Positions 1-64,000 of a DNA stretch of 64,000 bases are shown piece by piece. Numbering within the stretch: position 1 is the first letter of the stretch; every line of letters begins with the position of its first letter. Source of the stretch: Raja brachyura (taxonomy: Eukaryota). The DNA lies in the NCBI GenBank assembly GCA_963514005.1, contig OY740799.1, positions 31,372,001 through 31,436,000 on the forward strand, given 5' to 3'. The position numbers and the translations under genes are program-made. A model generated the notes under the pieces. It was not told the DNA's origin. It ran no database searches and saw only the letters and a program-made list of their open reading frames with translations.

Positions 1-1254
1 CTTTTGCATGGCATGTCATTGATCATATGCTCAGTAATTTTAAGTATATATTATGACTGATTATTCACATTAAAACAGTTGTAGAATTAAGTATTTTTGT
101 TTCTAACTAGTGTCAGTAGTAATTCTTCCCAAAAGAGGATTAATACAGAAAATAACTGTTTCCAATCTCGGCAATGCAATTTTGCTCTAGTTTGTTAGCA
201 GCCCATTCTGAACTTGAATGGCAGTTAGCATCTTGACATGAATTGGCATATGGCAGAATTTACATGAGTTGCTATGATAGGCTGGCATTTGAAGGAGGCT
301 TTATCAAATATAGGTAGGGATAATGTTCACCCTATTCTGATCCCATAAACTGTTGTAATTCCAATAAATAAAATACAATCTTTAATGGGTCTGGTAGTTT
401 TTTTTCACATTGACAGCATGGCAGATTTAGTTTCACTTCATGTCAAATTAAGTATTTTGGTTTCACTGTTGGCTAAATTGAGATTGGCCAATACTATTTT
501 GCAAGCAGAAAGTGTTTATTACATTGGGCTACTTAAAACCTTGGTCACCGAGGTGAAAAAAGCTGCATGGTAATTCTTATAAAGTAGTGGTTTAGAATTC
601 TCATATAGACGGAATTTAACATTTCTTTGGGTCTTACATCACTGTTGGGTCCTTTGGGTTGTGGGAAAAGGAGAGCTTGATAGTGGGAGCTATTTAGGGA
701 AATGGTTAACTGCCAGTTGTGTGATCGATGATGAGGACTCTGATTGCCAATTGGTAGGGTAGGTTTGGTCATGAGTAGATGGCAAACATGAAGGGTGGAG
801 ACAATAGGTTATTAATGTAGGATAGTGAGGGAGGGGTTTTGTGGGGAAGGGGTGCAATTGAAGGAGAGTGGAAAACACAATTAATGGGGTTTTAGAGGCA
901 GACAAATCTTTAATTCATGCCAAAGCAGGCTTCATAGGTCCATTGAAGCCTGCATCTGCTGGTGAACTCAGATACACCTCAGAAGCATGGAGGAAAATTG
1001 AAGGAAATCTCCAGAAATGTATTCAAATTTTTTTTTTAGAGGAATTGTGTCAAGTAGTGCAAATGACCATGGTGCTTTGTTGACTAATTATTAGTTAAAT
1101 GTGTTAACCCACCCAGCACCCAATCATTGTTTAGAATGATTTTCATGTTGTTCAATTAATTTTATACAAAGAATTATGAAAAGAACAAATCAATATTGCA
1201 ATGTGAATGTACATCATGATACATGGAACCTGCTACAGTATAATTTGTACAAAC

Positions 1255-1365
1255 CTCATCACAGGTTGAATTAGAAAAGCATGTAAATTCTGTCTTTACC
1301 ACCGTGCCACCTGAACATCTGTAGTGAATACATGTATTATTGGGATCAGACCATTCATCACCATC
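1255..1365 (-). CDS. Mucin exon, VWC-like start (DGDEWSDPNNTCIHYRCSGGTVVKTEFTCFSNSTCDE)
   Basis: 111 nt, phase 0-0; acceptor tttttcag, donor GTTTGT; G-x-x-W...C-x-x-x-x-C pattern. Confidence 0.85.
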
Positions 1366-4300
1366 CTGAAAAACAAATGCAGAAATATCAGCGATTGTCA
1401 ACCTGAGTCGCGAAAAGCTCTCTCAAAGATGTTATGTGGGTTGTGGCTGTAAATATTCATGTGGTAAACACAGCTCCACTGATTGCCAAGGAAGCCAACC
1501 TCAACTGAAGTATTAGTAAAATCAGTACAATTATTTGCTGTGAGTTGCAGTGGTAAAATCAGCTAAGTTTTTCCGTTCCAAAGTAATAAGTGTGGATGTC
1601 AGACAGAAAATTGATAACTCTGGTGTAATTTTCCACATCTTGTTACCATCATTGTCAAACTTCTGATATGAATCTTGATGTTTATCAGAAGATGCTGCAG
1701 GATAGGAACTGGCTTTAATTAATGCCCCTGCATAAATGAAAGCATTGTGAAAACAATGATTGCAGATTGATAACTGCAAAAAAAACCGGAAAATATATTT
1801 AGAAAAAATTGTGAGAAATTTGTTAAAGCTTTGTATTTCAGCTGAAAAATGATATTATGCTATGAAAATCAGTTCATGTTTGAAAGTAATCTTTGGCAGG
1901 GCATAGCATAAGCTATAACTTATATCTTACTTAGAGTATGCTTTCTTTGCCCAAATGTTCAGCAATACTTCCAGGAGAGTACTTAAGGAAGTGATTATTC
2001 TTATTTAACGAAAACAGCTATTCAGCCTCAGAGCTCCTCTGCAGCCAGGTCTGCATCCATACAATATCTAGCCTGCTGCTCGGGGATAGTCGCTTCATAA
2101 CAGTTGATGGTTTTTCTGCGGGCTTGAGAGAAAGAGGGGCTGTGGGAAGTACTTGGTTAGTGGAGATGGAGATAGAGTATTCTGAAGGATAGAGATGAGG
2201 AGAGGAGAGTGTAGTAAGGAAGAACATCGTGAAAGGCTGTAGAGGTTGGCGTAATGGAGTGTGAAGGATGGAAGGAGATAGTTAGGAAGCAGGGGAAGAA
2301 GTGAAGGTCAATAGATCCACGAGCAAAACATGAACTACTAGAGTAACTCAGTGGGTCAGGCAGCATCTGTGGCAACAAAGGGGTGGTCAACTTGATATTT
2401 GCTCCTTTTTTCTAGAAGTGATCCAGCGACCAGGCCAAATGGATGTTGAAGGAGGAAACACTGGGCAAAGGCTTCCGTACATAAACCCACCGCTGTGTAT
2501 ATTGAGTGCATATGTCTTGATAGGCACCTGGTTCTTGTCCACACAAATGTATGTCTTAACATTCATGTATCAGGCTTTATACCCCCTCCTCCTACCACTG
2601 TATCAAAATATTACTATGTAAGCCCACGTGGTTGCTGGGGTGCATTGGCTATCCCAAGTTAAAATAAGTCACAGATTGACAACTTCCATCCCTCAATATG
2701 ATGTTGAGGACCTGGACATTCCCAACAGAAACAGAACTGGAATACACTTTGCTATCATTGTCCAAGAATTCAGATACCTGATACTTACATCACTGCTCTG
2801 CGGGTTTCATGATTTGGACAGCATGAAGTATGAGGGAGTAGGTACATCACCATAGTCATAGACATATAGCATGGAAACAAGTCATTCGACCCATTTGGTC
2901 AATGCCGAACAAGATGCCCACCCAAGCTACTCATTTACCTGCACCTGGCCAATATTTCCCTAAAGCTTTCCTATCCATGAACTTGTCCAGATGTCTTTTT
3001 AATGTTGCCATCATACCTGCCTTAGGAACTTCATCTGGCAGCTTCTTCCACATACCCACTATCCCCTCTGTGTTTCCTCTTAGCCTCGTGTACTACAAGT
3101 GCGAGATTGTCCAAGCGTTCTCTGTTCCAATCAGGTACCCAATTAACCAGTTCTCCCTGGGTTTCATGTAATCTAATCTTTCAGAGCGGCCTAGCATGTG
3201 GAATAGCCTATATCAATGGCCCTGTCATCATCAACTTGTTTGGTTTCTTCTTCCAAAACCTCAATCAAATTTTTGAAACACAATTTCCCACATACAAAAC
3301 TAGGCTGACTATCCAGAATCAACCCCAGTCTATCCAAATGCTTCTTCAGAATCATCTCCTGTAGCTTTCCTACCACATATGTTAAGCTTAAGGGCCTGTG
3401 ACACTTAGGCAATGTTTTAGGCAACTGTCATAGTCGTAGCAGGACGCCGAAAAACCGACAACGACAACAACCTACAACCTAGTCGATGTCCAGCTACGGC
3501 AAGCAACCTACAACCGGTGACCCATTAGGACGTCCACCTACAACCACGCCTATGTCAACCTGCGACAAGCTACGATCCTGTCAGCGACAACTGAAGACAA
3601 TTCAATCGGCGGGACCTGTGGTTGTAGGTAGTCGCCAATGGAATGCACCGAAGTCAGCACCTGCGACAACCTACGTCATCCTGGCGACAACCTACGTCAT
3701 CCTGGCGACAACCTGCGACAGCACCTACGCCAGGAGAAGTCAAGCTATGCTCATTTGCGTCAAGGCCATTGTCGCCAAAAAAATTTGAACATGAAAATCC
3801 AGCGGCGACCAGAAAGACGCTACGACTCTTTGGGCGACTGAGGAGACTACGACCATACAGGCGACACCCCGGTGACCATGTGGCCACAGCCCAGTCACCT
3901 GTAGTCACCTAAAAAATAACCTGTGGGCCAGGTCCTTTCTCAGGTTTTCTTTTTAATCCTTCTTCATTAGAGGCAAAATATTATCTACCCTCCAATCTTC
4001 CCGCACCCTACCTGTGCCATAAGAAATGATTCATATATCTCAGTTTGGACTCCTGCAATTTCTTCCCACAATGCTCCTGAATAAATCTGATCAGGCCCAG
4101 AGATTATGTACTTTTGGGATCAGTAAGCTGGAAAATGAACCCTTTTTAATAGGTTAAGTTATGTTATCAAAAATTAGGTTGTCTGGTGGCTCATGGAGTT
4201 CCCCTCTAAATCTTGCAGCACAGAGTTGCTATAAGCATGTTTTGACAAGAGCCAAACACAAGACCTCACGGCAATATCCCTGATCCAGATAATAACAACT

Positions 4301-7300
4301 ATTATATTAGATAATCATATGCATGAGAGACCACAAGAACGTCTGTATGATCATCTTTGAGGTCCAATTCAATTAGTAATTTTCAGAGATAATTTTAACA
4401 TCTGAGAATCCAGAACCTTCAAAAAGCCAGTTGAACATAACGAGCCAAATTAACATAATTATAATAGTGCAATTTTACTAACAGACTATATAACACCAGA
4501 GTTCATTATTGCAGATTTAAATGTATATTCTGACCTCCAAGTAATGAATTCTGAGTAAGGAAGGAAATTGAAATAAAAATTAAGACGTGTAATCAGTCTC
4601 AATAATCTTAATATGTTATCCATTCCCTTATGATGTTTTGCCCTGATATTTGCCCACACAAAATAATTTTACTTAAAATAAAAGTATCAGAAAAAATGAA
4701 ATATTTTTCATGCACTCACATTTTTGAAGTTTCCTGAGTAATCTGTGCATCCTGTAGGAAAGAGAGACGTGGAATTACTAAATTTGTGTTACATTTTCAA
4801 GTCGTAGGAAGACTTTATCAAAATTATATTTTATAATTTTTTACTGTTTTGTGGAAATATAACTTACTACTACATGAAGGAACACATTGTGTCGCATCTT
4901 CAGATAGCATCAATCCCTCTGGACAGAAGCAACCTTCAGTCGGTTCAGAGAACACTTCTCCAGTTCTCATAAAACTGTAAATAAATATGGTTATCTGTTA
5001 TGGTGCTAAATATTACAGCAAAGAAGGACATCTAATATTACCAAAAAAATTATCTATACTTATATTGAAAACATTTTGAATAACAGAAAATATATAACAA
5101 AATACTTACTTGTCTGTACAATAATTGTGATTGTTGGTGGCACACGGTCTATAGATGAAACCATAAGGACAGGTGTAGCCTGAAAAGAAATAAATAAATA
5201 ATGTTAGGCACAAAGACACAAATCTTAATCCACATATCTACATGTCATTAGTGCCGGCCTGTGTGATTTAATATAAGTTCAGTGTGAAATAAAACTATTG
5301 CCACAAAATATTGGTGTTACAACTGAAAATACTTTGGGGAAATATTTGGATTTGATTATCAGACCTTAATGGATGCAGGAGTATCTGGCAATGTCCCATC
5401 TCTGTTCATCCAGTTCCACTGATATCCATTAGGCATGGGCAAGAACAATTAGTGGACAGTGGTTGGATTCTCATTTATCACAGGCGGTCAAAATATATTT
5501 CCCCTGATTATCAGTCAATGAAAGTAAGAATGTTCAAGAAGGAACTGCAGATGCTAGAAAATCGAAGGGAGACAAAAGTGCTGAAGAAACTCAGTGGGTG
5601 CGGCAGCATCTATGGAGCGAAGGAAATAGACAACGTTTCGGGACGAAACCCTTCTTCAGACTGATGTAGGGTGGGGGGTCGGCGGAAAGAAGAAAGGAAG
5701 AGGAGGAGCCCGAGGGCTGCGGGAGAGCTGAGAAGGGGAAGAGACAGCAAGGGCTACCCTAAATTGGAGGTCAATGTTCAAGCCGCTGGGGTGCAGATTG
5801 CCCAAGCGGAATATTAGGTGTTGCTGCTCCAATTTCTGGTGGTGCTCACTCTGGCCATGGAGGAGGCCCAGGACAGAAAGGATTTGGATTTGGAATGGGA
5901 GGGGGAGTTGAAGTGCTGAGCCACAGGAAGATCAGGTTGGTTAATGTGGACCGAGCGGAGGTGTTTAGCGAAACGAACGCCAAGCCTACGCTTCTTCTCT
6001 ATGATGTAGATCAGCTGACATCAAGAGTAGCGGATGCAATAGATGAGGCTGGTGGAGGTGCAGGTGAACCTCTGTCGTACCGGGAACAACTGCTTGGGTC
6101 CTTGAGTCGAGGGGGGTGGTAAAGCGACAAGTGTAGCAAGTTGGGTGGAAGGTGAGGACTGGGGGACTCTGGCCTTGTCCCGAGTGGGGGGTGGGGAGAG
6201 AGGGCAGTGTTGCGGGGTATTGAAGAGACCCTGGTGAGAGCCTCATCTATAGTAGGGGAGGGGAACCCCTGTTCCCTGACGAATGTGGACATTTCCGGTG
6301 CCCTGGTGTAGAACATCTCATCCTGGGAGCAGATGTGCCGTAGACGGTGGAACGGGGAGTAGGGGATGGAGTCCTTACAGGAAGCAGGGTGGGAAGATGT
6401 GTAGTCTAGATAGCCATGGGTGTCAGTGGGTTTATAGTGGATGTCGGTCAGAAGTCTATCACCTGCGATGGAGATAGTGAGTTGGTAAGAAATGGTAGGG
6501 AAGTGTCAGAAATGATCGAGGTGTATTTGAGTGCTGGATGGAAGTTAGTGGTGAAGTTGATGAAGTCAGTGAGTTGTGTGTGGGTGCAGGAGGTAGCACC
6601 AATGCAATCGGCAATGTGGCAGAGGTAGAGGTTGGGGATGGGGCCCTGGTACGTCTTGAACAAGGATTGTTTGACGTACCCTACAAAGAGGTAGGCATAG
6701 CTGGGGCCTATGCGCATGCCCATAGCTACGCCTTGTATTTGGAGGAAATAGGAGGAGTCAAATGAAAAGTTATTAAGGATAAGGACCAGCTCCACTAGGC
6801 GGAGGAGAATATCTAGAGACTTCAAGTACAGCAGGAAGTGAGGAGAGCAAATGACATGTTGGCCTTTATAACAAGAGGAGTTGAGTATAGGAGCAAAGAG
6901 GTCCTTCTGCAGTTGTATAGGGCCCAAGTGAGAACACACCTGGAATATTGTGTGCAATTTTGGTCCCCTAATTTGAGGAAGGACATTCATGCTATTGAGG
7001 GAGTGTAGCGTACCTTTACAAGGTTAATTCCCAGGATGGCTTGACTGTCATATGCTAAGAGAATGGAGCAGCTGGGCTGGGTGTGGAGTTTAGAAGGGCG
7101 AGAGGGATCTTATTGAAACATCTAAGATTATTAAGGTTTTGGACACGCTAGAGGCTTGGTTCCCAATGTTGGGGGAGTCCAGAACCAGGGGCCACAGTTT
7201 AAGAACGAGGGGTAAGCCATTTAGAACGGAGACGAGGAAAAACTTTTTCTCACAGAGAGTTGAGTCTGTGGAATTCTCTGCCTCAGAGGGTGGTGGAGGC

Positions 7301-10300
7301 GGTTCTCTGAAAACTTTCAAGAGAGAGCTAGATAGGGCTCTTAAAGATTTCGGAGTGAAGGGATATGGGGAGAAGGCAGGAAAGGGGTACTGATTGGGGA
7401 TGATCATATTGAATGGCGGAGCTGGCTCGAAGGGCCGAATGAACTATTCCTGTACTTATTGTCTATTACTGGATTCAAAGCTTTTTATATAATGGAGGAG
7501 CAAAACAAAAAAACTTCCATCAAATTACAGGGTTATTTTCTTCAGTGTCTGATTGTCCGATATATTGTCTGATTTTTATTTCAAAGTGTTAATGAGCACA
7601 ATTAAGATAATATTCTTTATTCCTAATTATATAGATTTATTAGGGCAAGTTTTCTTCCTTGCTATAGAAAAATAATGCGGTAATTTTGGTCGCCCAATTA
7701 TAGGAAGGATGTCAACAAAATAGAGAGGGTACAGAGGCGATTTACTAGAATGTTGCCTGGGTTTCAACAGCTAAGTTACAGAGAGAGGTTGAGTAAGTTA
7801 GGTCTTTATTCTCTGGAGCGCAGAAGGTTAAGGGGGGACTTGATAGAGGTCTTTAAAATGATGAGAGGGATAGACAGAGTTGATGTGGACAAGCTTTTCC
7901 CTTTGAGAATAGGGAAGATTCAAACAAGAGGACATGACTTTAAAATTAAGGGACAGAGGTTTAGAGGTAACATGAGGGGGAACTTCTTTACTCAGAGAGT
8001 GGTAGCGGTGTGGAATGAGCTTCCAGTGGAAGTGGTGGCGGCAGGTTCGTTGGTATCATTTAAAAATAAATTGGATAGGCATATGGATGAGAAGGGTATG
8101 GAGGGTTATGATATGAGTGCAGGAGGGGGGACTAAGGGAAAAAAGTTGTTCGGCACGGACTTGAAGGGCCGAGATGGCCTGTTTCCGTGCTGTAATTGTT
8201 ATATGGTTATATGGTTACTTGCATAACATAGAGGTGAAAGATAGAAAGAAATGCAGTGAGAGGGGGTTAGAAACAATGCAAGTTCAATCCTGTATTTTCC
8301 TCTCTCCCCTTGGCGATTGAAGGATTTGCCAACCACCTCCTTAAATCCTCTGATTTTTGTTGTGTAGATAAGCCAACAGGAGTTTGCTGTGATTTTGCCA
8401 CTCTCCATTATTTGGTTTTGGATGAGCCCATAAGATCTCATAAGGCCCCAAAGGTGGTGTGTGCCAAATGTATGGGTTAAGCACTGAACTGAATTCCTAA
8501 GTTTGCCAAATTTAGAACCCATTATGGAAAACCAATGTGTCAAGGCAAAATGTTGGCATAAAATGAGGAGGAGGGTGAGAGAAAATCAAATAATTGTGTA
8601 TTGAATTCGGTCATGTAGAAATAATTGTAAATTATTTGGAACCATGCTTATTTTTTTGGCGACTGAAATAATTCAGACAATTTGTAAAGAATGAAATGAT
8701 TTGAACCCACCAGTTCTGTATATTAGTCTGAAATTATTTTTACATTGATAATTTAATACTTAAGTGTAACTGCACAGTTCCACAATACTCACTGCATGAT
8801 CCATTTGTAGATTGTCTCCAGTCAACGCAAAATCCAAGTGCATTACATCTCAAGGCAGCTGCTTCCAGGCTGGAACATTCTTCAAATGTGGCGTTCCAAC
8901 AGTTGTCATCCCGACATGCCTCAAAATAGTGCGAAAGTGAATTGAGGCTTCTGCAACTTTGGAATGAACTGCATAATACAGACATAAAATAAGTTGTTAG
9001 TTACACAAAAGCAAAATCATTTTCTGTTGAATAAAAATCCGCCGTGATGAAAAATGTATTTTATGAGGAACTGGTGTAAAATAGATCTTGTTTCTTTTTT
9101 TCAAGCATAAGGTTATATTTAAAAGGGTTAATGTTTGTTGTAAAAATTCTGAACAATTGTTAAATGATTTTAAATCACAAGTATTGTTTCATTCGTTTCA
9201 GGTATAGCTCATTTGTTAATATTCCTACTTAAAAGCCAAATTGGAGGTGCCCGAATCTATCCCAAAAACTCAAGGTTTGAACTGTTCTTCGTTACTTAGG
9301 ATTGCTGGGCTATTGTAGGTGGTACTTTTTGAATGGGATGAAATATTATGCTTTTTCAAATGGAAAAGAAATAACGGGATTATACTAGTTTCAGGGAAGG
9401 CTGCTAAATTTCCCCTAAGTCCATATTATTTCTTTATCTAACATCACAGTGTAAAAACTTGACTGATAAAGCTTTTAATAGCTAATAGAGCTTTTAAACT
9501 TACAATTTCCCATTGCAAATTCTCCTCAATTACTGACAAAGGAATCTTCTGAGTTTTAATAATGGTAGGCTAATATGAAATAATTTGGTATATGTTTATC
9601 AAAGGTACTGTAGGGTCATCACCCAACCTTTCAATTACAGCCAATAAACATCACTGAGATTAAAAGCAAATTAAGATTTTGATTAAACATTTTCTTTCAA
9701 ATGCATTGTGATTGGTGCTGGATAAAATATGACAACAGTACAACAGAACAAAAAAGTGTATTTTTGGTGTGGTTTGCAACAGTAAAGCTTAAGTAAATAT
9801 TTTGCAGATGAACTTTGTATCAGTGATAATATTAAAATCTATAAGTTTTCTTCAGTCTATCTTTTCAGGAATCCTGAGTTATTTTGTATAAATTTCTTAT
9901 AGGAAACCTTGCCACACGAAAAGTGGATGGCTGGCCTTATCCAAGCAGGACAGTTATGATTGATGGATAATTTATGCAGAAAATCAGAAACCAGGCCGGT
10001 TGATAAAATGTAAAGTTACCTATCACAAATGAATTTGATGAAGAGTTGTTAGAAAATATTTGCTATATATTTTAAAACATGAAATAAGTAATTTTTAAAA
10101 TAAATCTTTGATTTCAAGGTATGACATAAAATGTTACATACCCTCCAAATAAAGCATCACATATAGGCTTCTCATATTCACATGGTGGAGGAGGAGTTGG
10201 TGGAGTACAATGCCGATATGTAGGTAGATCTGTGCAATGTTTTTTATTTGTATAAGAAGTTTTCCACTCATGAGCTGTTTCAGAACAACAGTCAGTGGGC

Positions 10301-13300
10301 TCTATCATCCCATTCTTTCTCTTGCAGTCATCAGTTTGTTGATTAGAAATAGAACCTATGAAATGGAAATAAGTTGCATTAATTAAAACAAATCCTTTGA
10401 CATTACAAAATTAAGTGAGATTTTTGACAAATGAATGAATGAATCATTCAATAAATCAATAATTGAATGATTTATTGAAATGTTATTGTCACATGTACCG
10501 AGGTACTGTGAAATGTTTTGTTTTGCAGACAACCTAGTGTCGTCACATTTTGGCACGAGGCAGCAGGTCTCCCATCCCCACCAGGTACCCGTTCTTGGCA
10601 GCCCCCTCCCTATCTGCCGGGTCCCCCCTTTTTTATACCCCCCCCCCGGGCCAGGTAGCTCTCAATGGTCCCCTTGCTTTCCGATGACCTTCCTCGCTCT
10701 ATAGCAGAGCCTTAGTGAACTGATGGCATTTACATTTGTAAATGTGAAGAAATATGCCATTTATCCAAAAATGCAAGTCCCAAACTTCCTGACAGATTCT
10801 TTACTGTATGCATAAATTTTGTGCTCTTACGCTAAGAATTTAAACTGCACTTATGCTACGAAATTTGCTCTTGGATCTTGCAGCACATTAAAGTTGTGTT
10901 GCAGGGAAGAAAAAGTTAGCTACCATTCTTAAATTATCCATGTATCAATTTGTTATTTTAGCAATATTTTGAAGTGCTTTTTTAACTTTTAAAAAATTCA
11001 GTTTTTTTTCATTTTGAGAAAAATGTTTTTAGATGGCAATATTTGACTGTTTCGATAGACAGTAAGGATGGAGGCATAGCAATCTCATCTATCAAAAGTT
11101 TCTGCAGCAGTTTCATCAATTGGCCACGCCCTGACCCACCAGAAGACAAGGTAACATTGGGTCTCACTGATCAGGTCTGCAAAACCCTTGAATGGCCTTA
11201 CAGATTCAAACTATCCTGGTATTTCTTGGCGCCAATGGCGGTTGTTGGCCCTCACTTAGTAAAATGTAAGCGGATATTTTACATCTTAATCTTTGTTTCT
11301 AATGCCCATGCAGGCCATATGTACAAAAATATTAAGGTTTATGAAGCTCTAAGGAAGGAATATAGGGAAAAAAGTAAAAACATAGAGTACACCATGCTTA
11401 TGTTAGCTTATACGTATGTGTTATAAATAGCCATTGTGTCACTTCTTTGCTAGAGGAATACAAAAATGAGTGTATTACCCTGTACTCTCGCCAAGCTTAA
11501 TGCTACTCTCATTAATTAGATTTATATTCTTATTAACAACATCCTATCTCATACCACATTGTCCTTGTATTTTATCCTTGAAAAGCGAATTTGATAATTT
11601 GATTCGTAAGTGTCTTCGGTTTGCTGAAATGACGGTTCGAATGGAAGGAATCTGAACTCGTATAAAGGAACACCGTTTTGAAATGTAAAATCCTTCTGCA
11701 TAAAAAGGTAGACTGACAGATTCTCCATTGATTTTCACCTGTCAAGAATAGATGGAAACATGTTGAAAATCGTTTGAAACCTCTACATGAGAAAATTATT
11801 ATCACATTATGTCGAATAAATTATAATTATAACTTCATAGTCAGTATTCTGGAAGAAAATATGATAGCCTCAGTAATACATGGGGCCAGTTTTAGTTGAG
11901 TATAGTTTGGAAGAAGTTTAAGACAAACTTACTGCAGCAAAAATAAAGCCTTCTAAGCAACTTATGAACCTGATTTTAAAGTTGCAAGCAGATATTTCTG
12001 TAGGAATCCATTATAACTGTAACAAGTGGAAGGAAAGTTGCTAGCATATCTTATCTTCTACTCAGTCAATGGACTTCCAAAAAGGTTGAGCAAAATAGTG
12101 TTGTTGTGCTGCAAGGAGGGACTCAATACACTTTGCAGTAGAACAGTAGAGAGCAGGCACAGACCCTTCCGCTCACAATGTCTGGGCTGAACATTGTGCC
12201 AAGTTAAACTAATCTGCAAGTGATCCAAATCCCTCCATTGCCTGTATATCCATGTGCCTATCCAAAGCCTCTTAAACAACACTAACAAATCTGCCTTCAT
12301 CACTATCCCTGGAAGCTGGTTTCATGTACCCGTCACTCTCATTGTAATAAAACTTGTTCCCCACATCTCCCTTAAACTTCACACCTCTCATGTTAAAGCT
12401 ATGCCCTTAAGTCTTTGAAATTTTCATCCTTAGGGAAAAAAGATTATGACTGTCCACCACATCTACGCCTCTCATAATTTTACATGCTTTAAGATCTCTT
12501 TTCAGCTCTGTCCCTCCAGAGAAAACAATCCGTTTTTCCAACCTCTCGTTATGGCTAATACCTTCTAATCTAGGCAGCATTTTCGTAAACCTCTTTAAAG
12601 CCTCCACATCCTTCCTGTATGTGCAGTCCAGAGTTGCACACAATACTCCAAATGTGGTCTAACCAAAATCCTGTAATGATTTGTTAAGGAGATTTTAGAG
12701 TACTGAGGAAAGATTTCAGCGAGGATCTTAAACGATTGATGGGATCAGGCAGGTAATATTCATAGTGAATGTACATACAGATATTAGTACTTACATCATT
12801 TTGCCTTGGTGATACATGTATCGTGGTTCCATTGTAATGAATAATTATTGATTTCTCACAGGATTTATATGCTGATGGATGACAGTTCTGATTATCAAGG
12901 ATCACAGAAAAATTGTATATTGGGATAATTTCTTCTACAAGAACGTATGAACAATCTTCAAAAAACTTGTAGAATACACCCTCGAAGGTACGATAATGTT
13001 TTCTTCCCCATACATAGCATACAGCTAAAATTTAAAACAGATATTGATTTTTAGATTCCAATTGAAAAAGCAATGGAAATGCTGATAATTACATTTTTCT
13101 ATTTGAAATTTAATGAGAAAGTAAGATGAATAGTTAAAAATATAGTTACATTGACAATCCCATTCTGAGCAGCAGCCATCTTCAGTTTTGACTCTGGTAG
13201 GTTTTAACCCACTGTAACATTGTGGCTTTGGAGTTAGTTCACAGGAAACATGTTCAATTTTGTATGTTTCTGCATAAACGCAAGTGTAGGTCGCACAATT

Positions 13301-16300
13301 TTCAATCCATGTTTCGTTGCACTAGAAAATAATGTAACACAAATGAATGCATCTTTAAATTTGTAATTTAGTTTGACTGTTTTGAAATAGTATTCATGTA
13401 AATGTGTTTGAGGGATATATTTGTTTGATTGGTTGGATTAAATTGCTCTACCACAATTCAAAGAAGTTGAAGTAGTTATGTTTCGGTAAGGTTCTGTTTA
13501 ATAATGTATTTAGTGGAAACCAGCATTTTAATATTTCAATTTTAATGAATGTAATAATCAGAGGGCAGATGTTCGGACCCATAAACATAATCTATTATAA
13601 TCCTGTTTTAATTTGTGTGCACTATTGGATGAATGGGACATAAAATTGAATTCATCAAATGCAATCCATTGAATAGCACCATTTTGATAATTGATGATGT
13701 GTGGGATCAAAAACTGACCCGTGATTTCCAGAACAAATGTGCCTGGCCTACGGTGAACCTTTGGAATGTCTTCCTTTGGAGCTGTGGAGGAGCATTAGTG
13801 ACTAAAACGGAGTTCATATTATTAATTTAGCCTTTGGTGTCTTTTGGCAACCAAATCAAAATAATCACAATTAATAATTTAGGTTTTTAATTTATTTCAA
13901 CACAGTCATGAATTACATATAAGGAAGCAATGGACCATTCATTGCTCCAAATATCATTGCAGAAAAGAAGATTACTTATATATTTAGTCACTAATGCATA
14001 AGTTGATAAAATCTTTGTTGGCAAAACCAAAAGCCAAGAACTTTGAGAAGTTGTACAGAGGTTTTGTCAGCATTGAGCTAACACAGGCAGATGATTCAGA
14101 TCATAAATAGCAGACTAACTTAGAAGCTGGCAGTTTTTAGTTTAGTTTAGTGATACAGCGTGGAAACAGACTCTTTGGCCCATTGGGTCCACACCGACCA
14201 GCAATCCCCGCACATTAACACTATCCTACACCCTATAGGGACAATTACTGAGCCAATTAACCTGCAAACCTGTACGTCTTTGGAGTGTGGGAGGAAGCTG
14301 AAGATCTCGGAGAAAACCCTCGCAGGTCACGGGGAGAACGTGTAAACACCACACTGACAGCACCCACAGTCTGGGTTGAACCCGGGTCTTTGGCATTGCA
14401 TTTGCTGTAAGGCAGCAACTCTGCCGCTGTGCCACATGTCTAAAAACATGAATGCTATGGTATGAAATTTAGTTCAGTGATAAATAGCATGCTGAGATAC
14501 AAACAGTTCCAGAGAGCATGAGATCATATAGCTTTTTCATTAAGCTACTTCATTTAGTTTTTTTCACCCTGGTCATTCCATCTTTTTCCCTCTCCTGTCA
14601 GGCAGAAGATACAATAGCTTGAAAGCATGTACCACCAGACTCAGGACAAGCTTCTTCCCCTCTGTTATCAGACTACTGAACGGTCCTCCTATAAGATAGG
14701 GTGTTGTCCTGATCTTCCAACCTATCTCGTTGTGGACATTGGACCTTTTATTTTGGAATGTATTGCTACATAGTTGTACAACTATATGCTGCCCTCCGAT
14801 AATTTTCCCTTTGCACTACCTGTGTATAGCTTGATTATAATCATATATGATATGATCTGATTTAATTGAATAGCATGCAAGCAAAAGCTTTTCACCGTAT
14901 CATGGATCAAGATTAGGCAACATATTTTGTATTTACCTTGTGAAGAATCATTTGAAAAACTTAAGAATAATATTTGTAGTGTAAGCTTACGAAAAATCAA
15001 AATTACATAATGAATTAAATATATTTACCTTTCGTGGTGGATTTGAATCACAGTAACATTCTTCTGGTGGGGTGGTGGTGGGGGCAGTTGTAGTCATGGT
15101 TGTCACTTCAGTTGGCTCACAGCAAACTCTGATCTTATAGTCATTACAAATCTGTCCCACTGCATCCTCAGAAACCGTACATATCAGCCCTATGTCTTTA
15201 TCACACACAACTACATCTGGTGATAAACTTGCAGGCCAATAAGTATAATTGGCGAGTTGACACTGAATGTTACTGATCTTATCAGAAGGATAGGAACATA
15301 TTCTTGTACGTATTGGAGTCAGCAATTCAGTATCATTTGGGCTCTCTGCTGATGGTGTATTATCATTATACCAGGAAGACCATACACCAGAACAGTGGGC
15401 CTCTGCAATGGAAAAAGAGGACAGCATTAGAATCACATTTGAAGAGGGGAATGATAAATACAATTGTATCAAGCTGTATTATATTGATGAATTTTAGATA
15501 ATGTCTCATTAGATGCACGCTAAATGGACAAAAGAAGGTGATTAACAGTTGTGTTGTTTCCAGAGAATGGGCAATATAGGATTCATGACAAGAAAGACCA
15601 ATGCAAGAAGAAAATTAACAATGCGGATTTATAACAATAAAGGGCCTGTCCCACCAGGATGCAACTCCGTGCGATGAGAGCGACCTAACGTGGTCGCTTG
15701 AGCCGTCCGGCGTCGCGGGGCCGGTCCCACTTCGATCGCCGGAGCCATGCGGAATTGTATGGAGTTTGTCCCGACATCGCGCGGGGCTCCGAAAAACTGA
15801 CCATGTTCAAAAATGCCGCGCGGCAACGGCTTGTCGGTTCGCTGTCACCTCGACGCATTACACACCACCTCGACGTCGTGCCTCCGTGAACCTATCTGTA
15901 GGTGCCTCCATGACCCTCTCTGTGTGTTGCTCCGTGGCTCTCTCTCTCTGTGCCTCTGTGCCCCTCTCCTTGTGTCCCTCTCTGTCCTGGCAAACTTACC
16001 TTGAAGACTTTGCAGCAAGTTCGCCTCACTTTGCGCCACGTTGCGCCACTCACCCGACCTCCGCGCGGCCCCTGCTGCTGGTTTGGTCACGCTTGCCGCA
16101 TGCAGGCGCATGCTGGTGGGACAGGCCCTGTACGGGGATCACCCGACCTCCGTGCGGCCCCCGCTGCTGGCTTGGTCGTGCTCACCGCATGGAATCGCAT
16201 GCTGGTGGGACAAGCCCTTAAGCCTCAAGATGGCAGTGGTGGAAGGTCCAAAGGAAAGTCGGTGGCTGTGAATAGTCTTCCAGCTCATCTCCCGAACCTC

Positions 16301-19300
16301 AGAAAGCATCCAAAAGCTCTGTGGGCATTTCAGGAAGCAGGACATGGTGACCTTGGTGCATGGATGATATGGCCGTGGTAGTCATGGATAATAATGTTAG
16401 TGGAGGCAGTCACAGGAAGTCCTACAGCCAGGTGAGCCAGCGGTTCGGGAACGACATGGAGTGGTACTAAAAGGAACCAATGGCATGGCGTGGGTCAGAC
16501 TGACCACTATATCATCAATCAAGTGATGTTCGGATACTGGGCCTTAAATGTGGAAATAAGAAATTGCAAGTCTCCTTATTGTAAAATTGTCTATTCTGAA
16601 ATGTAAGACTTGAAAAGTTGCAAGCATGTTAACAACTAGAGGGCATTGTTTTAAGGTGATAGGGACAATGTTTAAAGGAGATGCGCGAGGCAAGTTTTTT
16701 TACACAGTGTTATGGTTACCTGGAGCATCCTGCCAGGAGTCGTGGTGGCGGAAGATTTGATAATGATGTTTAAGTCGGTTTTAGATAGACACATGGATAT
16801 GCATGGATAGGAGTGTTATAGATAATGTGCTGGGAGATGAGATTAGTTAATGTTTCCATCATATTCGGTGCAGATATTGTGGGCCAAACGGCTTTTTTCC
16901 TGTGCTAAATGTTTCTATGTTCAATGGTGTGATTTGACTTGACAGCACACAGAATAAGCTATTCACTGTACACCTAACAATAATAAACTGAAACCGAACT
17001 AGACCAAGGAAGAGGGAGATTTGTATGGCAGAGCGACAAATAACTAAAAATAAACTCAGCTAATGGGGTCAAGGAAAGAGCATTCACGTCGCGGCCCGTT
17101 TCCATCAATCTTTCCACCAATCTTTTCACCACCATACACAAGAAGCGCAAGAAGCGCAAGACACACACCATTGTGCAGATGAGGAGAAGTGTGTTCATCT
17201 CTGGCTGAACAACTTNNNNNNNNNNNNNNNNNNNNNNNNNNNNNNNNNNNNNNNNNNNNNNNNNNNNNNNNNNNNNNNNNNNNNNNNNNNNNNNNNNNNN
17301 NNNNNNNNNNNNNNNNNNNNNNNNNNNNNNNNNNNNNNNNNNNNNNNNNNNTTTTTGTCCACAGTAACAATTTGAATGTCTAGGCTGAATTAAGAATGTG
17401 AAGAAAAGAAGCAGAAGAAAAGAAAATAAGTCAACAAAGCCCCTTGTGCTTGCATCACCTTTCATTAAAATCACAAATGAGAGATCTCAGTTCATTCATT
17501 CATTCAAATTCATTCTACATTTTCAATTTGCAGTCTTCTTCAGGAATGAATTCCAATAATATACTACTCTCTGGAGAATACATTTTTGTGTTCAGTCCTG
17601 GTTGTGCAATCCCTTAAACTAAGAGTTGGTGAAAACAATTATATATATTGTATCTCTCCACTCTCACACGTCAGGTAGTATGTAGTGGCTGTGAGTGATT
17701 TTCTCTCACGTGACTAATCGCATGTTTTTCAATGACCATTAGCTACAGTCTCAGCCTGTGTATTCCCTTAATTTCCTCTCTCAAGATTATTTCCCCCTAA
17801 AGATGCTTGCCATCTTTCTAACAAATGCATATGTGTGTATATGAAGTTTCAACACAGGTTGGGAATGTTGCTAATCGTCATTGAAAAACATAATAAGTCA
17901 CTTGAGGGGGAAGTGCATTCACAACCACTACATGCTACCTGAGGTGTGACTGTGGGGAGATTCAACATGTGTAATTATATTCAACAAAACTGTGAAAACC
18001 TAGCATGTTTGTTAATAAAATGCGAGAAAATATGCTGGAAAAATTGTTACGATGTTAGAAATGTCCAATCAGAAAAATTGCAAAAACCTATCATGTTTTC
18101 TACTCAAAATGTAGTACTGGAAAAATGAAAAAAAGATGTTTAAAATATCCACTCACCTGTTGTGGAACTAACGGTAGACCCAGTCGTGACAGTTGTCACT
18201 GTTGTTGGTGTTGTTTCTGGTAAAAGAGTACAAATGTGTTTACAACCACATTACACAACTTGAATTACAAGAGTAGAAATTGAATTATGTTAGAATCAGC
18301 ATTTATTAAGGAGCCAGGCCCAAATTCGTTTGACCTTGATCACATATACCCAAGTTGAATTTATCTAGAATGTTTGTTTGGTCAATCACAATGACAGCCC
18401 TACAATCAAATGCAACCTGTTTACTAAGCAGATGATCCATGCGACAATTTTTTTTTTCTGAATTTCTGTATCCAAATCTACAGTGAAATTTATTATATGG
18501 ACAAAAGTGTAATTGGAAAAATACACTTTTGCGAGGTCATGCAATTACTGAGTTTCACAAGATTTAGGATCATAAGTTAGAGCACAGAATGTTGAAACTA
18601 ATCATCCTTGATTTCACTATTGTACACATACTAACATACTTGCAAGATACTATAACTAACCTGATGTGGTACTTGTACTCGTCTCAGTTGTTGTTTCTAG
18701 TGAAAGAAAAGAATGACATACTCAACAAAGGCAACCAAGTTGAATTGACACCCAGTTGAGAAACGTTTAACAAGACTTGACAATAATTGACTAGCTGGCA
18801 CATTTAATTAAAACATTGTACCATATGTATTATTTTCCTAAGCATAAGATAATTGCAGGGCAAATTGTCTTTTGGCAATCCTGTTTATATCAATGGGATG
18901 ATGGTGGAGAGAGTAAAAAACTTCAAATCCCTGGGCGTGCATATTTCCAACGATCTTTCCTGGACCCAGCACACTGATGCAATTATAAAGAAAGCACATC
19001 AGTGCCTCTACTTCCTGAGAAGATTACGGAGATTCGGTATGTCAAAGAGGATTCTATTGAATTTCTACAGGTGCACAGTAGAGAGCAAATTGACTGGTTG
19101 CATCATGGCCTGGTTCAGCAACTTGAACGTCCAGGAGTGGAAAGACTGCAAAAAAGTTGTGAATATTGCCCAGCCCATCACCGGCTCTGACCTCCCCACC
19201 ATCAAAGGGATTTATCGGAGTCTCTGTCTCAAAAAGGCAGCCAACATCATCAGAGACTCACACCATCCTGGCCACACACTCATCTCACCACTGCCAGCGA

Positions 19301-22300
19301 GAAGAAGGTACAGGAGCCTGAGAACTGCAACGACCAGGTTCAGGAACAGATTCTTCCCTACAGCCATCAGGCTATTAGACACTGCAAACTCATAAGCTCT
19401 GATCTACAATAGACTATTATTATTATTATTGCACAGTTGTTGTTTGTTTATTTCAGTATTTGTGTGCATGTGTGTGTCTCATTGATCATATTATTTATTA
19501 TGATCACATATTCCGTTGTGTTGCAGTAAGTAAGACTTTCATTGTTCTATTAAGGACATATGCTAATAAAACACTCTTGACTACTACAGTTCTATGTCTT
19601 TGTAATTCAACAGATGAGTACTTCAGCGTCAACAGGAAAAATATTGCTGTGGACTTGGTTATTGGCAAAGAAAGAAGTGGTCCTTTTCTGAGAAAGATTG
19701 AACCTTAAATATAAATTCTTGTTTACTCAAATTAAAATAATGACATTGCATGAGTGATATGCATCATGTGCAGGCAGCTGAGATTAATTTATCTTTTAAA
19801 ATGTTCAGCAGTAACATTGCGGGCTGAAGAACCTGTTCCTGTGCTATGTGTTCAATATGCTATGTATACTTAATGGATGCCACATATTTATTTAATGTGT
19901 CTCATTTGTTTAGAATCATGTAATTAAATGCCATTTAAATAAAGGATGATAGGCTTAAATAATTTGAATATTATCCTGACACCAACCCTAACTGTGTAAT
20001 ATTGACCCATTGTCTTATTTCAGTGCCACTGTTGACAATCTTTGGCTCTTTATGCACCAATTGCAGATTTCATGGAAGTTCAACAGTGTTTTCCAAAGAC
20101 TGCATGGTCTACTTTGTACAATCTATCTATATCTATGATTATNNNNNNNNNNNNNNNNNNNNNNNNNNNNNNNNNNNNNNNNNNNNNNNNNNNNNNNNNN
20201 NNNNNNNNNNNNNNNNNNNNNNNNNNNNNNNNNNNNNNNNNNNNNNNNNNNNNNNNNNNNNNNNNNNNNNNNNNNNNNNNNNNNNNNNNNNNNNNNNNNN
20301 NNNNNNNNNNNNNNNNNNNNNNNNCGCAAAACAGTACACCACAGTGCTACAATTTTGGCCCACCTTACCATTGTCCTGCGTTGCGAATTAGCCAAGTTTA
20401 GTTCTGATTAATGTTATATTTTACAAGTTATTGACATTTTAAACTTTACAAAAAACACTTTCCCACTTTCCCTGCCCAATTGCCACGTTCGACATCAACG
20501 AAACTCCGCCAAAACGACACACGATTGTGCTACAATTTTTGGCCCACCTTACTCACCATTAGCCTACAATGTGAACTAACAAGTTGCATTAGGATTTATG
20601 TTATATTTTACGTTATGACATTTTAAACATATCTTTTAAAATGCCCTTCTACAGTTTAAAGAAGAGAGCTAATCGTAAACAACACTTATCCATGTTCTCT
20701 CAAGCTGCTGCCTAACTCGCTGATTATGTCAGCACTTTGTGTTATTTTGTGTAATCTAGCATTTGCAGTGCCTTGTTTCTCTTCCAACTCGGTTCATCCA
20801 CAGCTTTATGAAGAGTACTTAACAACTTGGTATAATAGGATTGAGCCAAACATTGGAATCTTGACATGTATATTTTCACCTTTTACATCAATAATGTAAG
20901 CAAAGAAGCAAGAAGAGGTAAGAGCTGCTGTTAGAAATGTTGACCCTTTATTTATAAATATTCCATAACGAAATTTAAATTTAAATTTAAAAATTGCCAA
21001 ATTCGTCTGCTTTGCTCATCATTTTGTTACGATGGGATCCATTAAATTCTGAACTTATCAGTGCATTTTTATACACCTCCACAGTGACATACAGTAAGTC
21101 AAATGGGTCAGCGTGAACAAGAAAAGAAACATTTCAGAAGACAAATAGAGACTACTGCTCTTTCAAAGGTTCACAGTGCTAATGCACAACACATTGCAAC
21201 TCATCACAACTTTACTAACTAGTGTGCATCCTGGGACATAGGCTAATCCATCCATGAGCAAATGCTCTCAGAGTTAGAGTAAAAGTCTGCTGAGCAAAGG
21301 GACGACCCTTTTCTCTAAGAAGGCACTGCTGCTGAAATTCTTATCCATGTCTACTGGATGCTCAATGCTCCTTAATAAAATACTGCTGACAGTCAGAACC
21401 ACATAGACTCTCACATATTTTCAGTGAGAAACTTTAAATTTTAGGAGCAAAGCTATGAACACGGATGAATGGTATAGAGCTTTATTTTAACAGAGCATAC
21501 AGGTACAGAAGGATAAGCTAATATAATTAATAGGTGATGTTACTAACCCGATGTAGTGCTGGTAGTGGTCTCAGTTGTTGGTGTTGTTTCTAGAGAAAGA
21601 AAAAAGGTTATATTTACCCAATTCAGGCGAGATATATGTCAAAATGAATTGGTATGGAGTTATTTTCTTAATTATAAATGCAGTTGGTGGGCATACTAGA
21701 CTACTACATGTATTTCCCTTTGCAGATAGCTGGTCGAGCTGCAGCTGCATAGGCCAGTGACTCTGGTTCCACCTTGACCACGGGTGCTGTCTGCGTGCAC
21801 ATTCTCCTTTTAACAGTGTGGATGGCCTCCAGGTATTTGATAGATGTTATTACTAACCTGTTGTAGTGCTGGTAGTGGTCCCAGTTGTTAATGTAGTTGT
21901 AGTTTCTGGTGAAAGAAAATAATGCTATGGTCAACTAAGGCAGCCAAGAGAAATAGATGTGCAGTATTGAATCTTCAACAGGAACTCCTGAACTGGATCG
22001 TTTGATGAAAACGATTTTGAGTTGACATTGTATCAATGTGAGATGTTTCTGAAAACAATCTGCATTTATGTTTGCACATCCTAAAGTCACATGATCCACA
22101 AACTGCACAAAAGTTGGAGATTATAATTACACTTTTGCTCGTTCCTGCTGCGTTTACGTGGGAATGAGCAGCAATAAACTCATGTTCTTCCACATCTCCT
22201 ATGTTTTTCTAAGATTACATCATAACTAGATATAATTGATTTGAGGCAAACATTGAAATCTTGACATGTATGTTTGCACCATCTATCTCAATAATGTTAG

Positions 22301-25300
22301 AAACGATGCAAGAAGTTAGCCAGTACTGATCTGAGAAGTGTTGACCCATCAGCTTAAGATTTGTCACTGTTGACGGAAAGTGGTTTGACTCACCTGTTGT
22401 GGAACTGGTGATGGACTCAGTGGTGCCAGTTGTCGAATATGTTGTTGGTGTTGTTCCTGGGGAGAGAGTACAAACATGTTTAGGATTTTAATTGCAAGAG
22501 CTGCAGCCACATAGTGCCAGAGACCCGCGTTCTATCCTGGTTTCCCGTACTGTCTGCGCGGAGTTTGTACGTTCTCCCCTTTACCGTGAGAGTTCCCTCC
22601 AGGTGTTTGCTAGATGTTGTTACTAACCTGATGTAGTGCTTGTTGTGGCCCCTGGTGTTGATGTTGGTGTTGTTTCTAGTGAAAGAAAAGAATGCTATCT
22701 TCAACCAAGGCAACCAAGAGGAATTGGTACCAAGTAAAGAAACCTCCAACAGGAATTCATTTTAATACATTGTTTTACTGTGGTTATTTCCTTCATCATA
22801 GAATCATGTGGGAGGGTATGCTTTGCTGTTACTATTCTTCATCTCTGACAATCAGCAGATGGCTATTTTGCTCCATTCTAGAACAATCCTACATTCTTGA
22901 CACTTCGATTGTGGATTTCATGAAGAATTACAAGGCCCTTTTTATTTCAGAAGTGGTTCTCCTATTTTCCGAGTAAGAATTGTTAAATGTTTGTGGCAAC
23001 ACCATGAACAGGCAAGAGGGAAGTATAGAGCTTTGCTTTGACGTTACCTGATGTAGTGCTGGTTGTGGTCTCAGTTGTTGATGTGGTTGGCGTTGTTTCT
23101 GGAGAAGAAAATATTATATTCAATCAGGCAGCTAGGTCAATTGGTACGCATTTTAGAAGCCTTGAACAGAAACACATGAGCTGGCATATTTTATGAATAC
23201 ATTTATTCAGGTCTTATTTTCTTCATTGTGTAACAAAATTAGACTGCCTCATTTTTTTCTCATTGTCAATCAGCAGCTGATCATTTTAGTGGCATTATAA
23301 ATAATTATGTTCTCTTATGTTCCGATGTCAGATTTCATTGAGGCTCAAACGTGTCTCCCGGAAACTGCAGGTGATCAGAAATGCCTATAGAAAAGTGTCA
23401 TGCTCAGTATGTCTTTTAACATTACTGTGGGTAATTAGAACCACAAAGTCTTTCCTTATTCATTGCCATCACAGACAATCATGCGTTCTTAATGCATTAC
23501 ACTTGACATTTCCCTCATCGTAGAAAAAAGTGGGAGGACATAGTCTGCTGCTAAATTCCTTTATCTCTGTCAACTAGCATATTAATGTTTCTCTGCCATC
23601 TCAAACAATCCCGTGCTCTTGACGCATTGATTAAGGATTTACTGGCAATTGAACCACGTCTTCCTGTACGGTCTTCTTTTGCCATTATTACTAACAGTAG
23701 ATTTGCACAATTCATGCCAATAATGTAAACGAAGATGCAAGAATGGAGCAACAGAGCTGATGTTAGAAATGTTGACCCATTGTCCAAAGGTTAGCCAATA
23801 TTGGGGTCAAGGAAAGAGTGTTCATGTTGCAGCCCTGTTTCCACCAATCTTTCCACCACCGAGCACAAGAGGTGACAAGTCAGACACCATTGAATGCAGA
23901 TGGCGAGAAGTGTGTTCTGCTCTTGCTGAACAACTTCTAATCTTATGCTTGGTATACACAGTTACAAATGGAACCACAGACCCCAGAAGTGAAATATTGA
24001 CCCATTGTCTTATTTCAGTGCCACTGATAAACAATTATTTGCTCTTAATGCACCAATTGCGGATTGTACGGAAGTTCATCCGTGTTTTCCAAAAACTGTA
24101 TGTTCCAATTTGTACCGTTATTTTTTTTAAAATATTTTCATTAGAAGCAATGCATATTGCCAATGATATAACAGTTTTTCCATTACACATTTATCTTGTT
24201 TCAAAAGTTATACAAATATTATGGAATGATTTATATAAGCTTCTATTTTTTTTAGAAAGTAAAGAAAGTAAAGAGGTAAAAGAATAGGTGTGTAATCAAT
24301 GAAGATTGTGATTAAATAATATTGATTATGATTATATATTTTTAAATTTAAAAAAAAAAAAAAATTAAAAATTAAAAAAACAGTAAGAATAATAAAAATA
24401 AAAAATAATACAAACACACAATTATTATGTAAAAAAAAATTGAAGTATACATCATTTGCTCTTAATGCACCAATTGCGGATTGTACGGAAGATCATCGGT
24501 GTTTTCCAAAAACTGTACGTTCCACTTTGTACCGTTATTTTTTTAAAACATATTTTCATTAGAAGCAATGCATATTGCCAATGATATAACAGTTTTTCCA
24601 TTACACATTTATCTTGTTTCAAAAGTTATACAAATATTAAGGAATGATTTATATAAGCTTCTATTTTTTTTTAGAAAGTAAAGAAAGTAAAGAGGTAAAA
24701 GAATAGGTGTGGAATCAATGAAGATTGTGATTAAATAATATTGATTATGATTATATATTAAAAAAAATTAATAAAAATAAATAAAAAATAAAAAAAACAA
24801 TAAGAATAATAAAAATAAAAAATAACAAGCAAACAATTATTATGGAAAAAAATTGAAGTATACATCTTAAGAATGATTGAAACAATTTGACATAACAATA
24901 TCTATAGAGACGTGTATACAAATCTCAGAATAGATCTTTTCATTTAATCCTACCACCGGGCATTTATTGAGTTACAATGCTGAGCTCAGCTACCCCTTCA
25001 TATAGTCAGTGAATGGAGACCATATTTGTTCAAAAAGTTCATATTTGTCCATTAGGACAAACCTACTTTGTACCGTTATTACTAATGGTGTGTGATGTGC
25101 TTGCACAACATGAGCATTTGTGTTCCACTTGTCCAAATGTGTCAGAACCTGAAATTGCATAAAATTGGACACAAAGTGCTGAACAAGGAACTGCAGATGC
25201 TGGATTACACAAAGTGACCCAAAGTGCTGGAAAAAATCAGCATGTCAGGCAGAATCACTGGAAAACATGGATTGGTGACATTTCGTGTCAGGACCCTTCT

Positions 25301-28300
25301 GCAGATTGAAGAAGAGAGCCGAATGTAAACAACATTTATTCATGTTCTCCCGAGATGCTGCCTGACTCGCTGATTGGGTCAACATTTTGCGTCATTTTGT
25401 GTAATCCAGCATTTGCGGTCCATTGTTTCTGTCCCAACTCGGTTCCGCCACAATTCCTAAGCTTTTTGAAGATTACTTTATAACTTGGTATAATTGGATT
25501 GAGCCAAACATTGAAATCTTGACATGTACATTTTTACCTTGTACATCAATACTGTAAGCAAAGAAGCAAGAAGAGGTAAGAGCTGCTGTTAGAAATGTTG
25601 ACCCTGTTGTCTTCTGATTTGTCACTGTTTACAGTGAATGGTTTGACTCACCTGTCGTGGTGGACTCAGTTGTGCCAGTTGTTGAATATGTTGTTGGTGT
25701 TGTACCTGGTGAGAGAATAAAATGTGTTTACAACTTGAATTGTCAGAGTTCATATTCAGCTTCTGTATGACTCATCACATTTTCATGAGCGTAAGCTGAA
25801 TTTTATAAATAATCCATGACGAAATTTAAATTTAAATGTAGAAATTTGCCAAATTCTGCATTGTCTGCTTTGCTCATCGTTTTGTTAGGATGAGAACCAT
25901 TCAATTTGGGACCTTTCAGTATATTTTTATCCACCTCCACAGTGATATACAGTACATCAAATAGACTGGCGTGAACAAGAAAATATACATTTCTGAAGAC
26001 ACATATTGACTCCTGCTCTTTCAAAAGTTCACAGTGCTATTGCACAACACATTGCAACTCATCACAATTTTACTAACTACTATGTATCCTGGCACATAGA
26101 CTAACCAATCCATGAGCAAATGCTCTCAGAGTTAAAGTCAGCTGGGCAAAGGGAACAGTCTATTCCATGAAAAGGCACTGCTGCTGAAATTCTTAGCCAT
26201 GTCTATTGAATGCTCAATGCTCCTTAAAAAAGTACCGCTGACAGTCAGAACCACACAAACTCTCTCATACATTCATAGCGCAAGTTTAAATATTTGAAGC
26301 AAAACTATGAACATGGAAGAAGTATAGTGCTATATATTAACAGAGCATACAGGTACAGAAGGATAAGATAATATGATTAATAGGTGATGTTACTAACCTG
26401 ATGTAGTGCGAGTAGTGGTCTCAGTTGTTGGTGTTGTTTCTAAAGAAAGAAAAAAGGTCATATTTAACCAATGCAGGCGAGATGTATGTCAAAATGAATT
26501 GATATGCAGTTGAGAAACCTATGATAGGAATTCATGTGCTGACACATTTCATTAAAATGTTGTACCAAGTGTTTTTTTCTTAATCGTAAATGCAGTTGGT
26601 GGGCATGTTAGACTACTACAAGTCTTTCTCTTTGTAGATTGCTGGTAGTGCTGCAGCCGCATAGACCAGAGATTCTGGTTCCACCTTGACCTCGGGTGCT
26701 GTCTGCGTGCACGTTTTCCGTTTTACAGCATGGATGGCCTCCAGGTATTTGATAGATGTTGTTACTAACCTGTTGTAGTGCTGGTAGTGGTTCCAGTTGT
26801 TAATGTAGTTGTTGTTTCTGGCGAAAGAAAATAATGCTATCGTCAACTAAGGCAGCTAAGAGAAATAGGTATGCAGTATTGAATCTTCAACAGGAATTCC
26901 TGAACTGGATCATTTCATGAAAACGATTTTGAGTTGACATTGTATCCGTGTGAGATGTTTCTGAAAACAATCTGCATTTATGTTCGCATATCCAAACGTG
27001 ACATGATCCACAAGCTGCTCAAAATTTCGAGGTCATAATTACACTTTTGCTCAGTCCTGCTGAGTATACGTGGAAATGAGAAGCAATAAACTCATGTTCT
27101 TCCACATTTCCTATGTTTTTCGAAGATTACATTAGAACTTGATATAATTGATTTGAGGCAAACATTGAAATCTTGACATGTGTGTTTGCACCATCTATCT
27201 CAATAATGTAAACAAAGATGCAAGACGTAAACCGGAGACCTGGTCTAAGGGCTTAGAAGTAAGCCGGAGACCCATTGGATTACACTTTGTCGCTGTTTAC
27301 AGGAAGTGGTTTGACTCACCTGTCGTGGAACTGGTGGTGGACTCAGTTGTGCCAGTTGTCGAAGATGTTGTTGGGGTTGTTCCTGGAGAGAGAGTACAAA
27401 CATGTTTATGAAATTAATTGCAAGAGGTGCAACCACGTAGCGCCGGAGACCCTAGTTCTATCCTGGTTTCTCGTTCCGTCTGTGTGGAGATTGCACTTTC
27501 TCACTTTTACCGTGTAGGTTCCCTTCAGGTGTTTGTTAGATGTTGTTACTCACCTGATGTAGTGCTTGTAGTGGTCCCTGGTGTTGATGTTGGTGTTGTT
27601 TCTAGTGAAAGAAAAGAATGCTATCTTCAACCAAGGCAACCAAGAGGAATTGGTACCAAGTAAAGAAACCTCCAAAAGGAATTCATCAGCAGGCACATGT
27701 TAATAAATTGTTTTACTGTGGTTATTTCCTTCATCATAGAATCATGTGGGAGGGTATGCTTTGCTGTTACATTTCTTCATCTCTGACAATCAGCAGATGG
27801 CTATTTTGCTCCATTCTAGAACAATCCTACATTCTTGACACTTCGATTGTGGATTTCATGAAGAATTACAAAGCCCTTTTTATTTCAGAAGTGGTTCTCC
27901 TATTTTCCGAGTGAGAATTGTTAAATGTTTGTGGCAACACCATGAACAGGCAAGAGAGAAGTATAGAGCTTTGCTTTGACGTTACCTGATGTAGTGCTGG
28001 TTGTGGTCTCAGTTGATGATGTGGTTGGCGTTGTTTCTGGAGAAGAAAGTATTATATTCAATCAAGGCAGCTAGGTCAATTGGTACGCATTTTAGAAGCC
28101 TTGTACAGAAACACATGAGCTGGCGCGATTTATGAATACATTTATTTTCGTCATCGTATAACAAAATTGGACTGCTTCATTTTTTTCTCAGTGTCAATCA
28201 GCAGCCGATCATTTTAGTGCAATTATAAATAATTAAGTTCTCTTGTGTTCCAATGTCAGATTTCATTGAGGCTCAAACGTGTCTTCCAGAAACTGCAGGT

Positions 28301-31300
28301 GATCAGAAATGCCTATAGAATAGTGTCATGCTCAGTACGTCTTTTAACATTACTGTGGGTAATTAGTACCACAAAGTCTTTCCTTATTCATTGCCATCAC
28401 AGACAATCATGCGTTCTTAATGCATTACACTTGACATTTCCCTCATCGTAGAAAAAAATGGGAGGACCTAGTCTGCTGCTAAATTTCTTTATCTCTGTCA
28501 ACTAGCATATTAATGTTTCTCTTCCATCTCAAACAATCAAGTGCTCTTGACACATCGATTGTGGATTTACTGGCAATTGAACCAAGACATCCTGTATGGT
28601 CTTCTTTTGCCAATATTACTAACAGTAGAGTTGTACAATTCATGCCAATAATGGTAACGATGATGCAAGAATGGAGCAACAGAGCTGATGTATGAAATGT
28701 TGACCCATTGTCCAAAGGTTAGCCAATGTTGGGGTCAAGGAAAGAGTGTTCATGTCGCGGCCCTGTTTCCACCAATCTTTCCACCGCCGAGCACAAGAAG
28801 TGACAAGTCAGACACCATTGAATGCAGATGCCGAGAAGTGTGTTCTGCTCTTGATGAACAACTTCTAATCTTATGCTTGGTATACACAGTTACAAATGGA
28901 ACCACAGACCCCAGCAGTGAAATATTGACCCATTGTCTTATTTCAGTGCCACTGCTAAACAATCTTTTGCTCTTAATGCACCAATTGCGGATTGTACGGA
29001 AGTTCATCCGTGTTTTCCAAAAACTGTATGTTCTACTTTATACCGTTATTACTAATGGTGTGTGATGTGCTTGCACATAATGAGCATTTGTGTTCCACTT
29101 GTCCAAATGGGCCAGGCCTGAAATTGCATAAAATGTGCTGATCTAATCATGCTTTACCTTGTTATTGCTGAATATCAGAAGAAAATGAGCAGCAGAAGCC
29201 AACAACTCAGTTGGACACAAAGTGCTGAACAAGGAACTGCAGATGCTGGATTACACAAAATGACCCAAAGTGCTGGAAAAAATCAGCATGTCAGGCAGAA
29301 TCACTGGAAAATGTGGATTGGTGACATTTCGTGTCAGGACACTTCTGCAATTTGAAGAAGAGAGCCGAATGTAAACTACACTTATTGATGTTCTCCCGAG
29401 ATGCTGCCTGACTCGCTGATTGGGTCAACATTTTGCGTCATTTTGTGTAATCCAGCATTTGCGGTCCCTTGCTTCTGTCCCAACTCGGTTCCGCCACAAT
29501 TCCTAAGCTTTTTGAAGATTACTTTATAACTTGGTATAATTGGATTGAGCCAAACATTGAAATCTTGACATGTACATTTTCACCTTGTACATCAATACTG
29601 TAAGCAAAGAAGCAAGAAGAGGTAAGAGCTGCTGTTAGAAATGTTGACCCTGTTGTCTTCTGATTTGTCACTGTTTACAGTGAATGGTTTGACTCACCTG
29701 TCGTGGTGGACTCAGTTGTGCCAGTTGTTGAATATGTTGTTGGTGTTGTACCTGGTGAGAGAATAAAATGTGTTTACAACTTGAATTGTAAGAGTTCATA
29801 TTCAGCTTCTGTATGACTCAGCACATTTTCATGAAAGTAAGCTGAATTTTATAAATATTCCATGACGAAATTTAAATTTAAATGTAGAAAATTGCCAAAT
29901 TCTGCTTTGTTTGCTTTGTTCATCATTTTGTTAGCATGGGATCCATTAAATTCGGAACTTTTCAGTATATTTTTATCCACCTCCACAGTGATATACAGTA
30001 CATCAAATAGACTGGCGTGAACAAGAAAATATACATTTCTGTAGACAAATATTGACTCCTGCTCTTTCAAATGTTTACAGTGCTATTGCACAACACATTG
30101 CAACTCATCACAATTTTACGAACTACTATGTATCCTGGCACATAGACCAACTAATCCATGAGCAAATGCTCTCAGATGTAAAGTCAGCTGGGCAAAGGGA
30201 AGAGTCTATTCCATGAAAAGGCACTGCTGCTGAAATTCTTAGCCATGTCTATTGAATGCTCAATGCTCCTTAAAAAAGTACCGCTGACCGTCAGAACCAC
30301 ATAAACTCTCTCATATATTCATTGCGCAATTTAAAATTTTTGAAGCAAAACTATGAACATGGAAGAAGTATAGTGCTATATATTAACAGAGCATACAGGT
30401 ACAGAAGGATAAGATAATATGATTAATAGGTGATGTTACTAACCTGATGTAGTGTGAGTAGTGGTCTCAGTTGTTGGTGTTGTTTCTAAAGAAAGAAAAA
30501 AGGTTATATTTAACCAATGCAGGCGAGATGTATGTCAAAATGAATTAATATGCAGTTGAGAAACCTATGATAGGAATTCATGTGCTGACACATTTCATTA
30601 AAATGTTGTACCAAGTGTTTTTTTCTTAATCGTAAATGCAGTTGGTGGGCATGTTAGACTACTACAAGTCTTTCCCTTTGTAGATCGCTGGTAGGGCTGC
30701 AGCCGCATAGACCAGAGATTCTGGTTCCACCTTGACCTCGGGTGCTGTCTGCGTGCACGTTCTCCGTTTTACAGCATGGATGGCCTCCAGGTATTTGATA
30801 GATGTTGTTACTAACCTGTTGTAGTGCTGGTAGTGGTTCCAGTTGTTAATGTAGTTGTTGTTTCTGGCGAAAGAAAATAATGCTATCGTCAACTAAGGCA
30901 GCTAAGAGAAATAGGTATGCAGTATTGAATCTTCAACAGGAATTCCTGAACTGGATCATTTCATGAAAACGATTTTGAGTTGACATTGTATCAGTGTGAG
31001 ATGTTTCTGAAAACAATCTGCATTTATGTTCGCATATCCAAAAGTGACATGATCCACAAGCTGCTCAAAATTTCGAGGTCATAATTGCACTTTTGCTCAG
31101 TCCTGCTGAGTATACGTGGAAATGAGAAGCAATAAATTCATGTTCTTCCACATTTCCTATGTTTTTCTAAGATTACATTATAACTTGATATAATTGATTT
31201 GAGGGAAACATTGAAATCTTGACATGCGTGTTTGCACCATCTATCTCAATAATGTAAACAAAGATGCAAGACGTAAACCGGAGACCTGGTCTAAGGGCTT

Positions 31301-34300
31301 AGAAGTAAGCCGGAGACCCATTGGATTACACTTTGTCGCTGTTTACAGGAAGTGGTTTGACTCACCTGTCGTGGAACTGGTGGTGGACTCAGTTGTGCCA
31401 GTTGTCGAAGATGTTGTTGGGGTTGTTCCTGGAGAGAGAGTACAAACATGTTTATGAAATTAATTGCAAGAGGTGCAACCACGTAGCGCCGGAGACCCTA
31501 GTTCTATCCTGGTTTCTCGTTCCGTCTGTGTGGAGATTGCACTTTCTCACTTTTACCGTGTAGGTTCCCTTCAGGTGTTTGTTAGATGTTGTTACTCACC
31601 TGATGTAGTGCTTGTAGTGGTCCCTGGTGTTGATGTTGGTGTTGTTTCTAGAGAAAGAAAAGAATGCTATCTTCAACCAAGGCAACCAAGAGGAATTGGT
31701 ACCAAGTAAAGAAACCTCCAAAAGGAATTCATCAGCAGGCACATGTTAATAAATTGTTTTACTGTGGTTATTTCCTTCATCATAGAATCATGTGGGAGGG
31801 TATGCTTTGCTGTTACATTTCTTCATCTCTGACAATCAGCAGATGGCCATTTTGCTCCATTCTAGAACAATCCTACATTCTTGACACTTCGATTGTGGAT
31901 TTCATGAAGAATTACAAGGCCCTTTTTATTTCAGAAGTGGTTCTCCTATTTTCCGAGTGAGAATTGTTAAATGTTTGTGGCAACACCATGAACAGGCAAG
32001 AGAGAAGTATAGAGCTTTGCTTTGACGTTACCTGATGTAGTGCTGGTTGTGGTCTCAGTTGATGATGTGGTTGGCGTTGTTTCTGGAGAAGAAAGTATTA
32101 TATTCAATCAAGGCAGCTAGGTCAATTGGTACGCATTTTAGGAGCCTTGTACAGAAACACATGAGCTGGCGCGTTTTATGAATACATTTATTTATGTCTT
32201 ATTTTCGTCATCGTATAACAAAATTGGACTACTTCATTTTTTTCTCAGTGTCAATCAGCAGCCGTCCATTTTAGTGCAATTATAAATAATTAAGTTCTCT
32301 TGTGTTCCAATGTCAGATTTCATTGAGGCTCAAACATGTCTTCCAGAAACTGCAGGTGATCAGAAATGCCTATAGAATAGTGTCATGCTCAGTACGTCTT
32401 TTAACATTACTGTGGGTAATTAGTACCACAAAGTCTTTCCTTGTTCATTGCCATCACAGACAATCATGCGTTCTTAATGCATTACACTTGACATTTCCCT
32501 CATCGTAGAAAAAAATGGGAGGACCTAGTCTGCTGCTAAATTTCTTTATCTCTGTCAACTAGCATATTAATGTTTCTCTGCCATCTCAAACAATCAAGTG
32601 CTCTTGACACATCGATTGTGGATTTACTGGCAATTGAACCAAGTCTTCCTGTATGGTCTTCTTTTGCCAATATTGCTAACAGTAGAGTTGTACAATTCAT
32701 GCCAATAATGGTAACGAAGATGCAAGAATGGAGCAACAGAGCTGATGTATGAAATGTTGACCCATTGTCCAAAGGTTAGCCAATGTTGGGGTCAAGGAAA
32801 GAGTGTTCATGTCGCGGCCCTGTTTCCAAAATTCTTTCCACCGCCGAGCACAAGAAGTGACAAGTGAGACACCATTGAATGCAGATGCCGAGAAGTGTGT
32901 TCTGCTCTTGATGAACAACTTCTAATCTTATGCTTGGTATACACAGTTACAAATGGAACCACAGACCCCAGCAGTGAAATATTGACCCATTGTCTTATTT
33001 CAGTGCCACTGCTAAACAATCTTTTGCTCTTAATGCACCAATTGCGGATTGTACGGAAGTTCATCCGTGTTTTCCAAAAACTGTATGTTCTACTTTATAC
33101 CGTTATTACTAATGGTGTGTGATGTGCTTGCACATAATGAGCATTTGTGTTCCACTTGTCCAAATGGGCCAGGCCTGAAATTGCATAAAATGTGCTGATC
33201 TAATCATGCTTTACCTTGTTATTGCTGAATATCAGAAGAAAATGAGCAGCAGAAGCCAACAACTCAGTTGGACACAAAGTGCTGAACAAGGAACTGCAGA
33301 TGCTGGATTACACAAAATGACCCAAAGTGCTGGAAAAAATCAGCATGTCAGGCAGAATCACTGGAAAATGTGGATTGGTGACATTTCGTGTCAGGACACT
33401 TCTGCAATTTGAAGAAGAGAGCCGAATGTAAACTACACTTATTGATGTTCTCCCGAGATGCTGCCTGACTCGCTGATTGGGTCAACATTTTGCGTCATTT
33501 TGTGTAATCCAGCATTTGCGGTCCCTTGCTTCTGTCCCAACTCGGCTCCGCCACAATTCCTAAGCTTTTTGAAGATTACTTTATAACTTGGTATAATTGG
33601 ATTGAGCCAAACATTGAAATCTTGACATGTACATTTTCACCTTGTACATCAATACTGTAAGCAAAGAAGCAAGAAGAGGTAAGAGCTGCTGTTAGAAATG
33701 TTGACCCTGTTGTCTTCCGATTTGTCACTGTTTACAGTGAATGGTTTGACTCACCTGTCGTGGTGGACTCAGTTGTGCCAGTTGTTGAATATGTTGTTGG
33801 TGTTGTACCTGGTGAGAGAATAAAATGTGTTTACAACTTGAATTGTAAGAGTTCATATTCAGCTTCTGTATGACTCAGCACATTTTCATGAAAGTAAGCT
33901 GAATTTTATAAATATTCCATGACGAAATTTAAATTTAAATGTAGAAAATTGCCAAATTCTGCTTTGTTTGCTTTGTTCATCATTTTGTTAGCATGGGATC
34001 CATTAAATTCGGAACTTTTCAGTATATTTTTATCCACCTCCACAGTGATATACAGTACATCAAATAGACTGGCGTGAACAAGAAAATATACATTTCTGTA
34101 GACAAATATTGACTCCTGCTCTTTCAAATGTTCACAGTGCTATTGCACAACACATTGCAACTCATCACAATTTTACTAACTACTATGTATCCTGGGACAT
34201 AGACTAACCAATCCATGAGCAAATGCTCTCAGATGTAAAGTCAGCTGGGCAAAGGGAAGAGTCTATTCCATGAAAAGGCACTGCTGCTGAAATTCTTAGC

Positions 34301-37300
34301 CATGTCTATTGAATGCTCAATGCTCCTTAAAAAAGTACCGCTGACCGTCAGAACCACATAAACTCTCTCATATATTCATTGCGCAATTTAAAATTTTTGA
34401 AGCAAAACTATGAACATGGAAGAAGTATAGTGCTATATATTAACAGAGCATACAGGTACAGAAGGATAAGATAATATGATTAATAGGTGATGTTACTAAC
34501 CTGATGTAGTGCGAGTAGTGGTCTCAGTTGTTGGTGTTGTTTCTAAAGAAAGAAAAAAGGTTATATTTAACCAATACAGGCGAGATGTATGTCAAAATGA
34601 ATTGATATGCAGTTGAGAAACCTATGATAGGAATTCATGTGCTGACACATTTCATTAAAATGTTGTACCAAGTGTTTTTTTCTTAATCGTAAATGCAGTT
34701 GGTGGGCATGTTAGACTACTACAAGTCTTTCTCTTTGTAGATTGCTGGTAGTGCTGCAGCCGCATAGACCAGAGATTCTGGTTCCACCTTGACCTCGGGT
34801 GCTGTCTGCGTGCACGTTTTCCGTTTTACAGCATGGATGGCCTCCAGGTATTTGATAGATGTTGTTACTAACCTGTTGTAGTGCTGGTAGTGGTTCCAGT
34901 TGTTAATGTAGTTGTTGTTTCTGGCGAAAGAAAATAATGCTATCGTCAACTAAGGCAGCTAAGAGAAATAGGTATGCAGTATTGAATCTTCAACAGGAAT
35001 TCCTGAACTGGATCATTTCATGAAAACGATTTTGAGTTGACATTGTATCAGTGTGAGATGTTTCTGAAAACAATCTGCATTTATGTTCGCATATCCAAAA
35101 GTGACATGATCCACAAGCTGCTCAAAATTTCGAGGTCATAATTGCACTTTTGCTCAGTCCTGCTGAGTATACGTGGAAATGAGAAGCAAGAAACTCATGT
35201 TCTTCCACATTTCCTATGTTTTTCAAAGATTACATTGTAACTTGATATAATTGATTTGAGGCAAACATTGAAATCTTGACATGTGTGTTTGCACCATCTA
35301 TCTCAATAATGTAAACAAAGATGCAAGACGTAAACCGGAGACCTGGTCTAAGGGCTTAGAAGTAAGCCGGAGACCCATTGGATTACACTTTGTCGCTGTT
35401 TACAGGAAGTGGTTTGACTCACCTGTCGTGGAACTGGTGGTGGACTCAGTTGTGCCAGTTGTCGAAGATGTTGTTGGGGTTGTTCCTGGAGAGAGAGTAC
35501 AAACATGTTTATGAAATTAATTGCAAGAGGTGCAACCACGTAGCGCCGGAGACCCTAGTTCTATCCTGGTTTCTCGTTCCGTCTGTGTGGAGATTGCACT
35601 TTCTCACTTTTACCGTGTAGGTTCCCTTCAGGTGTTTGTTAGATGTTGTTACTCACCTGATGTAGTGCTTGTAGTGGTCCCTGGTGTTGATGTTGGTGTT
35701 GTTTCTAGTGAAAGAAAAGAATGCTATCTTCAACCAAGGCAACCAAGAGGAATTGGTACCAAGTAAAGAAACCTCCAAAAGGAATTCATCAGCAGGCACA
35801 TGTTAATAAATTGTTTTACTGTGGTTATTTCCTTCACCATAGAATCATGTGGGAGGGTATGCTTTGCTGTTACATTTCTTCATCTCTGACAATCAGCAGA
35901 TGGCCATTTTGCTCCATTCTAGAACAATCCTACATTCTTGACACTTCGATTGTGGATTTCATGAAGAATTACAAGGCCCTTTTTATTTCAGAAGTGGTTC
36001 TCCTATTTTCCGAGTGAGAATTGTTAAATGTTTGTGGCAACACCATGAACAGGCAAGAGAGAAGTATAGAGCTTTGCTTTGACGTTACCTGATGTAGTGC
36101 TGGTTGTGGTCTCAGTTGATGATGTGGTTGGCGTTGTTTCTGGAGAAGAAAATAGTATATTCAATCAAGGCAGCTAGGTCAATTGGTACGCATTTTAGAA
36201 GCCTTGTACAGAAACACATGAGCTGGCGCAATTTATGAATACATTTATTTATGTCTTATTTTCGTCATCGTATAACAAAATTGGACTGCTTCATTTTTTT
36301 CTCAGTGTCAATCAGCAGCCGATCATTTTAGTGCAATTATAAATAATTAAGTTCTCTTGTGTGCCAATGTCAGATTTCATTGAGGCTCAAACGTGTCTTC
36401 CAGAAACTGCAGGTGATCAGAAATGCCTATAGAAAAGTGTCATGCTCAGTACGCCTTTTAACATTACTGTGGGTAAGTAGTACCACAAAATCTTTCCTTA
36501 TTCATTACCATCACAGACAATCATGCGTTCTTAATGCATTACACTTGACATTTCCCTCATCGTAGAAAAAAATGGGAGGACCTAGTCTGCTGCTAAATTT
36601 CTTTATCTCTGTCAACTAGCATATTAATGTTTCTCTGCCATCTCAAACAGTCAAGTGCTCTTGACACATCGATTGTGGATTTACTGGCAATTGAACCAAG
36701 ACTTCCTGTATGGTCTTCTTTTGCCAATATTACTAACAGTAGAGTTGTACAATTCATGCCAATAATGGTAACGAAGATGCAAGAATGGAGCAACAGAGCT
36801 GATGTATAAAATGTTGACCCATTGTCCAAAGATTAGCCAATGTTGGGGTCAAGGAAAGAGTGTTCATGTCGCGGCCCTGTTTCCACCAATCTTTCCACCG
36901 CCGAGCACAAGAAGTGACAAGTCAGACACCATTGAATGCAGATGCCGAGAAGTGTGTTCTGCTCTTGCTGAACAACTTCTAATCTTATGCTTGGTATACA
37001 CAGTTACAAATGGAACCACAGATCCCAGCAGTGAAATATTGACCCATTGTCTTATTTCAGTGCCACTGCTAAACAATCTTTTGCTCTTAATGCACCAATT
37101 GCGGATTGTACGGAAGTTCATCCGTGTTTTCCAAAAACTGTATGTTCTACTTTATACCGTTATTACTAATGGTGTGTGATGTGCTTGCACATGATGAGCA
37201 TTTGTGTTCCACTTGTCCAAATGGGCCAGGCCTGAAATTGCATAAAATGTGCTGATCTAATCATGCTTTAGCTTGTTATTGCTGAATATCAGAAGAAAAT

Positions 37301-40300
37301 GAGCAGCAGAAGCCAACAACTCAGTTGGACACAAAGCGCTGATTAAGGAACTGCAGATGCTGGATTACACAAAATGACCCAAAGTGCTGGAAAAAATCAG
37401 CATGTCAGGCAGAATCACTGGAAAATGTGGATTGGTGACATTTTGTGTCAGGACCCTTCTGCAGATTGAAGAAGAGAGCCGAATGTAAACTACACTTATT
37501 CATGTTCTCCCGAGATGCTGCCTGACTCGCTGATTGGGTCAACATTTTGCGTCATTTTGTGTAATCCAGCATTTGCGGTCCATTGTTTCTGTCCCAACTC
37601 GGTTCCGCCACAATTCCTAAGCTTTTTGAAGATTACTTTATAACTTGGTATAATTGGATTGAGCCAAACATTGAAATCTTGACATGTACATTTTCACCTT
37701 GTACATCAATACTGTAAGCAAAGAAGCAAGAAGAGGTAAGAGCTGCTGTTAGAAATGTTGACCCTGTTGTCTTCCGATTTGTCACTGTTTACAGTGAATG
37801 GTTTGACTCACCTGTCGTGGTGGACTCAGTTGTGCCAGTTGTTGAATATGTTGTTGGTGTTGTACCTGGTGAGAGAATAAAATGTGTTTACAACTTGAAT
37901 TGTAAGAGTTCATATTCAGCTTCTGTATGACTCAGCACATTTTCATGAAAGTAAGCTGAATTTTATAAATATTCCATGACGAAATTTAAATTTAAATGTA
38001 GAAAATTGCCAAATTCTGCTTTGTTTGCTTTGTTCATCATTTTGTTAGCATGGGATCCATTAAATTCGGAACTTTTCAGTATATTTTTATCCACCTCCAC
38101 AGTGATATACAGTACATCAAATAGACTGGCGTGAACAAGAAAATATACATTTCTGTAGACAAATATTGACTCCTGCTCTTTCAAATGTTTACAGTGCTAT
38201 TGCACAACACATTGCAACTCATCACAATTTTACTAACTACTATGTATCCTGGGACATAGACTGACCAATCCATGAGCAAATGCTCTCAGATGTAAAGTCA
38301 GCTGGGCAAAGGGAAGAGTCTATTCCATGAAAAGGCACTGCTGCTGAAATTCTTAGCCATGTCTATTGAATGCTCAATGCTCCTTAAAAAAGTACCGCTG
38401 ACCGTCAGAACCACATAAACTCTCTCATATATTCATTGCGCAATTTAAAATTTTTGAAGCAAAACTATGAACATGGAAGAAGTATAGTGCTATATATTAA
38501 CAGAGCATACAGGTACAGAAGGATAAGATAATATGATTAATAGGTGATGTTACTAACCTGATGTAGTGCGAGTAGTGGTCTCAGTTGTTGGTGTTGTTTC
38601 TAAAGAAAGAAAAATGGTTATATTTAACCAATACAGGCGAGATGTATGTCAAAATGAATTGATATGCAGTTGAGAAACCTATGATAGGAATTCATGTGCT
38701 GACACATTTCATTAAAATGTTGTACCAAGTGTTTTTTTCTTAATCGTAAATGCAGTTGGTGGGCATGTTAGACTACTACAAGTCTTTCTCTTTGTAGATC
38801 GCTGGTAGTGCTGCAGCCGCATAGACCAGAGATTCTGGTTCCACCTTGACCTCGGGTGCTGTCTGCGTGCACGTTTTCCGTTTTACAGCATGGATGGCCT
38901 CCAGGTATTTGATAGATGTTGTTACTAACCTGTTGTAGTGCTGGTAGTGGTTCCAGTTGTTAATGTAGTTGTTGTTTCTGGCGAAAGAATATAATGCTAT
39001 CGTCAACTAAGGCAGCTAAGAGAAATAGGTATGCAGTATTGAATCTTCAACAGGAATTCCTGAACTGGATCATTTCATGAAAACGATTTTGAGTTGACAT
39101 TGTATCAGTGTGAGATGTTTCTGAAAACAATCTGCATTTATGTTCGCATATCCAAAAGTGACATGATCCACAAGCTGCTCAAAATTTCGAGGTCATAATT
39201 GCACTTTTGCTCAGTCCTGCTGAGTATACGTGGAAATGAGAAGCAAGAAACTCATGTTCTTCCACATTTCCTATGTTTTTCAAAGATTACATTATAACTT
39301 GATATAATTGATTTGAGGCAAACATTGAAATCTTGACATGTGTGTTTGCACCATCTATCTCAATAATGTAAACAAAGATGCAAGACGTAAACCGGAGACC
39401 TGGTCTAAGGGCTTAGAAGTAAGCCGGAGACCCATTGGATTACACTTTGTCGCTGTTTACAGGAAGTGGTTTGACTCACCTGTCGTGGAACTGGTGGTGG
39501 ACTCAGTTGTGCCAGTTGTCGAAGATGTTGTTGGGGTTGTTCCTGGAGAGAGAGTACAAACATGTTTATGAAATTAATTGCAAGAGGTGCAACCACGTAG
39601 CGCCGGAGACCCTAGTTCTATCCTGGTTTCTCGTTCCGTCTGTGTGGAGATTGCACTTTCTCACTTTTACCGTGTAGGTTCCCTTCAGGTGTTTGTTAGA
39701 TGTTGTTACTCACCTGATGTAGTGCTTGTAGTGGTCCCTGGTGTTGATGTTGGTGTTGTTTCTAGTGAAAGAAAAGAATGCTATCTTCAACCAAGGCAAC
39801 CAAGAGGAATTGGTACCAAGTAAAGAAACCTCCAAAAGGAATTCATCAGCAGGCACATGTTAATACATTGTTTTACTGTGGTTATTTCCTTCATCATAGA
39901 ATCATGTGGGAGGGTATGCTTTGCTGTTACATTTCTTCATCTCTGACAATCAGCAGATGGCTATTTTGCTCCATTCTAGAACAATCCTACATTCTTGACA
40001 CTTCGATTGTGGATTTCATGAAGAATTACAAGGCCCTTTTTATTTCAGAAGTGGTTCTCCTATTTTCCGAGTGAGAATTGTTAAATGTTTGTGGCAACAC
40101 CATGAACAGGCAAGAGAGAAGTATAGAGCTTTGCTTTGACGTTACCTGATGTAGTGCTGGTTGTGGTCTCAGTTGATGATGTGGTTGGCGTTGTTTCTGG
40201 AGAAGAAAATATTATATTCAATCAAGGCAGCTAGGTCAATTGGTACGCATTTTAGAAGCCTTGTACAGAAACACATGAGCTGGCGCGATTTATGAATACA

Positions 40301-43300
40301 TTTATTTATGTCTTATTTTCGTCATCGTATAACAAAATTGGACTGCTTCATTTTTTTCTCAGTGTCAATCAGCAGCCGATCATTTTAGTGCAATTATAAA
40401 TAATTAAATTATCTTGTGTGCCAATGTCAGATTTCATTGAGGCTCAAACGTGTCTTCCAGAAACTGCAGGTGATCAGAAATGCCTATAGAAAAGTGTCAT
40501 GCTCAGTACGTCTTTTAACATTACTGTGGGTAATTAGTACCACAAAGTCTTTCCTTATTCATTGCCATCACAGACAATCATGCGTTCTTAATGCATTACA
40601 CTTGACATTTCCCTCATCGTAGAAAAAAATGGGAGGACCTAGTCTGCTGCTAAATTTCTTTATCTCTGTCAACTAGCATATTAATATTTCTCTGCCATCT
40701 CAAACAGTCAAGTGCTCTTGACACATCGATTGTGGATTTACTGGCAATTGAACCAAGACTTCCTGTATGGTCCTCTTTTGCCAATATTACTAACAGTAGA
40801 GTTGTACAATTCATGCCAATAATGGTAACGAAGATGCAAGAATGGAGCAACAGAGCTGATGTATAAAATGTTGACCCATTGTCCAAAGGTTAGCCAATGT
40901 TGGGGTCAAGGAAAGAGTGTTCATGTCGCGGCCCTGTTCCCACCAATCTTTCCACCGCCGAGCACAAGAAGTGACAAGTCAGACACCATTGAATGCAGAT
41001 GCCGAGAAGTGTGTTCTGCTCTTGCTGAACAACTTCTAATCTTATGCTTGGTATACACAGTTACAAATGGAACCACAGATCCCAGCAGTGAAATATTGAC
41101 CCATTGTCTTATTTCAGTGCCACTGCTAAACAATCTTTTGCTCTTAATGCACCAATTGCGGATTGTACGGAAGTTCATCCGTGTTTTCCAAAAACTGTAT
41201 GTTCTACTTTATACCGTTATTACTAATGGTGTGTGATGTGCTTGCACATAATGAGCATTTGTGTTCCACTTGTCCAAATGGGCCAGGCCTGAAATTGCAT
41301 AAAATGTGCTGATCTAATCATGCTTTAGCTTGTTATTGCTGAATATCAGAAGAAAATGAGCAGCAGAAGCCAACAACTCAGTTGGACACAAAGCGCTGAT
41401 TAAGGAACTGCAGATGCTAGATTACACAAAATGACCCAAAGTGCTGGAAAAAATCAGCATGTCAGGCAGAATCACTGGAAAATGTGGATTGGTGACATTT
41501 TGTGTCAGGACCCTTCTGCAGATTGAAGAAGAGAGCCGAATGTAAACTACACTTATTCATGTTCTCCCGAGATGCTGCCTGACTCGCTGATTGGGTCAAC
41601 ATTTTGCGTCATTTTGTGTAATCCAGCATTTGCGGTCCATTGTTTCTGTCCCAACTCGGTTCCGCCACAATTCCTAAGCTTTTTGAAGATTACTTTATAA
41701 CTTGGTATAATTGGATTGAGCCAAACATTGAAATCTTGACATGTACATTTTCACCTTGTACATCAATACTGTAAGCAAAGAAGCAAGAAGAGGTAAGAGC
41801 TGCTGTTAGAAATGTTGACCCTGTTGTCTTCCGATTTGTCACTGTTTACAGTGAATGGTTTGACTCACCTGTCGTGGTGGACTCAGTTGTGCCAGTTGTT
41901 GAATATGTTGTTGGTGTTGTACCTGGTGAGAGAATAAAATGTGTTTACAACTTGAATTGTAAGAGTTCATATTCAGCTTCTGTATGACTCAGCACATTTT
42001 CATGAAAGTAAGCTGAATTTTATAAATATTCCATGACGAAATTTAAATTTAAATGTAGAAAATTGCCAAATTCTGCTTTGTTTGCTTTGTTCATCATTTT
42101 GTTAGCATGGGATCCATTAAATTCGGAACTTTTCAGTATATTTTTATCCACCTCCACAGTGATATAAAGTACATCAAATAGACTGGCGTGAACAAGAAAA
42201 TATACATTTCTGTAGACAAATATTGACTCCTGCTCTTTCAAATGTTCACAGTGCTATTGCACAACACATTGCAGCTCATCACAATTTTACTAACTACTAT
42301 GTATCCTGGGACATAGACTAACCAATCCATGAGCAAATGCTCTCAGATGTAAAGTCAGCTGGGCAAAGGGAAGAGTATATTCCATGAAAAGGCACTGCTG
42401 CTGAAATTCTTAGCCATGTCTATTGAATGCTCAATGCTCCTTAAAAAAGTACCGCTGACCGTCAGAACCACATAAACTCTCTCATATATTCATTGCGCAA
42501 TTTAAAATTTTTGAAGCAAAACTATGAACATGGAAGAAGTATAGTGCTATATATTAACAGAGCGTACAGGTACAGAAGGATAAGATAATATGATTAATAG
42601 GTGATGTTACTAACCTGATGTAGTGCGAGTAGTGGTCTCAGTTGTTGGTGTTGTTTCTAAAGAAAGAAAAATGGTCATATTTAACCAATGCAGGCGAGAT
42701 GCATGTCAAAATGAATTGATATGCAGTTGAGAAACCTATGATAGGAATTCATGTGCTGACACATTTCATTAAAATGTTTTACCAAGTGTTTTTTTCTTAA
42801 TCGTAAATGCAGTTGGTGGGCATGTTAGACTACTACAAGTCTTTCCCTTTGTAAATCGTTGGTAGGGCTGCAGCCGCATAGACCAGAGATTCTGGTTCCA
42901 CCTTGACCTCGGGTGCTGTCTGCATGCACGTTCTCCGTTTTACAGCATGGATGGCCTCCAGGTATTTGATAGATGTTGTTACTAACCTGTTGTAGTGCTG
43001 GTAGTGGTTCCAGTTGTTAATGTAGTTGTTGTTTCTGGCGAAAGAAAATAATGCTATCGTCAACTAAGGCAGCTAAGAGAAATAGGTATGCAGTATTGAA
43101 TCTTCAACAGGAATTCCTGAACTGGATCATTTCATGAAAACGATTTTGAGTTGACATTGTATCAGTGTGAGATGTTTCTGAAAACAATCTGCATTTATGT
43201 TCGCATATCCAAAAGTGACATGATCCACAAGCTGCTCAAAATTTCGAGGTCATAATTGCACTTTTGCTCAGTCCTGCTGAGTATACGTGGAAATGAGAAG

Positions 43301-46300
43301 CAAGAAACTCATGTTCTTCCACATTTCCTATGTTTTTTAAAGATTACATTATAACTTGATATAATTGATTTGAGGCAAACATTGAAATCTTGACATGTGT
43401 GTTTCCACCATCTATCTCAATAATGTAAACAAAGATGCAAGACGTAAACCGGAGACCTGGTCTAAGGGCTTAGAAGTAAGCCGGAGACCCATTGGATTAC
43501 ACTTTGTCGCTGTTTACAGGAAGTGGTTTGACTCACCTGTCGTGGAACTGGTGGTGGACTCAGTTGTGCCAGTTGTCGAAGATGTTGTTGGGGTTGTTCC
43601 TGGAGAGAGAGTACAAACATGTTTATGAAATTAATTGCAAGAGGTGCAACCACGTAGCGCCGGAGACCCTAGTTCTATCCTGGTTTCTCGTTCCGTCTGT
43701 GTGGAGATTGCACTTTCTCACTTTTACCGTGTAGGTTCCCTTCAGGTGTTTGTTAGATGTTGTTACTCACCTGATGTAGTGCTTGTAGTGGTCCCTGGTG
43801 TTGATGTTGGTGTTGTTTCTAGTGAAAGAAAAGAATGCTATCTTCAACCAAGGCAACCAAGAGGAATTGGTACCAAGTAAAGAAACCTCCAAAAGGAATT
43901 CATCAGCAGGCACATGTTAATAAATTGTTTTACTGTGGTTATTTCCTTCATCATAGAATCATGTGGGAGGGTATGCTTTGCTGTTACATTTCTTCATCTC
44001 TGACAATCAGCAGATGGCTATTTTGCTCCATTCTAGAACAATCCTACATTCTTGACACTTCGATTGTGGATTTCATGAAGAATTACAAGGCCCTTTTTAT
44101 TTCAGAAGTGGTTCTCCTATTTTCCGAGTGAGAATTGTTAAATGTTTGTGGCAACACCATGAACAGGCAAGAGAGAAGTATAGAGCTTTGCTTTGACGTT
44201 ACCTGATGTAGTGCTGGTTGTGGTCTCAGTTGATGATGTGGTTGGCGTTGTTTCTGGAGAAGAAAATATTATATTCAATCAAGGCAGCTAGGTCAATTGG
44301 TACGCATTTTAGAAGCCTTGTACAGAAACACATGAGCTGGCGCGATTTATGAATACATTTATTTATGTCTTATTTTCGTCATCGTATAACAAAATTGGAC
44401 TGCTTCATTTTTTTCTCAGTGTCAATCAGCAGCCGATCATTTTAGTGCAATTATAAATAATTAAGTTCTCTTGTGTTCCAATGTCAGATTTCATTGAGGC
44501 TCAAACGTGTCTTCCAGAAACTGCAGGTGATCAGAAATGCCTATAGAAAAGTGTCATGCTCAGTACGTCTTTTAACATTACTGTGGGTAATTAGTACCAC
44601 AAAGTCTTTCCTTATTCATTGCCATCACAGACAATCATGCGTTCTTAATGCATTACACTTGACATTTCCCTCATCGTAGAAAAAAATGGGAGGACCTAGT
44701 CTGCTGCTAAATTTCTTTATCTCTGTCAACTAGCATATTAATATTTCTCTGCCATCTCAAACAGTCAAGTGCTCTTGACACATCGATTGTGGATTTACTG
44801 GCAATTGAACCAAGACATCCTGTATGGTCTTCTTTTGCCAATATTACTAACAGTAGAGTTGTACAATTCATGCCAATAATGGTAACGAAGATGCAAGAAT
44901 GGAGCAACAGAGCTGATGTATGAAATGTTGACCCATTGTCCAAAGATTAGCCAATGTTGGGGTCAAGGAAAGAGTGTTCATGTCGCGGCCCTGTTTCCAC
45001 CAATCTTTCCACCGCCGAGCACAAGAAGTGACAAGTGAGACACCATTGAATGCAGATGCCGAGAAGTGTGTTCTGCTCTTGATGAACAACTTCTAATCTT
45101 ATGCTTGGTATACACAGTTACAAATGGAACCACAGACCCCAGCAGTGAAATATTGACCCATTGTCTTATTTCAGTGCCACTGCTAAACAATCTTTTGCTC
45201 TTGATGCACCAATTGCGGATTGTACGGAAGTTCATCCGTGTTTTCCAAAAACTGTATGTTCTACTTTATACCGTTATTACTAATGGTGTGTGATGTGCTT
45301 GCACATAATGAGCATTTGTGTTCCACTTGTCCAAATGGGCCAGGCCTGAAATTGCATAAAATGTGCTGATCTAATCATGCTTTAGCTTGTTATTGCTGAA
45401 TATCAGAAGAAAATGAGCAGCAGAAGCCAACAACTCAGTTGGACACAAAGCGCTGATTAAGGAACTGCAGATGCTAGATTACACAAAATGACCCAAAGTG
45501 CTGGAAAAAATCAGCATGTCAGGCAGAATCACTGGAAAATGTGGATTGGTGACATTTTGTGTCAGGACCCTTCTGCAGATTGAAGAAGAGAGCCGAATGT
45601 AAACTACACTTATTCATGTTCTCCCGAGATGCTGCCTGACTCGCTGATTGGGTCAACATTTTGCGTCATTTTGTGTAATCCAGCATTTGCGGTCCATTGT
45701 TTCTGTCCCAACTCGGTTCCGCCACAATTCCTAAGCTTTTTGAAGATTACTTTATAACTTGGTATAATTGGATTGAGCCAAACATTGAAATCTTGACATG
45801 TACATTTTCACCTTGTACATCAATACTGTAAGCAAAGAAGCAAGAAGAGGTAAGAGCTGCTGTTAGAAATGTTGACCCTGTTGTCTTCCGATTTGTCACT
45901 GTTGACAGTGAATGGTTTGACTCACCTGTCGTGGTGGACTCAGTTGTGCCAGTTGTTGAATATGTTGTTGGTGTTGTACCTGGTGAGAGAATAAAATGTG
46001 TTTACAACTTGAATTGTAAAGGGACTGTCCCACTAGCGCGCGATTAGACGCGACAAGCGCGACCTACCGTGGTCGCTTTAGTCGCCCGGCCTCGCGTGAC
46101 CCTGTCCCACTGCGATCGCCGGAGTCTCGTCGAGTTGTGTGTAGCTGGTGTCGACATCGCGCGTAGTGTCCAAAAACCGACACTGCTTAAAAAATTACGC
46201 GCGGCAAAATCCTGTCGCGCAGAACGTGATTAACGTGATGACGTTTTGACGTTGTGCGTCTTCAGCGTGGCGTTGCGTGATGACGTCACTGCCCGACGTC

Positions 46301-49300
46301 GTGCAACGCGCATGCTCATGCGCATCGTCACGTGATGAAAAATAACGTCCTTCCTTCGGACGTCGCGCGTGTAATCGCGCGCTAGTGGGACAGGCCCTTC
46401 ACTCGCACCGGGATCGCCTGACCCCCACGCGACCCCCGCGTCCGAATTTGTCGCGCTTGTCGCGTCTAATCGCGCGCTAGTGGGACAGGCCCTTAAGAGT
46501 TCATATTCAGCTTCTGTATGACTCAGCACATTTTCATGAAAGTAAACTGAATTTTATAAATATTCCATGACGAAATTTAAATTTAAATGTAGAAAATTGC
46601 CAAATTCTGCTTTGTTTGCTTTGTTCATCATTTTGTTAGCATGGGATCCATTAAATTCGGAACTTTTCAGTATATTTTTATCCACCTCCACAGTGATATA
46701 CAGTACATCAAATAGACTGGCGTGAACAAGAAAATATACATTTCTGTAGACAAATATTGACTCCTGCTCTTTCAAATGTTTACAGTGCTATTGCACAACA
46801 CATTGCAACTCATCACAATTTTACTAACTACTATGTATCCTGGGACATAGACTAACCAATCCATGAGCAAATGCTCTCAGATGTAAAGTCAGCTGGGCAA
46901 AGGGAAGAGTCTATTCCATGAAAAGGCACTGCTGCTGAAATTCTTAGCCATGTCTATTGAATGCTCAATGCTCCTTAAAAAAGTACCGCTGACCGTCAGA
47001 ACCACATAAACTCTCTCATATATTCATTGCGCAATTTAAAATTTTTGAAGCAAAACTATGAACATGGAAGAAGTATAGTGCTATATATTAACAGAGCATA
47101 CAGGTACAGAAGGATAAGATAATATGATTAATAGGTGATGTTACTAACCTGATGTAGTGCGAGTAGTGGTCTCAGTTGTTGGTGTTGTTTCTAAAGAAAG
47201 AAAAAAGGTTATATTTAACCAATACAGGCGAGATGTATGTCAAAATGAATTGATATGCAGTTGAGAAACCTATGATAGGAATTCATGTGCTGACACATTT
47301 CATTAAAATGTTGTACCAAGTGTTTTTTTCTTAATCGTAAATGCAGTTGGTGGGCATGTTAGACTACTACAAGTCTTTCTCTTTGTAGATTGCTGGTAGT
47401 GCTGCAGCCGCATAGACCAGAGATTCTGGTTCCACCTTGACCTCGGGTGCTGTCTGCGTGCACGTTTTCCGTTTTACAGCATGGATGGCCTCCAGGTATT
47501 TGATAGATGTTGTTACTAACCTGTTGTAGTGCTGGTAGTGGTTCCAATTGTTAATGTAGTTGTTGTTTCTGGCGAAAGAAAATAATGCTATCGTCAACTA
47601 AGGCAGCTAAGAGAAATAGGTATGCAGTATTGAATCTTCAACAGGAATTCCTGAACTGGATCATTTCATGAAAACGATTTTGAGTTGACATTGTATCAGT
47701 GTGAGATGTTTCTGAAAACAATCTGCATTTATGTTCGCATATCCAAAAGTGACATGATCCACAAGCTGCTCAAAATTTCGAGGTCATAATTGCACTTTTG
47801 CTCAGTCCTGCTGAGTATACGTGGAAATGAGAAGCAAGAAACTCATGTTCTTCCACATTTCCTATGTTTTTCAAAGATTACATTATAACTTGATATAATT
47901 GATTTGAGGCAAACATTGAAATCTTGACATGTGTGTTTGCACCATCTATCTCAATAATGTAAACAAAGATGCAAGACGTAAACCGGAGACCTGGTCTAAG
48001 GGCTTAGAAGTAAGCCGGAGACCCATTGGATTACACTTTGTCGCTGTTTACAGGAAGTGGTTTGACTCACCTGTCGTGGAACTGGTGGTGGACTCAGTTG
48101 TGCCAGTTGTCGAAGATGTTGTTGGGGTTGTTCCTGGAGAGAGAGTACAAACATGTTTATGAAATTAATTGCAAGAGGTGCAACCACGTAGCGCCGGAGA
48201 CCCTAGTTCTATCCTGGTTTCTCGTTCCGTCTGTGTGGAGATTGCACTTTCTCACTTTTACCGTGTAGGTTCCCTTCAGGTGTTTGTTAGATGTTGTTAC
48301 TCACCTGATGTAGTGCTTGTAGTGGTCCCTGGTGTTGATGTTGGTGTTGTTTCTAGTGAAAGAAAAGAATGCTATCTTCAACCAAGGCAACCAAGAGGAA
48401 TTGGTACCAAGTAAAGAAACCTCCAAAAGGAATTCATCAGCAGGCACATGTTAATAAATTGTTTTACTGTGGTTATTTCCTTCATCATAGAATCATGTGG
48501 GAGGGTATGCTTTGCTGTTACATTTCTTCATCTCTGACAATCAGCAGATGGCTATTTTGCTCCATTCTAGAACAATCCTACATTCTTGACACTTCGATTG
48601 TGGATTTCATGAAGAATTACAAGGCCCTTTTTATTTCAGAAGTGGTTCTCCTATTTTCCGAGTGAGAATTGTTAAATGTTTGTGGCAACACCATGAACAG
48701 GCAAGAGAGAAGTATAGAGCTTTGCTTTGACGTTACCTGATGTAGTGCTGGTTGTGGTCTCAGTTGATGATGTGGTTGGCGTTGTTTCTGGAGAAGAAAA
48801 TATTATATTCAATCAAGGCAGCTAGGTCAATTGGTACGCATTTTAGAAGCCTTGTACAGAAACACATGAGCTGGCGCGATTTATGAATACATTTATTTAT
48901 GTCTTATTTTCGTCATCGTATAACAAAATTGGACTGCTTCATTTTTTTCTCAGTGTCAATCAGCAGCCGATCATTTTAGTGCAATTATAAATAATTAAAT
49001 TATCTTGTGTGCCAATGTCAGATTTCATTGAGGCTCAAACGTGTCTTCCAGAAACTGCAGGTGATCAGAAATGCCTATAGAAAAGTGTCATGCTCAGTAC
49101 GTCTTTTAACATTACTGTGGGTAATTAGTACCACAAAGTCTTTCCTTATTCATTGCCATCACAGACAATCATGCGTTCTTAATGCATTACACTTGACATT
49201 TCCCTCATCGTAGAAAAAAATGGGAGGACCTAGTCTGCTGCTAAATTTCTTTATCTCTGTCAACTAGCATATTAATATTTCTCTGCCATCTCAAACAGTC

Positions 49301-52300
49301 AAGTGCTCTTGACACATCGATTGTGGATTTACTGGCAATTGAACCAAGACTTCCTGTATGGTCCTCTTTTGCCAATATTACTAACAGTAGAGTTGTACAA
49401 TTCATGCCAATAATGGTAACGAAGATGCAAGAATGGAGCAACAGAGCTGATGTATAAAATGTTGACCCATTGTCCAAAGGTTAGCCAATGTTGGGGTCAA
49501 GGAAAGAGTGTTCATGTCGCGGCCCTGTTCCCACCAATCTTTCCACCGCCGAGCACAAGAAGTGACAAGTCAGACACCATTGAATGCAGATGCCGAGAAG
49601 TGTGTTCTGCTCTTGCTGAACAACTTCTAATCTTATGCTTGGTATACACAGTTACAAATGGAACCACAGATCCCAGCAGTGAAATATTGACCCATTGTCT
49701 TATTTCAGTGCCACTGCTAAACAATCTTTTGCTCTTAATGCACCAATTGCGGATTGTACGGAAGTTCATCCGTGTTTTCCAAAAACTGTATGTTCTACTT
49801 TATACCGTTATTACTAATGGTGTGTGATGTGCTTGCACATAATGAGCATTTGTGTTCCACTTGTCCAAATGGGCCAGGCCTGAAATTGCATAAAATGTGC
49901 TGATCTAATCATGCTTTAGCTTGTTATTGCTGAATATCAGAAGAAAATGAGCAGCAGAAGCCAACAACTCAGTTGGACACAAAGCGCTGATTAAGGAACT
50001 GCAGATGCTAGATTACACAAAATGACCCAAAGTGCTGGAAAAAATCAGCATGTCAGGCAGAATCACTGGAAAATGTGGATTGGTGACATTTTGTGTCAGG
50101 ACCCTTCTGCAGATTGAAGAAGAGAGCCGAATGTAAACTACACTTATTCATGTTCTCCCGAGATGCTGCCTGACTCGCTGATTGGGTCAACATTTTGCGT
50201 CATTTTGTGTAATCCAGCATTTGCGGTCCATTGTTTCTGTCCCAACTCGGTTCCGCCACAATTCCTAAGCTTTTTGAAGATTACTTTATAACTTGGTATA
50301 ATTGGATTGAGCCAAACATTGAAATCTTGACATGTACATTTTCACCTTGTACATCAATACTGTAAGCAAAGAAGCAAGAAGAGGTAAGAGCTGCTGTTAG
50401 AAATGTTGACCCTGTTGTCTTCCGATTTGTCACTGTTTACAGTGAATGGTTTGACTCACCTGTCGTGGTGGACTCAGTTGTGCCAGTTGTTGAATATGTT
50501 GTTGGTGTTGTACCTGGTGAGAGAATAAAATGTGTTTACAACTTGAATTGTAAGAGTTCATATTCAGCTTCTGTATGACTCAGCACATTTTCATGAAAGT
50601 AAGCTGAATTTTATAAATATTCCATGACGAAATTTAAATTTAAATGTAGAAAATTGCCAAATTCTGCTTTGTTTGCTTTGTTCATCATTTTGTTAGCATG
50701 GGATCCATTAAATTCGGAACTTTTCAGTATATTTTTATCCACCTCCACAGTGATATAAAGTACATCAAATAGACTGGCGTGAACAAGAAAATATACATTT
50801 CTGTAGACAAATATTGACTCCTGCTCTTTCAAATGTTCACAGTGCTATTGCACAACACATTGCAGCTCATCACAATTTTACTAACTACTATGTATCCTGG
50901 GACATAGACTAACCAATCCATGAGCAAATGCTCTCAGATGTAAAGTCAGCTGGGCAAAGGGAAGAGTATATTCCATGAAAAGGCACTGCTGCTGAAATTC
51001 TTAGCCATGTCTATTGAATGCTCAATGCTCCTTAAAAAAGTACCGCTGACCGTCAGAACCACATAAACTCTCTCATATATTCAATGCGCAATTTAAAATT
51101 TTTGAAGCAAAACTATGAACATGGAAGAAGTATAGTGCTATATATTAACAGAGCGTACAGGTACAGAAGGATAAGATAATATGATTAATAGGTGATGTTA
51201 CTAACCTGATGTAGTGCGAGTAGTGGTCTCAGTTGTTGGTGTTGTTTCTAAAGAAAGAAAAATGGTCATATTTAACCAATGCAGGCGAGATGCATGTCAA
51301 AATGAATTGATATGCAGTTGAGAAACCTATGATAGGAATTCATGTGCTGACACATTTCATTAAAATGTTTTACCAAGTGTTTTTTTCTTAATCGTAAATG
51401 CAGTTGGTGGGCATGTTAGACTACTACAAGTCTTTCCCTTTGTAAATCGTTGGTAGGGCTGCAGCCGCATAGACCAGAGATTCTGGTTCCACCTTGACCT
51501 CGGGTGCTGTCTGCGTGCACGTTCTCCGTTTTACAGCATGGATGGCCTCCAGGTATTTGATAGATGTTGTTACTAACCTGTTGTAGTGCTGGTAGTGGTT
51601 CCAGTTGTTAATGTAGTTGTTGTTTCTGGCGAAAGAAAATAATGCTATCGTCAACTAAGGCAGCTAAGAGAAATAGGTATGCAGTATTGAATCTTCAACA
51701 GGAATTCCTGAACTGGATCATTTCATGAAAACGATTTTGAGTTGACATTGTATCAGTGTGAGATGTTTCTGAAAACAATCTGCATTTATGTTCGCATATC
51801 CAAAAGTGACATGATCCACAAGCTGCTCAAAATTTCGAGGTCATAATTGCACTTTTGCTCAGTCCTGCTGAGTATACGTGGAAATGAGAAGCAAGAAACT
51901 CATGTTCTTCCACATTTCCTATGTTTTTCAAAGATTACATTATAACTTGATATAATTGATTTGAGGCAAACATTGAAATCTTGACATGTGTGTTTGCACC
52001 ATCTATCTCAATAATGTAAACAAAGATGCAAGACGTAAACCGGAGACCTGGTCTAAGGGCTTAGAAGTAAGCCGGAGACCCATTGGATTACACTTTGTCG
52101 CTGTTTACAGGAAGTGGTTTGACTCACCTGTCGTGGAACTGGTGGTGGACTCAGTTGTGCCAGTTGTCGAAGATGTTGTTGGGGTTGTTCCTGGAGAGAG
52201 AGTACAAACATGTTTATGAAATTAATTGCAAGAGGTGCAACCACGTAGCGCCGGAGACCCTAGTTCTATCCTGGTTTCTCGTTCCGTCTGTGTGGAGATT

Positions 52301-55300
52301 GCACTTTCTCACTTTTACCGTGTAGGTTCCCTTCAGGTGTTTGTTAGATGTTGTTACTCACCTGATGTAGTGCTTGTAGTGGTCCCTGGTGTTGATGTTG
52401 GTGTTGTTTCTAGTGAAAGAAAAGAATGCTATCTTCAACCAAGGCAACCAAGAGGAATTGGTACCAAGTAAAGAAACCTCCAAAAGGAATTCATCAGCAG
52501 GCACATGTTAATAAATTGTTTTACTGTGGTTATTTCCTTCATCATAGAATCATGTGGGAGGGTATGCTTTGCTGTTACATTTCTTCATCTCTGACAATCA
52601 GCAGATGGCTATTTTGCTCCATTCTAGAACAATCCTACATTCTTGACACTTCGATTGTGGATTTCATGAAGAATTACAAGGCCCTTTTTATTTCAGAAGT
52701 GGTTCTCCTATTTTCCGAGTGAGAATTGTTAAATGTTTGTGGCAACACCATGAACAGGCAAGAGAGAAGTATAGAGCTTTGCTTTGACGTTACCTGATGT
52801 AGTGCTGGTTGTGGTCTCAGTTGATGATGTGGTTGGCGTTGTTTCTGGAGAAGAAAATATTATATTCAATCAAGGCAGCTAGGTCAATTGGTACGCATTT
52901 TAGAAGCCTTGTACAGAAACACATGAGCTGGCGCGATTTATGAATACATTTATTTATGTCTTATTTTCGTCATCGTATAACAAAATTGGACTGCTTCATT
53001 TTTTTCTCAGTGTCAATCAGCAGCCGATCATTTTAGTGCAATTATAAATAATTAAATTATCTTGTGTGCCAATGTCAGATTTCATTGAGGCTCAAACGTG
53101 TCTTCCAGAAACTGCAGGTGATCAGAAATGCCTATAGAAAAGTGTCATGCTCAGTACGTCTTTTAACATTACTGTGGGTAATTAGTACCACAAAGTCTTT
53201 CCTTATTCATTGCCATCACAGACAATCATGCGTTCTTAATGCATTACACTTGACATTTCCCTCATCGTAGAAAAAAATGGGAGGACCTAGTCTGCTGCTA
53301 AATTTCTTTATCTCTGTCAACTAGCATATTAATATTTCTCTGCCATCTCAAACAGTCAAGTGCTCTTGACACATCGATTGTGGATTTACTGGCAATTGAA
53401 CCAAGACTTCCTGTATGGTCCTCTTTTGCCAATATTACTAACAGTAGAGTTGTACAATTCATGCCAATAATGGTAACGAAGATGCAAGAATGGAGCAACA
53501 GAGCTGATGTATAAAATGTTGACCCATTGTCCAAAGGTTAGCCAATGTTGGGGTCAAGGAAAGAGTGTTCATGTCGCGGCCCTGTTCCCACCAATCTTTC
53601 CACCGCCGAGCACAAGAAGTGACAAGTCAGACACCATTGAATGCAGATGCCGAGAAGTGTGTTCTGCTCTTGCTGAACAACTTCTAATCTTATGCTTGGT
53701 ATACACAGTTACAAATGGAACCACAGATCCCAGCAGTGAAATATTGACCCATTGTCTTATTTCAGTGCCACTGCTAAACAATCTTTTGCTCTTAATGCAC
53801 CAATTGCGGATTGTACGGAAGTTCATCCGTGTTTTCCAAAAACTGTATGTTCTACTTTATACCGTTATTACTAATGGTGTGTGATGTGCTTGCACATAAT
53901 GAGCATTTGTGTTCCACTTGTCCAAATGGGCCAGGCCTGAAATTGCATAAAATGTGCTGATCTAATCATGCTTTAGCTTGTTATTGCTGAATATCAGAAG
54001 AAAATGAGCAGCAGAAGCCAACAACTCAGTTGGACACAAAGCGCTGATTAAGGAACTGCAGATGCTAGATTACACAAAATGACCCAAAGTGCTGGAAAAA
54101 ATCAGCATGTCAGGCAGAATCACTGGAAAATGTGGATTGGTGACATTTTGTGTCAGGACCCTTCTGCAGATTGAAGAAGAGAGCCGAATGTAAACTACAC
54201 TTATTCATGTTCTCCCGAGATGCTGCCTGACTCGCTGATTGGGTCAACATTTTGCGTCATTTTGTGTAATCCAGCATTTGCGGTCCATTGTTTCTGTCCC
54301 AACTCGGTTCCGCCACAATTCCTAAGCTTTTTGAAGATTACTTTATAACTTGGTATAATTGGATTGAGCCAAACATTGAAATCTTGACATGTACATTTTC
54401 ACCTTGTACATCAATACTGTAAGCAAAGAAGCAAGAAGAGGTAAGAGCTGCTGTTAGAAATGTTGACCCTGTTGTCTTCCGATTTGTCACTGTTTACAGT
54501 GAATGGTTTGACTCACCTGTCGTGGTGGACTCAGTTGTGCCAGTTGTTGAATATGTTGTTGGTGTTGTACCTGGTGAGAGAATAAAATGTGTTTACAACT
54601 TGAATTGTAAGAGTTCATATTCAGCTTCTGTATGACTCAGCACATTTTCATGAAAGTAAGCTGAATTTTATAAATATTCCATGACGAAATTTAAATTTAA
54701 ATGTAGAAAATTGCCAAATTCTGCTTTGTTTGCTTTGTTCATCATTTTGTTAGCATGGGATCCATTAAATTCGGAACTTTTCAGTATATTTTTATCCACC
54801 TCCACAGTGATATAAAGTACATCAAATAGACTGGCGTGAACAAGAAAATATACATTTCTGTAGACAAATATTGACTCCTGCTCTTTCAAATGTTCACAGT
54901 GCTATTGCACAACACATTGCAGCTCATCACAATTTTACTAACTACTATGTATCCTGGGACATAGACTAACCAATCCATGAGCAAATGCTCTCAGATGTAA
55001 AGTCAGCTGGGCAAAGGGAAGAGTATATTCCATGAAAAGGCACTGCTGCTGAAATTCTTAGCCATGTCTATTGAATGCTCAATGCTCCTTAAAAAAGTAC
55101 CGCTGACCGTCAGAACCACATAAACTCTCTCATATATTCAATGCGCAATTTAAAATTTTTGAAGCAAAACTATGAACATGGAAGAAGTATAGTGCTATAT
55201 ATTAACAGAGCGTACAGGTACAGAAGGATAAGATAATATGATTAATAGGTGATGTTACTAACCTGATGTAGTGCGAGTAGTGGTCTCAGTTGTTGGTGTT

Positions 55301-58300
55301 GTTTCTAAAGAAAGAAAAATGGTCATATTTAACCAATGCAGGCGAGATGCATGTCAAAATGAATTGATATGCAGTTGAGAAACCTATGATAGGAATTCAT
55401 GTGCTGACACATTTCATTAAAATGTTTTACCAAGTGTTTTTTTCTTAATCGTAAATGCAGTTGGTGGGCATGTTAGACTACTACAAGTCTTTCCCTTTGT
55501 AAATCGTTGGTAGGGCTGCAGCCGCATAGACCAGAGATTCTGGTTCCACCTTGACCTCGGGTGCTGTCTGCGTGCACGTTCTCCGTTTTACAGCATGGAT
55601 GGCCTCCAGGTATTTGATAGATGTTGTTACTAACCTGTTGTAGTGCTGGTAGTGGTTCCAGTTGTTAATGTAGTTGTTGTTTCTGGCGAAAGAAAATAAT
55701 GCTATCGTCAACTAAGGCAGCTAAGAGAAATAGGTATGCAGTATTGAATCTTCAACAGGAATTCCTGAACTGGATCATTTCATGAAAACGATTTTGAGTT
55801 GACATTGTATCAGTGTGAGATGTTTCTGAAAACAATCTGCATTTATGTTCGCATATCCAAAAGTGACATGATCCACAAGCTGCTCAAAATTTCGAGGTCA
55901 TAATTGCACTTTTGCTCAGTCCTGCTGAGTATACGTGGAAATGAGAAGCAAGAAACTCATGTTCTTCCACATTTCCTATGTTTTTCAAAGATTACATTAT
56001 AACTTGATATAATTGATTTGAGGCAAACATTGAAATCTTGACATGTGTGTTTGCACCATCTATCTCAATAATGTAAACAAAGATGCAAGACGTAAACCGG
56101 AGACCTGGTCTAAGGGCTTAGAAGTAAGCCGGAGACCCATTGGATTACACTTTGTCGCTGTTTACAGGAAGTGGTTTGACTCACCTGTCGTGGAACTGGT
56201 GGTGGACTCAGTTGTGCCAGTTGTCGAAGATGTTGTTGGGGTTGTTCCTGGAGAGAGAGTACAAACATGTTTATGAAATTAATTGCAAGAGGTGCAACCA
56301 CGTAGCGCCGGAGACCCTAGTTCTATCCTGGTTTCTCGTTCCGTCTGTGTGGAGATTGCACTTTCTCACTTTTACCGTGTAGGTTCCCTTCAGGTGTTTG
56401 TTAGATGTTGTTACTCACCTGATGTAGTGCTTGTAGTGGTCCCTGGTGTTGATGTTGGTGTTGTTTCTAGTGAAAGAAAAGAATGCTATCTTCAACCAAG
56501 GCAACCAAGAGGAATTGGTACCAAGTAAAGAAACCTCCAAAAGGAATTCATCAGCAGGCACATGTTAATAAATTGTTTTACTGTGGTTATTTCCTTCATC
56601 ATAGAATCATGTGGGAGGGTATGCTTTGCTGTTACATTTCTTCATCTCTGACAATCAGCAGATGGCTATTTTGCTCCATTCTAGAACAATCCTACATTCT
56701 TGACACTTCGATTGTGGATTTCATGAAGAATTACAAGGCCCTTTTTATTTCAGAAGTGGTTCTCCTATTTTCCGAGTGAGAATTGTTAAATGTTTGTGGC
56801 AACACCATGAACAGGCAAGAGAGAAGTATAGAGCTTTGCTTTGACGTTACCTGATGTAGTGCTGGTTGTGGTCTCAGTTGATGATGTGGTTGGCGTTGTT
56901 TCTGGAGAAGAAAATATTATATTCAATCAAGGCAGCTAGGTCAATTGGTACGCATTTTAGAAGCCTTGTACAGAAACACATGAGCTGGCGCGATTTATGA
57001 ATACATTTATTTATGTCTTATTTTCGTCATCGTATAACAAAATTGGACTGCTTCATTTTTTTCTCAGTGTCAATCAGCAGCCGATCATTTTAGTGCAATT
57101 ATAAATAATTAAATTATCTTGTGTGCCAATGTCAGATTTCATTGAGGCTCAAACGTGTCTTCCAGAAACTGCAGGTGATCAGAAATGCCTATAGAAAAGT
57201 GTCATGCTCAGTACGTCTTTTAACATTACTGTGGGTAATTAGTACCACAAAGTCTTTCCTTATTCATTGCCATCACAGACAATCATGCGTTCTTAATGCA
57301 TTACACTTGACATTTCCCTCATCGTAGAAAAAAATGGGAGGACCTAGTCTGCTGCTAAATTTCTTTATCTCTGTCAACTAGCATATTAATATTTCTCTGC
57401 CATCTCAAACAGTCAAGTGCTCTTGACACATCGATTGTGGATTTACTGGCAATTGAACCAAGACTTCCTGTATGGTCCTCTTTTGCCAATATTACTAACA
57501 GTAGAGTTGTACAATTCATGCCAATAATGGTAACGAAGATGCAAGAATGGAGCAACAGAGCTGATGTATAAAATGTTGACCCATTGTCCAAAGGTTAGCC
57601 AATGTTGGGGTCAAGGAAAGAGTGTTCATGTCGCGGCCCTGTTCCCACCAATCTTTCCACCGCCGAGCACAAGAAGTGACAAGTCAGACACCATTGAATG
57701 CAGATGCCGAGAAGTGTGTTCTGCTCTTGCTGAACAACTTCTAATCTTATGCTTGGTATACACAGTTACAAATGGAACCACAGATCCCAGCAGTGAAATA
57801 TTGACCCATTGTCTTATTTCAGTGCCACTGCTAAACAATCTTTTGCTCTTAATGCACCAATTGCGGATTGTACGGAAGTTCATCCGTGTTTTCCAAAAAC
57901 TGTATGTTCTACTTTATACCGTTATTACTAATGGTGTGTGATGTGCTTGCACATAATGAGCATTTGTGTTCCACTTGTCCAAATGGGCCAGGCCTGAAAT
58001 TGCATAAAATGTGCTGATCTAATCATGCTTTAGCTTGTTATTGCTGAATATCAGAAGAAAATGAGCAGCAGAAGCCAACAACTCAGTTGGACACAAAGCG
58101 CTGATTAAGGAACTGCAGATGCTAGATTACACAAAATGACCCAAAGTGCTGGAAAAAATCAGCATGTCAGGCAGAATCACTGGAAAATGTGGATTGGTGA
58201 CATTTTGTGTCAGGACCCTTCTGCAGATTGAAGAAGAGAGCCGAATGTAAACTACACTTATTCATGTTCTCCCGAGATGCTGCCTGACTCGCTGATTGGG

Positions 58301-61300
58301 TCAACATTTTGCGTCATTTTGTGTAATCCAGCATTTGCGGTCCATTGTTTCTGTCCCAACTCGGTTCCGCCACAATTCCTAAGCTTTTTGAAGATTACTT
58401 TATAACTTGGTATAATTGGATTGAGCCAAACATTGAAATCTTGACATGTACATTTTCACCTTGTACATCAATACTGTAAGCAAAGAAGCAAGAAGAGGTA
58501 AGAGCTGCTGTTAGAAATGTTGACCCTGTTGTCTTCCGATTTGTCACTGTTTACAGTGAATGGTTTGACTCACCTGTCGTGGTGGACTCAGTTGTGCCAG
58601 TTGTTGAATATGTTGTTGGTGTTGTACCTGGTGAGAGAATAAAATGTGTTTACAACTTGAATTGTAAGAGTTCATATTCAGCTTCTGTATGACTCAGCAC
58701 ATTTTCATGAAAGTAAGCTGAATTTTATAAATATTCCATGACGAAATTTAAATTTAAATGTAGAAAATTGCCAAATTCTGCTTTGTTTGCTTTGTTCATC
58801 ATTTTGTTAGCATGGGATCCATTAAATTCGGAACTTTTCAGTATATTTTTATCCACCTCCACAGTGATATAAAGTACATCAAATAGACTGGCGTGAACAA
58901 GAAAATATACATTTCTGTAGACAAATATTGACTCCTGCTCTTTCAAATGTTCACAGTGCTATTGCACAACACATTGCAGCTCATCACAATTTTACTAACT
59001 ACTATGTATCCTGGGACATAGACTAACCAATCCATGAGCAAATGCTCTCAGATGTAAAGTCAGCTGGGCAAAGGGAAGAGTATATTCCATGAAAAGGCAC
59101 TGCTGCTGAAATTCTTAGCCATGTCTATTGAATGCTCAATGCTCCTTAAAAAAGTACCGCTGACCGTCAGAACCACATAAACTCTCTCATATATTCAATG
59201 CGCAATTTAAAATTTTTGAAGCAAAACTATGAACATGGAAGAAGTATAGTGCTATATATTAACAGAGCGTACAGGTACAGAAGGATAAGATAATATGATT
59301 AATAGGTGATGTTACTAACCTGATGTAGTGCGAGTAGTGGTCTCAGTTGTTGGTGTTGTTTCTAAAGAAAGAAAAATGGTCATATTTAACCAATGCAGGC
59401 GAGATGCATGTCAAAATGAATTGATATGCAGTTGAGAAACCTATGATAGGAATTCATGTGCTGACACATTTCATTAAAATGTTTTACCAAGTGTTTTTTT
59501 CTTAATCGTAAATGCAGTTGGTGGGCATGTTAGACTACTACAAGTCTTTCCCTTTGTAAATCGTTGGTAGGGCTGCAGCCGCATAGACCAGAGATTCTGG
59601 TTCCACCTTGACCTCGGGTGCTGTCTGCGTGCACGTTCTCCGTTTTACAGCATGGATGGCCTCCAGGTATTTGATAGATGTTGTTACTAACCTGTTGTAG
59701 TGCTGGTAGTGGTTCCAGTTGTTAATGTAGTTGTTGTTTCTGGCGAAAGAAAATAATGCTATCGTCAACTAAGGCAGCTAAGAGAAATAGGTATGCAGTA
59801 TTGAATCTTCAACAGGAATTCCTGAACTGGATCATTTCATGAAAACGATTTTGAGTTGACATTGTATCAGTGTGAGATGTTTCTGAAAACAATCTGCATT
59901 TATGTTCGCATATCCAAAAGTGACATGATCCACAAGCTGCTCAAAATTTCGAGGTCATAATTGCACTTTTGCTCAGTCCTGCTGAGTATACGTGGAAATG
60001 AGAAGCAAGAAACTCATGTTCTTCCACATTTCCTATGTTTTTCAAAGATTACATTATAACTTGATATAATTGATTTGAGGCAAACATTGAAATCTTGACA
60101 TGTGTGTTTGCACCATCTATCTCAATAATGTAAACAAAGATGCAAGACGTAAACCGGAGACCTGGTCTAAGGGCTTAGAAGTAAGCCGGAGACCCATTGG
60201 ATTACACTTTGTCGCTGTTTACAGGAAGTGGTTTGACTCACCTGTCGTGGAACTGGTGGTGGACTCAGTTGTGCCAGTTGTCGAAGATGTTGTTGGGGTT
60301 GTTCCTGGAGAGAGAGTACAAACATGTTTATGAAATTAATTGCAAGAGGTGCAACCACGTAGCGCCGGAGACCCTAGTTCTATCCTGGTTTCTCGTTCCG
60401 TCTGTGTGGAGATTGCACTTTCTCACTTTTACCGTGTAGGTTCCCTTCAGGTGTTTGTTAGATGTTGTTACTCACCTGATGTAGTGCTTGTAGTGGTCCC
60501 TGGTGTTGATGTTGGTGTTGTTTCTAGTGAAAGAAAAGAATGCTATCTTCAACCAAGGCAACCAAGAGGAATTGGTACCAAGTAAAGAAACCTCCAAAAG
60601 GAATTCATCAGCAGGCACATGTTAATAAATTGTTTTACTGTGGTTATTTCCTTCATCATAGAATCATGTGGGAGGGTATGCTTTGCTGTTACATTTCTTC
60701 ATCTCTGACAATCAGCAGATGGCTATTTTGCTCCATTCTAGAACAATCCTACATTCTTGACACTTCGATTGTGGATTTCATGAAGAATTACAAGGCCCTT
60801 TTTATTTCAGAAGTGGTTCTCCTATTTTCCGAGTGAGAATTGTTAAATGTTTGTGGCAACACCATGAACAGGCAAGAGAGAAGTATAGAGCTTTGCTTTG
60901 ACGTTACCTGATGTAGTGCTGGTTGTGGTCTCAGTTGATGATGTGGTTGGCGTTGTTTCTGGAGAAGAAAATATTATATTCAATCAAGGCAGCTAGGTCA
61001 ATTGGTACGCATTTTAGAAGCCTTGTACAGAAACACATGAGCTGGCGCGATTTATGAATACATTTATTTATGTCTTATTTTCGTCATCGTATAACAAAAT
61101 TGGACTGCTTCATTTTTTTCTCAGTGTCAATCAGCAGCCGATCATTTTAGTGCAATTATAAATAATTAAATTATCTTGTGTGCCAATGTCAGATTTCATT
61201 GAGGCTCAAACGTGTCTTCCAGAAACTGCAGGTGATCAGAAATGCCTATAGAAAAGTGTCATGCTCAGTACGTCTTTTAACATTACTGTGGGTAATTAGT

Positions 61301-63796
61301 ACCACAAAGTCTTTCCTTATTCATTGCCATCACAGACAATCATGCGTTCTTAATGCATTACACTTGACATTTCCCTCATCGTAGAAAAAAATGGGAGGAC
61401 CTAGTCTGCTGCTAAATTTCTTTATCTCTGTCAACTAGCATATTAATATTTCTCTGCCATCTCAAACAGTCAAGTGCTCTTGACACATCGATTGTGGATT
61501 TACTGGCAATTGAACCAAGACTTCCTGTATGGTCCTCTTTTGCCAATATTACTAACAGTAGAGTTGTACAATTCATGCCAATAATGGTAACGAAGATGCA
61601 AGAATGGAGCAACAGAGCTGATGTATAAAATGTTGACCCATTGTCCAAAGGTTAGCCAATGTTGGGGTCAAGGAAAGAGTGTTCATGTCGCGGCCCTGTT
61701 CCCACCAATCTTTCCACCGCCGAGCACAAGAAGTGACAAGTCAGACACCATTGAATGCAGATGCCGAGAAGTGTGTTCTGCTCTTGCTGAACAACTTCTA
61801 ATCTTATGCTTGGTATACACAGTTACAAATGGAACCACAGATCCCAGCAGTGAAATATTGACCCATTGTCTTATTTCAGTGCCACTGCTAAACAATCTTT
61901 TGCTCTTAATGCACCAATTGCGGATTGTACGGAAGTTCATCCGTGTTTTCCAAAAACTGTATGTTCTACTTTATACCGTTATTACTAATGGTGTGTGATG
62001 TGCTTGCACATAATGAGCATTTGTGTTCCACTTGTCCAAATGGGCCAGGCCTGAAATTGCATAAAATGTGCTGATCTAATCATGCTTTAGCTTGTTATTG
62101 CTGAATATCAGAAGAAAATGAGCAGCAGAAGCCAACAACTCAGTTGGACACAAAGCGCTGATTAAGGAACTGCAGATGCTAGATTACACAAAATGACCCA
62201 AAGTGCTGGAAAAAATCAGCATGTCAGGCAGAATCACTGGAAAATGTGGATTGGTGACATTTTGTGTCAGGACCCTTCTGCAGATTGAAGAAGAGAGCCG
62301 AATGTAAACTACACTTATTCATGTTCTCCCGAGATGCTGCCTGACTCGCTGATTGGGTCAACATTTTGCGTCATTTTGTGTAATCCAGCATTTGCGGTCC
62401 ATTGTTTCTGTCCCAACTCGGTTCCGCCACAATTCCTAAGCTTTTTGAAGATTACTTTATAACTTGGTATAATTGGATTGAGCCAAACATTGAAATCTTG
62501 ACATGTACATTTTCACCTTGTACATCAATACTGTAAGCAAAGAAGCAAGAAGAGGTAAGAGCTGCTGTTAGAAATGTTGACCCTGTTGTCTTCCGATTTG
62601 TCACTGTTTACAGTGAATGGTTTGACTCACCTGTCGTGGTGGACTCAGTTGTGCCAGTTGTTGAATATGTTGTTGGTGTTGTACCTGGTGAGAGAATAAA
62701 ATGTGTTTACAACTTGAATTGTAAGAGTTCATATTCAGCTTCTGTATGACTCAGCACATTTTCATGAAAGTAAGCTGAATTTTATAAATATTCCATGACG
62801 AAATTTAAATTTAAATGTAGAAAATTGCCAAATTCTGCTTTGTTTGCTTTGTTCATCATTTTGTTAGCATGGGATCCATTAAATTCGGAACTTTTCAGTA
62901 TATTTTTATCCACCTCCACAGTGATATAAAGTACATCAAATAGACTGGCGTGAACAAGAAAATATACATTTCTGTAGACAAATATTGACTCCTGCTCTTT
63001 CAAATGTTCACAGTGCTATTGCACAACACATTGCAGCTCATCACAATTTTACTAACTACTATGTATCCTGGGACATAGACTAACCAATCCATGAGCAAAT
63101 GCTCTCAGATGTAAAGTCAGCTGGGCAAAGGGAAGAGTATATTCCATGAAAAGGCACTGCTGCTGAAATTCTTAGCCATGTCTATTGAATGCTCAATGCT
63201 CCTTAAAAAAGTACCGCTGACCGTCAGAACCACATAAACTCTCTCATATATTCAATGCGCAATTTAAAATTTTTGAAGCAAAACTATGAACATGGAAGAA
63301 GTATAGTGCTATATATTAACAGAGCGTACAGGTACAGAAGGATAAGATAATATGATTAATAGGTGATGTTACTAACCTGATGTAGTGCGAGTAGTGGTCT
63401 CAGTTGTTGGTGTTGTTTCTAAAGAAAGAAAAATGGTCATATTTAACCAATGCAGGCGAGATGCATGTCAAAATGAATTGATATGCAGTTGAGAAACCTA
63501 TGATAGGAATTCATGTGCTGACACATTTCATTAAAATGTTTTACCAAGTGTTTTTTTCTTAATCGTAAATGCAGTTGGTGGGCATGTTAGACTACTACAA
63601 GTCTTTCCCTTTGTAAATCGTTGGTAGGGCTGCAGCCGCATAGACCAGAGATTCTGGTTCCACCTTGACCTCGGGTGCTGTCTGCGTGCACGTTCTCCGT
63701 TTTACAGCATGGATGGCCTCCAGGTATTTGATAGATGTTGTTACTAACCTGTTGTAGTGCTGGTAGTGGTTCCAGTTGTTAATGTAGTTGTTGTTT
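1255..63796 (-). CDS. Large gel-forming mucin (MUC2/MUC5-like), partial multi-exon gene: PTS micro-exon array - CysD - VWD(D4) - C8 - TIL-like - VWC-like; both ends outside the window
   Basis: 74 manually delineated GT-AG exons join in one frame with matching phases. The domain order matches the C-terminal half of vertebrate gel-forming mucins. The orthologue cannot be assigned by eye. Confidence 0.93.
2850..4110 (-). mobile_element. Degenerate CR1-type LINE fragment, interrupted by a MITE
   Basis: Translation SLTYVVGKLQEMILKKHL...SQPSFVCGKLCFKNLIEVLEE...DRAIDIGY resembles CR1 reverse transcriptase; the LINE appears to resume after 3937; boundaries approximate. Confidence 0.75.
3391..3936. 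mobile_element. Older PIF/Harbinger-type MITE
   Basis: Ends AGGGCCTGTGACAC...GTGGGCCAGGTCCT are imperfect TIRs related to those at 15641 and 46020; flanked by TTA/TTC; internal 21-bp repeat ggcgacaacctacgtcatcct at ~3660-3720. Confidence 0.7.
4720..4751 (-). CDS. Mucin small exon (RCTDYSGNFKN)
   Basis: 32 nt, phase 1-0; acceptor tctctctttcctacag, donor GTGAGT; bridges the phases of the neighbouring exons exactly. Confidence 0.8.
4868..4974 (-). CDS. Mucin exon, TIL-like C-terminal half (NFMRTGEVFSEPTEGCFCPEGLMLSEDATQCVPSCS)
   Basis: 107 nt, phase 2-1; EGCFCPEG...CV motif; donor GTAAGT. Confidence 0.9.
5110..5179 (-). CDS. Mucin exon, TIL-like N-terminal half (SYTCPYGFIYRPCATNNHNYCTD)
   Basis: 70 nt, phase 1-2; CP-x-G-x-x-Y-x-x-C motif; acceptor ttcttttcag, donor GTAAGT. 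Confidence 0.88.
5530..6812 (-). mobile_element. Penelope-like retroelement fragment (RT remnant plus terminal repeat)
   Basis: LVLILNNFSFDSSYFLQIQGVAMGMRIGPSYAYLFVG...FINFTTNFHPALKYT is a Penelope-type RT; frameshifted; terminal repeat with a CTGAAGA...GAAA motif at ~5630-5665. Confidence 0.85.
6820..7468 (+). mobile_element. 5'-truncated CR1-type LINE
   Basis: SRTRGHSLRTRGKPFRTETRKNFFSQRV is a CR1 ORF2 C-terminus, followed by a 3'UTR. Confidence 0.85.
7675..8217 (+). mobile_element. 5'-truncated CR1-type LINE
   Basis: LSYRERLSKLGLYSLERRRLRGDLIEVFK...RGNFFTQRVVAVWNELP; ends in an 8-bp tandem tail (gttatatg)n. Confidence 0.9.
8793..8968 (-). CDS. Mucin exon, C8 domain (SFQSCRSLNSLSHYFEACRDDNCWNATFEECSSLEAAALRCNALGFCVDWRQSTNGSC)
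   Basis: 176 nt, phase 2-1; F-x-x-C...Y-x-x-AC-x-x-D-x-C...CSSLE...C...CVDWR is C8-like; donor GTGAGT. Confidence 0.92.
10142..10355 (-). CDS. Mucin exon, end of VWD and linker (GSISNQQTDDCKRKNG...AHEW...PPTPPPPCEYEKPICDALFG)
   Basis: 214 nt, phase 1-2; N-x-x-x-DDC...W motif; GT-AG boundaries. Confidence 0.88.
11555..11738 (-). CDS. Mucin exon, VWD middle (VKINGESVSLPFYAEGFYI...KDKIQGQC)
   Basis: 184 nt, phase 0-1; V-x-ING-x-x-V-x-LP and G-x-CG VWD motifs. Confidence 0.9.
12140..12680 (-). mobile_element. Degenerate CR1-type LINE 3' fragment
   Basis: YRKDVEALKRFTKMLPRLEGISHNERLE resembles the CR1 ORF2 C-terminus. Confidence 0.75.
12795..13024 (-). CDS. Mucin exon, VWD(D4) start (SVCYVWGRKHYRTFEGVFYKFFEDCSYVLVEEI...SPRQND)
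   Basis: 230 nt, phase 1-0; C-x-x-WG-x-x-HY-x-TF-x-G...C-x-YVL VWD signature; donor GTAAGT. Confidence 0.92.
13150..13321 (-). CDS. Mucin exon, Cys-rich segment before D4 (CNETWIENCATYTC...KPQCYSGLKPTRVKTEDGCCSEWDCQ)
   Basis: 172 nt, phase 0-1; NETW...C...GCC-x-x-W-x-C as in MUC2/MUC5 just before D4. Confidence 0.9.
14136..14435 (-). mobile_element. tRNA-derived V-SINE (HE1-like)
   Basis: Minus strand: A box GTGGCACAGCGG, B box GGTTCAACCC, core gttctccccgtgacctgcg...ttcctcccacactccaaagac; the tail reads (tttag)n on the plus strand. Confidence 0.85.
14585..14910 (+). mobile_element. Rex1/Babar-like LINE 3' remnant
   Basis: ggcagaagatac...accaccagactcagg..cagcttcttcccc resembles the 3' end of the element at 18.9-19.6 kb. 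Confidence 0.55.
15029..15402 (-). CDS. Mucin exon, CysD (WxxW) domain plus short Thr-rich linker
   Basis: 374 nt, phase 1-0; HCSGVWSSWYNDNTP...IQCQ...VCDKDIGLIC...CNDYKIRVCC is a CysD pattern; the phase-1 acceptor fits the PTS micro-exons upstream. Confidence 0.93.
15641..16218. mobile_element. PIF/Harbinger-type MITE, 578 bp
   Basis: TIRs AGGGCCTGTCCCACCAG / CTGGTGGGACAAGCCCT; TAA duplication at 15638-15640 and 16219-16221; CpG-rich; no transposase. Confidence 0.88.
16600..16925 (+). mobile_element. Degenerate CR1-type LINE 3' end
   Basis: actagagggcat...aagttttttacacag...ttagatagacacatggat resembles the CR1 3' ends at 7.2 and 8.0 kb. Confidence 0.65.
17216..17351. other. Assembly gap (N run)
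   Basis: 136 N. Confidence 0.99.
18157..18216 (-). CDS. PTS micro-exon (ETTPTTVTTVTTGSTVSSTT)
   Basis: 60 nt, phase 1-1; acceptor ttttaccag, donor GTGAGT. Confidence 0.85.
18661..18696 (-). CDS. PTS micro-exon (ETTTETSTSTTS)
   Basis: 36 nt, phase 1-1; acceptor ttttctttcactag, donor GTTAGT. Confidence 0.8.
18870..19582 (+). mobile_element. 5'-truncated Rex1/Babar-type LINE
   Basis: VERVKNFKSLGVHISNDLSWTQHTDAIIKKAHQCLYFLRRLRRFG...FYRCTVES...RFRNRFFPTAIRLL; 3'UTR with AATAAA. Confidence 0.85.
20143..20324. other. Assembly gap (N run)
   Basis: 182 N. Confidence 0.99.
21548..23098 (-). CDS. Diverged edge unit (unit 0) of the PTS array, five micro-exons
   Basis: Exons 21548-21589 (B), 21858-21905 (C), 22394-22456 (D), 22628-22675 (E), 23048-23098 (F); all phase 1-1 and GT-AG; exon A is missing. 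Confidence 0.85.
24122..25062 (-). mobile_element. 5'-truncated L1-type LINE with target-site duplication, partly duplicated
   Basis: VLMDKYELFEQIWSPFTDYMKG* resembles the end of fish L1 ORF2; long AT-rich 3'UTR; poly-T on plus; c(c/t)actttgtaccgttatt at 24522-24539 and 25063-25080. Confidence 0.7.
25182..25427. repeat. Fold-back element made of two inverted Penelope-like terminal repeats, one copy per array unit
   Basis: aacaaggaactgcagatgctggattacacaaa ... tttgtgtaatccagcatttgcggtccattgtt; the arms resemble 5536-5660. Confidence 0.75.
25652..25705 (-). CDS. PTS micro-exon A, unit 1 (GTTPTTYSTTGTTESTTT)
   Basis: 54 nt; acceptor ttctctcaccag, donor GTGAGT. Confidence 0.88.
26398..26439 (-). 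CDS. PTS micro-exon B, unit 1 (ETTPTTETTTRTTS)
   Basis: 42 nt; acceptor tttctttctttag, donor GTTAGT. Confidence 0.85.
26770..26817 (-). CDS. PTS micro-exon C, unit 1 (ETTTTLTTGTTTSTTT)
   Basis: 48 nt; acceptor ttttctttcgccag, donor GTTAGT. Confidence 0.85.
27320..27382 (-). CDS. PTS micro-exon D, unit 1 (GTTPTTSSTTGTTESTTSSTT)
   Basis: 63 nt; acceptor ctctctctccag, donor GTGAGT. Confidence 0.88.
27554..27601 (-). CDS. PTS micro-exon E, unit 1 (ETTPTSTPGTTTSTTS)
   Basis: 48 nt; acceptor ttcttttctttcactag, donor GTGAGT. Confidence 0.88.
27986..28036 (-). CDS. PTS micro-exon F, unit 1 (ETTPTTSSTETTTSTTS)
   Basis: 51 nt; acceptor tttcttctccag, donor GTAACG. Confidence 0.86.
29698..32082 (-). 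CDS. PTS micro-exons A-F, unit 2
   Basis: 29698-29751, 30444-30485, 30816-30863, 31366-31428, 31600-31647, 32032-32082. Confidence 0.85.
33755..36139 (-). CDS. PTS micro-exons A-F, unit 3
   Basis: 33755-33808, 34501-34542, 34873-34920, 35423-35485, 35657-35704, 36089-36139. Confidence 0.85.
37812..40196 (-). CDS. PTS micro-exons A-F, unit 4
   Basis: 37812-37865, 38558-38599, 38930-38977, 39480-39542, 39714-39761, 40146-40196. Confidence 0.85.
41869..44253 (-). CDS. PTS micro-exons A-F, unit 5
   Basis: 41869-41922, 42615-42656, 42987-43034, 43537-43599, 43771-43818, 44203-44253. Confidence 0.85.
45926..48787 (-). CDS. PTS micro-exons A-F, unit 6 (carries the MITE)
   Basis: 45926-45979, 47149-47190, 47521-47568, 48071-48133, 48305-48352, 48737-48787. 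Confidence 0.85.
46020..46493. mobile_element. Young PIF/Harbinger-type MITE, 474 bp, in unit 6 only
   Basis: ~44-bp TIR AGGG(A/C)CTGTCCCACTAGCGCGCGATTAGACGCGACAAGCGCGAC; TAA at 46017-46019 and 46494-46496; the empty site gaattgTAAgagtt is seen in sister units; 474+3 equals the 477-bp extra spacing. Confidence 0.95.
50460..52844 (-). CDS. PTS micro-exons A-F, unit 7
   Basis: 50460-50513, 51206-51247, 51578-51625, 52128-52190, 52362-52409, 52794-52844. Confidence 0.83.
54517..56901 (-). CDS. PTS micro-exons A-F, unit 8
   Basis: 54517-54570, 55263-55304, 55635-55682, 56185-56247, 56419-56466, 56851-56901. Confidence 0.83.
58574..60958 (-). CDS. PTS micro-exons A-F, unit 9
   Basis: 58574-58627, 59320-59361, 59692-59739, 60242-60304, 60476-60523, 60908-60958. 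Confidence 0.83.
62631..63796 (-). CDS. PTS micro-exons A-C, unit 10 (cut by the window edge)
   Basis: 62631-62684, 63377-63418, 63749-63796. Confidence 0.83.
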
Positions 63797-64000
63797 CTGG
63801 CGAAAGAAAATAATGCTATGGTCAACTAAGGCAGCTAAGAGAAATAGGTATGCAGTATTGAATCTTCAACAGGAATTCCTGAACTGGATCATTTCATGAA
63901 AACGATTTTGAGTTGACATTGTATCAGTGTGAGATGTTTCTGAAAACAATCTGCATTTATGTTCGCATATCCAAAAGTGACATGATCCACAAGCTGCTCA

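Follow-up and report, generated by a model that had tools for sequence, protein, structure and literature searches.

A Muc19-lineage gel-forming mucin gene in the skate Raja brachyura with micro-exon PTS arrays and a second, intact D4 block

The window analysed here, a 64,000-nt stretch of the Raja brachyura genome (C19:31,372,001-31,436,000; extended coordinates are the C19 position minus 31,372,000), carries part of a Muc19-lineage gel-forming mucin gene that is spliced in a relative. The best explanation of the locus as a whole, to which we assign a probability of roughly 0.7, is a Muc19-lineage gene with all parts in phase 1 and two D4 blocks in one mucin, shaped by duplication and exchange. 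Within this explanation, the likely protein, as predicted from the exon order, would have the architecture D1-D2-D'-D3-PTS(A)-CysD-D4-C8-TIL-PTS(B)-CysD-D4-C8-TIL-C-terminus-CK and comprise ~4,700 aa. In extended coordinates, the gene runs from the D1-D3 exons (185-146 kb) through array A (144.9-113.5 kb), module A (110.2-91.0 kb), array B and module B (15.4-4.9 kb) to five C-terminal exons ending in CK (Table 1).

Table 1. Coordinates of the mucin gene features in the window and in extended coordinates
Feature	Position	Strand	Details
Three further C-terminal exons including the cystine-knot exon (last)	up to ~2,600 bases left of window	-	
First C-terminal exons	1255..4751	-	4751-4720 (phase 1 in), 1365-1255
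Module B, seven exons: linker, VWD4, C8, TIL	4868..13321	-	13321-13150, 13024-12795, 11738-11555, 10355-10142, 8968-8793, 5179-5110, 4974-4868
CysD exon, module B, phase 1 in / 0 out	15029..15402	-	Pfam Mucin2_WxxW E 5e-15; spliced X1 contig
PTS array B, window part	18157..63796	-	64 phase 1-1 micro-exons: C,B,A; 9 full F-E-D-C-B-A; terminal F-E-D-C-B; G; H
Inverted-repeat element, 477 bp, 45-bp terminal inverted repeats, B-A intron	46020..46496	.	in 6/16 cassettes
Example cassette, period 4,057 bp	58574..60958	-	F 60958-60908, E 60523-60476, D 60304-60242, C 59739-59692, B 59361-59320, A 58627-58574
Window edge, gene continuing upstream	63797..64000	-	
PTS array B upstream of window, 39 further micro-exons	extended, to 90,860	-	
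Chimeric junction intron, 131 bp, ATAAAAT microhomology (7 nt)	extended 90,861-90,991	-	
Module A: second intact CysD-VWD4-C8-TIL block	extended 90,992-110,218	-	8 exons, 1,527 nt, phase 1-1 overall
PTS array A: 30 intact + 2 decayed micro-exons	extended 113,513-144,872	-	
D1-D2-D'-D3 exons	extended 146,086-184,644	-	

Micro-exon arrays and evidence for splicing

A strict exon rule (pyrimidine tract and YAG, 30-70 nt, >=65% Thr/Ser, G/GT.A donor, any phase), run beside a looser open scan of the window, identified 64 Thr/Ser-rich AG-GT micro-exons on the minus strand, all of which are multiples of 3 and phase 1-1. The same rule detected no micro-exon on the plus strand of the window and none in 30/30 Markov shuffles. 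The repeat period of the window is 4,057 bp, and each cassette contains, in transcript order, exons F (51 nt), E (48 nt), D (63 nt), C (48 nt), B (42 nt) and A (54 nt), which encode a unit of 102 aa (63 Thr, 16 Ser and 6 Pro). With 77% Thr+Ser and 5.9% Pro, this unit exceeds the PTS thresholds for gel-forming mucins of >40% and >5%, respectively, given in PMC4948705. The micro-exons of the window total 1,082 aa, and their number, phase, lengths, order, 102-aa unit and approximate sum of 1,080 aa agree with what the initial annotation had proposed. Its 4,057-bp unit applies to six of the nine F-to-F periods in the window but not to the remaining three (4,534, 4,046 and 4,938 bp), and in the terminal cassette exon A is missing; the extra exons G (36 nt) and H (60 nt) come next and then the phase-1 CysD exon, onto which the array splices in frame as had been suggested. 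The micro-exons are missed by the ORF track because the open frame surrounding each of them spans only 21-90 codons, which also rules out a PTS encoded as one read-through ORF. Beyond the window, array B extends up to extended coordinate 90,860 and contains 103 exons, 16 full cassettes and 1,748 aa, the exact count of 16 being uncertain because four units are identical across 4,057 bp. Arrays A and B together comprise 133 intact micro-exons of 36-75 nt.

The remaining parts of the gene were located by homology. The D1-D2-D'-D3 exons were found in order by tblastn with three full-length homologues, all 18 tested cores being open, and the last two exons match the CK end of homologue P0002 (PF00007) at 41-47%. 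VWD4 begins with WGRKH and lacks the GDPH motif. A genome search with the CysD exon revealed a 95% copy 95 kb upstream.

Conservation among micro-exon copies was assessed in a non-redundant set of 44, made up of 31 from array A, one cassette and the terminal seven. The donor GT is present in 44/44, the acceptor AG in 43/44 and a length divisible by 3 in 43/44, across eight in-frame length classes, and the flanking intron columns are variable. Excluding two decayed copies, one lacking AG and the other frame-breaking through loss of one G at the donor, the micro-exons have a dN/dS of 0.45 (p=0.0008). Among 15 homogenised units, 6/306 exon columns and 96/2,761 intron columns are variable, so that exons are slightly less variable, which proves nothing alone.

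Four sequencing runs (of 7) were compared with window positions 4,600-24,300. Run X1 (organism A, single study) is RNA-like, its RNA status being an automatic guess and read from its spliced joints, and originates from another organism, a relative (14 letters differ in ~805). One X1 contig is spliced at six predicted D4-TIL introns, with joints CT..AC at the predicted borders; the introns of module B, whose final exon ends in phase 1, are spliced in this manner. The X1 joints listed include 23101->22408 (A->F) and 18698->22408 (A->G), and we infer that the 151 unaligned letters of the X1 CysD contig represent 1+A+G+H. X1 depth is 0 at 24/25 listed cassette-intron positions versus 13,800 in exon D, micro-exon depth being taken at 82% likeness with sister-gene exons counted in; at position 21,549, the edge of exon B, it is 0. 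The exon status initially proposed is thus upheld by splice-site invariance, frame conservation, dN/dS and spliced joints in X1.

Micro-exon skipping would be permitted by the phase design, and regulated or stochastic skipping as a main source of mucin length diversity, which is compatible with the best explanation given above, is possible but doubtful. In its extended form, TIL' would be joined to the C-terminal exons, giving a short one-D4 isoform. Phases are compatible across all 133 exons and both blocks, the exons are short (36-75 nt), several donors are non-consensus (GTTAGT, GTAACG), and splice variation has been described for Xenopus FIM-C.1 (PMC7177656) and chicken MUC2 (PMC3549977). 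Furthermore, X1 joins an array-B-type exon A to G, with five exons between them in the assembly; however, this joint is equally explained by a terminal A kept in the relative, as in array A, and phase symmetry follows from duplication history alone. Among the X1 joints listed, a listing swamped by repeats, no other skipped joint and none that is clearly skipped was found. Length change is likely to derive mainly from genomic copy number.

Family identity and genomic neighbourhood

Searches for VWD and CysD identified at least nine mucin genes and one lone VWD match in C19:30.6-33.3 Mb, with a further cluster on C18 (44.5-45.65 Mb). Within the C19 cluster, 1.3 Mb from this gene, 13 exon matches to ARM_LRRK2 mark LRRK2 at C19:32.855-32.892 Mb. 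A search with the COR-A family missed LRRK2 and matched C36 and C3 instead, and a CUE search for TOLLIP was uninformative. AP2A2 flanks MUC6 in the AP2A2-MUC6-MUC2-MUC5 cluster. An alpha-adaptin match was found at C18:43.68 Mb, beside the separate C18 cluster, outside of which this gene lies.

In a tree of the D4 region (20 rows), chondrichthyan rows including this gene group with teleost Muc19/spiggin at a support of 99/98, and a 52-row quick tree recovers this grouping with a support of 92. The 20 rows were picked from the 52, which are a subset of homologue matches plus genomic paralogues with automatic annotations as row names, and D4 trees cannot include mammalian MUC19. A MUC2 or MUC5 identity was rejected (p-AU 7.8e-7 and 8.0e-7, respectively), and both locus and clade differ. 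The initial annotation had set the gene against human MUC2, MUC5AC and MUC5B, a contrast that is misplaced, as the gene is a Muc19 paralogue and the genome contains its own MUC2-type gene, a C18 gene that has one frame of 5,481 aa and groups with MUC2. The cartilaginous-fish setting of the initial annotation is supported, the paralogues in the genome being nearest to skate proteins.

The D3 motif GK[YF]LGFC is common to this gene and teleost Muc19, in place of MUC2 GGDCECFC, which removes the equivalents of Cys1088 and Cys1090; that of Cys1130 is kept (numbering per PMC7599080); a Cys1088Ala mutant is reported to have still dimerised (PMC7599080). This gene, with two D4 and two CysD, does not share the architecture of mammalian-type MUC19, which has no fourth VWD and no CysD and is found in the sister gene. 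Since the absence of D4 defines the mammalian form only, according to PMC4948705, we file the gene under the Muc19 lineage and not as a mammalian-type MUC19.

Micro-exons are not found throughout the cluster: this gene and its sister have them, as do the genes at 30.9-31.0 Mb and 33.2 Mb and, in part, at 30.65-30.7 Mb, and others contain large PTS frames (965, 1,536 and 443 aa) or a CysD+PTS exon of 1.1 kb that is repeated. A giant-exon MUC2 and Muc19 paralogues of the micro-exon type thus coexist in one genome. The Muc19 clade also takes in shark and ray proteins that databases label 'mucin-2-like' or 'mucin-6-like', a point of relevance to shark skin-mucus proteomics, where such database names have been relied on (PMC10707392). 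Modular PTS peptides of other sharks only suggest micro-exons there.

Gain and loss of D4 blocks

Module A and module B each consist of eight exons, matched in length between the two, and module A contains no stop and no indel relative to module B, with 45/45 Cys and 16/16 splice dinucleotides kept. The modules differ at 24 of 508 amino acids (dN/dS 0.38, p=0.003), and their introns are 5.0% diverged. CysD (PF13330, WxxW), VWD and C8 score above the Pfam cut-off in both modules, and TIL, on its single exon, scores below it in both. A D4-specific exon search of the genome yielded seven matches, of which this gene accounts for two and five other genes of the cluster for one each. The internal CysD-D4-C8-TIL duplicate, which like the D4-less sister gene lies outside the window and beyond the reach of the initial annotation, is intact, in frame and splits the PTS, predicting a five-VWD mucin, and inclusion of the upstream D4 block in the mRNA is predicted from the exon structure.

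The upstream block could instead be a silent passenger in a real micro-exon gene, skipped in the transcript and intact-looking through its recent origin and gene conversion, which we consider unlikely. A neutral branch would be expected to have accumulated ~9.9 stops, indels, Cys losses or splice lesions, whereas module A has none (P(0) ~5e-5), and kilobase-sized insertions between aligned blocks are present in its introns but in none of its exons. Divergence between the module flanks is patchy (0.5-16%), which suggests gene conversion that could keep a dead copy intact-looking; however, the CysD exon of module A is 5% diverged from that of module B and hence not converted, yet all of its Cys are kept, and module A sequence is retained in two other samples. 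In favour of a silent passenger, skipping from H' to F would likewise be in frame, and among changes polarised with distant outgroups 11 fall on module A versus 5 on module B (8 unresolved). Furthermore, the pairwise dN/dS of 0.38 is not far under the ~0.55-0.6 that we estimate for one neutral branch, and among the X1 joints listed no TIL'->F or H'->CysD' junction is assignable to module A.

Two further readings are much less probable. The last exon of module A ends in phase 1 and faces exon F over the chimeric intron. As no CK exons follow module A, an upstream gene might end after TIL' without a cystine knot and leave an orphan 3' half, but a single D1-D3 exon set and a single CK are present, a strong TIL' donor and a strong F acceptor lie 131 bp apart in frame, and the 3' half, which has no N-terminus of its own, is spliced in X1; two transcription units are accordingly very improbable. 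That the array or the duplication represents an assembly artefact or a non-coding satellite, as the four units identical over 4,057 bp might suggest, is already largely refuted. A divergence of 5% and insertions set the modules apart, X1 shows splicing, and in X4 and X5, DNA runs that stem from two further studies, contigs carry the difference pattern of module A at four places and the module B pattern at others, so the duplication is not an assembly artefact. In addition, cassette contigs in independent DNA runs are several times deeper than single-copy sequence, a weak measure (~10-11x in X2, 8-9x in X4 and 6-9x in X5); these depths are not evidence of variation, as variant units split into other contigs.

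A sister paralogue lies immediately downstream (C19:31.24-31.03 Mb) and shows ~97% identity to this gene in exon cores, with N-terminal blocks 7.5% diverged. It contains 230 micro-exons of the same two families, 230/230 of which are phase 1-1, in a 5,102-bp eight-exon cassette, and lacks CysD-D4-C8-TIL. A deletion runs from the pyrimidine tract of an E-type acceptor into the midst of the TIL exon; what persists of this exon is a short stretch that has kept its donor but has no acceptor, which shows that the D4 block was lost from the sister and not ancestrally absent. Both exons flanking the deletion are phase 1, so that the deletion is in frame. All 22 tested exon cores of the sister are open; its dN/dS versus this gene (0.80) is not significant and would not by itself support a function of the sister gene. 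The duplication and the sister deletion are not exact reciprocal-crossover products, as their breakpoints differ by ~70 nt on the TIL side and ~500 nt on the PTS side. D4 copy number among the tandem paralogues is 0, 1 or 2.

Each PTS exon has phase 1 at both ends, as does the CysD-D4-C8-TIL block taken as a whole, and the cassette itself was pieced together from earlier exon duplications (69-79% internal matches) as a mosaic. In the mechanism we propose, two ancestral micro-exon types, one short (F/E/C/B/G) and one long (D/A/H), would have been multiplied by tandem duplication. A microhomology-joined duplication of ~20 kb would then have copied cassette-plus-D4 in frame, the copies having since diverged by 5%, and unequal crossing-over and conversion may have amplified and homogenised one cassette to 16 copies. 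The 477-bp element marks units 1-5 and 11, and this distribution, together with the four identical units, would match a pattern of recent unequal exchange and conversion. The initial proposal that length varies by copy number is supported with respect to unequal exchange, from the mosaic of unit sub-lineages. Symmetric-exon shuffling is a classical process that matches such in-frame gain and loss. One shared phase would let single exons (such as the lost A), cassettes, CysD exons, which at 33.2 Mb occur in a 6.48-kb cassette, and the D4 block come or go in frame. Because all parts have one phase, gains and losses with intronic breakpoints would keep the frame, and PTS length and D4 number could evolve quickly.

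The textbook gel-forming mucin carries a single D4 assembly at most, close to its C-terminus, and encodes its PTS in one giant exon. We give even odds to a broader interpretation in which skate Muc19 genes are a modular kit, with a phase-1 backbone and CysD and CysD-D4-C8-TIL as plug-in units, that yields a five-VWD mucin here, also in shorter one-D4 forms, and a D4-less sister. If so, the gene pair would replay the D4 loss of MUC6 and mammalian MUC19, the mucin of this gene would carry a folded D4 assembly in the middle of a bottle-brush, and the paralogues would offer a 0/1/2-copy series for the role of D4 in mucus gels. The pair provides a concrete route for D4 loss and nearly matched genes (~97% in exons) with which the role of D4 can be tested.

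Comparison with known systems

Papers on chondrichthyan mucin exon structure or a duplicated D4 block were sought in the open literature and none was found, most subscription papers being outside its coverage. The micro-exon design has precedents. In chicken Muc13, the PTS is likewise encoded in multiple near-identical exons with one repeat each, but that gene encodes a transmembrane SEA mucin and has 12 or more single-exon repeats, in contrast to the six-exon cassette and 133 exons of the gel-forming mucin described here, and alternative splicing was already proposed as its length control (PMC1552070). Xenopus MucXS/Otogl is a secreted skin mucin with a multiexonic central domain; as described in PMC5789918, it has three VWD domains (D2-D'-D3), no typical CysD and no reported D4 duplicate. 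A multi-exon PTS and the idea of skipping are thus both in the published literature (chicken Muc13, Xenopus MucXS). Splicing polymorphism is also known for FIM-B.1, and FIM-B.1 and mammalian Muc19 contain repeat-per-exon regions. Xenopus FIM-C.1, like FIM-B.1 a secreted skin mucin, is described as highly polymorphic via alternative splicing (PMC7177656), and in chicken MUC2 exons 32-45 carry the PTS repeats, for which a single in-frame splice variant is described (PMC3549977).

The gene shares with MUC2, MUC5AC and MUC5B the order D1-D2-D'-D3, PTS, CysD, D4 and CK and the Cys1130 equivalent, and differs from them in locus, clade, the missing Cys1088 and Cys1090 equivalents and the absence of a giant exon and of GDPH. 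A D4-like stretch is present in 71/88 fetched proteins, a small, length-limited sample, and two such stretches in 1/88; P0079, with seven stretches, is unrelated. The predicted anchovy model 'mucin-2-like' XP_063074227.1 (P0084) resembles this gene in its Muc19-type D3 motif and five VWD, of which two are D4-like, but has its extra VWD directly after D3, followed by VWA, instead of CysD-D4-C8-TIL between two PTS arrays.

With Muc19/spiggin, this gene shares the LRRK2 locus (human LRRK2-MUC19 neighbourhood, PMC10557577), the D4-tree clade, the D3 motif, a fourth VWD as in some spiggins and tandem expansion as described in stickleback (PMC2180178, PMC4989455). Three Muc19 paralogues are reported in Callorhinchus, and D4 is described as absent from Muc6 and mammalian Muc19 (PMC4948705). 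The skate gene differs in having CysD, listed as a Muc2/Muc5 trait (PMC4948705), and two D4 blocks, compared with none in mammalian MUC19 and one in spiggin B. Its PTS exons measure 36-75 nt, whereas the human MUC19 repeat lies in a ~12-kb exon (PMC10557577, PMC13345508), and its cluster of at least nine genes is unlike the Muc19/spiggin systems named. Against these precedents, what is new is the scale of the design, with 133 and 230 exons, and the shuffling of blocks. Within the reach of our literature search, so are the assignment to Muc19, the expansion of the cluster and the 0/1/2 D4 series.

Cassette changes and the sister gene

The 477-bp element with inverted ends, present in only some cassettes of the window gene, is a marker of unit exchange, and a short deletion has altered the terminal cassette (see table). 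In the sister gene, the adjacent downstream paralogue, the CysD-D4-C8-TIL block has been deleted in frame, leaving a TIL remnant at about C19:31,038,053. In the N-terminal exons the two genes differ less at synonymous sites (3.9%) than over the blocks as a whole (7.5%), a hint of exon-biased conversion from one gene to the other or back.

Features of the window gene and other mucin loci of the Raja brachyura assembly (C19, contig OY740799.1; C18, another sequence of the assembly)
Feature	Position	Description
477-bp element	window 46,020-46,496	45-bp terminal inverted repeats; carried by 6 of the 16 cassettes
Short deletion	window about 20,950	whole exon A gone from terminal cassette; frame kept
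Sister Muc19-like gene	C19:31,026,600-31,240,000	230 micro-exons, all phase 1-1, encoding about 3,660 aa
1.1-kb tandem unit	C19:31.905-31.925 Mb	about 19 copies, one CysD+PTS exon per copy
Mucin beyond LRRK2	C19:33,188,000-33,275,000	6.48-kb cassette, then second cassette of 5.27 kb
MUC2-type gene	C18:44,663,926-44,680,368	CysD+PTS in single open frame of 5,481 aa

Other repeat-built and giant-exon genes

The 6.48-kb cassette of the mucin beyond LRRK2 comprises one 348-nt phase 1-1 CysD exon and seven micro-exons, with tandem NAGNAG acceptors at several of the latter. The long frame of the MUC2-type gene is a classical giant exon, encoded in the same genome as the micro-exon mucins. Elsewhere, dozens of tandem CysD-like matches, each split into two exon-sized halves, occupy C33:18.56-18.73 Mb, which is predicted to be another mucin-like gene built of repeats. 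VWD units recurring about every 16-17 kb at C14:27.81-27.95 Mb probably belong to an FCGBP- or zonadhesin-like gene.

D3 cysteines and fish homologues

In contrast to MUC2, the D3 domain of the window gene (minus strand of L009, the piece carrying the D3 exon, 8257-8412) lacks equivalents of Cys1088 and Cys1090 and carries the motif GKYLGFC, and its N-terminal polymer links may differ. Both the motif and the absence of these cysteines are shared with fish Muc19/spiggin. The predicted anchovy 'mucin-2-like' model XP_063074227.1 is also of the Muc19 type, containing five VWDs and a VWA domain placed between D3 and PTS.
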